DNA from: a virus
IMG/VR virus record: IMGVR_UViG_3300025892_002699
DNA length: 64,000 nucleotides
Direction: 5' to 3' (one strand)
Every line of letters starts with the position of its first letter. The first letter of the stretch is position 1. Positions 1 through 64,000 of the stretch are shown here, piece by piece. The notes under the pieces were generated by a model that did not search any database, was not told the DNA's origin, and saw nothing but the letters and a program-made list of their open reading frames with translations. A program made the translations under genes and the position numbers.

Positions 1-2
1 CA

Positions 3-455
3 TTGGATCATGACGCTTTGATGAAAGTTGTTGAAAGCAATGAAGGTCAAACGGCATTTGAATTGTATGAAGTATTGCAAAGGAATCTAGCACCTAACAG
101 TGAAGTGATGTTGAATAAATTTCACACAGGTGGCTTTATGCAAAAGGTTCCAACTGACGCAATTGAAATGACACCAAACACTACAACTTCAATTCAGTTA
201 GATGAATTAAACAAAATCATCGCTGAACAAAGAGGTGTAGGCATTGATGACCTAGCAGTTACGCCATCAAATACGGCGGCTCCTACGAAAGTGGCATCAA
301 GTCAAATGTCATCAGCAAGTAAAGAGCAACCTTTAACAGATGAGAAATTAGCGGCAAACTTAAGAAGTGATGCTGATCGTTTGTACAAAGAGGCGGCAAG
401 ATTACGTGCTGAAGCAGAAGAACTTGCGCCAACTACAAAGAAAAAGTCTAAGTAA
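3..455 (+). CDS. Phage hypothetical protein, probably 5'-truncated by the window edge
   Basis: ORF open from the window start; C-terminal coiled-coil-like segment and Lys-rich tail; no recognisable catalytic motif. Confidence 0.6.
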   Translation: MDHDALMKVVESNEGQTAFELYEVLQRNLAPNSEVMLNKFHTGGFMQKVPTDAIEMTPNTTTSIQLDELNKIIAEQRGVGIDDLAVTPSNTAAPTKVASSQMSSASKEQPLTDEKLAANLRSDADRLYKEAARLRAEAEELAPTTKKKSK

Positions 456-461
456 AGCATA

Positions 462-791
462 GTGTCTGTAGTGGTCAAATTCCGTAAAAAACAATTGCCT
501 AAGGAAGTAGTGGCTCATTGGCCCGAAGTGTTTTCGGACCTACACATTGAGTCAATACCAATTGAATATTTGCTGTCTATAAAGGTAGAGTTTAGAGATG
601 GCAAGAATTGGGAAATACGTGTCAAAAAGAACCGTCAGAAGTTGACCAACAAAGAATTAGAGAAGAATATCAAGGAACTGTTTCAACACTATGGAAACGA
701 CATCAAAAACGTGGATTTTAGGATAGATACAAACAAGGTTAAAGCAGACATTCAAAAACGCACTAAAACCTTCTTAAAAAAGCGGAAATAG
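462..791 (+). CDS. Small basic hypothetical phage protein
   Basis: 109-aa ORF starting 6 nt after the previous stop, Lys-rich. Confidence 0.6.
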   Translation: MSVVVKFRKKQLPKEVVAHWPEVFSDLHIESIPIEYLLSIKVEFRDGKNWEIRVKKNRQKLTNKELEKNIKELFQHYGNDIKNVDFRIDTNKVKADIQKRTKTFLKKRK

Positions 792-817
792 TAACTCCAG
801 CAATCTTCGTAGCGGAA

Positions 818-823
818 TAAATA
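818..823 (+). promoter_or_regulatory. Putative late promoter core (TAAATA, T4 TATAAATA-like)
   Basis: AATAAATA upstream of AGGAG RBS and ATG 855; same core recurs before many operon starts; gp55-like sigma is encoded in the window. Confidence 0.55.
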
Positions 824-854
824 CACTATAATATACGTTAGGAGCATATTACAA

Positions 855-1955
855 ATGGCATTACAAATTAGACGTGGAACAGACGCAGAGCGAACTGGAA
901 TAACACCGATAGCAGGTGAATTAATATTCACAACAGATACAAAAAAATTATATGTAGGTGATGGTACTACTGTAGGTGGAAACCAAGTAGACACAACATT
1001 AGCGGCACAATATCTTGCAGTTAACAGCAACATCACTCCAGATGCCAACAACACAAGAGATTTAGGAACAAGCAGTGCAGTTTGGAGAACTGGTTTTTTC
1101 GGAACTGTAGATGCTTCACACATAGACGCTGTATCAATCAACGGTAACATTGTTAGCGGTGATTCTACTGTTATTGTTAATGTTGGTACAGGCACTGTAA
1201 CAGCAGACCTAACAGGTAATGTTACAGGTAATGTTACAGGAGATTTAACAGGTAGTTCAACAGGTAACCATAAAGGTTCAGTTCTTGCTGATGACAATTC
1301 AGTAAGAATAGACAGTGCTACAGACAGAATTACAAACGGTGTGTTAGACTTTGATGGCAGTGTTATTAATCTATTATCAGGTAACGGAATTCAAATAGGT
1401 ACAAACAGTTCAGTGGCAGGTGTTGGTTTAGAAATATACAACACAGATCACACAGTAAGAAATGCACTTAGACTTTATTCAGATGCAGGTAATTCCAACA
1501 CATTCAACTCAATAGAATCATACGCATCTAGAGGATCTGTTGTAACTCCAACTGTGAGTGTTGCAGACGATTCATTATTTGGTTATATCAATTACGGTTA
1601 TGATGGTTCAGCATATGTACAGTCTAGTTTTATTGTAGCAAACGTTGACTCTCAAGCAACAGTGGCTTCAGGTGCTGTTCCAGGAAACATTGTGATAGGA
1701 ACAACTCCAGACAATGGTGTAACAAATAATTTAATATCTATAAACAAAGACGGTAACTTAGGTGTAAACATATTAACTCCAACAGAAAAATTAGATGTTG
1801 TTGGTAACATTAAAACATCAGGCTTTGTACAGTTTGGTTCATTAACCACTACTGAAAGAAATGCTCTTACTCCAGCAAACGGTATGGTCATATACAACTC
1901 AACAGACAATAAATTTCAAGGTTACGAAAACGGCGGTTGGGCTAACCTAATATAA
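855..1955 (+). CDS. Tail fibre / virion protein with Mtd-N-like N-terminus
   Basis: N-term LQIRRGT...GELIFTTDTKKLYVGDG; TGNV repeats; GINILTPTEKLDVVGNI fibre repeat; C-term LTTTERNALTPANGMVIYNSTDNKFQGY. Confidence 0.75.
   Translation: MALQIRRGTDAERTGITPIAGELIFTTDTKKLYVGDGTTVGGNQVDTTLAAQYLAVNSNITPDANNTRDLGTSSAVWRTGFFGTVDASHIDAVSINGNIVSGDSTVIVNVGTGTVTADLTGNVTGNVTGDLTGSSTGNHKGSVLADDNSVRIDSATDRITNGVLDFDGSVINLLSGNGIQIGTNSSVAGVGLEIYNTDHTVRNALRLYSDAGNSNTFNSIESYASRGSVVTPTVSVADDSLFGYINYGYDGSAYVQSSFIVANVDSQATVASGAVPGNIVIGTTPDNGVTNNLISINKDGNLGVNILTPTEKLDVVGNIKTSGFVQFGSLTTTERNALTPANGMVIYNSTDNKFQGYENGGWANLI
1212..1271 (+). repeat. 12-bp-period coding repeat (ACAGGTAATGTT-like x5) encoding TGNV/TGDL
   Basis: acaggtaatgtt acaggtaatgtt acaggagattta acaggtagttca acaggtaaccat. 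Confidence 0.8.
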
Positions 1956-1959
1956 TCCA

Positions 1960-2550
1960 ATGATAGTCCGAATTACAGGACACACAAAAGGCATAGGCAA
2001 GTGTTTACATGATGATCTAATTGCGGAAGGTCATGACGTTGTAGGTTATTCAAGAAGCAATGGCTTTGATATAAGCACTCCAAAATCCAGACAATTAATC
2101 GTAGAAGAATCCAAACAAGCAGATGTATTCATTAATTGTGCTTGGCCCGATGGTGATTTACCAATGACAAAACCTGAACAGTTTGATGGACAAACTGAAA
2201 TGCTCAAAGCAATGATTCAAACGTGGGAAGGCAATAAAGATAAAAAAATTTTAAATTTAAGTTCTAAATCCTGCTACAACGAATCCGACACAAACGACTT
2301 TATGGAAATGTATGGCAATGCCAAAAAAGAACAAAATAAAATTGTAGAAAATCGTATCAATGTGTATGGTCCACATATTCTTAATGTTATATTAGGATGT
2401 ACAGATACACAAATCAGCGAGTACATGCAAGGCAATAAGATTGACCCTAATGAACTTTCCAAGTGGATTATTAAAATGTTACTGTGTGAAACAATGTATT
2501 TTCAAAGTGTAACAATAGATGCCACACAATTAAATTATAAACCTAAATAG
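1960..2550 (+). CDS. Short-chain dehydrogenase/reductase (SDR)
   Basis: TGHTKGIG (TGxxxGxG), FINCA, LSS, catalytic YGNAK (YxxxK). Confidence 0.75.
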   Translation: MIVRITGHTKGIGKCLHDDLIAEGHDVVGYSRSNGFDISTPKSRQLIVEESKQADVFINCAWPDGDLPMTKPEQFDGQTEMLKAMIQTWEGNKDKKILNLSSKSCYNESDTNDFMEMYGNAKKEQNKIVENRINVYGPHILNVILGCTDTQISEYMQGNKIDPNELSKWIIKMLLCETMYFQSVTIDATQLNYKPK

Positions 2551-3685
2551 ATTTTTTCTGTTTTACTTTTGAATCGTCCCAACTTTTCCAAGTCCATTCT
2601 GTAACAGCATAATCAACTTGTTCAGGTTGAAACAAATATCGAGTTGGCACTGTGTCGTGTAAATTATAACCTTCATTTACCACAGCATCTCTCAACATAA
2701 TTTGATGTAGAAAATTAGTAACAGGTTTACCTGGTACAAAATCACACCAAGGACCACATTGTAATTGTTCCATGTCTATAGTTTTAGGATCACTCCATTG
2801 TATTATTCTATGAGTGATTCCATTTATTTTCACCATGTAATGATAAAGATTATCATCTGCTGGTTCTTTTTCCCAAGTCCATCCTTTACGATCGCAAATA
2901 TCTTTTATTAGTTGCACATGGTCACTTAAAAAGAACTGAGGTTCATCAGGAGATCGTCCTATATCAGAGCCTGCTCTAATTCTATATTGCCAGGCTTTGT
3001 TGCCTAATGACTGTATTTCTTCTAACACTTCTTCCATGTGTTCTAAATTTTCTAATGTATATCCTACATAATAAACAAAGATACCTTCAGCAATACAATT
3101 CTCAATTCCTTTTAATTGTTTTTCGTGTACTTTTTTACCTTGATAAGAGTGGTGATTCATTCCAATCATAACCATTCTAGTGCCTGCTTCAGCAATTTGC
3201 TTTACCCATTTTCTGTCAGATAGTTTTACACCATTTGTCAAAATACAAACATCTTCGGGTCTATTAAGTTTTTTTAGAAGTGCTTTAATTTGTTTTATTA
3301 ATTCCGGTAAATCTTTACGCACAGTTGGTTCAGCGCCTGCCAATATCACAGCACCGGCTTCTGCTGAAAATCTATTTTCTATTTGCCATAATATTTGTTC
3401 TATTGGTTTATCTGTGGTTTTATTATCTGGTTTATGATAACAGTGCGGACAATTCAAATTACATTTGTCTGTGACTTCCACCATAATGCCTTGTGGAATA
3501 GAATATCCTGATTTATCATATGTCAAATTGTTGTAAAATTCTTTGTTGGTTTCTACAAGGTAATCACTTACACCATGTTCTGGACAAGTTTTCACAAGAT
3601 GTATACCATCTTCTTTAGTTACTCTTTCTGCTTCACAGTGCCTATAACACACATGGCACAGACTGGTTGTTTTTGTATCTTGCAT
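2543..3685 (-). CDS. Radical SAM enzyme, Tes/GDGT-MAS (MJ0619)-like, with N-terminal rubredoxin-like domain
   Basis: TSLCHVC...KTCPEHG N-terminus; EVTDKCNLNCPHC (CxxxCxxC); AGAEPTVRKDLPELIK; TNGVKL. Confidence 0.8.
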   Translation of the reverse strand: MQDTKTTSLCHVCYRHCEAERVTKEDGIHLVKTCPEHGVSDYLVETNKEFYNNLTYDKSGYSIPQGIMVEVTDKCNLNCPHCYHKPDNKTTDKPIEQILWQIENRFSAEAGAVILAGAEPTVRKDLPELIKQIKALLKKLNRPEDVCILTNGVKLSDRKWVKQIAEAGTRMVMIGMNHHSYQGKKVHEKQLKGIENCIAEGIFVYYVGYTLENLEHMEEVLEEIQSLGNKAWQYRIRAGSDIGRSPDEPQFFLSDHVQLIKDICDRKGWTWEKEPADDNLYHYMVKINGITHRIIQWSDPKTIDMEQLQCGPWCDFVPGKPVTNFLHQIMLRDAVVNEGYNLHDTVPTRYLFQPEQVDYAVTEWTWKSWDDSKVKQKKSI

Positions 3686-3689
3686 AGTA

Positions 3690-4376
3690 TTACTTATAGA
3701 TAGAAATTGCTTTGTTTATAAATGAATCAGGATACACATTCCTAAAACTCTCCAAACACAATATTTGTAACTTGTCAAATGGATATGTTTTATTTGTTTC
3801 AATGCCTAATTCTTTCATTTTGGGTAATAGTTCTTTTTGTCTTTCTTGGGATATATGACTCATATGCTCCTGAACTGTGATAGCAGGTTCGTCTTGTTTG
3901 TATGCAAAGAAATAATTGATTGTTCTCAGTTCTCCATCAATTACAAAATAACTGCTGGGATGAAGACTGTATTTGTAGATGCCAAGTTTTTTGTGTGTTT
4001 CCATTATGTATAACATCTGTTCTTGCCAATTGGGCAACACATCTTCAAATGCTTTACCATGACTCTGTTCCCAAAAATCAACTCCTTGTATTTCAAAATA
4101 TATTTTTTGATCAACAGGATCAAAACGAGTTGTACGAGGAATTAATTGTTTGTAGTCTACATCTAATGTTAATAAAAAATCCTTTTCTCGTGTGTATTTC
4201 ATTTCCATTAACTTGGGATCAACCACTTCATTGTGACCTTTATGATATTCTGAATCATTATGAAACCACATACAAAATTCCGTAGCATCTTCATTTATCA
4301 AACTAGTGTAAATTAAATTGTTTCTACACAGACCTTTGCCAGGCACATTGTTGTAATAATATTTAAAATTAGTCAT
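3690..4376 (-). CDS. Protein-kinase-fold-like protein with degenerate catalytic loop; paralogue of 9365-9991
   Basis: RE..FL, IP, then HKKLGIYKYSLHPSSYFVIDGELRTINYFF aligns with the HxDLHxxN...IDF region of small-molecule/RIO-like kinases but lacks the Asp. Confidence 0.45.
   Translation of the reverse strand: MTNFKYYYNNVPGKGLCRNNLIYTSLINEDATEFCMWFHNDSEYHKGHNEVVDPKLMEMKYTREKDFLLTLDVDYKQLIPRTTRFDPVDQKIYFEIQGVDFWEQSHGKAFEDVLPNWQEQMLYIMETHKKLGIYKYSLHPSSYFVIDGELRTINYFFAYKQDEPAITVQEHMSHISQERQKELLPKMKELGIETNKTYPFDKLQILCLESFRNVYPDSFINKAISIYK
3691..3696 (-). promoter_or_regulatory. Putative late promoter core TAAGTA
   Basis: TATAAGTA on the minus strand, 5 nt before ATG 3685. Confidence 0.45.
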
Positions 4377-4941
4377 AAGTGGGCCACGTCTTCACTTGTT
4401 TTAATTGTTTAAAATATTCATCTGCATTAACACGCCACACTGTTTGTTGTGTGCCTCTATAATTTAATTCTTTCACTTTGGTGTAAACACCTATGCTTTC
4501 TAACGTTGGAGCAACAATTGAATGCACTAGACGTTGTGTGCCTTCTGCATTTTCATTTGTTGTAACATAATAGTTTTTATTAAAGCCTGCCCACATTATT
4601 CCTGCTGGTTGGAAAAATTGTTGGGTGGTTGTTTGATGAGTTTTTATAGTTTCACGAGTACGAACCATTTGATATTCTTTTGGCAATTCATCTGTAAATG
4701 TACATATGCGACAAGCAATACGATAACTGTCAGGACCCATTTCCGGAAACGAATGTGCCGCAGTGGATCCGATCACCTTGCCATTCCACAACAACATCCA
4801 AACCTGATATCTATCTTCTTTAGATAACGAATCTACCAACATTTTTTTGGTTGAATTGTTGACAAATCCTTTTTGGTCGGCTGTATGATAAAACGTTTCA
4901 AGATTTAACTTGTCTGAATATGGTACCAATTTAAAAGCCAT
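4369..4941 (-). CDS. GNAT-fold acyltransferase-like protein
   Basis: VWMLLWNGKVIGSTAAH...YRIACRICT beta-strand pattern typical of GNATs. Confidence 0.45.
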   Translation of the reverse strand: MAFKLVPYSDKLNLETFYHTADQKGFVNNSTKKMLVDSLSKEDRYQVWMLLWNGKVIGSTAAHSFPEMGPDSYRIACRICTFTDELPKEYQMVRTRETIKTHQTTTQQFFQPAGIMWAGFNKNYYVTTNENAEGTQRLVHSIVAPTLESIGVYTKVKELNYRGTQQTVWRVNADEYFKQLKQVKTWPTYD

Positions 4942-4959
4942 AATAAAATATCTGTACTG

Positions 4960-4975
4960 TATTTAAAAGTAAATA
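4960..4975. promoter_or_regulatory. Back-to-back late promoter cores (TAAATA on - at 4960-4965 and on + at 4970-4975)
   Basis: Divergent intergenic gap; the + copy lies 5 nt before ATG 4981. Confidence 0.5.
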
Positions 4976-4980
4976 CTTTG

Positions 4981-5787
4981 ATGATTAGAGGAATTGGCGG
5001 TCGTACATATATCAATTTAGACGAACACATAGACATAGAAGGTTTTAAACAACTGCATACAGAAATGTGTAGAGGTTTTGCTCTTGCTCGTGAATATGCC
5101 AAAGAAGGTACATGGATGTCTCCTGGTTTTGACACCAAAGACATGAGTTACACTTTGAATTGGAAACCAATTTACATGGCACTAGAAGAATACAAAGCAT
5201 TGCCAGAAGATCATCCAATTAGGAAAAATGGCGACGATATGTATTCCAATATAAAAGATTACAAGACACGTAATCAATTCACAAGATATCTTAAAGCAGT
5301 TTTAGGTGCTAACGATCCTTACATATATTATTTTTTATGGGAAGAAGGAGATTGGGATCATAGAAATACAGAAAGAAATATTACAGAAGAAGCAAAATAT
5401 TTTCCTGGTGTGGTTGCTTGGATTAAAGAATTAGTGAACACAGGTGTTATAGAAAGCATAGGCAGAGTAATATTTTTTCACTGTGAACATGATGGTAAAC
5501 CATTTGAACACAGAGATCTAGATGGTAAACACGGCGACAGTCAAGGATACACTGATCACCGTAATGAATTCATACACATAAGATACAGCACAAAAAGAGG
5601 ATTTTACATATGGGATCCTGAAGCAAAAAATAAAACTTACATCAATGCCAATGCGGCATTTTGGAATGATCAAGACTGGCATGGTGGTGATGTCAGCAAT
5701 GAACAAGAATACGGCTTACGAATTGATTGTGTGTTTACAGATAAATTTAGAAAGCAATTGGGCATAGATCATTTATCCAACTATTAA
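4981..5787 (+). CDS. 2OG-Fe(II) oxygenase / cupin-like protein
   Basis: GRVIFF...EHRD (HxD)...WHGG...LRID; ATG 4981 preferred over TTG 4978. Confidence 0.6.
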   Translation: MIRGIGGRTYINLDEHIDIEGFKQLHTEMCRGFALAREYAKEGTWMSPGFDTKDMSYTLNWKPIYMALEEYKALPEDHPIRKNGDDMYSNIKDYKTRNQFTRYLKAVLGANDPYIYYFLWEEGDWDHRNTERNITEEAKYFPGVVAWIKELVNTGVIESIGRVIFFHCEHDGKPFEHRDLDGKHGDSQGYTDHRNEFIHIRYSTKRGFYIWDPEAKNKTYINANAAFWNDQDWHGGDVSNEQEYGLRIDCVFTDKFRKQLGIDHLSNY

Positions 5788-5788
5788 A

Positions 5789-6400
5789 ATGTATCATCGA
5801 TATGTAAAAATACCTGTTGATCACAGAAAGCCTAGTTGCTTTTCATATCAGCCCTCACAGTCAGAAGTTATATTTGTTCCTAAAACAGATATTGATCAAT
5901 CAGTTATCAACTGGATTGAATCTTTTGATATAATTGTATCCAATGTGACTGAAGGTATCTATACACCTCCTAACAACGGAAAGGTTCACATACACAACGA
6001 TACAAGTACAATAACAAATGCAACAAAAATTAATTTTACATGGGGTCCTGATACCAGCACTACAAGGTGGTGGCGTGTAAAAGATGAGTCATTGTGTAAA
6101 ACAGACATCACTGACAGTTCACACATCACAGAAATAGTAAATCCAGACATTGTGGATCATTTTGATGGAAACAATCAGCATCGTGAATTAATTTGTGAAA
6201 GTGAACAGGATTGTGATATGGTGCATGAAAAGGTTATTAATCAGCCCAGTTTGATTAATGTTGGTCAACTGCATTCTACATACAATCCAGATCCCACACA
6301 TGGACGTTGGTCCTTGTGCTATTTTTTACTTAATAAAGATTATACTCATTTACAGTTTGAAAAAGCATTAAATATATTCAAGGGAGTTACATATGAATAA
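5789..6400 (+). CDS. 2OG-Fe(II) oxygenase / cupin-like protein (tandem paralogue A)
   Basis: IHND...INFTWG...PSLINVGQLHSTYN...RWSL. Confidence 0.65.
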   Translation: MYHRYVKIPVDHRKPSCFSYQPSQSEVIFVPKTDIDQSVINWIESFDIIVSNVTEGIYTPPNNGKVHIHNDTSTITNATKINFTWGPDTSTTRWWRVKDESLCKTDITDSSHITEIVNPDIVDHFDGNNQHRELICESEQDCDMVHEKVINQPSLINVGQLHSTYNPDPTHGRWSLCYFLLNKDYTHLQFEKALNIFKGVTYE

Positions 6401-7028
6401 AAACATATATCATCGTTATGTAAAATTGCCGTTTGAGCATAAGTTTCCAGATTGTTTTAAAACAAAGCCTGAAAATATGCGTGGCGAAAATTGGCATGAA
6501 TGGTGTGCTACAAGAGAGCATTGGGATGAAAGGTTTGTGGATTGGCTGAAAGAATATGGCTTGAAACCTTCAAATGTCTGTGAAGCATTTTACAATGGAC
6601 CTAATGGTGGTGGTTTACCTATGCACAATGACGCTCCAACTTTGAATAATTCATCAAACATAAATTTTACTTGGGGACCTCAAGACAGCATAGTAAGATG
6701 GTACAAAGTAAAAGATGAATCTTTAATTCAAACAGAAAGAGACAATACAGATTATCACAATGAGGTTTATTTTAAAGATGTAGATATTGACATTCCTGTG
6801 GACAAATTTTATCATGCAGAAGTTGAAGACTGTGATGTTGTGCATGAAGCAGTGATCAGTCAACCTAGTTTACTCAATGTTGGGCAATTGCATTCAACAC
6901 ATAATTTTAATACAAACGAACCACGTTGGACGTTAAGTTATCACTTGCTGACAATTGAAGACAACACACACATACAATTTGAAGATGCACTAGACTTATT
7001 CAAAGATCTAGCATACGAAAGTAATTAA
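6393..7028 (+). CDS. 2OG-Fe(II) oxygenase / cupin-like protein (tandem paralogue B)
   Basis: MHND...INFTWG...PSLLNVGQLHSTHN...RWTL; shares YHRYVK N-terminus with 5789-6400. Confidence 0.65.
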   Translation: MNKNIYHRYVKLPFEHKFPDCFKTKPENMRGENWHEWCATREHWDERFVDWLKEYGLKPSNVCEAFYNGPNGGGLPMHNDAPTLNNSSNINFTWGPQDSIVRWYKVKDESLIQTERDNTDYHNEVYFKDVDIDIPVDKFYHAEVEDCDVVHEAVISQPSLLNVGQLHSTHNFNTNEPRWTLSYHLLTIEDNTHIQFEDALDLFKDLAYESN

Positions 7029-7034
7029 TATTTT

Positions 7035-7589
7035 TTAGAAACGTCTAACATCAAGTGTAGAAATATACATTGATTCGTTAATAACATAATCAATTGTGCG
7101 TATAATATCTTGTGCAGTACATGTAGGCTCTCCACTTCGATCACCAGTTTTTTCGCCATAGTTTAATACTCTTACAAGACTAAACTTTAATTGCGAACCA
7201 AATGGAGTTTCATTTGCTATCACGTTGTGTACAGCATCTATGTGCTGTTTGTCTTTTAGGTATTGTTTGTCTATGCCTACTTGATCTAATAATTTTTTTG
7301 GAACTTTGGTTGCTAACGAACCTATTGTTATCACTTTCTGCAAAGGTGCGTCTTGAGTCCAACGTTGTTGTAACTTCATTAATAATGTGGATTGTGTAGT
7401 CCCCACGTGTGCCATGTTTAAAAATACATCTCTAGCCAACACTTCACTAACTGTGTCATTAATGCTGTCGGTGTTTGTTAAATCATATCCAGTGGCTCTG
7501 CTAATACCCAAACACTCGTGTGTTTTAGAATAATGTTCATACACATCTTTTCCCATAGGAGATGTATGTCCTGTGATTGCTATTCTCAT
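7035..7589 (-). CDS. SDR-family oxidoreductase
   Basis: IAITGHTSPMG, DVFLNMA, ITIGS, YLKDK (YxxxK); paralogue of 1960-2550. Confidence 0.65.
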   Translation of the reverse strand: MRIAITGHTSPMGKDVYEHYSKTHECLGISRATGYDLTNTDSINDTVSEVLARDVFLNMAHVGTTQSTLLMKLQQRWTQDAPLQKVITIGSLATKVPKKLLDQVGIDKQYLKDKQHIDAVHNVIANETPFGSQLKFSLVRVLNYGEKTGDRSGEPTCTAQDIIRTIDYVINESMYISTLDVRRF

Positions 7590-8164
7590 ATTACTGTAAA
7601 CCTCACAATTTGTATAAATCTGCTATCCTCTTCGAGACCTGATCCGTATTCTTCCAGTTCAAACATTATTGGATGCATTCCTCTGTAATAAAAATCTTTT
7701 TCAGCAAATATTCTTCTACCACCTTCTACTTTTTCATTTACTAATATTGCTTCACCATTCAGTTTGAAATGAAACATTTCATCAAGTATGCCAAATTTTT
7801 CATTAAAACTTTTGTAATCATCGTTGTTGGTTGTGTTTAAGTTGTAACAAAATTGAAAGTTCCAAGTATCTTCTTCTTTGCGGTTTAATTTTATTTCAGC
7901 ATTCAATTTAATACTTTCTTCATTGGCCCAAGTCTGTGTGTTGTCTAGTATTAATGTGTTGTTATCAAGCAGATCAATATCAACTGTACGTTTGATAAAA
8001 CCGTTCTCGGCAGTTTCTTTGCTTGATTGTATGTCTTTAAAAATATTGTTGTTGTTCCAATACACATTTAATTCATCTTTTAGAAGACCTTCTGATACAA
8101 ATTCATTTGCATCATAACTGGATCTCAGCAATGGAAAGTAATCAAATACAAGTTTCTTTTTCAT
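7586..8164 (-). CDS. Hypothetical protein
   Basis: 192-aa ORF with 4-nt overlaps to both neighbours. Confidence 0.55.
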   Translation of the reverse strand: MKKKLVFDYFPLLRSSYDANEFVSEGLLKDELNVYWNNNNIFKDIQSSKETAENGFIKRTVDIDLLDNNTLILDNTQTWANEESIKLNAEIKLNRKEEDTWNFQFCYNLNTTNNDDYKSFNEKFGILDEMFHFKLNGEAILVNEKVEGGRRIFAEKDFYYRGMHPIMFELEEYGSGLEEDSRFIQIVRFTVI

Positions 8165-8274
8165 AATATATCAAATGTTCCTAATATCATACAAACTAAT
8201 ACATAACCTAGGTAGCCTAATAGTAGATAGCCAACAATTCTTTCAGGCCAACTAAAAATATTCTTTTGTTTCAT
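8161..8274 (-). CDS. Small membrane peptide (37 aa)
   Basis: MKQKNIFSWPERIVGYLLLGYLGYVLVCMILGTFDIL; ATG right after the upstream stop at 8276 (the track's longer start overlaps the upstream gene). Confidence 0.45.
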   Translation of the reverse strand: MKQKNIFSWPERIVGYLLLGYLGYVLVCMILGTFDIL

Positions 8275-8275
8275 T

Positions 8276-8830
8276 TTATCTTTTAGTTCCAAAGAAGTTG
8301 AAGATGTATTTGGGTCTTTGTCCGCAGTTGGATCCGGCGTGCCAAGCATTTCTATCTGGCCATTTGTACACATCACCTGCTTTGGCATTGTAATACAAAT
8401 CATCTTCCACAATTAATACGTGTCCAGGGTGTGTATCTTCCATGTGTACATGAAATCTTTCTATGTTGTTTAATTTACATAGTTCTTCTTCGTTGTCCTG
8501 TGTGTCCCAGTGCCAAGGAGCATGATTTCCTTGATGCACAACACTAACCCAACAACTTAAAACATTAACTCCAACGTAATCTGCAAATTTGTCTACAACA
8601 CTTCTGTCAAAATTAGTTTCAGGTATACACATATCCCAACCAATTGTGCCGCCTTCCGATGCCAGTGTGTATCCTGCCTTGTCCCAAGACTCACTGATCT
8701 CTTTTATACCTGGAAGGTCATCTTGCTTGGTGTGTCTTGGTCCTTGATATGCTGGTTTAGAATTTTTTATGGATTCAACAACTGCATTCCAGTCTATAAC
8801 ATCACTACAATTTCCTACGTATTGTTTCAT
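8276..8830 (-). CDS. Asp/Asn beta-hydroxylase-like 2OG-Fe(II) oxygenase
   Basis: APWHWD (HxD), RFHV, WHAGSNCG..PKY. Confidence 0.7.
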   Translation of the reverse strand: MKQYVGNCSDVIDWNAVVESIKNSKPAYQGPRHTKQDDLPGIKEISESWDKAGYTLASEGGTIGWDMCIPETNFDRSVVDKFADYVGVNVLSCWVSVVHQGNHAPWHWDTQDNEEELCKLNNIERFHVHMEDTHPGHVLIVEDDLYYNAKAGDVYKWPDRNAWHAGSNCGQRPKYIFNFFGTKR

Positions 8831-9372
8831 TCTGCGTATGCTAGATAGTTAAAATTAAATTTAGGTACAAGTCCACAATTAGTGCCGCCATGATATGATT
8901 GAAAGTCGGGCCACTTGTGAACATCTCCTTGTTTTTGATTGTACAATGCTTCATCGCCTACTATGAACACATGTCCGGGTGCAGGTTCATTAATCATTGC
9001 TGTGAATCTTACAGGATTGCCTTGCTCTGTGTATTTTTTCCAATCAACGTCCCAATCCCAATGCCATGGAGCAGTTTTACCTGGATATATTTTAGATATC
9101 CAACTCTTGATCATTCTTGGAGCACCAACAAATTCACCAAACTTCTCAGCCACCTCCATTGAAAACTCATTGCCTGGATAATAGTTGATCCATTCTATAG
9201 ATTCTCTGTTGTAACTGCCTATAGTAGATAATGCATCATCAATCTCTTTTAATTCCGGTACATCTTTAACTGGAAGATATTTACAAGCAAGTTTACCTTC
9301 TTGATCCTGCACTTCTTTGATTATTGCATTCCAATCTAATATATCGTTACAGTTGCCTACAAATTCAAGCAT
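8827..9372 (-). CDS. Asp/Asn beta-hydroxylase-like 2OG-Fe(II) oxygenase (tandem paralogue)
   Basis: APWHWD, PGHVFIV, YHGGTNCG..PKF; shares VGNC.D..DWNA with 8276-8830. Confidence 0.7.
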   Translation of the reverse strand: MLEFVGNCNDILDWNAIIKEVQDQEGKLACKYLPVKDVPELKEIDDALSTIGSYNRESIEWINYYPGNEFSMEVAEKFGEFVGAPRMIKSWISKIYPGKTAPWHWDWDVDWKKYTEQGNPVRFTAMINEPAPGHVFIVGDEALYNQKQGDVHKWPDFQSYHGGTNCGLVPKFNFNYLAYAE

Positions 9373-9991
9373 TTAAAAAGTCTCCTGGCCACTCTGCATA
9401 ATTGGTTCTAATAGTTTCTTTGTACAATTCGTGAGTGTCTAATTGGTTGTTCATTATAAATTTATCAAATCTATCTGTTCTTATCAATGGTTTTAGATAT
9501 TTTATGTCAAGATATCTGTTGTCATTGTCTGTGCAACCATATAAATCCATACAGTGTGCTTCATTGTTATCATCAAAGTAAAAAGTATGAGGGTACATGT
9601 TAATTTTGTATATGTTTTGCTGTTCTAAATCTTGTTTTATTTGTTTAATTTTTTCTTTCCAATTGGGTATGTTGTCTATCTGATTGGTTTCAATCAAAAC
9701 ATTAAGATTTTTATTGTACCATTTGAATTTAATTTCTCTTTTAGCATAATCAATATCTAATAATTCTGGAATATATTTTGTGTCTTTTAATTTTGAAAGA
9801 TATACCACTTCTTGATCAAACCAGAAGTTGTATAATTCTTCATTCATAGATTCATTCTCAAAATAGTCGTTTGGATTCCAATTCATACAGAACACAGTGT
9901 TGTCTTCGCTGACAAGCGGTTGGTAAAGCATATTCGCCACAGCGAGTCCTTGTTTATGTTTATAAAAATGCTTCCAATTAGGCATACACAA
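9365..9991 (-). CDS. Protein-kinase-fold-like protein with degenerate catalytic loop
   Basis: QEVVYL..YIPELL; LEQQNIYKINMYPHTFYFD...CMDLYG; paralogue of 3690-4376. Confidence 0.45.
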   Translation of the reverse strand: MCMPNWKHFYKHKQGLAVANMLYQPLVSEDNTVFCMNWNPNDYFENESMNEELYNFWFDQEVVYLSKLKDTKYIPELLDIDYAKREIKFKWYNKNLNVLIETNQIDNIPNWKEKIKQIKQDLEQQNIYKINMYPHTFYFDDNNEAHCMDLYGCTDNDNRYLDIKYLKPLIRTDRFDKFIMNNQLDTHELYKETIRTNYAEWPGDFLNA

Positions 9992-10655
9992 TATCTATTT
10001 TAAATCCACAAATTTGTTGCATCTTTAAAAGTTCATTTATTTTTGATCCATCACACAAAAATTTAATTGTGTGTTCATTAATTCTAGCAAAGGCATCTAT
10101 TGATTGTTCTTTTGCTAATCTGTTGAGCAGTATTGAAAAAGAACTGTCAAAAAGATATCTTAAATTGTACACAGGATCGGTTGATGTCATAACAACCTGT
10201 CTTGGATCATTCATCATACGGTTACTTTGCAATCTCTTGCGTATTACCAATTGATATCTGTTCTTGTATCCATAATTAGACGCTGAATGAAGCATTCCTG
10301 CGTTCATCAAGTACACTGTGTTGTCTGGTTTACTAGAATACATTGTTTCATTTTCAATATCATGAAGAAAACTTTGTTCTGCATCTAGTGTGACATGATA
10401 TCTGTCATCTACATCAGCATGAACCGAATAACTTTTGCCGGGTGCCATTACAATTACTCTTGCTTCACCGTGATCTGGCAACTGTTTCAATAAATCTTCA
10501 ATGGCAGTGCCTTTATATTCTGGTAACACCTCCCAAGGATCATAAAAAAAGTCTCCTGTAGGTTTGTTCAAAGTATTTTTACCTTCTGGTAAATGCTTTA
10601 CTAAATCAAATAATATTTTGGAATTGGTTTTGGTATCTAATTTTTTTAACATCAT
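9978..10655 (-). CDS. Asp/Asn beta-hydroxylase-like 2OG-Fe(II) oxygenase with C-terminal extension
   Basis: ARVIVMAPGKSYSVHADVDDRYH...HSASN...RYQLV. Confidence 0.7.
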   Translation of the reverse strand: MMLKKLDTKTNSKILFDLVKHLPEGKNTLNKPTGDFFYDPWEVLPEYKGTAIEDLLKQLPDHGEARVIVMAPGKSYSVHADVDDRYHVTLDAEQSFLHDIENETMYSSKPDNTVYLMNAGMLHSASNYGYKNRYQLVIRKRLQSNRMMNDPRQVVMTSTDPVYNLRYLFDSSFSILLNRLAKEQSIDAFARINEHTIKFLCDGSKINELLKMQQICGFKIDIVYA

Positions 10656-10658
10656 TTG

Positions 10659-10702
10659 TACTTATCGTAAATTATAATGTGCGTAGTTAATAGCGATAAA
10701 TA
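10659..10702. promoter_or_regulatory. Divergent control region: TAAGTA (-, 10659-10664), 18-bp quasi-palindrome ATAATGTGCGTAGTTAAT (10674-10691), TAAATA (+, 10697-10702)
   Basis: Read directly from the sequence; the 18-mer recurs at 50973, 56873 and 63466. Confidence 0.55.
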
Positions 10703-10715
10703 GAAATGTCCATAT

Positions 10716-11522
10716 ATGTCCAATTTAGAAAATATAAGATCTCTATACCAATCTAGTGCCTATCATGATATCCTTCATGATGTAAATGGAGTAATATTTC
10801 CTTTCAATCCTGAATGGAAAAATATTGGTATCAGTGTGAGCGGTGGTGCAGACAGTGCCTTAATGAGTGTGCTGTTGTGCAGTATTATATCTCAATTGAA
10901 ATCTAACACCAATGTACACATCATAACCAATATAAGATGTTGGAAAACCAGACCTTGGCAAAAACAAAACAGTTTGAATGTGTTCAATTGGATTACTAAT
11001 TCTTTTCCTAACATACAATTTAAAAGACATGAAAATTTTATTGCTCCTGATTTAGAATGGGGATCAATAGGACCTAACATACAGGATGAATATGGCAAAT
11101 TAAAAAGCGGAAATCAAATAGAATTAAGAGCACACGCAGAATATGTGGCTCATACAGAAAATTTAGATGCTTGGTACTGTGGTGTGACCAAGAATCCAGA
11201 CAAAGAATTTGATGGTCGTCTATTGGATCGAGACATCGAAGATGTTACATTAGACAGACTGATCAAAACACACATGGGCGGCTTGGCTTGTCACCCTTTC
11301 ACACACGTTCAAAAAGATTGGATAGTTGCTCAATATAAAAAATTAGGCATAATGGACCTATTTGATCTTACAAGAAGTTGTGAAGGTGATAATCAGACAT
11401 ATCCTGAAATCTTTGGAGACTTAGATTACAAGACATATGTTTCAGGGTCGCCTGTGCCAGTGTGTGGTAAATGTTTTTGGTGTAAAGAACGAGAATGGGG
11501 AGTTAGCAAATGTCAAGACTGA
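10716..11522 (+). CDS. QueC-like PP-loop ATPase (adenine nucleotide alpha-hydrolase family)
   Basis: ISVSGGADSA PP-loop; TRSC...CGKCFWCKER zinc-binding C-terminus as in QueC. Confidence 0.7.
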   Translation: MSNLENIRSLYQSSAYHDILHDVNGVIFPFNPEWKNIGISVSGGADSALMSVLLCSIISQLKSNTNVHIITNIRCWKTRPWQKQNSLNVFNWITNSFPNIQFKRHENFIAPDLEWGSIGPNIQDEYGKLKSGNQIELRAHAEYVAHTENLDAWYCGVTKNPDKEFDGRLLDRDIEDVTLDRLIKTHMGGLACHPFTHVQKDWIVAQYKKLGIMDLFDLTRSCEGDNQTYPEIFGDLDYKTYVSGSPVPVCGKCFWCKEREWGVSKCQD

Positions 11523-12127
11523 TAACTTTTGGTTGTTCGTATGCTTATGGCACAGGATTACCTGACTGTAACAATTGGATGTTTGATAAACTGCATAATC
11601 TAAAACCCAGCAAATTAGGATGGGCAAGTTTATTGGCTAACAAAATGAAAGTTGAATGTGTGAACGAATCTTTTCCAGGATCAAGCAACACAGAAATACT
11701 GTACAATGTTTTAAAATTTGATTACAAACCTAATGACACTGTGGTTGTTATGTGGACACACTTTGTGAGAGACATGCTGTTTAATTTTCCTCATAAATTT
11801 CCTTTCTTTAGAGATAGATTAGGTCCTTGGGCAAAAACAAATCAAGAACGCAAATGGGCAGAGTATTTGAGTGAAAAAGATTATGCAATGAAAAGTTGGT
11901 TCAATATACAACATGCAGATTTACATCTACAAAAACAAGGTGTAAATTATATTCATTATCCTGCGACACCTGAAGAATTAAATAAAAACAAATTAGAATT
12001 TATACAAGTAGAAAACTATCATAGCGATGGTATCGTGTACTTGGACACAGCAACAGACGATATGCACCCTGGAGAAAAAACAAATCAACTGTTGTGCGAA
12101 TCAATATATAGGAGATTACATGACTGA
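11510..12127 (+). CDS. SGNH/GDSL hydrolase-like protein
   Basis: FGCSYAYG (block I), PGSSN (block II), DDMHPG (DxxH, block V). Confidence 0.7.
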   Translation: MSRLITFGCSYAYGTGLPDCNNWMFDKLHNLKPSKLGWASLLANKMKVECVNESFPGSSNTEILYNVLKFDYKPNDTVVVMWTHFVRDMLFNFPHKFPFFRDRLGPWAKTNQERKWAEYLSEKDYAMKSWFNIQHADLHLQKQGVNYIHYPATPEELNKNKLEFIQVENYHSDGIVYLDTATDDMHPGEKTNQLLCESIYRRLHD

Positions 12128-13538
12128 TAGCAACGAGTATTGGCAAAATCCTAAAGACACCCAGTTGGGTAAATGGCAAAAAGAACTTGAATCTGTATCA
12201 GGCAGTTCTACGTTTTGTATTCTACCATGGATACATTTTGCTACCAGACCCAATGGAGATATGAGATTGTGTTGCTCAGCAAACGCCAGCGGTGCTGGTA
12301 CCGACCACGAAGTGGGACTGGTTAAAAAGGAAGATGGCACTCCTGCAAACTTTGGCAAGGACACTCCTATGGAAGCATGGAACAACGATTACATGAAATC
12401 AGTGCGTACAACTATGATGAATGGCAAAGTACCTGCCAGTTGTAGCAAATGTTTTCAAGAAGAAAAAGTAGGTGTTGTGAGTAAACGTATATGGGAAACT
12501 GGTACGTGGTACAAAGATGGAGTTGATATACCCGAGTTACTGCGTCAAACTAAAGAAGATGGCACAGTGCCTGAACAATTAATGTATCTGGATCTAAGAC
12601 TTGGACACACTTGTAATATCAAATGTGTGATGTGTTCTCCGCATGACAGTTCAAAATGGGTTAAGGATTGGCAACAGTTGATGCCTCAATTAAAAGATAA
12701 AACTGTAAAAGATCAATTACAATGGAATAAAAAAGAATTCAATAACAAATGGCATGAAAAAGATACGTTCTGGCAAGAGATGTACGCACAGATTCCTAAT
12801 CTTAAACAGGTTTATTTTGCAGGCGGTGAGCCTTTAATGATTAAAGAACACAAACAGTTTATTGAAGAAATTATCAGACAAGGCTATCAAGATAAAATAT
12901 TGTTGCGTTACAACTCTAATGGCTTGTTAGTGGATGAAGATTTAATCCAATTGTGGAGCAAGTTTAGAAAAGTTAAATTTGCTGTCAGCATGGATGCCAT
13001 GGGCAAACGTGATGAGTACATACGTTTTCCTACAAATTTTGATACAGTGGAAAAAACTTTACACATGCTGGATAACACGCCAGACAATATTCAAACCAGT
13101 TTAGCCACAGCAATACAAATTTTCAACATCAAACACTTGCCCGACTTTATGAAATGGAAAGTGCAAAGTGGTTTTAAAAAGTTAAATGAAGGCACTGTGC
13201 CTGGTGGAGTACAAATGGGAGGTGGATTAGTGAACATGCACCTATTGTATATTCCAACATTCTTAAGCATACAGATATTGCCTAAAGAAGACAAACAAGA
13301 AGTTGAAGAAAGATTTATGGACTTTAAAGACTGGCTATGGAAAAATTATAGACAAGATGATGAGTATTGGAAACACAATCCTTATGGTTGGCGTCGTTGG
13401 GAGGCTGTGTTAAAACATATGAATCAAAATGATCACAGTAATCTACTTCCAGGATTCAAAGAATATGTTACAAAATTAGATGCCATAAGAGGCATAGATG
13501 CAAAATCTATATTTCCTGAATTGGAGCATTTATTATGA
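12120..13538 (+). CDS. Radical SAM enzyme with N-terminal SPASM/twitch-like domain
   Basis: FCILPW..RLCC...CSKC N-terminus; GHTCNIKCVMC; FAGGEPL; NSNG; start reassigned to ATG 12120 after a GGAG RBS. Confidence 0.85.
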   Translation: MTDSNEYWQNPKDTQLGKWQKELESVSGSSTFCILPWIHFATRPNGDMRLCCSANASGAGTDHEVGLVKKEDGTPANFGKDTPMEAWNNDYMKSVRTTMMNGKVPASCSKCFQEEKVGVVSKRIWETGTWYKDGVDIPELLRQTKEDGTVPEQLMYLDLRLGHTCNIKCVMCSPHDSSKWVKDWQQLMPQLKDKTVKDQLQWNKKEFNNKWHEKDTFWQEMYAQIPNLKQVYFAGGEPLMIKEHKQFIEEIIRQGYQDKILLRYNSNGLLVDEDLIQLWSKFRKVKFAVSMDAMGKRDEYIRFPTNFDTVEKTLHMLDNTPDNIQTSLATAIQIFNIKHLPDFMKWKVQSGFKKLNEGTVPGGVQMGGGLVNMHLLYIPTFLSIQILPKEDKQEVEERFMDFKDWLWKNYRQDDEYWKHNPYGWRRWEAVLKHMNQNDHSNLLPGFKEYVTKLDAIRGIDAKSIFPELEHLL

Positions 13539-14497
13539 ACGTAGTACAAGTATGGAATCCCCAACCTAAAGAAGTGTTGCGTATAGAATTTATGATCGGT
13601 AACACTTGTAATTTTTCTTGTTGGTACTGTTTCGAAGGTTCACATGAAGGCACTCACAGATGGACAGATGACATGGATCAATTGGTGCTAAATTTTAAAC
13701 ATCTATTTCAAAAATACAGAGCAGTAGGCAAAACAAAACTGGAACTGCACATTGTGGGAGGAGAACCTACATTGTGGCCTAGACTAGGTGAGTTTGTAAC
13801 AGAAATCAGAAAAGAAATACCTTCATACATCACAATCAGTTCCAATGGTAGTAGAACTGTGAGATGGTGGCGCAAGTATGGTGAAGTGTTTGACAAAATT
13901 TTATTGAGTGCTCATTGGAAACAATGTGACGTGCCACATTTTATTGAAGTGGCAGACACACTGCATGAACTGGATAGAAGTCCTAACGCAATGGTTTTGA
14001 TGGATCCAACTCAATGGGACGTGTGTTTAGGCTTGATTGATAAATTTAAAAAAAGTAAACATGATTGGTTTATAAGTGCTATGGAAGTGATGCATCGCAC
14101 AATCACTTACACCGACGAACAAAAAGCATTCGTCGCCAAACCCACAAAAAGAAGACCTAGTCTATGGCATTTATGGACACACAGAAAACATTTAAAAAGT
14201 GAACCCACTATTAAGTTTGAAGATGGATCAAAGAAACAGGTTAATCGCAATTGGCTTGTATTGAACAAGCAAAATGACTTCCGAGGTTGGATGTGTAATA
14301 TAGGAGTAGACAGCATGATGATTGATCCTGCTGGTCTGATAACAAGTGCTTGTAGAACTAGTCTGTTTGAAGATTACAACATATATGATCCAGACTTTGT
14401 GACAAAATTTAATCCTGATATCAAACCAAAAATTTGTGACAAACGCAACACTTGTATGTGTCAGCCTGAAAGTTTATTGGATAAAGTTAAACTTTAG
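13535..14497 (+). CDS. Radical SAM enzyme with C-terminal Cys-rich (SPASM/twitch-like) domain
   Basis: GNTCNFSCWYC; GGEPTL; SSNGSR; GWMCNIG...AC...C....CMC. Confidence 0.85.
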   Translation: MNVVQVWNPQPKEVLRIEFMIGNTCNFSCWYCFEGSHEGTHRWTDDMDQLVLNFKHLFQKYRAVGKTKLELHIVGGEPTLWPRLGEFVTEIRKEIPSYITISSNGSRTVRWWRKYGEVFDKILLSAHWKQCDVPHFIEVADTLHELDRSPNAMVLMDPTQWDVCLGLIDKFKKSKHDWFISAMEVMHRTITYTDEQKAFVAKPTKRRPSLWHLWTHRKHLKSEPTIKFEDGSKKQVNRNWLVLNKQNDFRGWMCNIGVDSMMIDPAGLITSACRTSLFEDYNIYDPDFVTKFNPDIKPKICDKRNTCMCQPESLLDKVKL

Positions 14498-15383
14498 ATT
14501 TTGTAATATTAATATCTGCGGCACATGTACACCATTCACGTGTACAGTCAATTGATTCAGTAGGTTGAACAAACGTACCTTCATAGATATTTCCGATAGG
14601 TCCTCCCACTCTACAAGTGGCTCTATGCACTTCTCCGTCCCAATTGATCATTAAACTTTCCAATCCTGCATTGCATTTCCAGCCTTTGAATTGATTTGTT
14701 TTTTCAATCAGCAAGTCGTTTGTGTTGCAAGATTCTGTTTCGTCTATCAATGTGTTGTGTGGGGGATTATGATTTTGTGCCACCAAAAAATCTTTTTCTT
14801 CTGCAGAGTAACGTTCCATATCTTCAAAAATATCATGCGTTTCTGTCCAACGAATTGGACGTAGAGCATAGTTTATTCCTGCTTCTTTTAGGCGTCTACA
14901 AGCGTCAGAGACGTCATCTAACTGCCCTGGTAACATCATTACGTGTGCTAGTATATTTTTATTTTTTGTTTGTTGTGCGACGTTTAAAACGGTTTCTATC
15001 ACCTTTTGGTAGTCGTATTCGAAGTGTATAGAGAACACAATATGGTTTATCAGTCTATCCAAAATATCTATGTAGAACTCTGCAGTTCTTGTTCCGTTTG
15101 TGGTCACATTTAACCAAGACACTTTTGGTTTAGCATACTCCAATAGTTCTAAAATTTTTGGATGCACACAAGGTTCTCCACCTGTAAAACTGATTCGCAT
15201 GTTGTTGATTTTGGAAAGTTCATCCACAGCATTTTTTAAAATGTCAATGTCTGTGTGAGGACTTGTATTGTCATGTATCACTGCTGGACAATAAGAACAA
15301 TCGTAATTGCATCTTTTTCCAAGATTCCATTCAACTTTTACACTCTGTTGTATGTGAGGATATAGATGTTCAACTTTAAACAT
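14487..15383 (-). CDS. Radical SAM enzyme with C-terminal Cys-rich domain
   Basis: GKRCNYDCSYC; TGGEP; TTNGTR; GWKCNAG...TC...CTREWCTC. Confidence 0.85.
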   Translation of the reverse strand: MFKVEHLYPHIQQSVKVEWNLGKRCNYDCSYCPAVIHDNTSPHTDIDILKNAVDELSKINNMRISFTGGEPCVHPKILELLEYAKPKVSWLNVTTNGTRTAEFYIDILDRLINHIVFSIHFEYDYQKVIETVLNVAQQTKNKNILAHVMMLPGQLDDVSDACRRLKEAGINYALRPIRWTETHDIFEDMERYSAEEKDFLVAQNHNPPHNTLIDETESCNTNDLLIEKTNQFKGWKCNAGLESLMINWDGEVHRATCRVGGPIGNIYEGTFVQPTESIDCTREWCTCAADINITKSKV

Positions 15384-16650
15384 AATCTTGAAACTCCGGA
15401 TTTATTTTTTCAAACGGTCCTTGGTTTCTTGTTAGATCAAGTTTTCTGTTAAAGTCTACGCAATCTTGCCAATATTGATTAAGGTCTTTTGCTTGTAAAA
15501 AATTAATGTTATCTTGTATTTGTTGTTGTGTAATTTTTTCCAATACTGGGTGTTGTTTTACTATTTCATAATCTTTAATCTTAGGTTTCATTGCCTCTAA
15601 TTTTGCTACCACTTGATCTTTTAATGCTTTGGGTAGAACCTGTGCCGATAATGCTCTAGGATAATTTACTCTGTGACTGTAAAACACAATCTTCATATCA
15701 TTTAAAAAATAGTCAATCACTTTGTCTATTTGTAGAATATTGTTTGCTTGTACAGTAAAAGCACCCACGATTCGACTGACTGTTGGAATCTTTTTCATTT
15801 CTTTAATATTGTATTCAACATCCGAAAACTTTCCATTACCTCGAATGTATTCATATATGTCATGCAATCCGTCTATGCTTACATTGACAGCAACACTTTT
15901 AAACTTGGGCCAATAGTCATGCACTGTTCTTCCGCCTTTGATTCCTAATTTAGTGCCGTTGGTTGCATATTTTATTTCAATGTTATCTCCATTCTTGGAT
16001 AACAAATCTAATATTTTATAATGCACAGGATCCATTAACGGTTCTCCACCTGCAAATTCTACACGTCTAAAGTAAGGTAAAAGTTTTTCAAGGTTTTCCC
16101 AAAAATGATCTTTATCTTCAAATATTCCTACATAAGGTGCTTTCGTTAATCCTAAATTTTCAACAGCGTCTACTAGATAGTTTCCTTCTTTTTTGTAATG
16201 ATCAACAATAGACGTCCAATCTTTCCATTGAGTAGAATCTAAAGGATTACACATTCTACATTTTAAATTGCATAAGTTATTAATTTTAATTTCTATTGTG
16301 GGCAATTCAAACGGCATTGAATAATCATCGTTAAGTTTGTCTAATGCATTTGGGTATAAATTAATTCTAGATTCCGGAGATGAATCAGTAATATGTCTTT
16401 GACGCAGACTTTGTACTCCTTGATCTTCTAAATCAAAACAAGGTTCACACACATCTGGACGTTCATCGTTTAACACTTGACGTCTTACATCTTTCATTTT
16501 GTCAGAGTTCCATGCTTCTTCCAGACTCATGTCTTTTATATTGCCTATAGGAAGACTACGACAGCAAACTTTAATTGCTCCGTCTTCTCTAGTAGCCAAT
16601 CCTGTGAAAGGATGCATACAAAAAGTACAACTGTTTTTATTTTTCTTCAT
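15376..16650 (-). CDS. Radical SAM enzyme with N-terminal SPASM/twitch-like domain
   Basis: FCMHPF..KVCC...CEPC; NNLCNLKCRMC; FAGGEPL; ATNG; start likely ATG 16650. Confidence 0.85.
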   Translation of the reverse strand: MKKNKNSCTFCMHPFTGLATREDGAIKVCCRSLPIGNIKDMSLEEAWNSDKMKDVRRQVLNDERPDVCEPCFDLEDQGVQSLRQRHITDSSPESRINLYPNALDKLNDDYSMPFELPTIEIKINNLCNLKCRMCNPLDSTQWKDWTSIVDHYKKEGNYLVDAVENLGLTKAPYVGIFEDKDHFWENLEKLLPYFRRVEFAGGEPLMDPVHYKILDLLSKNGDNIEIKYATNGTKLGIKGGRTVHDYWPKFKSVAVNVSIDGLHDIYEYIRGNGKFSDVEYNIKEMKKIPTVSRIVGAFTVQANNILQIDKVIDYFLNDMKIVFYSHRVNYPRALSAQVLPKALKDQVVAKLEAMKPKIKDYEIVKQHPVLEKITQQQIQDNINFLQAKDLNQYWQDCVDFNRKLDLTRNQGPFEKINPEFQDYV

Positions 16651-18022
16651 CTTCTTCCCAAGGATCTTTGGGATTACTCCAATCTTTTCCAAAACGCCAC
16701 ATAGGCGCTTTTAAGGTTTCAATATCTACTTCATAGAAATCTTCAATAGGTCCTGCATCAATGTCATATTCTACAAAACCTGACCATGCATGTTGAGACA
16801 CTATTAATTGTATTTTATCGTATTTTTCTTTAAGCAATCTTATCAATTGATTCTGTTTGAATACTCGTTGCTTGGTTGGGACAAACGGCACTGTTGGCTC
16901 ATAAGCAAATATGTTACTGATGTTGAAGATAACATTTCGATCATTTTTTGGGTTGATTGTGAATTCATTTAACAAATCGCACTCAACAAATTTAAATTTA
17001 ATTTTATCTTTAATGTGCCAAAGATGTCTAAAAGTTTCAAAATGTTCCGCTACTTCTAATTTAGAATTTAACCAGTCTGGTGTTTTGTGTCTATTACAAG
17101 ATTGTAAAAATTTATGATAATCCCCGCCATCAAATTTTTGTATTGTTTGTTCCATGTAGTACAATGCGTTAGGATTGTAATCATAAAACACAACTTCAGT
17201 ACCTTCGTCATAACCATGTTTTTCCAGATACAATAACCAGTTAAATCCACTGGCAGGTGTTATTAATTGTTTAAGTGTGCCTGTGTGGACAGACTGTAAT
17301 TCTTCTGTATTGATTGGGTAAAACAATCTATTCGCACTTTGATTATATTTTTTAAATATCTGTTTACTGTTTTCATTGAAGTCTGTTTCATGTACAGCAT
17401 AATAACATTTTTTACTGGCACGTATTGCTTCATCAAACACTATAATGTTTTCTTTATTGTCCAGTGCAGTTCTAATAATGTTCCATCCATGCCATTTGTG
17501 TTTGTACGTTTTAAGTTCATTGCCGGGTTTTACCCATAAAGGCGTATAATCATCATGGAAATTTTCATCACTCCTGATTGGTTCTGTACTAAAATGTTCT
17601 GAGTTTCGTTCAAGATCACCTATTGTAGGTAATTCTAATTCTTTATGTTTTTTTAAATTGATCACATAACATTGTTCATGAAGTTCATAGTATCCGTCTT
17701 TTCTATCTAACACATGACCGGCTATATAAAAATCTTGTTCAATCAGTTTGTGTAAATGTTTGAAGAATGCACCGCCCTGAAATTCTGTGTCAGGAGTAAA
17801 CACCACAGCATAATCATAATCATCAACCATCTTGGCTATGGTGGCATCTTCAGATATTGAAATCTGTACATCATATCCCATTGTGTTTAAATTTCCAATT
17901 TGGTATTCAGTGATGTTTTGAATTAATTCTTTTGCTGAAACATTTTTAATTGCGTGTAAATTAGTTTCAAGAATAAAAACTATATTGTGTTTTTTATGCT
18001 GTGCATTATAATCGAACGCCAT
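16637..18022 (-). CDS. Two-domain hypothetical protein (possible GT-like N-terminus plus SAM-binding Rossmann-like C-terminus)
   Basis: 461 aa; C-half has ITPASGFN..VVFYDYNPNAL..FVECDLL..FNISNIF, resembling class I methyltransferase motifs. Confidence 0.4.
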   Translation of the reverse strand: MAFDYNAQHKKHNIVFILETNLHAIKNVSAKELIQNITEYQIGNLNTMGYDVQISISEDATIAKMVDDYDYAVVFTPDTEFQGGAFFKHLHKLIEQDFYIAGHVLDRKDGYYELHEQCYVINLKKHKELELPTIGDLERNSEHFSTEPIRSDENFHDDYTPLWVKPGNELKTYKHKWHGWNIIRTALDNKENIIVFDEAIRASKKCYYAVHETDFNENSKQIFKKYNQSANRLFYPINTEELQSVHTGTLKQLITPASGFNWLLYLEKHGYDEGTEVVFYDYNPNALYYMEQTIQKFDGGDYHKFLQSCNRHKTPDWLNSKLEVAEHFETFRHLWHIKDKIKFKFVECDLLNEFTINPKNDRNVIFNISNIFAYEPTVPFVPTKQRVFKQNQLIRLLKEKYDKIQLIVSQHAWSGFVEYDIDAGPIEDFYEVDIETLKAPMWRFGKDWSNPKDPWEEDEEK

Positions 18023-18665
18023 ACTTTTTTATACTCCTATCTAATAATGTGTTAAATTCAGTTCTTTTGTTGCCAATGTGTGCTTGAGCAATCATGTGTA
18101 TTCTTTCAACATTGGCGTTGTTTATTACTTGATGATCTTTTAATATATTAAGTAAAAATACTTTGCCATGTCTAAAAGGCACAAGACCGTGATCTTTAAT
18201 TTCCATATAACATAGAGCAGGGTGTAAAATAGCAACATTGATAGGAATCAGATATTCGCACAAATCTTCTGGCAATTCATGTCCTGGATTATCATTGTGC
18301 CAATCAATTCTTCCAGCAGGATCCAATTTCATAAATCTTATTCTACTGTATCTTTCAGCAGGAAATTTATCCCAAAACATTTTTACTGCCGGAGTCTCCT
18401 GTGACAACTGTGTCCATTTGTATGGAGCATTTAACTCATCATCATAACCATATTCTTTTGCCACCTGTGTTTTATCAATCCCCAATCCATGCAGACAACA
18501 ACTGCTCCATCCTTTGTGTGATTCATTCTCTCTGTGAGGCACATAATGTTTGTCCACTTTTGCTAATTCTTTGTCATCAACATACGGATTAAAATCCATA
18601 TCTAGTTCCAACCACGGCAGTGTACCGTCTTTGAATTTGTCAAAAACTCTAGTTGCTGTATCCAT
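18006..18665 (-). CDS. Asp/Asn beta-hydroxylase-like 2OG-Fe(II) oxygenase
   Basis: RIRFMKLDPAGRIDWHND...HQVINNANVERIHMI. Confidence 0.75.
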   Translation of the reverse strand: MDTATRVFDKFKDGTLPWLELDMDFNPYVDDKELAKVDKHYVPHRENESHKGWSSCCLHGLGIDKTQVAKEYGYDDELNAPYKWTQLSQETPAVKMFWDKFPAERYSRIRFMKLDPAGRIDWHNDNPGHELPEDLCEYLIPINVAILHPALCYMEIKDHGLVPFRHGKVFLLNILKDHQVINNANVERIHMIAQAHIGNKRTEFNTLLDRSIKKYGVRL

Positions 18666-19266
18666 CTTTTGCTCCTAATATCATAAATCTTTTGTATTTT
18701 TCTGTAACCAACTCGGAAGCAGATGAAACCTGCAATCCGCAATTTTTTTTAAATGATAATAAACTTTCATGACAGTTTACATGCTCTTTGTTATCAAAAT
18801 AATCATTGCTTTGTATTATAACCTGCGTTTGGTTAGGTAATTTTGCAATCCATTTATTGTATTCATCTTGCGTCATGTGTTCACAAGCAGTGTTTATTAT
18901 CACATTATGTTTGTGATAGTTTTTATAATCTAAAATGTTTTCTGTAATTGCTTGGAATTTACCAGACATTTCATAATCTTTGTTCATTGTGTTAGCAATA
19001 GATTCACATGCAGGGTCTTTGTCTATTGATGTTATTTTTACAATGTCTAATTCGCTGTTGAATAGCAATGTAGATAGCACTCCGTTCCAACCACCACACA
19101 CAACAATATTATATGGCAATCTTTGAAAATACTTCTGCAATGTTTCAATCAACCAAACTTTGCTGTTGATTTGTCCTTTCCAAAAACTTTCAAGAGTGCG
19201 ATACCTGTCATCAGATTGTCTAATAGCATCCATCCAATACAACACATCTTTAATATTAATTTTCAA
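18649..19266 (-). CDS. Class I SAM-dependent methyltransferase
   Basis: VVCGGWNGVL (motif I), SIDKDP (motif II), INTACEHM. Confidence 0.7.
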   Translation of the reverse strand: MKINIKDVLYWMDAIRQSDDRYRTLESFWKGQINSKVWLIETLQKYFQRLPYNIVVCGGWNGVLSTLLFNSELDIVKITSIDKDPACESIANTMNKDYEMSGKFQAITENILDYKNYHKHNVIINTACEHMTQDEYNKWIAKLPNQTQVIIQSNDYFDNKEHVNCHESLLSFKKNCGLQVSSASELVTEKYKRFMILGAKDGYSN

Positions 19267-20242
19267 ATTGAGCTCCTAGTTTATCAAAAGATCCACATTG
19301 TTTACCACATTCTTGTAATGGTGAGTGACCCCAAGTTTTTTCAATCTTATCAAAGTATCCATTATCAAATATTTCTTTTAAACTGTTTTTATTTAGGTTA
19401 GGAAATTCTCCAATTCTTGTCATGTAGTCTATTCTGCTTTCTTGCATAGGAGGAATCCATTCCATATCTAACCAACAACAAGGTGAAACATTGCCACAGG
19501 CACTCACGTACAACTGACTGTTTTTCACTGCTTTACACACAATGGTTGGCGTGGTTTCTTTTTGCGACTGTTCAATTAATGGAATCATGTCATTGCTTTT
19601 TTGTGTAGGTTCTAATTTATGCAAAGGTTTTCCTTGCTCATCTATAACTTGTAAACTATCATTTTTAAATCTAGAAGTGTGTTTTGTAGAAAACATTTTA
19701 AATCCTAGGTCTTTGCTCATTTGTTCTGCTTCTTCCACTTGATGTTCGTTGTGTTTGAACACCAACATGTGCCATTTAGCAAATCCTCCAGCGGCAATAA
19801 ATGCTTTTGCGTTCTCAATAATTTTATCAAAGTTTGTGGATATTCTATAAAGATGATTGGTGTCTGATAGTCCATCTAAACCAAAAGTAACTTTCACTCT
19901 TTCTTGTGCTAATTTTGTCCACCATTCAGGATCTCTAGCACTGCCATTTGTGTGCATCGCAAGTCTTATAGCGGGATTAGTTGCTCTAAGGTGTTGATAT
20001 ATTTCCAGTGTGTCTTTGCTTACAATAGGATCTCCTAAGTTACCACACATAAACATACTGTCTATTTGTTTTATAAAATCTTCAGGAAACCATTTTTTAA
20101 ATGTGTCCAATGTTATTTCATCCAGATGTATGAAAGGATTTAATGGACCTCCTTGTATTCTTCTAGGACACATAGGACATTTGGCTTGACATTTACTCGT
20201 AATTTCTAAATGAACATCTTTTATGTCTGTAAGTTTATACAT
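19256..20242 (-). CDS. Radical SAM enzyme with C-terminal SPASM/twitch-like domain
   Basis: EITSKCQAKCPMC; GNLGDP; HTNGS; VCKA..PCC..CGKQCG. Confidence 0.85.
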   Translation of the reverse strand: MYKLTDIKDVHLEITSKCQAKCPMCPRRIQGGPLNPFIHLDEITLDTFKKWFPEDFIKQIDSMFMCGNLGDPIVSKDTLEIYQHLRATNPAIRLAMHTNGSARDPEWWTKLAQERVKVTFGLDGLSDTNHLYRISTNFDKIIENAKAFIAAGGFAKWHMLVFKHNEHQVEEAEQMSKDLGFKMFSTKHTSRFKNDSLQVIDEQGKPLHKLEPTQKSNDMIPLIEQSQKETTPTIVCKAVKNSQLYVSACGNVSPCCWLDMEWIPPMQESRIDYMTRIGEFPNLNKNSLKEIFDNGYFDKIEKTWGHSPLQECGKQCGSFDKLGAQFEN

Positions 20243-21338
20243 TTGTTCTTTCCTTTTTAAATAATTTTGATTGCTTACGACTAATTTCCATTATAACTTC
20301 TTCATTTTCTATGGCTTCTAATTTGTCTAACTCCCTTGATTTAGGAATTTTACTATCAGCAGAACTGACGCAAGTTGGTGTGATACACTTGTTAGGATTT
20401 TTAAATAATTGAAATCCTCCATCAATTGTTCCCAACGGTTCATCATGACAACTGTATGCTCTTTTAATTTCACCACCCGGCTCTCTTACAATACAACTTT
20501 GATATCCTGCATTACAAGTCCAGCCTTTAAACTTATTGAAGCCAAATGCGTTGAACCTTTCTGCTTGATCTAGTTCATAGAAGTTTTCTTTGTGATCCAT
20601 AAGTTTTATTTGACCAATTGTTGAACCATCATTTTTCTTTAATGGAAATCCTGTTTTCATTAATTCTATTTGTTCATCACTGTAACCTGTCACAATTTCA
20701 CTTGCTGATTCATTGCTTTGTGGTTTTAGTGTAACATTTATTCCTCTATCGTTGAATCTTTTACATCTATCATATAGTTCATCAAACAAGTCTGGAACCA
20801 TTACTTGGTTAATTGTAACATAGACGCCTGCATTTTGCAACATCAAAAGTTTGTCTCCAAAAGTTTGTTCATCTGCAAACTCATGATGATAACTTGCTGT
20901 AATACTTCTACGCATGAGAGATTCTGTGGCTTTAAGCCAAGTGTTCCACCATTTTATTCCCGGTGAACAATTTGTTGTCATGTGAATACTTTGGTATTTG
21001 CTTCTATCATCTGAAGCATAATGTCCAATTAAAGGTAAAAATCTTTTGTATGCTGTTGGTTCTCCACCTGAAAAACTAAAATGGAAACTGTTAAACCCAT
21101 TACTTCTTGCTTGTGATTTTATTTCATCCATTGTCTTTTTGTAAACGTCTAATGGTCGATGGTCTAATTTTTTAGAATGGGCATAAGGCCAACAGTATGA
21201 GCAATCATAATTACAGAATCTACTCAATATCCAACTCACATTAAACACGTTCTTCCATATCATGGTGCGTTGTCCGAATTGAACAATGTTATCAAATGGT
21301 ATTTTAGTAGTAGGTACTGACACTGCAGGTCTCCTCAA
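20235..21338 (-). CDS. Radical SAM enzyme with C-terminal Cys-rich domain
   Basis: SRFCNYDCSYC; FSGGEPT; TTNCS; GWTCNAG..YSC..CITPTC. Confidence 0.85.
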   Translation of the reverse strand: MRRPAVSVPTTKIPFDNIVQFGQRTMIWKNVFNVSWILSRFCNYDCSYCWPYAHSKKLDHRPLDVYKKTMDEIKSQARSNGFNSFHFSFSGGEPTAYKRFLPLIGHYASDDRSKYQSIHMTTNCSPGIKWWNTWLKATESLMRRSITASYHHEFADEQTFGDKLLMLQNAGVYVTINQVMVPDLFDELYDRCKRFNDRGINVTLKPQSNESASEIVTGYSDEQIELMKTGFPLKKNDGSTIGQIKLMDHKENFYELDQAERFNAFGFNKFKGWTCNAGYQSCIVREPGGEIKRAYSCHDEPLGTIDGGFQLFKNPNKCITPTCVSSADSKIPKSRELDKLEAIENEEVIMEISRKQSKLFKKERTNV

Positions 21339-21993
21339 AATGTTTTTTTAACCAATCAAAATTATTGATATAATTCAATTTGTCTTTGTTTTCTATGCCA
21401 AATTTTTTACCAGACTTTGCTCCTTCAATTGCAAAATCACCATAAGGTCTATCTGCACCTTTACTACACCATACATCTAATCTTTGTTCTGTTTCTTTAT
21501 CCTCTTGTCTATCGATCACTTTCGAACTTAATTTTACACACTCCCTAAAAGCACTTTTCCAAGCACTGAAAGGATCTGAATTAAATGCTGTGATGTTTGA
21601 TACTTGTTTTATTGCTTTAAAATTTTTAGAAATGCTTGTGGTCATGTCTGTTGTATCTGTGTCTAGTGCTAATGTTAAGTTCTTTGGCAATAGTTTTACT
21701 CCACCATATCCATACTGTAAATCATTGATCGGATTACGACTCTGCCACACATGAACTGTTTCTAAATTGTATTGATCTACATCATAATCAAAATTAAAAT
21801 CATTTACAATTTGTGCGTCAGCATCAACTACCCAAAACATTTTTGTAACAGATGTTTTTGCGGCTTCAATGTGTGCTTGATGAATACCTTTTACTCCTTG
21901 TACACGTTGAGCAATAGGGAATCGTTCACACAAAGTTTTATAATTATGATCTGCTAATGCTTCGTTGTAACTTATAAACACAATATCGTACAT
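21304..21993 (-). CDS. GT-A fold glycosyltransferase-like protein
   Basis: DIVFISYNE, GVKGIHQAH, WVVDAD (DxD), YGGVKL, AWKSAFRE. Confidence 0.6.
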   Translation of the reverse strand: MYDIVFISYNEALADHNYKTLCERFPIAQRVQGVKGIHQAHIEAAKTSVTKMFWVVDADAQIVNDFNFDYDVDQYNLETVHVWQSRNPINDLQYGYGGVKLLPKNLTLALDTDTTDMTTSISKNFKAIKQVSNITAFNSDPFSAWKSAFRECVKLSSKVIDRQEDKETEQRLDVWCSKGADRPYGDFAIEGAKSGKKFGIENKDKLNYINNFDWLKKHFEETCSVSTYY

Positions 21994-22901
21994 TATAATG
22001 TTTTCCTCATTATTCTTGGAGTATTAAGATAAACCTTTTTAAAAAATTTGCTTTGTTCCACAGTTAATGGTTCAATAGGCAGTTCAATGTCATGTTCGTT
22101 AATAATCTTTTTGCCTAAGTCAATACTGTCTTTATAAAAATCAACTTTAATGTCATCATGAAGTTCAAACTTCCAATACTTTTCAAAATATCTATATTCA
22201 TTTGCCTGACTAAAGTCCCAATCTGTACACATTGTAAGATAACAACCTGTCCTAGCACCATGAATAGCATGAATGCCGTAAGTGTTATCCATGCCCACTG
22301 TCATCCAGACAAGTAATCGTTGATAATTTTGCCACCATAAGTCTTTTGGTGCTTGTCTAACATTTTTATCCAAACTCATTTTTACACCTTCTCTAAATCC
22401 TGCTCTCCAGGCTTGGTAAGCAGATCCATCTATGTAACTGGTTGAATAGTTATCGTTGAATTGATAGTAATTAGGAAAATGACAAAATTCTATTACATTT
22501 TTATTGTTACTTCCTTCTAATCCATCATGATTCTCATGTGTTTTCATATTTTTAACAAAGTCCTTGGTCCAACATTTTAAACTGCCATTGCCATATTTTA
22601 AACCATTTAGATCAATATTGCCGCACCAACTGAATTGATAGGTGTTGTCTACGCCTAACGATTTTAAATCTACTATTACATTAAGAAAGTCTTCATGCAC
22701 CTGCGTATCTGCATCCACTGTTATAAATCTTTCTGTGTCAGATATCTCTGCCGCTTTTTTATGTGCTGTGTCAAAGCCTTTTACGCCATGCACACGTTTT
22801 GCCCAAGGGATTTTTCTTTTTAAATCAGCAAAATTTTTTTCAGCATTGGGCTCATCCACACTTAAAAATACAAAATCCATTTCAGATATCTTTAAAATCA
22901 T
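21993..22901 (-). CDS. GT-A fold glycosyltransferase-like protein (paralogue)
   Basis: DFVFLSVDE, GVKGFDTAH, ITVDAD (DxD), YGNGSLK, AWRAGFRE. Confidence 0.6.
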   Translation of the reverse strand: MILKISEMDFVFLSVDEPNAEKNFADLKRKIPWAKRVHGVKGFDTAHKKAAEISDTERFITVDADTQVHEDFLNVIVDLKSLGVDNTYQFSWCGNIDLNGLKYGNGSLKCWTKDFVKNMKTHENHDGLEGSNNKNVIEFCHFPNYYQFNDNYSTSYIDGSAYQAWRAGFREGVKMSLDKNVRQAPKDLWWQNYQRLLVWMTVGMDNTYGIHAIHGARTGCYLTMCTDWDFSQANEYRYFEKYWKFELHDDIKVDFYKDSIDLGKKIINEHDIELPIEPLTVEQSKFFKKVYLNTPRIMRKTL

Positions 22902-23494
22902 TGCGTTACCTCATATGAATAATTGTAAATCTTACGACAAAACAATCTGGGCGTGGCAGTTGAATTATGATCAATCTGCATATTACCATTTGTGCATAGT
23001 TCTGACAAGTCGATATTGAATGAATAATCAAGCACACTGGTGTTATCTGCCGGTGTAGTAAAAAATTTAAACATATTATTTTTTTGTGTTACTGTTTTTT
23101 GAATCAAGTCTTTTAATTCATCATCGATACTGATATTCCATTTTTTATTTTTTAAGTCTAGCATAAATCTAATACATGAATCTTTATCATTTTTTACTAT
23201 CTCATACACTGTTTTGTTTATGTGATCGACTTTTTCTATTTCTGTTTGAGTTTTAGCATTGACAACATACTTAGATTCCACAATATACTCATTATTTTTA
23301 AATGTAACTTTGTAGTCTGCTAAATGCTTTGATCCTACATGTATTTGATCTGCTAATTCTTTTGTAATTTCTACACTGTGACCTTGTTTTTGAACACTGC
23401 AACCTAGCACCTCATCAGTTTCCGGATCAAAATGGAAATAAAAATTAACTTTAGGTCGTATTACATCAAATTCTAGTGGAGGTCTTATTTTCAT
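22898..23494 (-). CDS. Hypothetical protein
   Basis: 198-aa ORF with 4-nt overlaps inside the GT operon. Confidence 0.55.
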   Translation of the reverse strand: MKIRPPLEFDVIRPKVNFYFHFDPETDEVLGCSVQKQGHSVEITKELADQIHVGSKHLADYKVTFKNNEYIVESKYVVNAKTQTEIEKVDHINKTVYEIVKNDKDSCIRFMLDLKNKKWNISIDDELKDLIQKTVTQKNNMFKFFTTPADNTSVLDYSFNIDLSELCTNGNMQIDHNSTATPRLFCRKIYNYSYEVTQ

Positions 23495-24318
23495 TGTAGA
23501 TGCTCCAACACTTGGTCTGTTAAAAAATTATCTTCAACATAATGGAATAATCCAGATTGTTTTATATTACCTACAAATAACTCAGATTGCGAATTGAGAT
23601 TGTAATCAAGTTGTTCAGTCCATAAATTCATCTGGCTTTGATAGTTCTGTATTTTAGGTTTCATGTGCGTAAACGTTAAATTGTTATGTTTGCTGAAAAC
23701 CTTATGCTGGATTCCTAGTATCTTTATTGCTATGGCAGTGGCAACATCCATACTGCACCAGGATTGTGTTTTATTTTTTGTAAAACGTTTGCTGTACAAT
23801 TCATAATTTGTAACAATGTCTTTTAACAAGTTAAAAAATATTTCATTGTTCTTACATTTTTGAAAATAATGAAATCCACAATACACATTAGGTAATGAAT
23901 TTTCAACAAATACTTTTCTATAATAATCACTTGTTACCCAATCATTTCTATAAGTTTTAACTTTATCTGTATAATATAATTCATATTGACTCAATTGTTT
24001 CCACCAATGATCAATGTTTTGCAACAATAACATATCCACGTCTAACACAATAGATTGATCAAATGGACTTATGTGATATATTTTACACCTATTATTCACT
24101 TTCCAGTCATTGTCTACTGCTAGATCTTCTCCAGGTATATCTTTAATAAAGTTAAAATGTTTTTGATATTCTTTTGGAACATCAATGTCCGTGATTAAAC
24201 ATACCTGTTCATTAGGCATAAATTTTTTAATACTGAGACTACAAGCGACAGCCTGCTTTAGATAATCACAAGCATCGTTCTTCTGTACAAATAATATAAA
24301 GCCTCTATTCAATTTCAT
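23491..24318 (-). CDS. GT8-like glycosyltransferase
   Basis: DYLKQAVACSLSIK, SPFDQSIVLDVD (DxD), FTHMK, LFHY. Confidence 0.65.
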   Translation of the reverse strand: MKLNRGFILFVQKNDACDYLKQAVACSLSIKKFMPNEQVCLITDIDVPKEYQKHFNFIKDIPGEDLAVDNDWKVNNRCKIYHISPFDQSIVLDVDMLLLQNIDHWWKQLSQYELYYTDKVKTYRNDWVTSDYYRKVFVENSLPNVYCGFHYFQKCKNNEIFFNLLKDIVTNYELYSKRFTKNKTQSWCSMDVATAIAIKILGIQHKVFSKHNNLTFTHMKPKIQNYQSQMNLWTEQLDYNLNSQSELFVGNIKQSGLFHYVEDNFLTDQVLEHLQ

Positions 24319-25117
24319 CTATAATTTTATTCAATCCTATTTTATTCATTATGTGTATATTCATATCTTTTATTTGACACTTGATGCCTCGTTCAAATGT
24401 AAAATTCCATTTGTTGTCCACATAGGAATCTACACTATCTTTATCTGTCACATAAAACAGTTTACTAGGCAACTGTTTGGGCCAATTAGTTTTAGCAAAA
24501 TCATTAATTGTGTGAATTGCTATGGCAAACGCAAAGTCATTTCTATAAATTGTGTTCCCAATTTGATATTTGAATCTGTAAAATTCCCATTCATTTTTTA
24601 TATGATTAATTAATTCAAATAAAATTTTAGTTCTTTCAGTTTTTTTAAAATAAAACACTGTGGCCCAACACATTTCAATACCAGTATCACTGACATATTT
24701 CATTTCTTCAGTGTATCTAGATTCAAAATCTATGTGTTGTGCTTTGTAGTTGATTAGGAAATCTTCTTTACTGTGGAATACTTTGTTAAGATTGCTATTT
24801 GCCACAATGTAATCTGTATCCATTACAATTGTTTCATCATATGGAGATAAAGAATAAGCATCAGGTCTTGAAGTGTTGTTCCAAAAATCTTTGTAACGTG
24901 CTGTTGCATTATTAAAAGTTTTTGTTTGATTAGTTGATGGCTTGTCTACCACAATAACATGATTAAAATTGTTATGATCTTCGTTAAATTTGTCTGATGT
25001 GATTAAACACACTGGCAAATCAAGATGCTTTTTTATCTGTCCTGCACAAAAGTTTGCCTGTTTAACATAGTCCACAGTGCTATTGTTATGTGCAAAAAGT
25101 AAAACTCCTTTTGACAT
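24305..25117 (-). CDS. GT8-like glycosyltransferase (paralogue)
   Basis: DYVKQA, SPYDETIVMDTD (DxD), RNDFAFAIA, HIMNK. Confidence 0.65.
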   Translation of the reverse strand: MSKGVLLFAHNNSTVDYVKQANFCAGQIKKHLDLPVCLITSDKFNEDHNNFNHVIVVDKPSTNQTKTFNNATARYKDFWNNTSRPDAYSLSPYDETIVMDTDYIVANSNLNKVFHSKEDFLINYKAQHIDFESRYTEEMKYVSDTGIEMCWATVFYFKKTERTKILFELINHIKNEWEFYRFKYQIGNTIYRNDFAFAIAIHTINDFAKTNWPKQLPSKLFYVTDKDSVDSYVDNKWNFTFERGIKCQIKDMNIHIMNKIGLNKIIDEIE

Positions 25118-25119
25118 GA

Positions 25120-25455
25120 TTAGATCTCACCTTTATCTTTCACTATTTGATTATATTCTACAAAATATTGATTAAGATTGCGTTGATACAAGTCAGTAAT
25201 ATCGCTGTGAAAGGATTTAATGTCTGTAATTTTCACAGGAAGTTTATAATCATCAAGGAAGATTGCTTCATTAGTTTTCTTAATGTTCATTAGTGTTAAC
25301 GAATAATTGATAAGGTTTAAATCAACAGTGAATTGGTGTCCTTGAGTGTATAAGATATTGTTCTCAAGACATTTTTCTTTTAACAATTTTATTTGATTGT
25401 TAAATGTTTTTAGACGCTGTGCGTATTCCAAAGATTTTGATAAGGATTCATCCAT
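25120..25455 (-). CDS. Hypothetical protein, first gene of the GT/radical SAM operon
   Basis: 111-aa ORF downstream of a sigma70-like promoter. Confidence 0.55.
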   Translation of the reverse strand: MDESLSKSLEYAQRLKTFNNQIKLLKEKCLENNILYTQGHQFTVDLNLINYSLTLMNIKKTNEAIFLDDYKLPVKITDIKSFHSDITDLYQRNLNQYFVEYNQIVKDKGEI

Positions 25456-25467
25456 AATATTAAGAAT

Positions 25468-25496
25468 ATTATACTTGATTTTTGGATATAAGTCAA
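25468..25496 (-). promoter_or_regulatory. Sigma70-type promoter TTGACT-N17-TATAAT
   Basis: Minus strand -35 at 25496-25491 and -10 at 25473-25468; 17-bp spacer. Confidence 0.7.
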
Positions 25497-25504
25497 ATTA
25501 TAGA

Positions 25505-26371
25505 TTAGAAATTATCGCCAGAACCACGTACAACACCTGGTGCAGTACCAATTACATCTGTGATTGCTGTTGCTGTGTAGAAATAGGATCTTAGGTTACC
25601 AATATTTTCGTCTGGATTACCACCTGATTGGTCTCTCCAATACACTGAGAATCTGATTTGGGTTGAGCTGGTTGATTGTACATTCACATAATAATCGTTG
25701 GCAGAGTATGCTCCACCTCCTGCATCAAAGTTTGATAATAGTCTTTGTGAGGCTCCTGTTAGTTCGAAGTTTCCTAATGCGGTTGTTGGAGTTCCATTTC
25801 CTGTGTGTGTTGTTCCATGAGCACTGAATTTTAAATTTCCGCCCATTACTGAATTCCAAGAACTTCCTTTTGAACTGCCGTCTGTTGTGCTGGATGAAAT
25901 TTGAATGTATCCACCTGCATTAAAATAATGTCTTCTAGCATCTGCTGATGCAAAATTTACGTTCACAATAAGAGTAATATTTCCATTCCAAGAACCTCTA
26001 GTATTGTTTCTAGCAAGTACAACTGATTGCTGTGTTGCATCAACTGTTAATCTATTTGTGCTGACTGTTGTTGCCAATGCTTCATATTGATCCCAACCTG
26101 TGTAACTCACGCCATCATTTTCTTTGATCAAGTCTCCTTGATTGACTGCTTGAATTAAACTTGATGCTGGGTTGCCACCTGTTTGGTGTTTGTATGCTTT
26201 TCTTAAATCTTCGTATGAATTGTTAATGTTCTGTGCGTTGATTAAATCACCAACTTGTACTGATTGTGTTGTAAGTGTTTGTCCATAGCCAGTATCACCT
26301 GAACCATTTCCTAACACATTATCAATTTGCTGTCTTAGAGTATTGAATCTATTTGCTGTTACTAAAGCCAT
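25505..26371 (-). CDS. Virion structural protein (tail-fibre/baseplate associated)
   Basis: G/S/T/N-rich, GYGQ motif, last gene of the structural operon. Confidence 0.6.
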   Translation of the reverse strand: MALVTANRFNTLRQQIDNVLGNGSGDTGYGQTLTTQSVQVGDLINAQNINNSYEDLRKAYKHQTGGNPASSLIQAVNQGDLIKENDGVSYTGWDQYEALATTVSTNRLTVDATQQSVVLARNNTRGSWNGNITLIVNVNFASADARRHYFNAGGYIQISSSTTDGSSKGSSWNSVMGGNLKFSAHGTTHTGNGTPTTALGNFELTGASQRLLSNFDAGGGAYSANDYYVNVQSTSSTQIRFSVYWRDQSGGNPDENIGNLRSYFYTATAITDVIGTAPGVVRGSGDNF

Positions 26372-26386
26372 TGTATTTTATTCCTA

Positions 26387-27865
26387 CTAATTATTTATTA
26401 AACGTAGTGCGACCTCAACTAATTTCATGGATTCATCTGGATTTGATTCTAAAGCAAAACCTACCAATTGTCCTTTTTTGGTAGCAGTTGCCATACCAAG
26501 ATCTTTCGCATATACTTTTTGACCTTTTTCAACTGGGCCTTCAACTTTAACTGGCACACGACCAACAAAAGCAATCGCTTGTCCTTCAGCATCTTTGTTC
26601 ATTAAAAATCCTGGACTGCCTGATATAACACCAAAAACATTTCCACCAAATGGACCACCATCAAAAAATGCTGTTGTTTCTGCGTCACCGCCAATTGCCA
26701 TAACCGTTCCCACATCGTATGTTTGGTCTGTTGTGTAGATCTCTGCCAAGTCAGCATAAGAAGCCTGTGTTGCTCTACCATTGAATACACTGGCAGTAAT
26801 TTCTCCTGAACCATCTCTCAATGCCACTGTGTTGTTCACAGCATTTGTAGAACCTAAATAAGTTTGTGCACCAAACTCAATACCAGAAGCACTGTCTGCC
26901 AAACCTTTGAAATAGTTTGCATGTACTTCATACCATTTGTCTGTCACTATACCTAAATTTTTATTACCAGTTCCTGGAATAATTCCATCTGTGTTAACAA
27001 AAGCAATTTCATTAACAGATCCAGAATCATTTACTTTTAAAGAAATCTTGTTGCCTATTTCATTGGCAATAGATCCTTCTGTGCCATTCTCGATTGAAAC
27101 TTTTAAATCATTTGAATCACCCACTGTAAATCCTACATCACCAAATCTAACAATGCTAGAGAAAGCACTTGCTCCTGATCTGATATAATCAGATGCTTCA
27201 AATCCGCCTAATCTATCTGAGTTGGATGCTGTACCCCAAAATCTGTGATCTGTGGATGTTACACCGTTTGTTGTAGATTGAGTATTGACTAATGTGATAC
27301 CTTTTTTCACAACATCAAATCCTGTGATTGTGTTGGTTGGATCTGTTGTACCTATCGTGAATGCTGATGAACTGAATAGCATTGTAGTGATATTGTTAAC
27401 TTTACCTTCTATGATAATTTGATTGGCATCTAGATTGTCTTTGATTTGTCTTGAAACAAATTGAGTAACTGTGCTACCTGTTCCTTGTGGACCTACAAGA
27501 ATGAAACTTGTTCCGTCCCAAGCATACAATTGACTGTTTGCTGAATCCCACCAAAAATCACCAGTGGTTAATCCTACTGGAGCAGTAGCACCAACTTCAG
27601 CACCACCTGTTGTTCTAAATTTTGTTCCATCATAAAATTTTAATTTGCTTGAAGATGAGTCAAACCATATTTGACCGCCCAATGGACGACTTGGTTGACT
27701 GCCACTTGCAAAATTTTCTAATAGATGTAAAAAGTTTTCGTTTTGGATTTCACCGTAACCAGCGTAATTTTTACCTATAAAACGTAAGTTAGTTGTGTTG
27801 TCAATAGTACCGTCTTCTACAGTTGCTATCAGTGTTCCATCAAATTTGTTAACAATATATGCCAT
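26387..27865 (-). CDS. Tail fibre-like protein with C-terminal chaperone/autoproteolysis-like domain
   Basis: Shared N-term module (ENFLHLLENFA..P..GQIWFD); C-term YADLAEIY...GTV...GRVPVKV.G. Confidence 0.65.
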   Translation of the reverse strand: MAYIVNKFDGTLIATVEDGTIDNTTNLRFIGKNYAGYGEIQNENFLHLLENFASGSQPSRPLGGQIWFDSSSSKLKFYDGTKFRTTGGAEVGATAPVGLTTGDFWWDSANSQLYAWDGTSFILVGPQGTGSTVTQFVSRQIKDNLDANQIIIEGKVNNITTMLFSSSAFTIGTTDPTNTITGFDVVKKGITLVNTQSTTNGVTSTDHRFWGTASNSDRLGGFEASDYIRSGASAFSSIVRFGDVGFTVGDSNDLKVSIENGTEGSIANEIGNKISLKVNDSGSVNEIAFVNTDGIIPGTGNKNLGIVTDKWYEVHANYFKGLADSASGIEFGAQTYLGSTNAVNNTVALRDGSGEITASVFNGRATQASYADLAEIYTTDQTYDVGTVMAIGGDAETTAFFDGGPFGGNVFGVISGSPGFLMNKDAEGQAIAFVGRVPVKVEGPVEKGQKVYAKDLGMATATKKGQLVGFALESNPDESMKLVEVALRLINN

Positions 27866-27895
27866 AATACCCTTTGTTTCTTATATTTATCGTTC

Positions 27896-30103
27896 CTATG
27901 AAGTTAATGTAAGTGTTATCTCCCTGTCAAATGTCCACGCACCACCATTGACACCAAATTGTAATAATTTTCTTGTGGGAGCAAATGTGATTGCTCCAGT
28001 TACGTTTGAAGCATTTGATAACTCTTCTAGCACCTGTTTGTTTGCATTACCTACCACAGTAGTTCTTTCCACAGTACCAACAGTACAAGTTGCACTCTGC
28101 CAACCTGCCGCAGAAGTGTCTAAATTAATTGTGAAACTTACAAAGTTTGGACTTTCTGCTGAAAATTCAGCCGCCTGTATTGTGTAGTTGCCATCTATGT
28201 TGGCTGACACACCATTCACCACAGTTGTGCCTGAAATCACTATTGCTTGAGCACCTTCATAATAGTGCGAAGCAGTTGTGGTAATTTTAGTTGTTGCTAA
28301 TAAATTTGGATCTTGTGCACCAAATGTAACACTGGAAATAGTTCTTTGCATCACAGTTATTGTTTGATCCACTTGAGCATAATTTTTTAAACTCGAGAAA
28401 TCAAGTGTTGGTATTGTGAATCCGCCACCCGTTCCATAATCAACAGTCAACACTCTTGCTAAAGCACCATCGCTTCTTGCAGGGATCACACTGTTTGCAA
28501 ACACACCCAATGGTGGTTCTGCAGATCCGCTTCCATATCCTGCAACAGGATATAATGTTTGTAAAACTTCTCTTGTGTTTAGATAATTGTTTCCCACAGT
28601 GTTTTGCGTAAAGCCTGAAACATCTAATTGTAAACTGATAATCGTTGAACCATCTGTGTATTCTTTTGTGGCAACATCAGAAGCATTTACTGGTGTTCCG
28701 ACTCCTGTAATTCTTTTGTTACTTAAAACTTCTATTGCCGCTGTGTCTGAACTTAATTTTAACGACTCAGCATTTTGACTTGTGATTGTAGATCCATTAA
28801 TGTTTACATCATCTACATCTAAATTAACAAGTGTTCCTACAGATGTTAATGATGAACCTGCAACTGATCCGCCTAGAGCAGTTTCTGTTAGCACAGTGTT
28901 AGTGTTAATTTTAATACCTCTGCCTACAGCAAAGTCTAACCATTCCGAACTGGTCCAAGCATCTGTACCGTCTGCCCAAGCAAATGTTTTATCACCGTCT
29001 GCAGATTTTAAAGTAATTCCGCCACCGTCTGCTCCAGCATCGTTGGTTGTTACGCCATCGCTGTTTAAGTTTAATTCTATATTTTTATCTTCAACTCTTA
29101 AATTTACTGTGTCGACTGATGTTTGTGTTCCGCCTACAGTTAAATTGCCATCAATGATTGTGTCTCCGCCTACATGTAAACTTGCTGTTGGAGTTGATTT
29201 GTAAATTCCAACTGCAGAAGCAGAAGCGTCTATTTTGAATGCAGAAACTTCAGCCGGCGTTCTAACTTTTATTTCAACATCTTGATTGGATAATTGATTT
29301 GCTATCGTGAATGCATTGTTAGTGAATTGTAATTTTGTGTTTTGATTTAATCCAACAGTTAATCCTGCATTGTTTTGAATTGTTAAAGCACCTGTAGTGA
29401 TGTCATCACTGTCTGACACCAAATATTGATCTGCTGTACGCACAATGCCATTACCATCAACCAAAGATTCAGCAATAGTGGCTGTGCCTTTGTATTTGTA
29501 ATCTGTTCCTACTGTGTTAAATCCTTTTGATATCAATCCTGTTGGGTTAGACGCTGTAACAAGTTCTGTTATTCTTTCTGTCGATGTCGGCGTAAATGTA
29601 GCATTTGAATGAACTCCAACAAGGTTTCCACCAACAAACATTTTAACAATGGTTTGTGTAGTATTTTGTGTGTCAATCACACTTGCCACTTGATGACCTG
29701 ATGTGCCTTGTGCTGTTGAATAAGAAGGTCCTACTAATTGTAATCTCACACCATCGTAGAAATACATTTGACTGGTAACACTGTTGATCCAAAGATCACC
29801 TGCAACCATGTTAGGTTGTGTTTCAGTTACTGTGGTTCCACCTGATGATGTAAATGCTGATCCGTTGTAAACTTTTAATCTATTTTCTGCTGTGTCAAAC
29901 CAAAGTTGTCCTCTGATTGGATTTATAGGAGCAGATGCGTTAGCAAAATTTTCTAATAACTGTATGAAATTTTCATTTAATACTTCACCAAATCCTGAAT
30001 AATTTCTTCCGATCAGTGTTAAGTCACTGGAAGTGGTATCTAATTGACCGTCAATTAAATCTACAAGTAAACTGCCGTCAGTTTTATTCAACCTATAACT
30101 CAT
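27896..30103 (-). CDS. Tail fibre / baseplate-associated structural protein
   Basis: Shared N-term module ENFIQLLENFA..GQLWFD; VEDKNIEL..ADGGGITL fibre motif; DVATKEY. Confidence 0.65.
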   Translation of the reverse strand: MSYRLNKTDGSLLVDLIDGQLDTTSSDLTLIGRNYSGFGEVLNENFIQLLENFANASAPINPIRGQLWFDTAENRLKVYNGSAFTSSGGTTVTETQPNMVAGDLWINSVTSQMYFYDGVRLQLVGPSYSTAQGTSGHQVASVIDTQNTTQTIVKMFVGGNLVGVHSNATFTPTSTERITELVTASNPTGLISKGFNTVGTDYKYKGTATIAESLVDGNGIVRTADQYLVSDSDDITTGALTIQNNAGLTVGLNQNTKLQFTNNAFTIANQLSNQDVEIKVRTPAEVSAFKIDASASAVGIYKSTPTASLHVGGDTIIDGNLTVGGTQTSVDTVNLRVEDKNIELNLNSDGVTTNDAGADGGGITLKSADGDKTFAWADGTDAWTSSEWLDFAVGRGIKINTNTVLTETALGGSVAGSSLTSVGTLVNLDVDDVNINGSTITSQNAESLKLSSDTAAIEVLSNKRITGVGTPVNASDVATKEYTDGSTIISLQLDVSGFTQNTVGNNYLNTREVLQTLYPVAGYGSGSAEPPLGVFANSVIPARSDGALARVLTVDYGTGGGFTIPTLDFSSLKNYAQVDQTITVMQRTISSVTFGAQDPNLLATTKITTTASHYYEGAQAIVISGTTVVNGVSANIDGNYTIQAAEFSAESPNFVSFTINLDTSAAGWQSATCTVGTVERTTVVGNANKQVLEELSNASNVTGAITFAPTRKLLQFGVNGGAWTFDREITLTLTS

Positions 30104-32133
30104 TATGCTCCTCCAGTATAAATGATGTAGTTTAATGTTAAGTATGGATTCATCACATCCATTGCTTGTCCTATTGTTCCGTCAATGCCACCTGAATTAG
30201 GTAATTGCTGAGCACCATTGGTGTTTGCTAAATCTGGTCCACTTGTTGTTGTTACAGCAGGATCTGTAGAAGCACCTGCAATGTTTCTTCCTGCAAAGAA
30301 TTGATCACCATTGTTTGCTCTTAAATCGTGTTCGTGTTCTGGAAGGTTTTCTTTTGTAATAGTTTTATCTTCATTACCAGCACCTGATCCCAATGCATCT
30401 GCAACGGGCGATGTTACTCTGTCTGCTGAACCTTGTCCTAAACCAGGATTACTCATGTTGTCTTTACCTAGTGGAAATCTACCACGCATGTCTGGTAACT
30501 TGAAAACTGAAGAACTGCTTGGAGTTCCAAATTGTGTTCCAATTGCTTGAAACAGTTGATTGTAAACTGATCTTTGCACTTCTGCACCATCACACAACAA
30601 CCAATCCGAAGGAGCAGTTGCTCCAGCATAAGGCATCATGGATGCTACTGGTGGTGTTGCTATTGAATTAGTAATTGCTCCAACAGTTGTTTTAAAGATT
30701 CCTGTTGTTCCTGATGTTCTATTGATAATAATTTCATCACCAACTGCACTTGTTGTTGTCAATGTTTGATTACCTATAAATGAATTGTTTATGCTTGTTG
30801 TAAAAGTTTTTGTTGTTCCGCCAGTTTGTCCATCAAATGAAACATCAACTGCTGTAACATCTCCCGTCAATCTAAATGTTGTTGCTTGGGCAATTTTATC
30901 AGCCGTTGTAGCACTTGTGGCATTTCCTGTTATACTGCTTGTAACAACACTACCTGCTTGTATTTGATTAGCATACACTGTGTTGTATCTATTTGTGGTT
31001 GAACCTAAATTGTAAGTTAAATTTTGTGAAGGTAAAACAGACTGTGCTGTAACGTCACCAGCAAAAGTTCCTGTTCCACCAATGTTTGCATTAAGAGCCA
31101 CACCTAAACCACCTTTAGAAACAATTGCTCCTGTGCCTATGTTGACTGATGGTGATGTGCTGTTTGACACTATTGTGCCTGATGATAAAATATTTCCTGT
31201 GACATCTAATGCTTCATTTGGATTTGTTTTGTTAATACCAACTTGTTGTTGTGAACTAATTCTCATCACTGTTGATATCGAGCCACCATTGTTTAATCTA
31301 AAATCTATTTCTTCGTCTTGTGTTCCTAATTGAATTATACCTGCTTGATTTTCAACAAACATTTTGAATGTTCCAGCAGATCCAACTTCAAGACCTTGAT
31401 CTGTTTTGATTTTTATAGGAAAATCTGTTAATGATGTTGTGTCTCCTCTTAAAAAATTTCCTGCGGCAACTGTTGAATTACCAACCACTAATGATTCTGC
31501 TTTTTCAGATGTACCATATAATTTGTTTACGTCTGCACCAAAGTTTGTTGCACTTAGATTTACTCCTGGATTCAATGCTGAAAAACCTGGAATAGTAATT
31601 TTAGGAGTGAATGAATTTTTAGAAATTATAGCAACTGTCTGTGCTTCAACTTCTAATTTAACAATGTTGTATGTTAAATCATCTGTGCCAGTTACTGATT
31701 CTGGTGTTGCACCAGTTGTTAATCCTTGACTGTATTGTGGACCTATTAAAATCCATCCTGATCCAGTAAACAGGTATAGTTGTTGAGCATTTGTATCTAC
31801 CCATAAATCTCCTGAAATACTTTCAGATGCACTTGGTTGATTGATTGCTTTTTTCAATCCACCTGCCGCTACCCAATTTGCTCCGTCATACACTTTAAGT
31901 TGATTTACACCTGATGTAGTATCAAACCAAGTTTGTCCTTCAATTGGTCTTAATGGTGCTGAACTGTTAGCAAAATTTTCTAATATGTTTAAAAAGTTTT
32001 CTGATATAACTGTTCCATATGAAGTTGTATTCTTTCCTGGAAAATTGATGCTGGTTTGATTGTTAACAGTGTTGTCCTCAATCGTGATAGTGCCTTTGTT
32101 TACAGCATCAGTAAAACTTATTGTATATGCCAT
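30103..32133 (-). CDS. Tail fibre protein with tail-collar domain (gp12/short-fibre-like)
   Basis: Shared N-term module; C-term MPYAGATAPSDWLLCDG...FKLPDMRGRFPLG...HEH...NPYLTLNYII. Confidence 0.8.
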   Translation of the reverse strand: MAYTISFTDAVNKGTITIEDNTVNNQTSINFPGKNTTSYGTVISENFLNILENFANSSAPLRPIEGQTWFDTTSGVNQLKVYDGANWVAAGGLKKAINQPSASESISGDLWVDTNAQQLYLFTGSGWILIGPQYSQGLTTGATPESVTGTDDLTYNIVKLEVEAQTVAIISKNSFTPKITIPGFSALNPGVNLSATNFGADVNKLYGTSEKAESLVVGNSTVAAGNFLRGDTTSLTDFPIKIKTDQGLEVGSAGTFKMFVENQAGIIQLGTQDEEIDFRLNNGGSISTVMRISSQQQVGINKTNPNEALDVTGNILSSGTIVSNSTSPSVNIGTGAIVSKGGLGVALNANIGGTGTFAGDVTAQSVLPSQNLTYNLGSTTNRYNTVYANQIQAGSVVTSSITGNATSATTADKIAQATTFRLTGDVTAVDVSFDGQTGGTTKTFTTSINNSFIGNQTLTTTSAVGDEIIINRTSGTTGIFKTTVGAITNSIATPPVASMMPYAGATAPSDWLLCDGAEVQRSVYNQLFQAIGTQFGTPSSSSVFKLPDMRGRFPLGKDNMSNPGLGQGSADRVTSPVADALGSGAGNEDKTITKENLPEHEHDLRANNGDQFFAGRNIAGASTDPAVTTTSGPDLANTNGAQQLPNSGGIDGTIGQAMDVMNPYLTLNYIIYTGGA

Positions 32134-32136
32134 TTA

Positions 32137-32748
32137 TTATCCTTCGTTAAAACCTGTCAAACTTTGAACTCTTACTGTGTAGTCAATCTGTATCAGTCTG
32201 TTTAAACTTTTTTGTACTGGGTGAAAAATTACATGTGTTAATAATTTGCCTGTTCCACTTGGCGAGTAACTTACTAATCCTAATTCATCAAACACATATA
32301 AACTGTCTGATCCACTTGCTGTATCCACAGCATCTTGACCATTTGGCTCACCATAGTCTAACAAACAAGTTACAACAACATCTGTGTAATTTGTTCCATT
32401 GATATGTCTTGTTTCTATTTTGTTTCTTTGCGGATCTAGGTTTGAAACTGATCTGTCGTCAACAATCTTTGTGTATGTTTGATTGTACAGTGTAGCATTT
32501 GTACCTGTACTGTTTGGTGTAAGATATGTGATGATCCCTGTTGGGTCAACACTCGTTCCGCCGTTTCCAAACGACATTGAATTTATGAATCCTTGTCCCT
32601 GATTAGCAACACTTTCTGCCAAAGCAACACTCATATTTTCATAATGAATTGCATTGCGTTTATCAACAAAAATCTTGTCTGATTCAGGATCGTGTATTTT
32701 AATGTGTCCTTGTATTAATACACCGCTGTTGTCTTTAATTTTGCTCAT
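32137..32748 (-). CDS. Virion structural protein (baseplate-associated)
   Basis: GHIKI...NAIH...FGNGG...FDELGL...HPVQKSLNR..IDYT; located in the structural operon. Confidence 0.55.
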   Translation of the reverse strand: MSKIKDNSGVLIQGHIKIHDPESDKIFVDKRNAIHYENMSVALAESVANQGQGFINSMSFGNGGTSVDPTGIITYLTPNSTGTNATLYNQTYTKIVDDRSVSNLDPQRNKIETRHINGTNYTDVVVTCLLDYGEPNGQDAVDTASGSDSLYVFDELGLVSYSPSGTGKLLTHVIFHPVQKSLNRLIQIDYTVRVQSLTGFNEG

Positions 32749-32772
32749 TTTTGCTCCGTTCTACCATTGTAT

Positions 32773-35700
32773 TTATTGCGGCACAGCCACTTCTTTTTGA
32801 CGTATGAATCTTGCAATGTCATTTTCCGTCTGACTTAGTGGATCTGTTCCTGTTTGCCATATTTTACCTTGTTTTCTTACCAGCAAAATTTGGGCATTTT
32901 CGACTGGCGTGCTAGTGAAAGTGATCACAGCAGTCGTTCCTGTCACACTGAATTCTGCAGGCACTGTGCTATCTGCTTCTGGACTATCTTGTCCTAAAGT
33001 AGGATCATACACACTAATACTGTTTTTTCTCATTCTCTTACCACCTACAAACAGTTCAAATTCATTGACTGATTTTGGTGTAAACCCTATATTAAGAGTA
33101 TTGTTCACCACATCTGCACCTGTGTAAGTTTCAGATATGAAAGAATCTTTATATGGAACATTTTGGAACGCACTTTGATCGTAAACATCAGTGTTGGCAT
33201 GATGTATTTCTGCTATACCAGTACCAAAGGTTCCGCGTCTTAGTTGTTGTAACTTGTTGCCATCCTTTTTGTAATATTCAATTCGTTCATTGTCTATAAA
33301 AATAATACCTGGTTGTTGTGAAGCAACACTAGGTTCTGTTATTCCAGTAGCATCAATCAACTCAATTTCTTTGTCATTCCATGATAAATTTTGTGCCAAT
33401 GTGTATTGTTTGTCATCGCCAATACGTTTGAAATGAGTTCTGTTCATAATGTCTTTGAATTGTCTATATGCAAATTTACCAACAAAACTTGGAGCAGTGA
33501 AATGAATCACATCTATTTCATCATTTTGCGATAATGTTCTATTAATTTTCAAATACATTTGGTTGTTGGAAACTGTGTAGTCCACACTTGGTGCTAGCCA
33601 TTCACCATTTACGCATACCCAAACATATTGAGCATCAACTGCCGGACGATTTAATTTTACAATACCATTTGTCAATTGATTGTATTGGAAATAATCTTCT
33701 GTGTTGACTGTGATTGTTAATTTTTCCACAACATCATATTGTGTTCTATCTATATCTTGTACATCATGTTTGCTGAATTGATATATTGTAACTGTGCTTG
33801 ATTGAGCTGGAGCAGTTGTAAATGTTATCAATCCACTATCGTTTACACTGTACTCGCCATTTTCAATATACACATCAACTGTGTCGCCTACTTGACCTAT
33901 TCCTGTGCTTAATGTAATACTTGAATTTCCAGGGTTCCATCTGTATTCAGCAGATGTTAATTCTATTTTGTTAATGTATGCTCTTACATCCGTGGCATTG
34001 ATTGTGCCTGGTAACACTTGCCAATTTTCAAATTCATATTCTCTTAATGTGCTTACAGTGAATCTTCTGTGGAATCCACTTCTTAGAACATCATTGTTTA
34101 CTTTTACAATCACATTGTTTGTGAAAGGTGTTTGTGTGAAAGGAGTTTGATTCATTTGGTAAGATACTGTACTTCCATCTCCTGTAAATGTGTCTTGAGT
34201 AACTTCACTGAACGACTGCGAAGCACTTTCATACACCACAATGTTTATGAAACTGTCTGATGCAGGAGCATTGTTGAATCTAATTGCCACTCTGTTAGGA
34301 ACAGCATAAGAAGAATCTGTTTCAATCACAGAATAAGTTGCGTCTTGTCCGTCTACTTTCACAAAGGTTTGTATGTTGCCTGCTTTGAATTTCGCTCTTG
34401 TTACGTATTCAACTGTGCTTCCGTCTCCTGTAAATGTATCAACATCTAATATAGACTCTCCATTGTTGCCCATGGTAATAAAGTTAATCTTGTCGCCAAC
34501 TGCTGGTGCTTGATCCAAATCAATGTGTTTATCTTGATAGTTCACTGTGAATTGATTTGTGTTGTATAAAATATTGTTTATGCTTAAGAATATTGCTGTG
34601 TTGCTTTGTGGTGAATCCACAAAACCAAATTCTGTTGTTGTGCCATCTCCAACATAATTGTAACTGTTAATTTTACTTCCTGAATTTTGTCCTCTGTCAT
34701 ACACTTGAATGTCTAAAGTATCTAAAACTTGTCCTGGAACAAATTCTTCTGGTCCTTTTGCAGTTGTTTCTGTAACAAAACCGTCACCGTCAACATTTAT
34801 ATCTTCTGCATTTATACCTTGTGCAGTTGAATATGTTAAGTCTCCGCCTTTTACTAAAGTGTCCACAATGTTTGGATCTGGTAAAAATGATCCATCACTT
34901 GTGGATTTTCTAACAATGATTATATCACCGTCATCAGTTTCTAACATACTGATATCAACTGTTTTTGTAGATCCATCACCTTGTAATGAATTCATTTGTG
35001 CTAAAATATTTGTAGGATTACCGGCATCAAATGCAGGATCATCCACTCTTTTTCCATTTTGATAAATGTGATATTCAATGCCAGACACCAACGTGTTTGC
35101 AAGATTTAATGTTAATGTACTGCCGTCTAAATAGAATACTTCATCTTCATAACTTTCGTCAAACGTATCCCACTCACTTTCCATGAAAGGTTCATTGCCC
35201 CAACCTGAGTTGTTTTCAAACCCAATACTTCTCACTTCAACTCCACCGTAATCTATACCATCAATTACCTGTGCTAATTCTTTTCCAGGCATTCCTGATG
35301 TTGGTTCATACAATGCGAATCTGTCAGCAGTGTTTAAAATATCTTCATTTATTTTGTAACTGATTGAAATTGTTGATAAATTTGCAGGCGGTAAAGTAAA
35401 TTGGATATATCCTGTGTTTCTAACATATGTTTTTGTTTCATCTATTTCATTTGCATATGTGAATTCACTTTTCAATTGTTTTTTGCCTGCCACTAGTATC
35501 GAAATTGTGTTTGTACGCAGATCCATTGGCCATTTTAATTTAAATTTTAATTTACTTGCATTGCCTGTGAATGTTTCAGTTCTTTGTAAACTGGTAATAA
35601 ATGTATCTCCTGTGTTTCTATCAAATTTTATTCCTATGTGTGTCGTTCTCGGTAAACTTTCACCTAACACAGCACTTGCTTTGGCTTGAGTACCTGTCGT

Positions 35701-38700
35701 TGATCCACTTAATGTTATTGTTGGCGAAGAAATATATCCCGATCCACTGTTTGTTACATTTATTCTATAAACTTTTCCATTTTTAATGTATGCAGTAGCA
35801 GTCGCGCCTGTTCCGCCGCCGCCGGTAATTACCACAGCAGGTGGATTAGTGTATGATGTCCCGCCATTTGCAATGTTGATTGCAGTGATTTTGTAACCTA
35901 TGTTATCTTTCCAATTTTTGTCTGGATATGTTGTAATGCCATCTGCACCAATCAACTCATCATTGTTAACTGTAACTTTTGATGGAGTAATTTCACCATT
36001 CACATATTTAGGTGCATAATCAAAATCAGTGATTACACTATTTGTTGGTTCAGTTTTTTCATATGAACTAACGTATTCTCTAATTTTAGATTTATATGGT
36101 TTAATTTCCTGCACATAATCTTCATAATTTGATAGGTTGTCATTTTTAAACGTAATTTTTTGTTCTAATTCACCTACATTGTGTTGAGCTTTAACAAAAC
36201 TTGTTTTAAAAACAAAATCGTTTAGTTTATTTTCAGACAACGCATACTGAATGCCAGCAAAATACATTTTGTTGTATTCTATTGCTAATTCTTCTACAAA
36301 TATTTTGTCTCTGATTGTTTCTAATATTACACGTGTCTCTTGAATTGGCTGTCTATCATACAACTGAATATCAAAACTGTTTGAATCAAATCCAACATTG
36401 CCACTGTACACATACAATTTCTCAGAAAATTGAATAGTTCCGTTTTGTCTTCCAACTGTTTCATAATTCACAGTGTAATCCACATCAGTTTGATTATCAA
36501 TTTTTTTCAACAACAACCATCCACCAGATCCTATTGTTTCAATTTTTACAATCTGTCCAATGCTGTCATCTAGAGTATTAATTTCATAACTTTGTGCAAT
36601 CACATGGTCAATAGCAGTAAATTGACTGTAATCAGTTTTATACCAGTCAGCATAATTCCAATATAGATTCACATTGAACGCTTGTATTTTTGTTTTCTGC
36701 CATCCATCTCCAACAGTGTAATTGTATATTGCCCACTTGCCATCTACTGTACTGTCGGCATTGACCAATGCACTGAATGTTCTAACTTGTACAGTTGCAT
36801 TATCTTTGTAATTGCTTCCTGCTTTTAAAACTTTAGCACTGTTAATAGAACCATTGACATCTATCGTTAATCCTATTACAGCATCTTCGCCTGTGATGCT
36901 TTTTATCTTGTATGTTGGAATTGATTTATATCCTTTACCAGCATCTGTAATTGTAACGTTAGAAATTTGTCCGTTTGTCACTGTAATATTCAACGATGCA
37001 GGTTTAACTGATCCTACTCCTACAAAATCTAGATCCTTTTCTGTATCAACAGTTGTGTCAAATAACCCTGTGTTGATAGTTGGTGCTGGATCTGATTTTA
37101 TCAAATTACTGATGTCAATTTCATCAACAACTAGTTTTGTTTTTAAAGAAGTATTGACTCTTTCCATTGTTTGCTTCAATGCTTCTTGTTTGTTAGCAAA
37201 CCAACTTTGTCTTGGATTTTGTAATGTACCGTATTTTAATTTGTCACTTAAATTAGGATCAGGCACAGGGTTTAATTTTGAATCATAACCAATTAAACTG
37301 TCGAACCAAACTGTTTCTACATCTTTAGGCAGTGTGCTTGTAGCAGAATCTTGTGTTAATAAAGCATATTCTTTATGGATATTGTTTTTACTTTCTACTG
37401 TGTTCAATCTAAAACTTATAATTGTGTCTTTGTCTTGAATAAATGAATCGCAGTTGATAATTGCAAATTTGTTTTTGCCAAACACAGTCACATATTTGTA
37501 ACCTTGAGCTCTTGGATCTTTAATCATTTTTTCAACAGCATTTGCACTTAATTTTCTTGATTCTAATTCTGGAGTTGTTGTTTTACTCTTAACCCAATAA
37601 AAATATCTGTTAGATAACACACCAGCAACTTTATCATAAACTTTTTTAGTTACGAAATCTGTTGTTCGTTCAACTGTTCCTGTAATACCCAATGCTGATC
37701 CTTCATCGGACTCACTGATTGTGTTGTATTGTGCAGGTGTATAAGGTGATTCTATCCATTCATGCACATCAATACTGGCACCTACAAATAATTTGTTCCA
37801 ATATGAATTATTGAAAATTATATTACTTTGGTAAGGATAGTAATAAGTTGCTTTGCTGATGTTCCACCATAATTTGCCCACTTGCGAATCGTCCCAGTGA
37901 TTGGTTGTATCCAATGTTCCAACTGTTGTAGAACTATTATACACTGCTGGATCATAATTTGTTTTGTATGAAATTTCAGCCTCTGCTGGTCCAGGAATTT
38001 TTCCAAATATTGGATCAACATAATCTAATCTTGTTAATAGTTTGTTTGTAGACTTGCTGTAAAGGAATATTCCTTGTATTTTTGATAAATCCGGTTGATC
38101 TATTCCTTCACTGCTTTCATGCAGACTGTTCCAATTAAATTCTACAGGTGATTTTCTAAAATCAACCAACGTTCCTTTTTCTTTGTTTTCTAATTGTAGT
38201 TTAGGTAATCCCACATAAACGTGATTGTTGTTAACCAACAAGTTAGTTCCAAATTGTTCTAATGTGTCATTTACGTAGGTAAATTTTTCACCATATAACA
38301 AAGTGTTTTCAAATTTTTGATACAGGTGTATTGATCCTACATCTGATTGTGTTTCCACAAAGTTTGTCATTTCGCCATCAAACACTGTTTCTCCAGCATC
38401 AATCAATGTAGACAATTGCTGATCACCTTTTAATGATGTAACTGCTAATATGTCTCCACTAAACGATAATGTATTTCCAAATTGTGCTGATGTTTCTCTG
38501 CTTGGACTCACAAGTGTTTGATTCAATGTGTATTGTCCAGAATCATTATCAACTTTCTTGTATACATAAACTGATCCCATGTCTGTGTCAGCAAGATCTA
38601 CCAATGGACTTCCAACAGCAATTAACTCACCGTCTCCAGATATGCTTATGTCTGCACCGAAATTAATAATCGCGGCAGAATCATCCACAGGTGTTATGGT

Positions 38701-41700
38701 TTGTTTGTAAGTGTAGTGTCCATCACTCTGTCTATAGACCACAACATTCTGACTGTCATCACTGTATTTGTTTGTCAGCACAACATTCACACCATTTGTG
38801 TCAACATCAAAAGTGTTGGCAAATTTAATTAAATTGTTTTGATCCAATGTGGAATCGCCTTGCAGTTCAACACCAGTATCATTAGGCACATAACCTAAAA
38901 AGTCTGTGTGAGTGTCTTGTAATGTCCATAAACTAGACTGCCAAACATTTGCACTTATATTTGTTTTTGCTTTGTACAATTGATTTCCAAACACAACCAA
39001 TTCGTCTTTTAGGTAATCTGTTTGATCATCAAACACACCCATGTAATTTTTATCTACACCCAACCACCAATTTTTAGTAGCACTGTAATTTACAAAATAA
39101 ATTTTGCCTGGTAAGTTGGAAGTGCCATCACCTTCAGCGCCGATGAATGCTGTGATATTGCCTCCAACATCACGCAATTGAATTCTGCTTCCTAATCTTA
39201 AACCACTTTGAGTGTCAGGTACAGTGTATGCAGAACTGTATTCAAACAATCCTTGTGTATTTTTTTTGTAAATTAAAAATGCACCTTGATTTGTAAAACC
39301 GCTTTGAACACCTTCTCCAATCGGTATATTGTGTATTTGTAACCAATCTTTATTTTTACTTCCTGGTATATTAGCAGTTTGGCTGATTCCAGCCACATTT
39401 TCAAATTCGTCCCAAATCCAATACTCTGTATCATTCACTGTGTAGAAGTCTGGATCACCTGATGCTGTAATAGGTGCTGTGTGTTCAAAAACTAAAATAT
39501 CCCCGTCTGTGTCTCCTGATTGTACTGCTTGTTCAATTGATCCCAACGTTCTGTTTACTCCGCCACCTATTCTAGTAATAGTAGATGACGCACCAGCATT
39601 GGATCCTAGACTAAACTGTTTATTGTTACTGTTATTAAAGTAAATTCTAATTTTTTCTAAGGCTATAAATTGAACGAAAGTTACATCCGCTTGTGCCTGA
39701 GTAAGTGGATCGTAAATTTGGTGTACGCCTGCTGTTGGAAAATAATAATTTGCATTGTTGTCCGGTTGTGAATCTACATCAACGTAACCTTCCCATATGT
39801 CCACAACTTCTTTAAGTCCATTTGTATCCGAACTATCGATGTTCAACGTGGCAAAAGTCTCAGTGTCATCCTTGTTGATCCACACACTAACGTTGTTGCT
39901 TGAATTACTAGAATTTAACGTGCTGTCATGAGCAATATCATAACCTGTTCTCACAAACCACTTGTTACTTAAAGTTGCTTGAGGAGTTGCATTGATCTGC
40001 CATGAATTTGTTCCTGCATCTATGTAATAATCTTGATAGTATGTTCCAATACCAAATTGTGCTTTTACTAAAGGTGCTTGAGGAGTTATTGGAGCAATGG
40101 ATTGTTCTAACGAACTGAAAAACAAGTTGGTGTCTCTTACTTCATTCAACACCTTTATGTCTTGTATTACAGTATTAGTTGTAACATCCGATCCTGCATT
40201 GGTTGAAACATTGGCTCCTATGCCTACTTTCCACCAACCGCCTAAATAATCGTATGCTTCTGAATTTACTCTTGAATAATCCCCTATAGGTAATATGTCT
40301 AACAATAAACTTCCGCTTTCAGCAAATACACCAGAAACATCTTTAAGGTATATTAATGTCTTAGCGGCAACTTTTCTTACATAAACAACTGTACCTTCTG
40401 CTGTGGATGTGCTTAATAAGTTTCCTATCACAGGGTCTGTCAATGTGTTAGACACTTCTAATATTTCATCAATCTTTTCTTGAATAGATATTTCAGCACC
40501 ACTGAATATATTGTTCTTGATGGTTGGAGAATCTGCTCCATTAAACGGTTCTAGAGGTGCTTTAGAATAATTGTTTCTATCAATTGGATAAGCACTGTTA
40601 AAATCAAGATAATCTAATATGAGTCTATCACCTATTTTAGTTGCTGTGTATTGATCAGCAGATGCTCTTATCAACATGTGATCTGTGGTTTGATTTGCAA
40701 AGATACTGTCGCCTATCAATAAATTTGTTGTTTGAAATCCAACATTTTCTTTGTAAAAAGCCGATGCGTCAAATGTTGAAAATAAATCTTGTGCTATTTC
40801 ACCTTCAACTTGATTTGTTGCTCTCCAAAGTTGTTGTTTGTATTGTACTATGTTTCCAACATTGTAGTTAGAACTTGTACTATACACTCCTTTGTATTCA
40901 GTTTTTAAATTGCCGGCATTTGGAGCACCTATTACTACAAAATTTCCATCTGGTGAAATATCAACTGCTTTACCAAAATTACTTGATGCACCAAATAAAT
41001 CAACATTTGATAACAATGGATCTGTTGTGGGTGCTTCTATTATTTGTGCCAATGATAATGTTCCGCTCTCAGAGCCTCTTGTGAACACATAAATTTTTCC
41101 ATCTTCATCTGTGGGTTGACTGACCAACACTGTAGAGTTTTGTTTATTTGCCGCTATAACTGTGCCGAAACTTTCGTCTCCTGATATGCTTGTAGAACTT
41201 AATTCATTGTGTTTTTTGAATACAAATTTGTTATTAACAATTTTCCATTTGCCATCATCTGATTCATCAACCCAAAATTTCTCATTGTTTCTTAGTCCTT
41301 GATCAACTATTCTTGTGTTTATATCTGTGATAGCACTTAATCTTGATTCAGTAAATCTTTTAATAAAACCAACAGCAGAAGGTATTGAAGCAAATCCTTG
41401 TACATCTTCACATTGAATAGATGTAATACCAACAAAAGTAGATTTGAAAACATAATCTGTACCATCAGCATTTACAACAAAAATTTCTCCTACTTCCATG
41501 TCTGGATTGTTCAATGTGTTTACAGTGATAGTTGAACCATCTTTAATTATAGAAACAATTTTTTGCTCTGTGTTACTGAACCTTAAAACATTCCAAGTGC
41601 CTTTTTTATTACCCACCCAAACGTATTGCCCTTCGTCTAGTGTTGACACACTTGTTGACGTCAACAAGTCATCATAATCTGCTAGAGTTAGTGTGATGTC

Positions 41701-44700
41701 TACAGGATTAACTGGACCTGCATTTTTGATATATGTGTTCTTTTCATATTTTACAGGAAATGGAGTGTGTTGATAATCTGTAGGTTTTAGATATGTTTGT
41801 CCTGATTGAATTCTGTAAACTAAATCTGTTGCTGTTGCTGGTTGATCATCTGTCAATAAAATAGGTTGCGGGTTCAATCTGAATTGACTTTCATCCAATT
41901 TATACTCTATTTCATCAAATGTATCCACTGCTCCATACTGTCCTTTACGGATTGCCCATTCTTCAAAAAATTCTAAACTTTCTTTATCAGCACTGGCAAG
42001 TGCATCAAACAATTTATTAAGAGCATTCGCTGTTCCTTTTTCTCTAACATATCCTTGATAAAACTTGTATTGACTCACATCATCATTGATAATGTTGCTT
42101 AGATATTCTCTTTGTTGATATCCAATTAAATGTTGAGCAAGTTTTTGTTGCTGTCTATCAAAATTATCTGTGTCTAAATCATAGAAATCACCAAATTGGT
42201 TTATTTGATAATCAAAGTTCGATAACAAATTGCTTTCAGGTTTACCTTCTAGTCTACGCCAATTGTTGTCATCAAATTCTGTGGTACCTTTTAATTTTGT
42301 GTTGGCTGTGTAATAAAATTGTTTGTGTTTTACCACATCACTCATTGCATAATCTGTGTAAGGTGCCCAAAGTTTTACTTTTGCTTCATCAAAAATGAAC
42401 CCTGGAATATTTAAACTACCATCCCATTCTGTAACATAGCCTAACATTTTAATTCTGTCTTGTTTGTATCCACTTGCTGGATCATAGATTAAATCATTAA
42501 ACACTGTGGTGTTGTCTATTAGACAAACATGTTCTTTTTGAACAAGAGGAACTTTAGCAAAATATATCCCGTTCACTGTGTTTTTTGTAAACAATTCAAA
42601 TGTATTTGATTTTCTTACTATTCTTAAATTAGTTCTATCTAATTTATTTCCGTCCTCTTTTAATACACCATAAGAATAATAATTTTCTACAACATTATCT
42701 GTTGTGGCATATTTTGATGTTACAACTAATTTTTTACTGGCTGGACTTAAACTGATTACAGCACCTTCATCCCAATTTTGTGTTGTCCAGAATAAAAATT
42801 CTTTTACACTTAATTGCCAGTTTGCAACCAATTGTGTTTGTGAATCATATTGATCAAATTCAAATCCTTTTGTTTTAAGATATGATTCATAACCCAATAT
42901 CACATCAACAACTGTTTGAATGTCTTCGAAAACTGTTCCGTATGCTACAGATTGTACTGTATCTGTTAAAAAATTATTTCTTAAAATACCAGTCGCGCCG
43001 CCTTCAGTTGGTAGGTCAACCAATTTAATAAATTTAGACACATCGAAAGTCTCTGTTGCTATGTGTGTTTCATCAACAGCATAAAAATTATCTTGAAATT
43101 TTACATATGTTCCACTGTCATATCTTTTGTTTTCACTCCAATTTACAAATGCGGCACTTATTCCGCCAACAGTGATTGTTGGATCATTTGTTTGTTGAAA
43201 TGCAGAATGATATCTAATATAAGGATCATCTTTGTCATATCCTTTTATGCTGAATCCTCTGGCTAGTTTTTCTACTATCAAGCCACTGTATGTAATAATT
43301 TCTACAGGTGTAGAAACATTGTAAACCAATTTGTAATTTTCTTCTGGAACAAATAAAGTTGAAGAATTTAGTGGCGTTTTACTGTCCAACAACAATCTAA
43401 ATTTGTCTTTGTTACTGTAACCTCTGATCTTAAAACCTATTTGCGTTTGTAATCCTGCGAATTGTTTTTTGTAATCTGCATAGTTGGTTGTTTGTGAGTT
43501 TTCAACTATTTCAAAAACATAGTTTAACAATCCAGATGTCAGTGTTACAGTGTCATCATTTACACTGCTGGGCCAAACAATATCTGCAGGTCTGATTGCA
43601 GTCGCAGAATTGTACACAATTTGACCACTTGCATTTCTACTGATTTTATCTGTGTCTAATCCAATCCCTATTGCTTTGTTGGGTTGGTGTAAAATGTAAC
43701 TTTTTAACAAAGCAAACGGATAATGAACACTTCTTCTCCAAGTATTTTCTATTGGAGAATAATCACCAAATTTAAACTTGTCTTGTGTCAATTGTAACGC
43801 ACTACCGCTGGCGTAACCACTATCAAACGGACTTCTAATATTGCCATCACTGTCTACTGGTATATTATTTGTCAATCCAGTTCTTTTGTATTTGTCTTTG
43901 ATTACAATTTTTTTGTTAGGCTCTCTTACAATACCTTTTTCAAGGTCTTGCCATAAAATTAAATTATCTTTTGTGTATGGTGCAGGTCCATAAACAGTTT
44001 CCCACCATGTAGGTGCTTGTGAATATCCAAGCATTTCCCATGGAGCAATATTTGGTCTATCTGTATCATAAGCATGAGTGTACACACCTCTCCAGAATCC
44101 TAACAAGTTTTTATTTTGTGGAGAAACCATACTGCTGTAATTCCATGTTAAACTGTTGTCTTCTTTGTGATAAGTGTTGGCTGTGTAATCATCGTTGCCA
44201 ATAAAAGTTAACCAATTATTAAAATCTCCTAAAAGTGTTTTGTTGACAGATTCGAAAGTGAATTTGTTTGTGCTGTATGCTCTTGGCACAAATGATTTAA
44301 TATCAAACAATGTTTCATCATATGTTGTTTTGATATTGTTATGAATTCTTTTTTCCAATTCTAATATAACATCGTCTCTAAAATCATTGAATGCAACAAT
44401 AACACTCCCGTCGTGACCTTGAATCACGTTTACTGGAGTAACTGCTGTGGTGTCTGAATAAAGTTTTGGAGTATATTTTGGATACAATCCTAATTTAGTA
44501 GGTGTTGCTGGAATGTGTGATCCATTTGTTGTTTCAAATTCATTTACAACTATGATATCATCCAATGCAACTGTTTTTGTAACCTGCACAAATCCGTCAG
44601 CAAACACATAATCAACTCCATGAACCAACTGTACATCGTTATGGTACACATACACTGCTTTGGTAGATAGTGCTGTTAGATCAAAATTATTTGACAAAGC

Positions 44701-47448
44701 AAAAAATTTGTTGTCGATGTCTAATACTGTGTGGCTTGTGGTCTTGTATGCACCTATGCCCAGCATGTCTGTTTGAAAATATGGTAAAGAATTATTATTG
44801 TCTTTGTTTATTTTTTTTAAAATTTCATCAACCATTTGACTGGAAGTTCCGTCAAATCCTAAATCATCCATTGCACTGATAAATGATCTTTTAAATTTGA
44901 AATAATCAGTTTGACTTCTTGTGATTGCTGAAATTACATTAACGTCTTTATTGTTTAAAAGATATGAAGACAACACCATCGGTCCACTGTGTTGTAAAAA
45001 CTTTCTACCATACTGCGTTGCATTTGGAAAATCTCTAAGGTTACTAGAACCCGGAGTAATACCTTGAATGTCTTTTAATTCATTTGTAATAGATTTAACA
45101 TGATCAGTCACCTGCCCAACAGTAAATTTAGTTGTTTTTGCATTAAGTGGATTTGCTTGTAAATTTGTTGGAAATTCATAATGACCATTATCATTTTTAG
45201 AAGTTGCACTGCTGGTTCTAATTACAACCACATCATCAATTTTTAAATTATTGGTAAAATTAACGTATGCTACACCGTCTATTCTTAGAATTGACCAATC
45301 AGTATTTTCAACTTTTTTATTATTGTTTACAAATACATTTGCTGACAAATCGTTTAAATCGCCACTTTTATTGTAAACATCAATGGCAAAATTATTTTTT
45401 TGTTTATCAGTAGCAATGTACTGTCTGTTAATTTTTTGAAAACTGTCAGTGGGTGCTTTCGTCCAACCATTAACTGTTTTAAAATTACCATCGGCATCAT
45501 ATTTCTTTAAAAATGATGTTTCTGAAGTCAACGTCCCGCTTAAACTTTGTGATTGGTATGTATAACTTTGATTTAGTAGATCAAAATCAAAAACAATATC
45601 TCCAATATTTTCTACATTAGAGTAAGTTAGAGCAAAGCCTAATTCTGTATCTACTGCTCCTGTACCTTCAACATATTTAAAAATTTTGTTTCCTGCAAAT
45701 GAACTGTTAGGATACACAATAGTGTCAGTGAAACTTACGCCATTACTATCAAACAAATCAAATAAAGGAGTTTGATTTACTTTTGTTTTTGTTTGTCCTG
45801 CTGTCCACGTTGTACCGTTATAATAATACCATTTACCTTGATTACCTTTTCCGTCGGTAGCCAATATTGTTTCTCCTTCTGATGGAGAAGAATTTGTGAT
45901 TTCAACTAAACTAATCTGATCTGTGACTGTGGTTCCTTCTGTAAATTTGATAAATTTGACTTCATAAATCTTATTTTTAACCAGAGGATCTGTGTCAGCA
46001 GTGAATAAAACTTTCATTCCGTTGGTCAACGCAACACCATCTATGTAAAATCCTAACGATCCTTCAACATCGCTCATTACATCTTTTGTCACTGTGTCTA
46101 TTAAATCAATATTTTCTTTCTTTTTAAAACCAAAATTGTATAGTTTGATGCCTGCTTCGAATTCAATGATAGGTCTTCTTGCTCTTGTGTCTTGATCAAG
46201 ATTTGCAATTTGTCCGTTTGCTTTAGCACTTGCTTCAATTACAGACTTGTGAATCCATCTGTTGGATCTACTCCAAGGATTTCTATCTGGCGATGCTCTG
46301 TTTATCACAATGTAATCTTTGTCAACAGCATATGATGTTGCTGTTCCAAAACCCACAGTGTCAAAGTTTTTAGAATCAAACGGAATCGGCGTTACGTCTG
46401 TGAACGGACTTTTTACTTCTAATTCTTGTGCATCTATTAACTGAATTGCTTCACCTACACCTTCAACAAAAAAAGTTTTGTCAGCATACTCCACAGGTGT
46501 CACTGTGCCAGCAAAATTTATTTTCATACCGTTAGATAATTCAACGCCATCAGCAGTTGAATAATTTTTCTTGCCTAGCAGTTCGTTTGTGACATCTATT
46601 GCAGAATTTTCTTCAATGTCGTATATCTGTATCAATCCCCAAGCATTGATATCATTGTCGCTACCATAGTATAGTTTTTCAGGTGCTGAATCTTTAACTT
46701 CAAACGTAACAATGCCGTTTTCCACACTTTGTACATCTATACCATCAGCAACAGCGACATTATAAGAATCATCCAGTATGCGTTGTGTTCTTATTACAAA
46801 AGGTAATCCTTGTGCATCAATGTCAAACTTGTACGTTTGCCCTTTGTATAATTTAAGTGTTGGGTTTGCAGTAAGTCCATTGGGCGTGAAAATATAAGCA
46901 TAGTTGTCTGTTTGATCAGACTTTGTCACTGTGTATGTGCTGACAACATTTCTTTGTTGTCCTGTTATTGTGACTGCTGATGCACCATATGGCATCCAAA
47001 AATATTCTCTGTAATTTACAAATTTGTCCCAATCAATTCTTGGAGACCAAGCATAATATTCTTGAGCATTAAGAACGCTGTGGTCAGTGATGCTTCCGTT
47101 TAGATTCTGTATTTGATTAACAAAATCTATGTAGTCTGAATAAAAGTTTACATTGCCCAGGTCATCTTGTTGTACTATGCTGGGTTCAAATTTGTAGTTC
47201 TCTCTGTCAGCAGTGACTTCCGGCACGTATAAATCAGATGCTTTGTAGGCATCTGTAACCTTACGTCCATAGTATGCGTTTAATTTTTCTAGTGTTCCTT
47301 GAGATATAAGTTGGTCAACTGTGCTGTGTAAAAATTTATTATTAACCGGCGTTCTAAAATATTTAGGTAAAAACTCTGAAGACTCTCTTTTACCGTTGTC
47401 TTTGCCGGCTGGCAAATTGACGTCTTTCTGATTGTTGTCGTATGCCAT
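32773..47448 (-). CDS. Giant 4891-aa virion/baseplate protein
   Basis: Uninterrupted 14.7-kb ORF after gp6; FG-GAP-like blades (FGKAVDISPDGNFVVIGAP, FGADISISGDGELIAVGSP), W/Y-x-Y..G..V CBM-like motifs, GxGY..P repeats, C-terminal FTGDGST repeats. Confidence 0.75.
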   Translation of the reverse strand: MAYDNNQKDVNLPAGKDNGKRESSEFLPKYFRTPVNNKFLHSTVDQLISQGTLEKLNAYYGRKVTDAYKASDLYVPEVTADRENYKFEPSIVQQDDLGNVNFYSDYIDFVNQIQNLNGSITDHSVLNAQEYYAWSPRIDWDKFVNYREYFWMPYGASAVTITGQQRNVVSTYTVTKSDQTDNYAYIFTPNGLTANPTLKLYKGQTYKFDIDAQGLPFVIRTQRILDDSYNVAVADGIDVQSVENGIVTFEVKDSAPEKLYYGSDNDINAWGLIQIYDIEENSAIDVTNELLGKKNYSTADGVELSNGMKINFAGTVTPVEYADKTFFVEGVGEAIQLIDAQELEVKSPFTDVTPIPFDSKNFDTVGFGTATSYAVDKDYIVINRASPDRNPWSRSNRWIHKSVIEASAKANGQIANLDQDTRARRPIIEFEAGIKLYNFGFKKKENIDLIDTVTKDVMSDVEGSLGFYIDGVALTNGMKVLFTADTDPLVKNKIYEVKFIKFTEGTTVTDQISLVEITNSSPSEGETILATDGKGNQGKWYYYNGTTWTAGQTKTKVNQTPLFDLFDSNGVSFTDTIVYPNSSFAGNKIFKYVEGTGAVDTELGFALTYSNVENIGDIVFDFDLLNQSYTYQSQSLSGTLTSETSFLKKYDADGNFKTVNGWTKAPTDSFQKINRQYIATDKQKNNFAIDVYNKSGDLNDLSANVFVNNNKKVENTDWSILRIDGVAYVNFTNNLKIDDVVVIRTSSATSKNDNGHYEFPTNLQANPLNAKTTKFTVGQVTDHVKSITNELKDIQGITPGSSNLRDFPNATQYGRKFLQHSGPMVLSSYLLNNKDVNVISAITRSQTDYFKFKRSFISAMDDLGFDGTSSQMVDEILKKINKDNNNSLPYFQTDMLGIGAYKTTSHTVLDIDNKFFALSNNFDLTALSTKAVYVYHNDVQLVHGVDYVFADGFVQVTKTVALDDIIVVNEFETTNGSHIPATPTKLGLYPKYTPKLYSDTTAVTPVNVIQGHDGSVIVAFNDFRDDVILELEKRIHNNIKTTYDETLFDIKSFVPRAYSTNKFTFESVNKTLLGDFNNWLTFIGNDDYTANTYHKEDNSLTWNYSSMVSPQNKNLLGFWRGVYTHAYDTDRPNIAPWEMLGYSQAPTWWETVYGPAPYTKDNLILWQDLEKGIVREPNKKIVIKDKYKRTGLTNNIPVDSDGNIRSPFDSGYASGSALQLTQDKFKFGDYSPIENTWRRSVHYPFALLKSYILHQPNKAIGIGLDTDKISRNASGQIVYNSATAIRPADIVWPSSVNDDTVTLTSGLLNYVFEIVENSQTTNYADYKKQFAGLQTQIGFKIRGYSNKDKFRLLLDSKTPLNSSTLFVPEENYKLVYNVSTPVEIITYSGLIVEKLARGFSIKGYDKDDPYIRYHSAFQQTNDPTITVGGISAAFVNWSENKRYDSGTYVKFQDNFYAVDETHIATETFDVSKFIKLVDLPTEGGATGILRNNFLTDTVQSVAYGTVFEDIQTVVDVILGYESYLKTKGFEFDQYDSQTQLVANWQLSVKEFLFWTTQNWDEGAVISLSPASKKLVVTSKYATTDNVVENYYSYGVLKEDGNKLDRTNLRIVRKSNTFELFTKNTVNGIYFAKVPLVQKEHVCLIDNTTVFNDLIYDPASGYKQDRIKMLGYVTEWDGSLNIPGFIFDEAKVKLWAPYTDYAMSDVVKHKQFYYTANTKLKGTTEFDDNNWRRLEGKPESNLLSNFDYQINQFGDFYDLDTDNFDRQQQKLAQHLIGYQQREYLSNIINDDVSQYKFYQGYVREKGTANALNKLFDALASADKESLEFFEEWAIRKGQYGAVDTFDEIEYKLDESQFRLNPQPILLTDDQPATATDLVYRIQSGQTYLKPTDYQHTPFPVKYEKNTYIKNAGPVNPVDITLTLADYDDLLTSTSVSTLDEGQYVWVGNKKGTWNVLRFSNTEQKIVSIIKDGSTITVNTLNNPDMEVGEIFVVNADGTDYVFKSTFVGITSIQCEDVQGFASIPSAVGFIKRFTESRLSAITDINTRIVDQGLRNNEKFWVDESDDGKWKIVNNKFVFKKHNELSSTSISGDESFGTVIAANKQNSTVLVSQPTDEDGKIYVFTRGSESGTLSLAQIIEAPTTDPLLSNVDLFGASSNFGKAVDISPDGNFVVIGAPNAGNLKTEYKGVYSTSSNYNVGNIVQYKQQLWRATNQVEGEIAQDLFSTFDASAFYKENVGFQTTNLLIGDSIFANQTTDHMLIRASADQYTATKIGDRLILDYLDFNSAYPIDRNNYSKAPLEPFNGADSPTIKNNIFSGAEISIQEKIDEILEVSNTLTDPVIGNLLSTSTAEGTVVYVRKVAAKTLIYLKDVSGVFAESGSLLLDILPIGDYSRVNSEAYDYLGGWWKVGIGANVSTNAGSDVTTNTVIQDIKVLNEVRDTNLFFSSLEQSIAPITPQAPLVKAQFGIGTYYQDYYIDAGTNSWQINATPQATLSNKWFVRTGYDIAHDSTLNSSNSSNNVSVWINKDDTETFATLNIDSSDTNGLKEVVDIWEGYVDVDSQPDNNANYYFPTAGVHQIYDPLTQAQADVTFVQFIALEKIRIYFNNSNNKQFSLGSNAGASSTITRIGGGVNRTLGSIEQAVQSGDTDGDILVFEHTAPITASGDPDFYTVNDTEYWIWDEFENVAGISQTANIPGSKNKDWLQIHNIPIGEGVQSGFTNQGAFLIYKKNTQGLFEYSSAYTVPDTQSGLRLGSRIQLRDVGGNITAFIGAEGDGTSNLPGKIYFVNYSATKNWWLGVDKNYMGVFDDQTDYLKDELVVFGNQLYKAKTNISANVWQSSLWTLQDTHTDFLGYVPNDTGVELQGDSTLDQNNLIKFANTFDVDTNGVNVVLTNKYSDDSQNVVVYRQSDGHYTYKQTITPVDDSAAIINFGADISISGDGELIAVGSPLVDLADTDMGSVYVYKKVDNDSGQYTLNQTLVSPSRETSAQFGNTLSFSGDILAVTSLKGDQQLSTLIDAGETVFDGEMTNFVETQSDVGSIHLYQKFENTLLYGEKFTYVNDTLEQFGTNLLVNNNHVYVGLPKLQLENKEKGTLVDFRKSPVEFNWNSLHESSEGIDQPDLSKIQGIFLYSKSTNKLLTRLDYVDPIFGKIPGPAEAEISYKTNYDPAVYNSSTTVGTLDTTNHWDDSQVGKLWWNISKATYYYPYQSNIIFNNSYWNKLFVGASIDVHEWIESPYTPAQYNTISESDEGSALGITGTVERTTDFVTKKVYDKVAGVLSNRYFYWVKSKTTTPELESRKLSANAVEKMIKDPRAQGYKYVTVFGKNKFAIINCDSFIQDKDTIISFRLNTVESKNNIHKEYALLTQDSATSTLPKDVETVWFDSLIGYDSKLNPVPDPNLSDKLKYGTLQNPRQSWFANKQEALKQTMERVNTSLKTKLVVDEIDISNLIKSDPAPTINTGLFDTTVDTEKDLDFVGVGSVKPASLNITVTNGQISNVTITDAGKGYKSIPTYKIKSITGEDAVIGLTIDVNGSINSAKVLKAGSNYKDNATVQVRTFSALVNADSTVDGKWAIYNYTVGDGWQKTKIQAFNVNLYWNYADWYKTDYSQFTAIDHVIAQSYEINTLDDSIGQIVKIETIGSGGWLLLKKIDNQTDVDYTVNYETVGRQNGTIQFSEKLYVYSGNVGFDSNSFDIQLYDRQPIQETRVILETIRDKIFVEELAIEYNKMYFAGIQYALSENKLNDFVFKTSFVKAQHNVGELEQKITFKNDNLSNYEDYVQEIKPYKSKIREYVSSYEKTEPTNSVITDFDYAPKYVNGEITPSKVTVNNDELIGADGITTYPDKNWKDNIGYKITAINIANGGTSYTNPPAVVITGGGGTGATATAYIKNGKVYRINVTNSGSGYISSPTITLSGSTTGTQAKASAVLGESLPRTTHIGIKFDRNTGDTFITSLQRTETFTGNASKLKFKLKWPMDLRTNTISILVAGKKQLKSEFTYANEIDETKTYVRNTGYIQFTLPPANLSTISISYKINEDILNTADRFALYEPTSGMPGKELAQVIDGIDYGGVEVRSIGFENNSGWGNEPFMESEWDTFDESYEDEVFYLDGSTLTLNLANTLVSGIEYHIYQNGKRVDDPAFDAGNPTNILAQMNSLQGDGSTKTVDISMLETDDGDIIIVRKSTSDGSFLPDPNIVDTLVKGGDLTYSTAQGINAEDINVDGDGFVTETTAKGPEEFVPGQVLDTLDIQVYDRGQNSGSKINSYNYVGDGTTTEFGFVDSPQSNTAIFLSINNILYNTNQFTVNYQDKHIDLDQAPAVGDKINFITMGNNGESILDVDTFTGDGSTVEYVTRAKFKAGNIQTFVKVDGQDATYSVIETDSSYAVPNRVAIRFNNAPASDSFINIVVYESASQSFSEVTQDTFTGDGSTVSYQMNQTPFTQTPFTNNVIVKVNNDVLRSGFHRRFTVSTLREYEFENWQVLPGTINATDVRAYINKIELTSAEYRWNPGNSSITLSTGIGQVGDTVDVYIENGEYSVNDSGLITFTTAPAQSSTVTIYQFSKHDVQDIDRTQYDVVEKLTITVNTEDYFQYNQLTNGIVKLNRPAVDAQYVWVCVNGEWLAPSVDYTVSNNQMYLKINRTLSQNDEIDVIHFTAPSFVGKFAYRQFKDIMNRTHFKRIGDDKQYTLAQNLSWNDKEIELIDATGITEPSVASQQPGIIFIDNERIEYYKKDGNKLQQLRRGTFGTGIAEIHHANTDVYDQSAFQNVPYKDSFISETYTGADVVNNTLNIGFTPKSVNEFELFVGGKRMRKNSISVYDPTLGQDSPEADSTVPAEFSVTGTTAVITFTSTPVENAQILLVRKQGKIWQTGTDPLSQTENDIARFIRQKEVAVPQ

Positions 47449-50400
47449 TAATATCCACTGCCTCCACTAGAGCCTCCTGAACTTGAACTACTTGAACTAG
47501 TTGAACTAGTTGTGCTAGTAGGCAGTGTTCCGCTTAATGTACTCACTGTTGATGAATTCATTGTGATGTTTCCGTCTGCTCTTAATTTAGAGGCTGTCAC
47601 AGCATCTATAATAGCAACATCAGAAACCTTAGCACCACTTATAAAAATCTCATCATTTTCTGATTTGATTTCAAACAAACTTCCAAATGCTTTTGAGCCT
47701 TCTTTAGGCACAATAACAAAAGTTGATACATCTGGCGCCAATTGATTCATCACATATGTGCTTAATTCTGAAAAATAAAACGTGTCACCAAATTCCCAGT
47801 TTTCTAAAGCAAAGAATTGATTTATTGCTGTGACAATTCTGCTTTTAATATCACTGTCATTGGTAACTTGGTCAGTATTTTTAACAATTTTAAATGTTGC
47901 TTGTAAACTTGTGTCTGCTTGTGATCCAAATAAGATTTTGTATTTTACTGGATGATACACAATTGTGTCACTGATTGATTTAATTTTTGCCAACGGCGTG
48001 TTAAAGTTTGTGTACAACGAATCACTGCTGGGCAAAGCCGGTTGTGTTGCTGTGGCTCCTGCCAACCATAATCTAAAATCTATGTCATATGTTCTTGTTA
48101 ATATGTACATGTCTATGATGTTAGACGAACTAGGATCTAATCTTGTGTTTCCGTCAACTGTGTGTACATATTGAAACTTAACATTGTCTCTTCCAATGTG
48201 AGCAACATAATTTGATACATTAGCAGTGGTGTTTGTTGTTGTGTTCACTTGTTTGAAACTGTTGCTGTCTATCAAATAAACAATGGATCCATTTGGATAA
48301 TCTCCAACAGCACCCACTGATGTTTGTCTCACATAAATTTTTTCTGAAGTAGCATCAACATAAGCATATCTTTGTGTGCCATCACTGTCGTTTATTAATT
48401 TTTGAAAAATATACTTGGTTGTTGTGTTAGTTGCAGGATCAACCACCAAATCAAATGCGTTTGGATTGTCCACTATTCCGTCTTGATCTGAATCAAATTG
48501 TGTAAGTTCTATTTTTGCACTGTCCACATATCCACTTAATGTTCTGTATTCTGTAGAAACAGCAAAATTAATATCATTGTTGAATGCGTTGTTGCTGTCT
48601 GGTTTTGTGTTCACCGACATTACACTGACTTTGTCTTGAAGTGTTGTGCCTGTCTTTGCATTGAAGTTTCTATCAGCACTATCATAAAAGAATCTTACTT
48701 CTTTTTTGCTTTCAAACACATATCTTAGTCCTCTGTATGTGATTGTGTAGGTAGCGCCATCATTAATACATTTGATTATCCAACTTGAATCTAGTTGTTG
48801 ATTGGATTCGTCACCTGTTTTACCAACATTAAAATCTCCATACACATTCAAATTGTTTTCATCAATTACATTCCATTTTCTTGTTTGAACATCATAACGT
48901 ATTCCAAAGTTGTTGTATGCAAACGCCTGATCAATAATGATCGTTTTCACATCGTCGGAAAATTGTTTTGCAAATTTAGGAAGTATTTCACTCACAATAG
49001 CACCAGTTGGAATCACATCGTTAAATTTAATTGCACCTGCACCTGTTGAAGTGTTGTTAACACCGTCATTGTACACACTGACTATAGATGTCCAAATGTA
49101 TTCTTTTGATCCTGGATGATCTGCCGCTCCATTCATTAATGAATTGTCTTCCATAAAGTGTTTGCCTGCTGGAGCAACAAATTTAATCATTGCACCTGGT
49201 TCAATATATTTCAATTGACTGGCTGTGTATGTGCCTACTTGATAATCTAAAATATTCACATCATCTATCAATTTCCCTGTAGATTCGTTTGTGGCATTTG
49301 TTACTTGTTGCCAAACTGGAATTAAGTCTGTTAATAATATTTTAGGAAATTTTTCTAGATAATAGTTTCTTGTTTGATTTTTTGATAACAGTGGTTCTAG
49401 TTGATTTATGATTACACCTTCTATATCTGTTTGAGTTGTAAAACTGAACGAATCAACATTTTCCGTTTCTTCTTTGTATATCACACCGTCAGCACCAAAC
49501 ACATTGGTGTTGCTGTATTTTCCTGTGGCATCTATTAGATCATAATATCTTGATATTCCACTTGAAGTTCTGTTTGTTGCTTTTACTTTTATAATTTCTT
49601 GATTTGTTCCTAATGGCGCAACATTATAATCTTCGCCTGTGATCATTCTGTTTTGTGTGTAATATGTTGCCGGAGCATTCAATCTGATATTGTCATTGGT
49701 CTCTGATGGAGTTGCGTTATCCACTGTGTACTGCAAACCAAGTGTTAATGTTAACACTTCTACTTGATTGTTTGACGAAACATATTGAACATCTACTTGA
49801 ATATTTTGCATGTCAGCAGGAGTAATTCTAATATTTTGATTTTTACTTCTTCTGTAATAAACCTTAAAACTGCCTTTAGGTAAATTTCCAAATATTCCAT
49901 CTGCAAATTTCAGGCTGATTGAATCATCAGTGTCACTCAATACTGTGTAAATGTTTCTTAAATTTTTTGATGTTGAATTGTATATAACATTGTTACCTGT
50001 TACTGCATCAACTTTTGTCCATTCTGTGTCTTCTAATCCAGTGTCCACATCCAGTTGGTATAGCCAAACATCTGTGTTGTTAACATTGCTGGATTCAATT
50101 GCAACAGATTGATTGTCTGACGGCACATCAATTGTAAAACCACCGTTGTCTAAAACACCCTGTCTAAAGTGTGTAAAAAATCCTGTGTTGTTGCTGGCAT
50201 TTCCTTTGCCATCATCTTTGTGTAGTAAACTAAATTTTCTTCCTGTTAATGGTGATTCTTCTATTACAGAACCTTCATTAAAAGATGTTGATACAATTTC
50301 AAAAGGTAAATTTTGTCCATTAACAGATTTATTAAATGCATACACAGGTACGTCCACACTGTTAGCATTGATTCTGTATTGGCTGGTTGGAACAGCATCT

Positions 50401-50936
50401 ATGTTTTCTGATTTAACAGGATTTCCAAATTTTTCATTTTCAGCCAAAGAGGCATTTAAAATTTTAATAAATTGTTCATACCAGTTGGTATTGCCTGCAT
50501 CATTCCAACTCACAGTTTGTCCGCTTAGATTCAAGTTGTTGCTGTCCACAATATTTTCAGTTGTGCTGATGCCTACTATTTTCATCAAGCCATTTGCACA
50601 TTGATTTCTTGTTGGATTGTAACTGATCAATCTTGCCAGTCTTAGTATTGAATCTCTTCTGTCTGCTGTTTCTAAAAAATTCTCTCTTGCATTCAAGTCT
50701 GTTCTGAAAGCCAGATTTTGTCCTAGGTATGCAACCAAATCTATCAGTGCTAGATATTCTGATGATTCGATATAATCATTGAAATCTTCTGGATAATTCT
50801 GTCTGATGTATTGAACCATTGTTCTGCGAATGGTATCAAAGTCGTAACTTTTGAATTCCGCATTTTTGTAAGACTGATATACTCTTTTCCAGTCTTCTGC
50901 CAACAATAATCTGTTTTGTCTATCTGTGGATGACAT
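47448..50936 (-). CDS. Baseplate wedge subunit (T4 gp6-like)
   Basis: YDFDTIR..YPEDFNDYIESS..DLNARENFLETA..SILRLA..Y.P; ET..IRLNAP..TQNRMITGEDY. Confidence 0.8.
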   Translation of the reverse strand: MSSTDRQNRLLLAEDWKRVYQSYKNAEFKSYDFDTIRRTMVQYIRQNYPEDFNDYIESSEYLALIDLVAYLGQNLAFRTDLNARENFLETADRRDSILRLARLISYNPTRNQCANGLMKIVGISTTENIVDSNNLNLSGQTVSWNDAGNTNWYEQFIKILNASLAENEKFGNPVKSENIDAVPTSQYRINANSVDVPVYAFNKSVNGQNLPFEIVSTSFNEGSVIEESPLTGRKFSLLHKDDGKGNASNNTGFFTHFRQGVLDNGGFTIDVPSDNQSVAIESSNVNNTDVWLYQLDVDTGLEDTEWTKVDAVTGNNVIYNSTSKNLRNIYTVLSDTDDSISLKFADGIFGNLPKGSFKVYYRRSKNQNIRITPADMQNIQVDVQYVSSNNQVEVLTLTLGLQYTVDNATPSETNDNIRLNAPATYYTQNRMITGEDYNVAPLGTNQEIIKVKATNRTSSGISRYYDLIDATGKYSNTNVFGADGVIYKEETENVDSFSFTTQTDIEGVIINQLEPLLSKNQTRNYYLEKFPKILLTDLIPVWQQVTNATNESTGKLIDDVNILDYQVGTYTASQLKYIEPGAMIKFVAPAGKHFMEDNSLMNGAADHPGSKEYIWTSIVSVYNDGVNNTSTGAGAIKFNDVIPTGAIVSEILPKFAKQFSDDVKTIIIDQAFAYNNFGIRYDVQTRKWNVIDENNLNVYGDFNVGKTGDESNQQLDSSWIIKCINDGATYTITYRGLRYVFESKKEVRFFYDSADRNFNAKTGTTLQDKVSVMSVNTKPDSNNAFNNDINFAVSTEYRTLSGYVDSAKIELTQFDSDQDGIVDNPNAFDLVVDPATNTTTKYIFQKLINDSDGTQRYAYVDATSEKIYVRQTSVGAVGDYPNGSIVYLIDSNSFKQVNTTTNTTANVSNYVAHIGRDNVKFQYVHTVDGNTRLDPSSSNIIDMYILTRTYDIDFRLWLAGATATQPALPSSDSLYTNFNTPLAKIKSISDTIVYHPVKYKILFGSQADTSLQATFKIVKNTDQVTNDSDIKSRIVTAINQFFALENWEFGDTFYFSELSTYVMNQLAPDVSTFVIVPKEGSKAFGSLFEIKSENDEIFISGAKVSDVAIIDAVTASKLRADGNITMNSSTVSTLSGTLPTSTTSSTSSSSSSSGGSSGGSGY

Positions 50937-50957
50937 TGGTTTCCTTTGTTATCACAT

Positions 50958-50990
50958 TATTTATTTGTTTATATAAACAGAGCATTTAAT
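50958..50990 (-). promoter_or_regulatory. Late promoter TAAATA (50958-50963) with upstream 18-bp quasi-palindrome ATAAACAGAGCATTTAAT (50973-50990)
   Basis: 9-nt spacing, as in the other copies. Confidence 0.5.
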
Positions 50991-51426
50991 TCAGTAACCC
51001 ATTATTCTCGTCAAATGTCAGTCTCAATTTCTCAGATACATTATATTTGAGGTATTGCAGTTCAACTTCTATTTGTAACCCTGACTCAAACGGTGTTATT
51101 ATCACAGTGTCTGCTTTTATTCTGGGATCACTGTCAATTATTTTGATCACATCATCTTTAATTGCATCTTCTAGATCAGGTGTCAAAGGATCGTGTATCA
51201 CGTCCCATATGATTGTGCCAAATTCAGGATTTTCAAGTTTCTCACCCTGTGATATGTGAAAATGGTTTAATAGATCCTGTTTGATTAATCCAATGTCATT
51301 TAGACTGAATGTAGTGTTGTCTGGATTCACAGTGCTTATGCCTCTGTACATTCTTTGTGTAGCAGGAGTCTTGGCTGTTTGAACAGATGTAACTGTAACC
51401 TCTTTATATAATTTTTTGTGTGCCAT
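50986..51426 (-). CDS. Baseplate wedge subunit, gp25/GPW-like
   Basis: LIKQDLLNHF..GEKLENPEFGTIIW..DPRI. Confidence 0.85.
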   Translation of the reverse strand: MAHKKLYKEVTVTSVQTAKTPATQRMYRGISTVNPDNTTFSLNDIGLIKQDLLNHFHISQGEKLENPEFGTIIWDVIHDPLTPDLEDAIKDDVIKIIDSDPRIKADTVIITPFESGLQIEVELQYLKYNVSEKLRLTFDENNGLLN

Positions 51427-51434
51427 AATGATAT

Positions 51435-51707
51435 TTAACCAGCAAATACTTTGCCACTACCAGTAGCGGTGTGACCACAAGTTGCCGCGTCTCCTTCCCT
51501 GCATATTAATATTGAATTTGCTTTTACTTTTGCACTGCTACCGCTCATAGTGGCATCACAGTGTGGAGGTATCGGACAAGGTGCATGTGCCTCAACTGCC
51601 GCTCCAACAACAACAATTGGTACTCCTTCCACAATAACTTTTGGTGCTAAATTACCAACTATTGTGCCTACTGCTGTGTCTACTGTTACTCTACTAACTC
51701 CTGGCAT
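51435..51707 (-). CDS. PAAR-like spike tip protein (gp5.4-like)
   Basis: 90 aa; H.PC..PPH...REGDAATCGH..TGS.KVFAG; directly after the spike gene. Confidence 0.85.
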   Translation of the reverse strand: MPGVSRVTVDTAVGTIVGNLAPKVIVEGVPIVVVGAAVEAHAPCPIPPHCDATMSGSSAKVKANSILICREGDAATCGHTATGSGKVFAG

Positions 51708-53191
51708 TATGTCCTCGCATTTTTAAATGTGTCTGGAATATTGATCGGTTCTGCAACCACAATATTCTCTTGTTCGCTTCTGTCTGTTTTAGCCAATGCA
51801 ACTGCCATCGGATCAAAATTTTCATGATGGCTCCATGGCTCATGTTGTGGTACACGTTTCATGATGCTGTCATTTGCTTCGCCTGGAAGGCTCCAAGCCG
51901 CTAACGGCGGTACCGGTGTTGCGACAGCAATGCCACTGGCTAGATTTAATAACCCACCAACGTCTAAATTGATATTGCCACCAGCATAATGATTGGTTGT
52001 GCCTCCAACTGTGATTGTTTGTGCACCGCCCACTTCCACAGTTTGTGCTCCAGTGGTCAACAAGTTGTGTGTTGTGGATTCTTGATTCACTGTGGCACTT
52101 TTTAAATTGATGTCTCTACCTGCTTCTAGATTGAAATCTCTATCTGTTTTAAAGTTGAAATCTCCTTTGCTGTGTATACTCACAGAATCTTGTGCATAAA
52201 AATCTATTTTTCCATTGGCAGTCATTTCAATCCATGCTGTGCCGTTGGCATTGGCAATGTACACCAAGTCTTCTGAATTGTGCAACAACAACTGATGTCC
52301 TGTACGTGTTCTTATTCTAAACAGTTCATTGTGAGGAGTATTTTTATCGCCTTCAATCACACCCTCACTGGTTTCAACATCCACATATTCCATTGGACCA
52401 TCTTTGGCTTTTGTTTTTCTAATAAATTTGTCATCACCATCATCCATCACAAATGATGTACCGCCTGTACGTGCAGTTGCTATGGGTTGATTTTGTGTGA
52501 ACACTTTGTCTATGGGTCCTGGTGTGTTTATGCCAAACACTGAAGAAGGCACTTCACGTCTTGCACTGGAAGTGGTTAGACCTCTGATTTCATCTGTTAT
52601 CAAACCTTGATTGTCCAACACTGCTTTGAACAGTCTGTTGATTGGTTTTTTGATCTGTAAAGGTTTGTCCGCAGGTTTATCTGCAAATTTTAATTTGTTG
52701 TGTTCGCCCACAGGCATTTTTTTGCCTCTGATGTCTGCATCTGCAGGATCTTCTTGATGTTCGGAATCTGTTGTGTCTGTGTTTGTCATGGCAGGCGTTG
52801 ATCCTGGAATCATCACATTCATTAATTCTTGTGGAATACAACCAATCCAGTATGCTCTGTTGATGTTGCCTTCTATAAACATCACCATCACTGTGTTGCC
52901 CACATCAGGTGGCACAAACCACATGCCGTAACTCTGTTGACTGTCTCTGGCGTCTTTGTTTTTGTTCAATCCTGCCACGTTGGTTGTGCCGTAGAACGGA
53001 CTGAGATATTTTGCTGTGATGAATTGTCCTGTGGTAGTGGCATTGCCTGAATCCAATGTTTTAACCAATTCAACTTCGATTGCACCACTGTATTTGGGAT
53101 CCAACACATTTCTCACAATGGCTTCAAAAGGTCCTTGATTTGATTTAGGATCTATTGAGTGTGATTTTCGTGTGTTTAAATTTTTTGCCAT
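51707..53191 (-). CDS. Baseplate central spike (gp5/VgrG-like OB-fold plus beta-helix, no lysozyme domain seen)
   Basis: DPKYSG.I.V, YGMWFVPPDVGNTVMVMF.EG...YWIGC, RTRTGHQLLL, beta-helix repeats, RVPQHEPW. Confidence 0.8.
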   Translation of the reverse strand: MAKNLNTRKSHSIDPKSNQGPFEAIVRNVLDPKYSGAIEVELVKTLDSGNATTTGQFITAKYLSPFYGTTNVAGLNKNKDARDSQQSYGMWFVPPDVGNTVMVMFIEGNINRAYWIGCIPQELMNVMIPGSTPAMTNTDTTDSEHQEDPADADIRGKKMPVGEHNKLKFADKPADKPLQIKKPINRLFKAVLDNQGLITDEIRGLTTSSARREVPSSVFGINTPGPIDKVFTQNQPIATARTGGTSFVMDDGDDKFIRKTKAKDGPMEYVDVETSEGVIEGDKNTPHNELFRIRTRTGHQLLLHNSEDLVYIANANGTAWIEMTANGKIDFYAQDSVSIHSKGDFNFKTDRDFNLEAGRDINLKSATVNQESTTHNLLTTGAQTVEVGGAQTITVGGTTNHYAGGNINLDVGGLLNLASGIAVATPVPPLAAWSLPGEANDSIMKRVPQHEPWSHHENFDPMAVALAKTDRSEQENIVVAEPINIPDTFKNART

Positions 53192-55623
53192 TAGTCTTTA
53201 CTGTTCTTTTTTTGAACTTTTTTCTTGTTGCCAGAACCTTCCGTAGCATTCAATGTCATGTTGGACTGTCTGTTTATTCTCAATGTTTGCTCAAACTTAC
53301 CTTGTTGGAAACTGCTCACGATTGTTTGAACTTGATATACGCCGCTGAATTCACCCAATCTAATTGTTTCTCCTGCTCCATTTTCGTATGCTCCACCTTG
53401 AGGGAAAATTAAATTATCACCACCTGGTTGATAATCAATTGGTGTTTGAAAATTCATTTCTATAAAACAATAAGTGTCTTGATAATTTATTTCTCCTCTG
53501 CCGTTACCATTATTTTTTTGAGTGGCAGAAGTTGTGGCATATGGTCTAGGATCCACAAAAAATCTTGTGGGTTCATCTGAATTCATCATTGCACTTGCTG
53601 GTAGGAAATAAGGATCACCGATTATTGTTAAATCCATTAGAATCAAATCCGATATTCCACCATTGATGATTCTATCATTCATGGCTCTAGCAACTTTTAA
53701 TTCTACACTTTCATTTTCTGTTCCGTCACCCGTTTGAGTGGCTTGAGGTTTTATTGCTCTAGCACTTATCGAGCCTGCTTTATCTTCCTTGGAATCTACT
53801 ATATCAAATACAACACTAGGTGTAGCAGTAGCATTCTTTTCGATGCTCTTATTACCTCCTGCAGATGAAGATGACGAACTTTTATAAAGATTTTTAGGCA
53901 GTTCATTGTAAAAACCAAAATTGTAAGTTAGATCAAAATCTAATACATCTTTGTTCAGTCCAGTGTACAAATAATTGTATCCTTTTACAATGTTTTGTCT
54001 AACTACCGAATAACCTGATGGCAAAGAAGTATCATCATCAAATATAGTGTCAGGCACTTGATAAGGCACTATGCTGAAAACATTTAATCTAGGATGAACA
54101 TTTACTTGCTTTTTGAAAAATTGATCCTGCAGTTGAAAACATTTGGTTCTGACTCTGAACCAAGGATGTTTACCTGGCTGTTTGTTTTTCATTTCGTCCG
54201 GATTTTTTGTTAAATTCTTAGCATATTCACTCAACAGTATCACCGTTTCAATTATGTCTGAAACCCGAGTACCTTTTTTAAAACTCAGAGTCATCTGTTT
54301 CAAATCTAAAGTGATACCATCTCTAGTAAAAGTTTTTTTGCGTTTGTCGTATTTTTCTTCAAAATTAGGAAATCTTTTACCAATAATAGCCATGTTGTTT
54401 TCATTGATAGCCATCTTTGATGCTCCAATCTCGTTGCCTAAAAAAGTTGCGTTTGGTCCTTCACCATCAGTTTGAAACACTCTTACTCCTTGTCCACTTG
54501 TACCAGTGAATTCATTGGTCACTCGCACATCTTTTCCCAGCAGTGTTTCCACAACTATGTCTCTTTTTTCAGTGTTAAAGTAGTAATCACCCTGTTCACC
54601 TGTAGACCATCTGTCAGCAACTATGGCCCTATCTTTCAAAGTTAATTTTCTCTGTTCTTCTGTGTATTCAATTTGTGAGTTCTTAGGAAAATATATTACA
54701 TAATCATCCTGTGCCACTGTGGCAAGTTTTTCTTTTTTCTTGGCTTTTTTGTCTAAGTCTTCGCCTTTAAAATTTAATTGTCCCATCAAACTGTCATCGC
54801 CCACCTGCATCATTTCATAAACAGTTTTACCTGCCAGTGTGATGTCAGTGTCTATTACGTTATTAATATCCTGTACTGGAGTTTGTGTCCAAGGTGAGGC
54901 TTCACAATCATACACAGCACCTGCCTGGCTGGCTCTTATAGCCGCTTTTGTCATTTGAATAGGCATAACTTTTCGTAGATTGTTATTTCTAAAAATTTTA
55001 CCGGTTGCATCTACACCAACAAAATCCACTATCAAGGCATACGGTGCTTGTAAATATTGAGCATTGCCATCGTCTGATGCTTTGGCGGCTTGTATCGCCA
55101 TAGTCTGTAAAAATAAACCAATACTGTAAGGTTCTGTCACAGTAAAGCGAATTTTATCTTTTTGTGTGAATTTTGTTTTTGGACTAGGTGACACCTGAGA
55201 TTCTACTTCAACATTATCTATAAAGTATTCAAGATTGACTCCTGCTTGTTTGTAGAAAGTAACTTCTTCTATTTTGCCTTTACCAGTGGAATGTGCAATA
55301 GGATGCAGAGGCATTCTGTTATAAAGTAAGTTGGGAAAGTTTACTTCTTCCACTGTAAGTGCCGCCAGTGTGAATACAGCATTGTAGGATTCATAGTCAT
55401 GCAGAGGATTATCTATAAAGTCTCTTACATATTGTTTTACTATGACTTTGGGTTTTTCATCTTTTTTCCCATCAATGTTGCCACCTGTTGCTTCAACCAC
55501 AGCCGCTCGTTTTTTTTCATCTATACTTAATGTTGCACTATCTATTTTTGTGCCGACACCTTCTTCAACTGTAATTTTTGCGTTATCAGTGGTTACATTT
55601 AACCCATCTAGATAATCAGACAT
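53191..55623 (-). CDS. Baseplate hub protein (gp27-like)
   Basis: Lies between LysM/gp53 and the spike; C-term LTIIGDPYFL...SGVYQV.TI.SSF.QGKFEQTL. Confidence 0.6.
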   Translation of the reverse strand: MSDYLDGLNVTTDNAKITVEEGVGTKIDSATLSIDEKKRAAVVEATGGNIDGKKDEKPKVIVKQYVRDFIDNPLHDYESYNAVFTLAALTVEEVNFPNLLYNRMPLHPIAHSTGKGKIEEVTFYKQAGVNLEYFIDNVEVESQVSPSPKTKFTQKDKIRFTVTEPYSIGLFLQTMAIQAAKASDDGNAQYLQAPYALIVDFVGVDATGKIFRNNNLRKVMPIQMTKAAIRASQAGAVYDCEASPWTQTPVQDINNVIDTDITLAGKTVYEMMQVGDDSLMGQLNFKGEDLDKKAKKKEKLATVAQDDYVIYFPKNSQIEYTEEQRKLTLKDRAIVADRWSTGEQGDYYFNTEKRDIVVETLLGKDVRVTNEFTGTSGQGVRVFQTDGEGPNATFLGNEIGASKMAINENNMAIIGKRFPNFEEKYDKRKKTFTRDGITLDLKQMTLSFKKGTRVSDIIETVILLSEYAKNLTKNPDEMKNKQPGKHPWFRVRTKCFQLQDQFFKKQVNVHPRLNVFSIVPYQVPDTIFDDDTSLPSGYSVVRQNIVKGYNYLYTGLNKDVLDFDLTYNFGFYNELPKNLYKSSSSSSAGGNKSIEKNATATPSVVFDIVDSKEDKAGSISARAIKPQATQTGDGTENESVELKVARAMNDRIINGGISDLILMDLTIIGDPYFLPASAMMNSDEPTRFFVDPRPYATTSATQKNNGNGRGEINYQDTYCFIEMNFQTPIDYQPGGDNLIFPQGGAYENGAGETIRLGEFSGVYQVQTIVSSFQQGKFEQTLRINRQSNMTLNATEGSGNKKKVQKKNSKD

Positions 55624-55624
55624 T

Positions 55625-55927
55625 CTAAACTCCCAGTGCGTCTTTAAGAGCAGGTCCTTGTGGAATATAAATTTCTAAGCCAGGAATAAGATCGTAAACT
55701 GGATCAGAAATTTTGTCCATGTTGCGTTGAGCAAACACCCACCATAGTTTTTCGTTGCCGTAAAGATCATAAGCCAACAAGTCTGGTCTATGATTGTACT
55801 GTGATTCTATTGTGTACAACACATCATCTGTTTGTGCTGGAATAGGACGTATAGTTAATGTATCAAGATATTGATTATCAATTATCCTTGTAGATGCATA
55901 CGGACTTGAATTATTAAAAAATCCCAT
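55625..55927 (-). CDS. Baseplate LysM/gp53-like protein
   Basis: YNHRPDLLAYDLYG..KLWWVFAQRN...IYIP. Confidence 0.8.
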   Translation of the reverse strand: MGFFNNSSPYASTRIIDNQYLDTLTIRPIPAQTDDVLYTIESQYNHRPDLLAYDLYGNEKLWWVFAQRNMDKISDPVYDLIPGLEIYIPQGPALKDALGV

Positions 55928-56853
55928 TAAATAAATCCTGATCCTTTTGTGCCACCATTTTTCACAAAATCAGCAAGATCAAATTGTGCTTGTCTTGTTC
56001 TGCTGTATTGTGGTACAATACCCACAGTGATCAAACTTTCTGTTGGTGCCCAAGCATATGTTCCAGTTTTTGAAATATCTCCATCCGCAGAAACTGATTC
56101 TTCACCAGTTGCACTTAATTGTGTACTGATGTAATCAACGTCTTCTTTCAAATCAAATTGAAAGTTTGTGATCAATACAGGTACATCTTTGAAAGTGAAA
56201 TCTCCGTATCCGTTTAAACGCACCACTGGAGGTGGAGCGCCTTTGTTTGGTGATAGTCCATAACTCATTTTTGTCATCGATCTCAAGTAATGCACAGCCG
56301 CTACCCAGTATTGTGCTTCTTGTTGATTCTGCACATAAAAGTGAGCAGTGATTGTCATTTGATCCACACGTGAATTTTCATAAGCATAAAACGGATAGTT
56401 GGTGTGTACCGGTTGCATTGGATTCCAATTGGCTGAATGTGATGCTAAAATTGTAGGAGTGTAAGGAAAAACTAATTTGTTGCCAGTTCTTTTCAAAGGA
56501 TCCAACAATGTCTTTTCGCCACCTATAATTTCTTTAATCTGTTGCGGCATTGACAAACTGACACGCCAATCTTGGTCGCCTGATGCTGTACCACCATTTG
56601 TTTTCATTGTGATAGCAGGTGCAGATTTATCAAATTTAAATACACCGTTAGTAATTTTTTTCAAATCACCTTTAAGTCGTTTGGCTCTTCCAAAAGCAAA
56701 ACTGGAAACTGTTTCCATTGTTTTACCCAATGTGTCGAGTTGTGTGTTTAAGAAACCGGCTCCATTTTGGGCTATATCAGTACCTATTGTTTTGAAGTCT
56801 GTAGCCTTGTCTTGAACCAATTGTGTCGCGTTTTTTAAAAAATTGTCTTCCAT
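55927..56853 (-). CDS. Tail tube initiator / baseplate tube-like protein (gp48/gp54-like)
   Basis: LVFPYTP.I, HTNYP, YLRSMTKM.YG...GAPPPVVRLNGYG...VPV.I; start ATG 56853. Confidence 0.6.
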   Translation of the reverse strand: MEDNFLKNATQLVQDKATDFKTIGTDIAQNGAGFLNTQLDTLGKTMETVSSFAFGRAKRLKGDLKKITNGVFKFDKSAPAITMKTNGGTASGDQDWRVSLSMPQQIKEIIGGEKTLLDPLKRTGNKLVFPYTPTILASHSANWNPMQPVHTNYPFYAYENSRVDQMTITAHFYVQNQQEAQYWVAAVHYLRSMTKMSYGLSPNKGAPPPVVRLNGYGDFTFKDVPVLITNFQFDLKEDVDYISTQLSATGEESVSADGDISKTGTYAWAPTESLITVGIVPQYSRTRQAQFDLADFVKNGGTKGSGFI

Positions 56854-56858
56854 ACATT

Positions 56859-56864
56859 TATTTA
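56859..56864 (-). promoter_or_regulatory. Late promoter TAAATA driving the baseplate/tail operon
   Basis: AATAAATA 5 nt before ATG 56853. Confidence 0.6.
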
Positions 56865-56893
56865 TTGACAAAATTAACTGAGTAGTTTATAAT
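56865..56893 (+). promoter_or_regulatory. Consensus sigma70 promoter TTGACA-N17-TATAAT for the late sigma gene, containing the 18-bp motif (56873-56890)
   Basis: TTGACA 56865-56870, TATAAT 56888-56893; AAGGA RBS before ATG 56920. Confidence 0.85.
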
Positions 56894-56919
56894 GAAGAGA
56901 TATATAACAAGGAATAACA

Positions 56920-57765
56920 ATGAAAAAAGTCAATTACTTAAACAACAGAGACCTTTTGTCAGAAATTCATAAGTCTAAGACTTCGTTTTGCAGTTTTTTA
57001 GATGATGAGTACAGTGAATACCATTTAATTGTGAAAGATGTAGACGCAATAAACATCAGAACTGTGGCACAAGCCAAAAGATACAAAGCAAAAAAATTAA
57101 CACAGCAAGACTATGAAAGACGCAAGAAACTGGATCCAAAAACCAAATTGAGCGAGTGTGAAATAGATTATAGGAAAATAGACAAAGATGATGTGGTTTT
57201 CAGAGTGATGACTTTTGATCATGTGCCTGATGAACCTGGCAGAAAAAAGAATCCAAAAACAATAGCAGATGGCAAAACCAAAGTGAACTTTCCACCATTC
57301 CAACATTGGAAGTATGATAAAAAAGGAAATCTTATATGCGTGGGCAAAAGTCATTGGGAAGGCGGATTAGAAAACGGCAAATTCAACAAAGAATCTGGCA
57401 GAGCCACCAATGAGTTGGCAAGGATGTGGATGAAATTGTGTGAACGTTATGGAACAAGAGGTAACGTGAGAGGTTACACCTACAATGACGAAATGCAAGG
57501 ACAAGCCATATTGCAATTGGCACAGATTGGTTTACAGTTTGATGAATCTAAATCAAACAATCCATTTGCATATTACACAGCGGCAGTTACTAATTCGTTT
57601 GTAAGAATTATCAATATTGAAAAACGTAATCAAAATATTAGAGATGATATTCTGGAACTTAACAATATGATGCCTAGTATGTCGCGTCAGACTCAAGGCG
57701 ATTCAGGTGCACCAAAGACTGCAAACAAATCGGCTCCCAAACCCAAAGCCGCCAAAAAAAAGTAG
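56920..57765 (+). CDS. Late-transcription sigma factor (T4 gp55-like)
   Basis: NYLNNRDLL N-term; RGYTYNDEM...FDESKSNNPFAYYT..NSFVR; adjacent to gp47/gp46 as in T4-like phages. Confidence 0.8.
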   Translation: MKKVNYLNNRDLLSEIHKSKTSFCSFLDDEYSEYHLIVKDVDAINIRTVAQAKRYKAKKLTQQDYERRKKLDPKTKLSECEIDYRKIDKDDVVFRVMTFDHVPDEPGRKKNPKTIADGKTKVNFPPFQHWKYDKKGNLICVGKSHWEGGLENGKFNKESGRATNELARMWMKLCERYGTRGNVRGYTYNDEMQGQAILQLAQIGLQFDESKSNNPFAYYTAAVTNSFVRIINIEKRNQNIRDDILELNNMMPSMSRQTQGDSGAPKTANKSAPKPKAAKKK

Positions 57766-57794
57766 TTGACAAATACAACAGTTTCGTGTATTCT
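57766..57794 (+). promoter_or_regulatory. Sigma70-type promoter TTGACA-N17-TATTCT
   Basis: Upstream of AGGAG RBS and TTG start 57816. Confidence 0.65.
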
Positions 57795-57815
57795 AAAGAA
57801 AAGTAGGAGATTATT

Positions 57816-58835
57816 TTGTTCAAGAAATTAGCAGTTTTTACCGACATTCATTTCGGATTAAAATCCAATAGTAAATTACACAACGATGACTGTGAAGAAT
57901 TTGTTGATTGGTACATCGAACTAGCAAAGAAACATGGCTGTGAAACAGGATTGTTTTGTGGCGATTGGCATCACAACAGAAACAGTGTGAACATAACCAC
58001 TATGGATGCTTCTATTAGATGTTTAGAAAAATTAGGAAAAGCATTTGATAAATTTTATTTCTTTCCAGGCAATCATGACTTGTATTACAAAGACAGCAGA
58101 GACATTCAGTCAGTAGAATTTGGCAGATTTATTCCAGGCATCACCATGGTAACTGAAATTACAAAAATAGATGATACTATTTTAGTGCCTTGGTTAGTAG
58201 GCAATGAATGGAAAAAAGTTGGTGGTATGGAATGCAAATACATGTTTGGTCATTTTGAATTACCCAACTTCTTTATGAATGCAATGGTAGAAATGCCAGA
58301 CACAGGAGAATTACGTCCAAGCGATTTTAAAAAACAAGAATATGTTTTCTCTGGACATTTTCATAAAAGACAAGTAAAAAATAATATTCACTATTTAGGT
58401 AATCCTTTTCCACACAATTATGCAGATGTAGATGATGATGAACGTGGCATGATGATACTAGAACATGGCACAGAGCCTGTGTATTTCAATTGGGAAAATT
58501 GTCCCAAGTATAGAAATGTAAAATTAAGCACATTGTTGGACAAGACCAAAGAGATTATGAAAAAGAAGATGCATCTAAGAGTTACATTGGATATTGATAT
58601 CAGTTTTGAAGAAGCCAGTTATATCAAAGAAACTTTTATGAAAGAATATAATTGCAGAGAAATAACACTAATTCCAAGCAAACAAGAAGAAGAAATTAAC
58701 ACAGAACTTGATATCACAAAGTTTGAAAGTGTGGATCAAATCGTTTCTAAAGAAATTGAAACAATTGAATCGGACGCATATGATAAATCGGTGTTGCTTA
58801 GAATATTTAGAGATTTAAACAATGATACTGATTAA
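57816..58835 (+). CDS. Recombination nuclease, gp47/Mre11/SbcD-like
   Basis: Phosphoesterase motifs DIHFG, GDWHH, GNHD, GHFE, SGHFH. Confidence 0.9.
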   Translation: MFKKLAVFTDIHFGLKSNSKLHNDDCEEFVDWYIELAKKHGCETGLFCGDWHHNRNSVNITTMDASIRCLEKLGKAFDKFYFFPGNHDLYYKDSRDIQSVEFGRFIPGITMVTEITKIDDTILVPWLVGNEWKKVGGMECKYMFGHFELPNFFMNAMVEMPDTGELRPSDFKKQEYVFSGHFHKRQVKNNIHYLGNPFPHNYADVDDDERGMMILEHGTEPVYFNWENCPKYRNVKLSTLLDKTKEIMKKKMHLRVTLDIDISFEEASYIKETFMKEYNCREITLIPSKQEEEINTELDITKFESVDQIVSKEIETIESDAYDKSVLLRIFRDLNNDTD

Positions 58836-60606
58836 AACATTAACTGTTAAAAATTTTATGAGTGTGGGAAACCAAACTCAAGCAATAGATTTTCAACAAA
58901 AATTATTAACATTGGTGCTAGGTGAAAACTTGGACATGGGTGGTGATGATGCAGGTTCACGTAATGGTACAGGTAAAACTACCATTGTGAATGCACTGTG
59001 TTACGCACTGTATGGTGAAGCACTTACAAAAATACGTAAAGACAATCTTGTGAACAAAACCAACGGCAAAGCCATGTTGGTCACAATAGCATTTGAAAAA
59101 GATGGTGTGAACTACAGAGTAGAACGTGGTAGAAAACCCAATGTGATGAAATATTACATAGATGAGCAAGAACAAGAATTATCAGATGTTAGTCAAGGAG
59201 ATTCACGTAAGACACAAGAAGATTTGAACAAAATGATTGGCATGAATCCAAAAATGTTCAAACACATTGTGGCATTGAACACATACACACAACCATTCTT
59301 AAGTTTACACAACAATGAACAACAAGAAATAATTGAACAACTGTTGGGAATACAATTACTGTCTGAGAAAGCAGATATTTTAAAAACACACATCAAACGT
59401 TCAAAAGAAGATATTGCTTTAGAAACAGCACGTTTAGAAGGTTTAAAAATCAGTAATGAAAAAGTTGAAGAAACAATTCACAGTTTAAACAACAAAAGCA
59501 GTGCTTGGCAAAATCAAAACAGCACAGACATAGAAAAATTAGATAGAAATTTAAAAGAATTAGAAAGTGTAGACATCGATTCTGAATTAGAAACACATCA
59601 AAAATTAGAAGATTGGACCAAACTGAATGATGTACTAAATCAATTGCAAAAAGACAGAGCTGGTTTAGAATCCACCATTGAACAAGCAGACAAAACAGCA
59701 AAAAAATTACATGATGATTTAGAAAAACTTAATCACAAAGCCACTTGTTATGCATGTGGTCAGGACCTTCCTCAAGACAAAATTGAAGAAATGCAGAAAA
59801 CATTGGAAGAAGAATATGGAGAATCCAACAGTTATGTGATGGAGTTGGCACAACAATTGGAACAAACTGTGAAAGATATCGAAGCAGTAGGCGACATGGA
59901 TCAAAGACCAAACACATATTATGACACAATCAAAGAAGCATATGATCACAGACAATATGTAGATTCAATCAAAACAGCACTTGCAAATAAAAAAGATGAA
60001 TCTAATCCATATCTAGATCAAATAGATGAATTAAAAAATCAAGCAGTACAGGAAATAAATTGGGACACAGCAAACACATTGCAAAAATTAAAAGAACATC
60101 AAGAGTTCTTGTACAAATTATTAACAAACAAAGATTCTTTCATAAGAAAAAAGATAATTGATCAAAATTTAACCTTCTTGAACAACAGGTTAACTCACTA
60201 CTTGGATCAATTGGGTCTTCCACACTTGGTCACATTTAAAAATGATTTAAGTGTGGAGATCACTCAACTGGGACAGGAATTAGATTTTGACAATTTGAGT
60301 AGAGGTGAAAGAAACAGATTGATATTGGGTTTAAGTTTTGCATTCAGAGATGTGTGGGAAAACTTGTATCAAAATATCAACTTGTTGTTCTTGGATGAAT
60401 TGATAGATTCTGGAATGGATTCAGCAGGTGTTGAAAGCAGTTTGGCTATTCTGAAGAAAATGAGCAGAGAGTCCGGCAAAAACATATTCTTGATATCACA
60501 CAAAGATGAATTAATGGGCAGAGTGAACAATGTGCTTAAGGTTGTAAAAGAAAACGGCTTCACAGCATATGCTAATGACGTGGAAACATATGACCATACA
60601 AGATGA
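58822..60606 (+). CDS. Recombination ATPase, gp46/Rad50/SbcC-like
   Basis: KNFMS, Walker A NGTGKTT, coiled coil with CYAC zinc hook, LSRGE signature, Walker B LLFLDE, ISH. Confidence 0.92.
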   Translation: MILIKTLTVKNFMSVGNQTQAIDFQQKLLTLVLGENLDMGGDDAGSRNGTGKTTIVNALCYALYGEALTKIRKDNLVNKTNGKAMLVTIAFEKDGVNYRVERGRKPNVMKYYIDEQEQELSDVSQGDSRKTQEDLNKMIGMNPKMFKHIVALNTYTQPFLSLHNNEQQEIIEQLLGIQLLSEKADILKTHIKRSKEDIALETARLEGLKISNEKVEETIHSLNNKSSAWQNQNSTDIEKLDRNLKELESVDIDSELETHQKLEDWTKLNDVLNQLQKDRAGLESTIEQADKTAKKLHDDLEKLNHKATCYACGQDLPQDKIEEMQKTLEEEYGESNSYVMELAQQLEQTVKDIEAVGDMDQRPNTYYDTIKEAYDHRQYVDSIKTALANKKDESNPYLDQIDELKNQAVQEINWDTANTLQKLKEHQEFLYKLLTNKDSFIRKKIIDQNLTFLNNRLTHYLDQLGLPHLVTFKNDLSVEITQLGQELDFDNLSRGERNRLILGLSFAFRDVWENLYQNINLLFLDELIDSGMDSAGVESSLAILKKMSRESGKNIFLISHKDELMGRVNNVLKVVKENGFTAYANDVETYDHTR

Positions 60607-60808
60607 CACACACGACAAGCTCACTAAGGCATACATGGAGTATTTCAAGGCAAACGAGTTGTTTGCTAAAAGGCGAAGCCTTTCCACAAAAGTAGCCGCT
60701 AGAAAGGCACTAGCGGAAATTAGAATTTTGGCACGTCTAAGACGTAAAGAGATAGAAGAACAATATAAAGTGTCCAAGATCCACAAACAGCAACAGCGAA
60801 AAAAATAA
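60590..60808 (+). CDS. Small basic helical protein (weak Hc1/histone-H1-like resemblance)
   Basis: KVAARKALAEIRILARLRRKEI; ATG 60590. Confidence 0.45.
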   Translation: MTIQDDTHDKLTKAYMEYFKANELFAKRRSLSTKVAARKALAEIRILARLRRKEIEEQYKVSKIHKQQQRKK

Positions 60809-60825
60809 TCAGTAAGTATGTCCAT

Positions 60826-64000: not shown

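Follow-up and report, generated by a model that had tools for sequence, protein, structure and literature searches.

The window analyzed here (64,000 nt of virus record IMGVR_UViG_3300025892_002699) comes from an uncultured marine giant (jumbo) phage with a baseplate hub closest to those of PA5oct and Rak2-type phages. It carries a ∼23.5-kb block of enzyme genes that, acceptor left aside, probably serves to make or tailor a glycan or sugar. More tentatively, we propose that this island encodes a soluble cytoplasmic pathway that makes a glycan and tailors it by radical chemistry, with the phage's own fibers or other virion proteins as the most likely acceptor. Thirty-one ORFs lie within 1960-25455, most of them overlapping or a few bases apart, in line with the “about 30 tightly packed genes” of the initial annotation, and none of the 31 proteins contains a membrane segment (no hydrophobic 19-mer scoring above 1.6). 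From the observed folds and families we infer each step of the mechanism as follows: a PF05118 hydroxylase (18006-18665) and its partner protein (16637-18022) would prepare or initiate the attachment site; two GT8-like and two GT-A transferases, encoded after the fiber genes, would lengthen a short glycan; seven radical SAM enzymes may perform C-H chemistry on its sugars (oxidation, epimerization, deoxygenation, or C-methylation); and five cupin families, a kinase-fold pair, and SDR-like, PP-loop, methyltransferase-like, and SGNH-like proteins may attach or take off other groups. Two negative results count against this scheme: the island has no recognizable genes for nucleotide-sugar synthesis, and no fusion of an island enzyme to a fiber protein was found. 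No characterized pathway is known to have this composition, as had been noted.

Fiber genes flank the island on both sides, as initially annotated. On the left lies a fiber-type protein with an Mtd_N domain (855-1955, plus strand; PF18454, 47.3 bits against a cutoff of 26.3), with an ATAAATA box upstream of its gene at 817. On the right, a conserved neighbor (25505-26371) and tail-fiber/collar genes (together 25505-32133, minus strand) each follow an ATAAATA box, with matches to tail-fiber PHROGs for 26387-27865 and a tail Collar domain (PF07484) in 30103-32133. The rare RTAARTA box occurs 14 times in the 64 kb (both strands counted), and 10 of the 14 sites lie ≤31 nt before a gene start, including five structural genes and four island operons; a TAA(A/G)TA core shared between several sub-operons and the structural genes, as noted earlier, is therefore real and far from chance. 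Its presence at four island operons is a new observation. Since most island operons share the box with structural genes, we propose that the enzymes are made alongside virion parts. The use of a structural-gene box also argues against remodeling of the host envelope, an alternative that we consider unlikely but a genuine contender, in which the enzymes modify LPS core, lipid A, or another surface glycan from the cytoplasmic face during infection so that the receptor is altered and rival phages are kept from superinfecting. In favor of that alternative, the largest island operon (17 genes, the GT and radical SAM genes among them, 25455 to 14487) is headed not by an RTAARTA box but by a sigma-70-type promoter, TTGACT-N17-TATAAT (25468-25496, minus strand), with 11 of 12 consensus matches and the best match on its strand within 20001-34000. 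Both hexamers are conserved in eight distinct relatives, with a variable spacer. This promoter, likewise new, would allow early expression, as for host takeover, and counts against a virion acceptor.

The long operon opens with a 111-aa protein (25120-25455, minus strand) that is kept between fiber and GT8 genes, also in Ralstonia phage RsoM2USA (28% identity). All four DxD GT-A proteins initially called were borne out, two by GT-A fold and two by a glycogenin profile match. Two paralogous GT8-like transferases (23491-24318 and 24305-25117, spanning 23491-25117, minus strand) match glycogenin-1 (GT8) in a profile search at E = 1e-5 and share invariant D93 and D95. Two paralogous GT-A glycosyltransferases (21304-21993 and 21993-22901, spanning 21304-22901, minus strand; invariant D57 and D59) gave AF2 models (pLDDT 89) with Foldseek probability 1.0 to WrtF, RmlT, ppGalNAc-T, and PBCV-1 A64R. 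Between the pairs lies a 198-aa protein (22898-23494, minus strand) with no family match, whose position is conserved in RsoM2USA. As a precedent for virion decoration, Freeman, in 2023, reportedly described phage glycosyltransferase genes, located beside structural genes, that glycosylate mycobacteriophage virions. Against a virion acceptor, GT8, kinase-fold, and PF05118 families each include LPS-acting members: GT8 is an LPS-core transferase family, WaaP and KdkA are LPS counterparts with a kinase fold, and LpxO belongs to PF05118. These counterparts favor envelope remodeling, while the absence from the island of any membrane protein, flippase, polymerase, or polyprenyl-phosphate transferase speaks against it. 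In known virion glycosylation systems (mycobacteriophages, PBCV-1 A64R, mimivirus fibrils; PMC9614988), virus-encoded soluble GT-A enzymes are found among structural genes, as here, and both GT-A-like models (21304-22901 and the N-domain of 16637-18022) have A64R among their structural matches; those systems, however, comprise a few transferases plus sugar-nucleotide enzymes, and in none of them are there arrays of radical SAM enzymes or several cupin oxygenases. ORFs 347-355 of RsoM2USA (MG752970; PMC8504454) share 28-45% identity with island proteins in the same order: fiber-like ORF355, the counterpart of the 111-aa protein, GT8, GT8, one further ORF, GT-A, N_Twi_rSAM, GT-A, and a methyltransferase-like gene. 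That version is smaller: it includes just one or two radical SAM genes, and a cupin/kinase block is absent nearby; its genes are annotated as hypothetical, and the neighboring ORFs 356-364 encode virion and baseplate proteins (PMC8504454).

Seven HxD...H oxygenases had been proposed, and the motif is invariant in all five families concerned, with Pfam backing only for 18006-18665 and, weakly, 9978-10655. The former (minus strand) is an Asp/Arg (PF05118) family Fe/2OG hydroxylase (28.8 bits against a cutoff of 22.6; invariant H123, D125, and H178). The latter (minus strand), an Asp_Arg_Hydrox-like cupin scoring below that cutoff (17.7 bits), belongs to a family that aligns with that of 18006-18665 (hhalign E = 2.6e-4); it was found in 60 of 61 long related loci and is the first gene of a minus-strand operon (10655 to 7035) with an ATAAGTA box upstream. 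The remaining candidates are a highly conserved putative cupin (4981-5787, plus strand; invariant H177, D179, H199, and H234; GTAAATA-N5-ATG start) and two tandem paralogous pairs, one on the plus strand (5789-6400 and 6393-7028, spanning 5789-7028; 42% identity; invariant H69, D71, and H162) and one on the minus strand (8276-8830 and 8827-9372, spanning 8276-9372; 35% identity; invariant H107, D109, and H164 in 24 sequences). The PF05118 hydroxylase adjoins, with a 17-nt gene overlap, a 461-aa protein (16637-18022, minus strand; AF2 pLDDT 89.5) predicted to combine a GT-A/nucleotidyltransferase-like N-domain with a class-I methyltransferase-like C-domain, structural matches of the AF2 model reaching VIA Z ∼10 (residues 9-225) and ∼8.8 (residues 220-428), respectively. 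Glycosyltransferases and sugar nucleotidyltransferases match the N-domain equally (Z 9-10), a point against the proposed pathway; LH3 and mimivirus R699 are among these matches. Hydroxylase and partner are fused into a single chain in the Bdellovibrionales loci L148 and L150 (740-808 aa) and in a viral cluster (688 aa). The predicted two-domain make-up of the 461-aa protein and its fusion to the hydroxylase in bacteria are new observations, and the pairing fits the suggested order “hydroxylate, then glycosylate.” In the collagen lysyl hydroxylase/glycosyltransferase LH3 (PLOD3) and mimivirus L230/R699 (PMC5802723, PMC9546862), an Fe/2OG hydroxylase is likewise joined to a GT-A-type domain; the island has the two in separate, coupled genes, and fusions occur elsewhere. 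The likeness is partial, as the LH3 hydroxylase is of PLOD type and that of the island PF05118, the part of LH3 matched is the accessory domain (residues 293-542), with GlmU-type nucleotidyltransferases scoring equally, and the island protein has an additional methyltransferase-like domain. No collagen-like substrate was seen.

All seven CxxxCxxC proteins called as radical SAM enzymes matched PF04055 above the gathering score, and it is plausible that six have auxiliary Cys domains, as initially ascribed. Pfam SPASM matches fall at the N terminus of 12027-13538 and 15376-16692 and at the C terminus of 19256-20242 (minus strand; PF04055 with PF13186). The first two are copies of the N-terminal twitch family N_Twi_rSAM (NCBIfam NF033640), scoring 395 bits (copy 1, 12117-13538, plus strand; probable start 12117 in an ORF from 12027) and 327 bits (copy 2, 15376-16650, minus strand; ORF to 16692) against a cutoff of 170, and both retain CxxxCxxC and five invariant N-terminal Cys. 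NF033640 is a catalogued family without known substrate or reaction; here it is phage-borne and paired with short radical SAM paralogs. Above cutoff it was absent from all 14 model genomes, and Bdellovibrionota genomes carry 12-22 copies. The three short paralogs, all with PF04055, have three or four C-terminal Cys conserved in 43-51 homologs each: copy 1 (13535-14497, plus strand; C254, C301, and C307), copy 2 (14487-15383, minus strand; C237, C280, and C285), and copy 3 (20235-21338, minus strand; C275, C297, C318, and C323). The seventh enzyme (2543-3685, minus strand; ATAAGTA-N5-ATG start) has an N-terminal Zn ribbon (PF23545, 47 bits; PF04055, 71 bits) in place of an auxiliary Cys domain and is assigned to the MJ0619/Tes/TrsS superfamily, although its scores against the TrsS and Tes models fall far under their cutoffs. 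Most characterized SPASM enzymes have peptide substrates, and the weaker NCBIfam matches are peptide maturases, which would suit sugar-free RiPP-type peptide maturation or cross-linking of structural proteins. We regard this as very improbable: the packed island leaves no space for a precursor peptide and holds no small conserved candidate ORF, no RRE, protease, or exporter was recognized in it, it contains four to five glycosyltransferase-like genes, and the nearest solved relatives of N_Twi_rSAM are mixed (GDGT-MAS, SkfB, BlsE, and MoaA).

Assignments among the other proteins are more varied. Of two SDRs claimed, one is a short SDR/epimerase-like protein 4 nt downstream of the fiber gene (1960-2550, plus strand; PF01370, 29.4 bits against 20.9); the other (7035-7589, minus strand) is its paralog over the N-terminal 61 aa (36% identity) and adjoins a 192-aa protein with no family match (7586-8164, minus strand). 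The two kinase-fold candidates (3690-4376 and 9365-9991, both minus strand) are paralogs of one another (E = 5e-10), and their family profile hints at Ser/Thr kinases (E ∼1e-3). The GNAT label of a conserved 190-aa protein (4369-4941, minus strand) is tentative, with no Pfam or PDB profile match and only one or two of 12 homologs weakly touching GNAT/FeeM. For a methyltransferase-fold candidate (18649-19266, minus strand), 7 of 20 homologs weakly match Methyltransf_25 and four match Spermine_synth. An SGNH-like hydrolase candidate (11510-12127, plus strand) is suggested by its motifs FGCSYAYG ... DDMHP, the block I motif occurring also in bacterial neighbors of the cluster. This mix, which also includes an acyltransferase candidate, resembles aminoglycoside-type clusters, in which a twitch radical SAM enzyme (BtrN-like logic), an APH-like kinase fold, SDRs, Fe/2OG oxygenases, glycosyltransferases, and a methyltransferase occur together. 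The product might then be a small molecule derived from a sugar and released in free form (an aminoglycoside, an aminocyclitol, or a modified nucleotide sugar, by type), made in infection, for example against competitors or to reprogram the host. Bacterial homolog clusters contain a TobZ/NodU-type carbamoyltransferase and, judged by eye, amidinotransferase- and aminotransferase-like ORFs, and a radical SAM, amidinotransferase, and AHBA_syn trio in a cultured cyanophage has been named “antibiotic synthesis genes” (PMC12801897). We nevertheless hold a small molecule to be improbable, as no scaffold-forming enzyme (2-deoxy-scyllo-inosose or inositol-phosphate synthase) or exporter was recognized in the island, and the glycosyltransferase-like genes and fixed fiber link better suit a polymer or protein acceptor.

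The ATPase described as QueC-like (10716-11522, plus strand) is the first gene of a plus-strand operon with an ATAAATA box at 10696. It is a PP-loop protein with invariant SxSGGxDS and a C-terminal CxxCxxC (C250, C253, and C256), and its likeness to QueC is indicated by a weak PHROG match, a TilS_N match being weak as well. Together with kinase-fold, GT, and radical SAM enzymes, such a protein could make a modified base on phage DNA. That explanation can be given hardly any weight: the island shows no matches to DpdA/TGT, FolE, QueD, or QueE, the QueC equivalog models fail to match, the genes sit in a structural module with structural-type promoters, and the same core occurs in bacterial chromosomes.

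Earlier work had already reported glycosyltransferases, radical SAM cassettes, and Asp/Asn hydroxylases together in fiber-linked islands. The host recognition cluster (HRC) of pelagimyophages and cyanomyophages is a variable island in the tail-fiber region with GT8-type glycosyltransferases and radical SAM cassettes of unassigned function (Zaragoza-Solas et al. 2020, PMC7029224); Asp/Asn beta-hydroxylase was a core phage gene in that study, whose authors favored O-chain modification in the case of the pelagimyophage islands, a point for envelope remodeling. The HRC, however, was delineated as the stretch from VrlC to gp14 of T4-like phages, whereas the present phage is a jumbo phage with a hub nearest to the PA5oct/Rak2 type. 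Among cultured phages, tblastn found island proteins only in RsoM2USA and Vibrio phages K566/K567, plus a weak mycobacteriophage match, so the likeness to the HRC may be one of analogy.

The island core is present in >140 marine viral contigs, in RsoM2USA immediately after the fiber-like gene, and in Bdellovibrionota chromosomes as large arrays (30 kb). Distant phages (L003, L014, and L118) keep the same order at the fiber genes, and in L039 and L043 Mtd_N fiber genes directly adjoin the island; the fixed position behind fiber genes, common to marine phages and a Ralstonia phage of soil, argues against envelope remodeling. Against a fiber link, a 270-kb relative (G005) has its Mtd_N gene ∼30 kb from the island. 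The reading first suggested, decoration of virion proteins or envelope remodeling by a dedicated pathway, is partly upheld: enzyme set, position, and late-type promoter boxes fit a dedicated fiber-linked tailoring pathway, but N_Twi_rSAM-rich Bdellovibrionota genomes lack an Mtd_N fiber gene, so that phage fibers are not a requirement of the core chemistry. For the envelope, the L152 cluster is flanked by tandem multi-pass membrane proteins, and one bacterial homolog cluster holds a KdoO-family hydroxylase (PF11004, 26.8 bits against 25); on the other hand, three Bdellovibrionota genomes have their Wzx and Bac_transf genes at a large distance from the radical SAM clusters. The bacterial homolog clusters carry sugar-type neighbors, namely carbamoyltransferase, AsnB-like, KdoO-like, and GT28-like genes.

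The island at 1960-25455 holds 31 abutting or overlapping ORFs, bearing out the initial annotation, which described about 30 tightly packed genes with fibre genes on both sides. To the left, the gene at 855-1955 encodes a protein with the Mtd_N domain of receptor-binding fibres; to the right, tail-fibre and collar proteins are encoded at 26387-32133. The baseplate hub protein (51707-53191) was 35% identical to Pseudomonas phage PA5oct and 31% to Rak2/GAP32-type jumbo phages. Island DNA had no near-identical match among 50,697 phage records, island proteins had almost no matches in PHROGs (20 proteins searched), and a profile search of PDB sequences gave no usable match for the families of the genes at 16637, 21304, 18649, 4369, 8276/8827 and 4978. 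Residues ~105-135 of the left-hand fibre protein (window 1150-1300) form a run of four-residue repeats (TGNV TGNV TGDL TGSS TGNH). A 4891-aa ORF (32773-47448) lies within the tail/baseplate module; its counterpart in the cultured Ralstonia phage RsoM2USA (MG752970) exceeds 288 kDa and is present in virions (PMC8504454).

Viral contigs were searched twice, giving 144 loci. Gene counts were taken from the 61 loci of ≥18 kb and are lower bounds, with only 10 kb fetched per side of the anchor: the 9978-type cupin was found in at least 60 of the 61, rSAM-SPASM proteins in at least 57, the kinase-fold family in at least 56, the 8276-type cupins and the PP-loop protein in at least 54 each, and the methyltransferase-like protein in at least 52. 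Gene order is shuffled among lineages, but the genes remain together down to ~35% identity. In L039/L043, a complete genome of 357 kb that has eight copies of N_Twi_rSAM, Mtd_N fibre genes adjoin the island, and they lie near it in the loci L060, L071 and L139; in a 270-kb relative the fibre gene is ~30 kb away. Among cultured phages, the glycosyltransferase block was found only in RsoM2USA, with its genes in matching order; a fibre-like gene stands immediately ahead of the block, and proven virion proteins adjoin it. The paper on this phage (PMC8504454) contains no glycan data. RsoM2USA offers a culturable entry point. Distant N_Twi_rSAM copies occur in Vibrio phages K566/K567. In K566 (locus L145), a gene annotated as the lipid A acyltransferase PagP (21715-22164) lies ~4 kb from the radical SAM cluster, which hints that some phages tie such clusters to envelope lipids.

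The promoter box RTAARTA occurs only 14 times in the 64-kb window on both strands, and 10 of these boxes are ≤31 nt ahead of a same-strand gene start (6 of 8 for the variant ATAAATA). Genes behind ATAAATA include the fibre gene at 855, those at 25505, 26387, 32137 and 47448, and the island operon from 10716; ATAAGTA or GTAAATA stands 3-5 nt ahead of the starts at 3685, 4981 and 10655. This gives four island operons the promoter class of the structural genes, as anticipated from a TAA(A/G)TA core common to both. By analogy with T4, this class may be “late”. The shorter TAA[AG]TA occurs only 48 times on both strands of the window (64% A+T). Away from promoters the motif seems to be selected against, which would fit a strong late-type promoter core if it is one. 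Boxes ahead of structural genes lie 18-31 nt upstream. Four others, at 3697-3685, 4969-4981, 10665-10655 and 60812-60826, are 3-7 nt ahead of the start codon with no Shine-Dalgarno visible, and transcripts from them look leaderless or near-leaderless. At 56859-56871 an ATAAATA box overlaps the opening codons of an ORF called from TTG 56871; this gene probably starts further downstream. The 17-gene operon running from 25455 to 14487 is headed by a sigma-70-type site, TTGACT-N17-TATAAT (25496-25468), with both hexamers kept in eight distinct relatives and spacer and flanks varying. A general sigma-70 scan gave no excess over shuffles (95 versus 88; 65 versus 59), and the sigma-70 evidence is limited to the single conserved site at 25468-25496. 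Transcription of the operon could begin at this host-type promoter and could also run through from the box ahead of 25505. Conservation of such a promoter leaves room for remodelling of the host envelope as the role of the island, as do LPS-linked relatives of several island families and bacterial homologues that lack fibres; we nevertheless consider this role rather unlikely.

Seven island proteins scored 39-71 bits against PF04055 (gathering cut-off 29.5), and all seven carry CxxxCxxC, kept in 0.98-1.00 of homologues in the five families checked, so that the number of radical SAM proteins first proposed was confirmed. Two belong to N_Twi_rSAM (NF033640; curated cut-off 170), with 395.2 bits over model positions 1-397 for the gene starting at 12117 and 326.9 bits over 2-397 for that starting at 16650. 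Both have the Pfam SPASM domain ahead of the radical SAM core (residues 64-142 and 25-85), and C25, C43, C44, C82 and C85 of the N-terminal domain are invariant in 13 sequences. As called at full length, the two genes run into their neighbours by 100 and 55 nt (regions 12027-12127 and 16650-16692); because the family model begins only at residues 60 and 22, the real starts probably lie at 12117 and 16650. In each of the three short paralogues (13535, 14487 and 20235), three or four C-terminal Cys are kept in 43-51 homologues. A C-terminal SPASM domain is present in 19256-20242, and the protein from 2543-3685 carries the Zn ribbon typical of the MJ0619/Tes/TrsS group at a score far below the cut-offs of those families. 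RiPP maturation, a possible use for such enzymes, is unlikely: no precursor gene was found next to a maturase in the island, nor is there room for one, the only small ORFs being 25120-25455, whose 111-aa product is not rich in Cys, and frames that overlap real genes. We know of no reaction for N_Twi_rSAM, a large family of which one bacterial genome has as many as 22 members and one phage 8, and assigning any reaction to it would therefore open up new sugar chemistry for radical SAM enzymes. Given the oxygen sensitivity of such enzymes, it is a puzzle that a phage of apparently largely oxygenated marine waters keeps seven.

The seven HxD...H oxygenases originally proposed stood as far as the motif is concerned, which is invariant in all families; similarity to PF05118 was detected only for the 18006 and 9978 families. 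The protein encoded at 18006-18665 scored 28.8 bits against PF05118 (cut-off 22.6), with H123, D125 and H178 invariant. In four more families (4981; 5789/6393; 8276/8827; 9978) the motif is invariant across diverse homologues; among these other cupins, the 9978 family alone gave a signal against the PF05118 family in hhalign (E = 2.6e-4), and the same comparison of the 4978 family with a bacterial KdoO-like protein found no match. LpxO and OlsC are PF05118 members with lipid rather than protein Asp/Asn substrates; in contrast to LpxO, the 18006-18665 protein has no membrane segment. Its gene overlaps by 17 nt that of a 461-aa protein (16637-18022) whose sequence matches no family and whose model (pLDDT 89.5) has two domains. 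Residues 9-225 adopt a GT-A/nucleotide-diphospho-sugar fold (Z ~10) matching STIV A197, the LH3 accessory domain, PBCV-1 A64R and mimivirus R699, with GlmU-type nucleotidyltransferases tying, and residues 220-428 a class-I methyltransferase-like fold (Z ~8.8) matching NNMT and CheR. In Bdellovibrionales loci, hydroxylase and 16637-type protein form a single 740-808-aa protein with PF05118 N-terminal, and a 688-aa viral cluster in the protein atlas has the same fusion. Gene overlap and these fusions therefore indicate that the hydroxylase, GT-A-like and methyltransferase-like modules act as one unit; a complex prediction for the two phage proteins scored 0.00, which speaks neither for nor against pairing. 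LH3 and mimivirus L230 follow a similar logic of coupled hydroxylase and glycosyltransferase, but the hydroxylase here is PF05118, a different family from the PLOD type. An LH3/PLOD-type bifunctional enzyme was rejected on this ground and on the fold comparison, in which the match was to the accessory domain of LH3 and nucleotidyltransferases scored equally. Queries with the 16637, 20235 and 9978 proteins (tblastn) gave zero matches in cultured phages.

Four DxD GT-A proteins had also been proposed. For 21304-21993 and its paralogue 21993-22901 the model (pLDDT 89.4) has a GT-A fold with D57 and D59 invariant, and Foldseek gave probability 1.0 to WrtF, RmlT, ppGalNAc-T and PBCV-1 A64R, with TM 0.35-0.43 to several GT2-type enzymes. 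The other pair, 23491/24305, has D93 and D95 invariant and no Pfam match as single proteins; its family profile matches glycogenin-1 (GT8; E = 1e-5) over the N-terminal 100 residues only. The proposal holds for the first pair, and the second is a candidate GT8 pair. The PP-loop protein (10716-11522), earlier called a QueC-like ATPase, has the invariant SGGxDS and a C-terminal CxxCxxC, its only matches being TilS_N (E = 4e-3) and a QueC-like PHROG (E = 4e-4); the PP-loop stands and the likeness to QueC is that weak PHROG match. DNA modification, to which QueC would point, is unlikely, since the island has no Pfam/NCBIfam match to DpdA/TGT, FolE, QueD, QueE, QueC, hmdU kinase or aGPT-Pplase. Kinase-fold, methyltransferase and SGNH assignments found weak support, and profile and homologue searches gave none for a GNAT (4369).

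Enzyme families, bacterial neighbours and four to five transferase-like genes indicate that the island probably carries out sugar chemistry. In every island protein, all 19-residue stretches have a hydrophobicity of 1.6 or less, and the entire pathway is therefore soluble; flippase, polymerase, exporter and polyprenyl-phosphate transferase genes were not found in the island, and a Wzx/Wzy or ABC-type surface polysaccharide locus was rejected for want of a hydrophobic segment in any of its proteins. Virion proteins may well be the acceptor, a tentative assignment that we hold at somewhat short of even, because the position behind fibre genes stays fixed in marine phages and in a phage from soil, the promoter box is shared with structural genes and membrane components are missing. 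If the island does decorate fibres, genome-based host prediction overlooks a glycan layer on which phage host range would depend, as would evasion of neutralisation or defence. A free sugar-derived metabolite is a possible but improbable product; a cyanophage paper terms a related gene trio “antibiotic synthesis genes” (PMC12801897).

Scanning genomes with the N_Twi_rSAM alignment recovered 176 relatives, mostly from Bdellovibrionota. Three such genomes have ~12, 13 and 22 copies above the cut-off, against 0 in each of 14 model genomes, and bacterial loci combine tandem N_Twi_rSAM arrays with homologues of 20235, 19256, 18006/16637, 18649 and 21304/21993. Neighbouring genes encode sugar-handling families (NodU/TobZ-type carbamoyltransferase, AsnB-like amidotransferase, KdoO-family hydroxylase and GT28-like transferase). 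PF05118 genes are inside or near the radical SAM clusters in the three genomes, with Wzx and Bac_transf genes far off. The Mtd_N-type motif was not found near bacterial clusters or in these genomes, leaving fibre-like adhesins beside the clusters unsupported. It is conceivable, if rather unlikely as a whole, that aquatic jumbo phages and predatory Bdellovibrionota share an enzymology in which the PF05118-GT-A/methyltransferase module would start a protein-linked glycan and fast-diversifying arrays of N-terminal-twitch radical SAM enzymes would rewrite it by C-H chemistry, giving a variable coat on prey-contact structures (fibres in the phage). Radical-tailored glycoproteins of this kind would form a new class, and host-range control would gain a new layer. 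An N_Twi_rSAM array in a Bdellovibrionales contig (L152) is directly preceded, at 2579-7022, by three paralogous membrane proteins in tandem, each multi-pass and ~480-500 aa long; they have no Pfam match and a GT-C/ArnT-type look by eye only.

In mycobacteriophages, phage transferases are known to glycosylate virions. Abundant marine phages commonly have enzyme islands linked to fibre genes, yet we know of none with an established product or acceptor. Those among the fibre genes of pelagimyophages and cyanomyophages were described without function (PMC7029224). The host recognition cluster of that study resembles the present island in its position among tail-fibre genes and its glycosyltransferase and radical SAM content, but sits on a T4-like backbone between VrlC and gp14, whereas the baseplate hub here is nearest the PA5oct/Rak2 type (31-35% identity). 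A marine phage proteomics paper (PMC12014285) holds nothing on fibre glycans, and our literature search found no published study on the radical-SAM-rich version in jumbo phages; the view that no pathway of this composition had been characterised holds. New here are the fold of the hydroxylase partner and its fusion, the promoter-box statistics, the conserved sigma-70 site, the Bdellovibrionota copy-number expansion and the separation of bacterial clusters from Wzx-type loci. In one Bdellovibrionia genome (G002, contig C1, 745-775 kb; source of locus L153) local expansion of the enzyme family is extreme, with ~15 N_Twi_rSAM genes above the cut-off in 30 kb and two PF05118 genes within the array.

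Follow-up and report, generated by a model that had tools for sequence, protein, structure and literature searches.

A phage radical SAM enzyme on the tetraether-lipid synthase scaffold that lacks both auxiliary clusters and is coupled to a GNAT-fold partner

An uncultured marine giant phage, represented by a 64,000-nucleotide stretch of DNA (IMG/VR record IMGVR_UViG_3300025892_002699; hereafter the window), encodes a 380-residue radical SAM enzyme that is built on the scaffold of the tetraether-lipid synthase Tes (GDGT-MAS, MJ0619) but has neither of its auxiliary iron-sulfur clusters. The enzyme is not a Tes, nor is it any other synthase of tetraether or membrane-spanning lipids, and it very probably performs a different radical chemistry. 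On balance, it probably belongs to a family, seen here in phages only, that stems from the Tes / zinc-ribbon radical SAM lineage and has shed the auxiliary clusters, and it would carry out a single-radical step coupled to a GNAT-fold partner. The features on which this reading is based are collected in Table 1.

Table 1. Position of the enzyme gene, its domains, its partners and its surroundings in the window.
Feature	Coordinates	Strand	Evidence and recurrence
366-residue fiber-like protein, Mtd_N domain	855..1955	+	PF18454, E 1.9e-12; converges on the enzyme gene
196-residue short Rossmann/SDR-like protein	1960..2550	+	PF01370 Epimerase, E 6.8e-7; <3 kb in only 13/55 loci
Minimal Tes-like radical SAM enzyme gene (P0001), 380 residues	2543..3685	-	ORF and translation, Pfam, model, fold match
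C-terminal domain of the enzyme, residues 230-345, homologous to a portion of its counterpart in Tes	2651..2998	-	Structural and Tes alignments
Radical SAM core of the enzyme, residues 69-223	3017..3481	-	PF04055, invariant residues
Rubredoxin-like / zinc-ribbon domain of the enzyme, residues 5-44, ligands C10, C13, C34, H37	3554..3673	-	PF23545
228-residue kinase-fold-like partner, second operon gene	3690..4376	-	<3 kb in 55/55 loci
190-residue GNAT-fold acyltransferase-like partner, first operon gene	4369..4941	-	<3 kb in 53/55 loci
269-residue highly conserved partner, divergent	4978..5787	+	<3 kb in 48/55 loci; likely start ATG 4981
Rest of the conserved enzyme island	5789..21338	.	Pfam; recurrence across loci

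Gene and Domain Architecture

The enzyme gene starts with ATG on the minus strand. The motifs from which a first-pass annotation had proposed a viral homolog of Tes are all present in its 380-residue product, namely TSLCHVC (residues 7-13), KTCPEHG (32-38), VTDKCNLNCPHC (71-82), AGAEPTVRKDLPELIK (116-131) and TNGVKL (150-155), although the gap between the first two, given there as 19 residues, is 18 residues long (C13 to K32). The N-terminal rubredoxin-like domain matches PF23545 (Zn_ribbon_HMPTM) over residues 5-44 at 47.3 bits, above the Pfam cut-off of 27 (E 1.5e-12), and its metal site has the spacing C10-x2-C13-x20-C34-x2-H37. It is followed by a radical SAM core that matches PF04055 (Radical_SAM; residues 69-223, E 1.8e-19, 71 bits against a cut-off of 29.5). 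These two scores indicate that the motif agreement goes far beyond chance. Membership in the radical SAM superfamily is established by the CX3CX2C triad (C75, C79, and C82, at nucleotides 3440-3463), together with a partial TIM barrel modelled at high confidence, and the GGE-type motif of the core is GAEPT (residues 117-121).

In an alignment of 16 family members that share 46-81% identity with the window protein, C10, C13, C34, and H37 are invariant, and the only invariant Cys residues are C10, C13, C34, C75, C79, and C82. The triad, G117, E119, and T121 are likewise invariant. In the sequence alignment with GDGT-MAS (PDB 7TOL), Y83 of the enzyme lies opposite Phe106 and Q182 opposite Arg210; these residues of GDGT-MAS are among the four that form hydrogen bonds with the ribose of 5'-deoxyadenosine (PMC9433317).

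The C-terminal domain harbors no cluster ligands, and its family-invariant polar residues are R235, R237, R244, H282, Q296, W297, H327, Q328, R332, and D333. A SPASM/twitch domain was not found in the enzyme, which has no PF13186 match in Pfam and no conserved C-terminal Cys, and a peptide-recognition (RRE) domain is also absent from it. Protein-modifying radical SAM enzymes typically have an RRE or a SPASM domain.

Relationship to Tes

To our knowledge, Tes is the sole characterized member of its lineage. The homology of the phage enzyme to Tes/MJ0619 proposed in the first-pass annotation is borne out by both sequence and fold. Thus, GDGT-MAS is its best solved-structure match by sequence (7TOL, E 3.4e-19), and it is also the best Foldseek match of the predicted model of the enzyme (pLDDT 93.4), with an E value of 9.7e-18 and a TMq of 0.69. 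In VIA, GDGT-MAS was matched with a Z score of 29.9 (rmsd 3.7 Å, 328 residues aligned, 25% identity), followed by MoaA at Z 18.3; this alignment covers residues 2-339 of the model and 1-483 of the GDGT-MAS chain, 170 of whose 498 residues are unaligned. The enzyme scores 73.6 bits against the Tes equivalog model NF045702, far below the cut-off of 450, and true Tes proteins from three archaeal genomes, run as controls in a similar search, reached 508-740 bits.

The first-pass annotation had noted the absence of one auxiliary-cluster motif. That loss is real, but its extent was underestimated, as the C-terminal cluster is also gone. The N-terminal [4Fe-4S] cluster, which in Tes is bound by C73, C77, C80, and a His residue within a CPxxCGxCxxH motif, has been deleted from the enzyme and from its whole family. 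The deletion is clean in comparison with three true Tes proteins, CX3CX2C beginning at residue 75 in the enzyme versus about 98 in GDGT-MAS, and nearly all short relatives have the start of their radical SAM motif near residues 70-80. At the other end of the protein, the columns of the Tes Cys ligands are occupied by G312, P313, and L326 in the enzyme, the Met439 column by I295 and, 20 residues on as in Tes, the Tyr459 column by D316; in addition, a C-terminal insertion of roughly 100 residues found in true Tes is missing. [quoted passage not shown] Because this radical store needs the C-terminal cluster, the enzyme lacks a cofactor that is required for Tes-type C-C coupling or for C-S coupling. 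Lipid-tail coupling by the enzyme is very unlikely, and the initial suggestion of C-C or C-S coupling on lipids or another substrate is not retained.

The phylogeny, obtained in a quick IQ-TREE run with midpoint rooting, leads to a similar picture. The family of the enzyme forms a clade of its own (SH-aLRT 97), apart from the Tes clade (SH-aLRT 98).

Conserved Partner Genes

The neighborhoods of the metagenome homologs were read from IMG/VR loci, and partners were counted in the 55 loci in which 3 kb of sequence is available to either side of the enzyme gene. The enzyme gene is the last of a tightly packed three-gene run, in which the GNAT-fold gene comes first and its end overlaps by 8 bases the start of the kinase-like gene that follows. 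The constancy of these two partners (Table 1) points to a chemistry other than that of Tes.

The predicted model of the GNAT-fold partner (pLDDT 90.9) has PA3270 as its best fold match (Z 12.7, rmsd 3.1 Å, 156 residues aligned), and a PDB profile search with this partner found nothing. Weak Pfam matches to FeeM (PF21926) were obtained for 7 of 20 GNAT partners, with a best E value of 0.0096. An identity as FeeM was considered but not confirmed by the fold, which gives generic GNAT matches, FeeM not being among the best 50. The radical SAM enzymes of sister clades have the GNAT joined to their C terminus. Such fusions are found at two places in the tree, on viral contigs, and P0216 and P0258 match Acetyltransf_1 in Pfam at 33.2 and 31.1 bits, respectively (cut-off 20.7). 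The 200-residue C-terminal extension of the 546-residue protein P0138, also considered as a possible fusion, has no likeness to the GNAT or kinase-like partner and no Pfam match.

The kinase-like partner has a paralog at 9365-9991. A profile built from 22 of its homologs matches the protein kinase TTK (E 3e-5, positions 60-166); in Pfam, there is no match for this partner and no consistent one across homologs. The divergent 269-residue partner has a mean column identity of 71% over 20 homologs and carries an H-x-D...H pattern; it may be a cupin or an oxygenase. A PDB profile search with it found nothing meaningful. It was also considered as an AspH-like protein, and this was not supported: an Atlas feature alone pointed to PF05118 clusters, Pfam returned nothing, and hhalign detected no similarity to the PF05118-type proteins of the window.

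Genomic Context and Distribution

The phage setting recognized at first sight is supported by a T4-type baseplate wedge (phrog_10646, E 1e-302), a baseplate hub, tail-fiber proteins, and SbcCD-like nucleases within the window, and by relatives of the enzyme on 299 IMG/VR contigs. The enzyme gene often lies beside tail-fiber genes, and a homolog of the fiber-like Mtd_N protein was found less than 3 kb away in 28 of the 55 loci and anywhere in the locus in 57 of 79. In the window, the SDR-like gene is located between the fiber-like and enzyme genes, and its 3' end and that of the enzyme gene share 8 bases. So few loci have it near the enzyme that it does not count among the core partners.

The rest of the island contains six further radical SAM genes (at 12027, 13535, 14487, 15376, 19256, and 20235), AspH-like proteins (at 9978 and 18006), and paralogous pairs without family matches. 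Its genes recur, rearranged, in loci where the identity of the enzyme has dropped to 44-50%. The island is tightly packed and shows no evident gene for a small precursor peptide, and the window contains no tRNA gene, no Rfam family match, and no copy of the T4 late-promoter word TATAAATA; a count of intergenic 8-mers showed no shared promoter word. In P22-like podophages, the fused gene is flanked upstream by a gene for a gp10-like stabilization protein and by a 571-residue gene taken to be a fiber, and genes for probable internal virion proteins lie downstream. These podophage relatives have the fused enzyme only, with none of the other island genes of the window nearby.

The family is large and was found here on viral contigs only, with 299 IMG/VR loci that have an intact gene and 336 clusters at 90% identity. 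Some lineages harbor two or three tandem copies, and no relative of at least 666 residues was found. Among 50,697 GenBank phages, tblastn gave no match for the enzyme, for its three partners, or for the fused form, and an SbcC-like protein used as a control matched 3,210 records. A pattern-based scan of 185,579 species genomes yielded no full-length copy; a scan of this type does not prove that the family is restricted to phages.

Proposed Function and Alternatives

The enzyme retains its rubredoxin-like metal site, the [4Fe-4S] site for SAM cleavage, and the motifs that bind SAM. It would reduce SAM to generate a 5'-deoxyadenosyl radical, which would take one hydrogen atom from a substrate in a barrel that family-invariant Arg, His, Gln, and Asp residues would line. 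As a second cluster that could donate sulfur or store a radical is missing, a single-radical step is expected, the outcome of which might be an epimerization, a rearrangement, or a reaction in which an acyl unit is added or is itself added to. The GNAT partner might hand an acyl-CoA-derived group to the substrate of the enzyme, or it might acylate that substrate. The weakest step in this scheme is the target, which could tentatively be a protein of the virion, such as the tail fiber, or a moiety that such a protein carries, because the enzyme-GNAT pair is found in the tail modules of two unrelated phage types. On the other hand, adjacency to fiber genes may only mirror the way in which phage fiber regions collect accessory genes, the fiber gene is less than 3 kb away in only 28 of 55 loci, and the enzyme has neither the RRE nor the SPASM domain that is typical of protein modification. 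Moreover, a protein is no better match for the conserved arginines than an anionic small molecule (for instance a nucleotide, a CoA thioester, or a sugar phosphate). In view of the weak FeeM matches of the GNAT partner, an acyl-lipid substrate may also be considered. A bolder version, in which the radical SAM-GNAT pair would perform an undescribed radical acylation or acyl-dependent carbon-carbon change on a virion protein, with Elp3-like logic on a Tes scaffold, is fairly unlikely.

Two alternatives would keep the enzyme close to lipids. That it functions as a Tes or Mss in streamlined form, joining two lipid tails by C(sp3)-C(sp3) coupling to form membrane-spanning lipids in the infected host, would agree with GDGT-MAS being by far its closest solved relative and with the identical spacing of the rubredoxin motif. 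It is nevertheless very improbable given the absence of both auxiliary clusters, of equivalents of Met439 and Tyr459, and of the insertion of about 100 residues, the dependence of the Tes mechanism on a C-terminal cluster where the first radical is kept as a C-S bond, the low NF045702 score, and the separate clade. Fatty-acyl tailoring without Tes chemistry, in which the partner would be a FeeM-type N-acyl amino acid synthase using acyl-ACP or acyl-CoA and the enzyme would alter the chain of the donor or of the N-acyl product, is unlikely. The lineage is lipid-modifying by descent, FeeM was matched in some of the GNAT partners, and an acyl-homoserine-lactone synthase appears at rank 24 among the Foldseek matches of the GNAT partner, but the FeeM matches are below any significance threshold, the partner folds with ordinary acetyltransferases (PA3270, AAC(6')-Ib, TacT/AtaT), and the invariant residues of the C-terminal domain of the enzyme are polar and charged.

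Conserved Arg, His, and Asp residues, which fit an anionic small molecule, would agree with a small-molecule or sugar pathway, for instance toward a nucleotide-sugar or glycan for the virion or against the host, in which the kinase-like protein would phosphorylate, the GNAT N-acylate, and the enzyme rearrange. The next-best folds of the enzyme, MoaA, viperin, and BlsE, are nucleotide- or nucleoside-handling enzymes, SDR/epimerase-like genes are present in the island, and the fold matches of the GNAT partner include FdhC, a GNAT that acts on nucleotide-sugars (Z 10.1). Such a pathway is still rather unlikely, as no glycosyltransferase, aminotransferase, or nucleotidyltransferase was detected in the island by Pfam and the podophages carry the fused enzyme alone. 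A single chain in which a GNAT-type domain comes after a radical SAM domain is known from Elp3. By analogy, the GNAT would bind acetyl-CoA and the enzyme would make a radical at the acetyl-methyl carbon, to be added to a base of tRNA or of phage DNA, a reading in keeping with the domain order of the fusions and with the tRNA-acetylating GNAT toxins found among the fold matches of the GNAT partner (Z about 10.3-10.6). However, Elp3 is absent both from the Foldseek matches listed for the enzyme and from its best 50 VIA matches, which suggests analogy rather than kinship, the enzyme gene resides in tail modules and not with replication or nucleotide genes, and the window has no tRNA genes; this mode of action is quite improbable. 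Finally, the nearest relative has four metal sites, two of which the enzyme has lost, and this loss might denote decay into a non-catalytic protein that serves in structure or regulation. This is hardly credible for a protein whose CX3CX2C triad, GGE-type motif, and residues aligned with SAM contacts are invariant across the 16 members, whose triad also persists when true Tes proteins are aligned alongside, and whose gene is intact in 299 viral loci and kept in tandem copies by some lineages. The reading of a cluster-less, GNAT-coupled enzyme acting by a single-radical step is the one we favor.

A large family with the Tes scaffold but without the extra clusters implies that this scaffold supports other radical chemistry, and the GNAT, whether as a partner or as a fused domain, offers a tangible starting point in the search for that chemistry. 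The family is abundant in uncultured phages and absent from all cultured phage genomes searched, and its location in tail modules suggests that the product of the enzyme may bear on host recognition. If radical acylation of a virion protein were true, it would be a new type of post-translational modification, and modification of the virion would tune host recognition in hundreds of uncultured marine and freshwater phages. The enzyme provides no evidence that phages make membrane-spanning lipids.

Comparison with Known Systems

The enzyme shares with Tes (PDB 7TOL, 7TOM; NF045702) a rubredoxin site of identical spacing, C9-x2-C12-x20-C33-x2-H36 in the latter, and the radical SAM core motifs VT(D/N)(K/R)CNLNCP and GxEPTVRxDLPELI. 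In contrast to Tes, which is about 500 residues long, it has 380 residues, is confined in our data to viral contigs, and is paired with GNAT-fold and kinase-like genes. Tes has two hydrophobic lipid pockets, the second made of amphipathic helices; the C-terminal insertion that the enzyme lacks may or may not belong to that second pocket.

Among NCBIfam models, the best match is the radical SAM (seleno)protein TrsS (NF045646), with which the enzyme has the zinc-ribbon and radical SAM lineage in common; its score of 101.7 bits is far short of the 490 required, and good agreement is confined to the core (residues 67-213). The best E value for TrsS among 26 relatives of the enzyme is 5.7e-61. We know of no established reaction for TrsS. 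MoaA (GTP 3',8-cyclase) is the second-best fold match, but the enzyme lacks its C-terminal GTP-binding [4Fe-4S] cluster. Public pipelines label the family 'MoaA'; this is a misannotation. The enzyme scores 50.6 and 51.8 bits against the MoaA models TIGR02666 and TIGR02668 (cut-offs 284 and 325), and about 50 bits against the MoaA models of NCBIfam overall (cut-offs 231-325). A search of BFVD gave only generic radical SAM matches (TMq at most 0.43).

Closer in organization are short zinc-ribbon radical SAM proteins of metagenomes (320-430 residues), which resemble the enzyme in the order of their domains, in the lack of an insertion for the N-terminal cluster, in their C-terminal motifs (an R-I-R/K strand, LSD, and W-x-D..IDL), and in GNAT coupling, but share only 21-34% identity with the window protein. 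Zinc-ribbon forms of roughly 400 residues, unlike the window protein, keep Cys at some of the C-terminal Cys columns of Tes. The fused radical SAM-GNAT forms belong to small P22-like phages, without the kinase-like and 269-residue partners. Elp3, for its part, has no Tes-type rubredoxin domain, and no specific sequence or fold kinship with it was detected among the matches listed. It combines radical SAM and GNAT/KAT modules for the carboxymethylation of tRNA U34, and the likeness to it appears to be one of analogy: a radical SAM module joined to a GNAT module, in the same order as in the phage fusions.

Kinship with the tetraether-lipid synthase

The sequence motifs that the first-pass annotation had quoted for the Tes-like radical SAM protein were all recovered in the translation of its ORF, although its x19 spacing needs correction, since there are 18 residues between C13 and K32. 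The metal-site spacing is C10-x2-C13-x20-C34-x2-H37. Six cysteines (C10, C13, C34, C75, C79, and C82) are the only ones invariant in 16 family members that share 46-81% identity with the window protein, and family alignments show no variation in the cluster triad or the GGE-type motif. In the alignment with the archaeal tetraether-lipid synthase (Tes, or GDGT-MAS; PDB 7TOL), Y83 and Q182 correspond to Phe106 and Arg210, two of the four residues that hydrogen-bond the ribose of 5'-deoxyadenosine (Lloyd et al., 2022; PMC9433317). With both motifs unchanged across the family, and Y83 and Q182 aligned with ribose-contact positions, the parts left in the protein look functional, judging from its sequence.

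Homology with Tes, noted in the first-pass annotation, is real and reaches through part of the C-terminal domain, since 7TOL ranked first in sequence, Foldseek, and VIA-align comparisons. By sequence it was the best solved-structure match (E 3.4e-19), with MoaA behind at 1e-4. A confident AlphaFold2 model computed from 145 homologues (pLDDT 93.4, pTM 0.92) also retrieved 7TOL at the top of Foldseek matches (E 9.7e-18, TMq 0.69), followed by MoaA (1.2e-8, TMq 0.47). VIA-align placed model residues 2-339 against residues 1-483 of the 7TOL chain (Z 29.9, rmsd 3.7 Å, 328 residues aligned, 25% identity), with MoaA as runner-up at Z 18.3.

Distribution and phylogeny

Searching an index of 5.8 billion proteins returned 336 clusters at E <= 0.001, nearly all of 340-385 residues, with PF23545 and PF04055, and labeled 'MoaA' or 'hypothetical' at source. 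With a profile, 216 of 1.84 billion representatives were matched at E <= 1e-30; these grade into a continuum of 320-430-residue zinc-ribbon radical SAM proteins devoid of the N-terminal cluster insertion. Relatives occur at 299 IMG/VR loci. The gene was found in no GenBank phage, no close structural relative was found in BFVD, and a pattern-based scan of 185,579 prokaryote species, with one genome each, yielded no full-length relative, its best matches being generic radical SAM cores (22-40% identity). No description of phage Tes homologues was found in the literature searched. Source pipelines name P0003, P0005, P0039, and other relatives 'molybdenum cofactor biosynthesis enzyme MoaA' or 'sulfatase maturation enzyme AslB'; the MoaA and AslB labels of the family are misannotations, as both fail curated cut-offs.

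The first-pass annotation had proposed a phylogeny; in a quick maximum-likelihood tree with midpoint root, the phage family forms a clade (SH-aLRT 97) apart from that of true Tes (SH-aLRT 98). Forms of approximately 400 residues branch outside the short forms and still have cysteines at some C-terminal Tes Cys columns. Divergent relatives (38-43% identity to the window protein) are found as two or three tandem copies at several loci (L195:5571-10180, L193:7998-10100, L068, L071, L073, and L076-L078), which suggests a division of labor among paralogues. A close family member, P0138, has 546 residues, and its cluster member P0285 is present on 11 contigs; the C-terminal extension of P0138, some 200 residues long, matched nothing in Pfam and showed no resemblance to either the GNAT or the kinase-like partner.

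Genomic setting and partner genes

The window comes from a T4-superfamily jumbo myophage. Its genes encode a baseplate wedge protein (phrog_10646, E 1e-302), a baseplate hub, several tail-fiber proteins, and SbcCD-like nucleases, the SbcC-like protein having its nearest cultured relatives in Sinorhizobium phage Phosso and Pseudomonas phage PA5oct (46-48% identity). The T4 late-promoter word TATAAATA occurs 0 times on both strands of the 64 kb, against 5.6 expected from shuffles, and hence either it is avoided or another late-promoter word is in use.

In the first 21 kb there are seven radical SAM genes, along with genes for two AspH-like proteins of the PF05118 type and two short SDR-like proteins, and several paralogous pairs that match no family. 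The gene set of this island was found again, rearranged, in the most distant loci. Neither a small gene for a precursor peptide nor a tRNA gene or Rfam element was found in the wider island.

Features of the window, with partner frequencies from tblastn of window proteins against 79 IMG/VR loci, of which the 55 with at least 3 kb on each side of the enzyme gene were kept
Feature	Position	Strand	Remarks
Enzyme ORF	2543-3685	-	ATG start, 380 residues
PF23545, HMPTM/MJ0619 N-terminal zinc ribbon	residues 5-44		Pfam 47.3 bits, cut-off 27
PF04055	residues 69-223		Pfam 71 bits
228-aa kinase-like gene	3690-4376	-	Within 3 kb of enzyme gene in 55/55
190-aa GNAT-fold gene	4369-4941	-	Within 3 kb in 53/55
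269-aa gene	4978-5787	+	Within 3 kb in 48/55
Mtd_N fiber gene	855-1955		Within 3 kb in 28/55
Paralogue of 228-aa gene	9365-9991		26% identical
Six further radical SAM genes	12027, 13535, 14487, 15376, 19256, 20235		Close together in 12027-21338
Two genes with SPASM domain N-terminal to radical SAM core	12027-13538; 15376-16692		Unusual order
4,891-aa ORF	32773-47448	-	Between tail-fiber-like genes and baseplate wedge gene; presumably a giant fiber or structural protein

The partner associations remain where enzyme identity drops to 44-50%. On the minus strand of the window, the 190-aa, 228-aa, and enzyme genes follow one another closely: the first two overlap by 8 bases, and 4 bases separate the second from the third. 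The 190-aa protein (model pLDDT 90.9) has a GNAT fold, matching PA3270 (Z 12.7) and then AAC(6')-Ib, TacT/AtaT, and FdhC (Z around 10). Weak FeeM matches, seen in 7 of 20 members, were not supported by the fold. The 228-aa family profile matches the protein kinase TTK (E 3e-5). As we read the alignment, the two kinase-fold-like paralogues have YKYS(L/M)HPSSY at the catalytic loop, where no Asp is present, and they may therefore bind phosphate instead of transferring it. The 269-aa protein is the most conserved of all, above the enzyme (mean column identity 71% over 20 homologues), and has no meaningful match in Pfam, a PDB profile search, or a GenBank phage search.

In distant relatives, the zinc ribbon, radical SAM, and GNAT domains form one chain. 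Acetyltransf_1 scores above the Pfam cut-off in two of them (P0216 and P0258) and weakly in two more (P0228 and P0184). The fused forms retain the C-terminal motifs of the phage family, occupy two positions in the tree, and are located on viral contigs. At one locus, L169, from a P22-like podophage, the fused gene is part of the tail module, downstream of genes for a gp10-like DNA-stabilization protein (43% identity with its Rhodoferax phage P26218 homologue) and a 571-residue protein taken to be a fiber, and upstream of genes for probable internal virion proteins. Close to their fused gene, such podophages have no other gene of the window's island. The smallest working unit is therefore the radical SAM and GNAT pair, to which the jumbo-phage lineage has added the kinase-like and 269-aa proteins.

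Possible reaction and target

The analysis shows the scaffold, which metal sites remain and which are gone, the partner genes, and the fused forms. For the rest, we infer a mechanism in which the enzyme would generate a 5'-deoxyadenosyl radical that takes one hydrogen atom from the substrate. The reaction would be a single-radical step, because there is no second cluster, and the GNAT partner would provide or transfer an acyl group on the enzyme's own substrate. Polar residues of the C-terminal domain that are invariant in the 16 members (R235, R237, R244, H282, Q296, H327, Q328, R332, and D333) argue for a polar or anionic substrate and against a bare hydrocarbon tail.

Since the tail-module setting recurs in two phage types that are unrelated, our leading, if tentative, guess for the target is a virion protein or a group that such a protein carries. 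The enzyme is unlikely to serve a small-molecule or sugar pathway, tailoring of acyl chains is less probable again, and modification of nucleic acids, by analogy with Elp3, would be quite improbable.

Comparison with Tes

GDGT-MAS has four metal sites: its rubredoxin-like iron is bound by C9-x2-C12-x20-C33-x2-H36, its N-terminal [4Fe-4S] cluster involves C73, C77, and C80 together with a His, the third site is the radical SAM cluster, and the fourth is a C-terminal [4Fe-4S] cluster that carries the labile Met439 and stores the first substrate radical as a C-S bond (Lloyd et al., 2022; PMC9433317). The window protein is not a Tes, and it scores below the cut-offs of the NCBIfam models for both Tes (73.6 bits, cut-off 450) and the radical SAM (seleno)protein TrsS (101.7 bits, cut-off 490). 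Three true Tes genes above the NCBIfam cut-off (740, 687, and 508 bits) were aligned to the phage family. The CPxxCGxCxxH segment and a C-terminal insertion of approximately 100 residues are present in Tes, whereas the phage family has neither. In the window protein, the Tes Cys columns are occupied by G312, P313, and L326, the Met439 column by I295, and the Tyr459 column by D316, 20 residues downstream of the Met column, as in Tes. The N-terminal motif is thus gone, as the first-pass annotation had noticed, but the loss is not confined to that one cluster. Because both auxiliary clusters have disappeared, the C-C or C-S coupling that it had proposed is left without its cofactor, be it the C-C coupling of Tes or any C-S chemistry.
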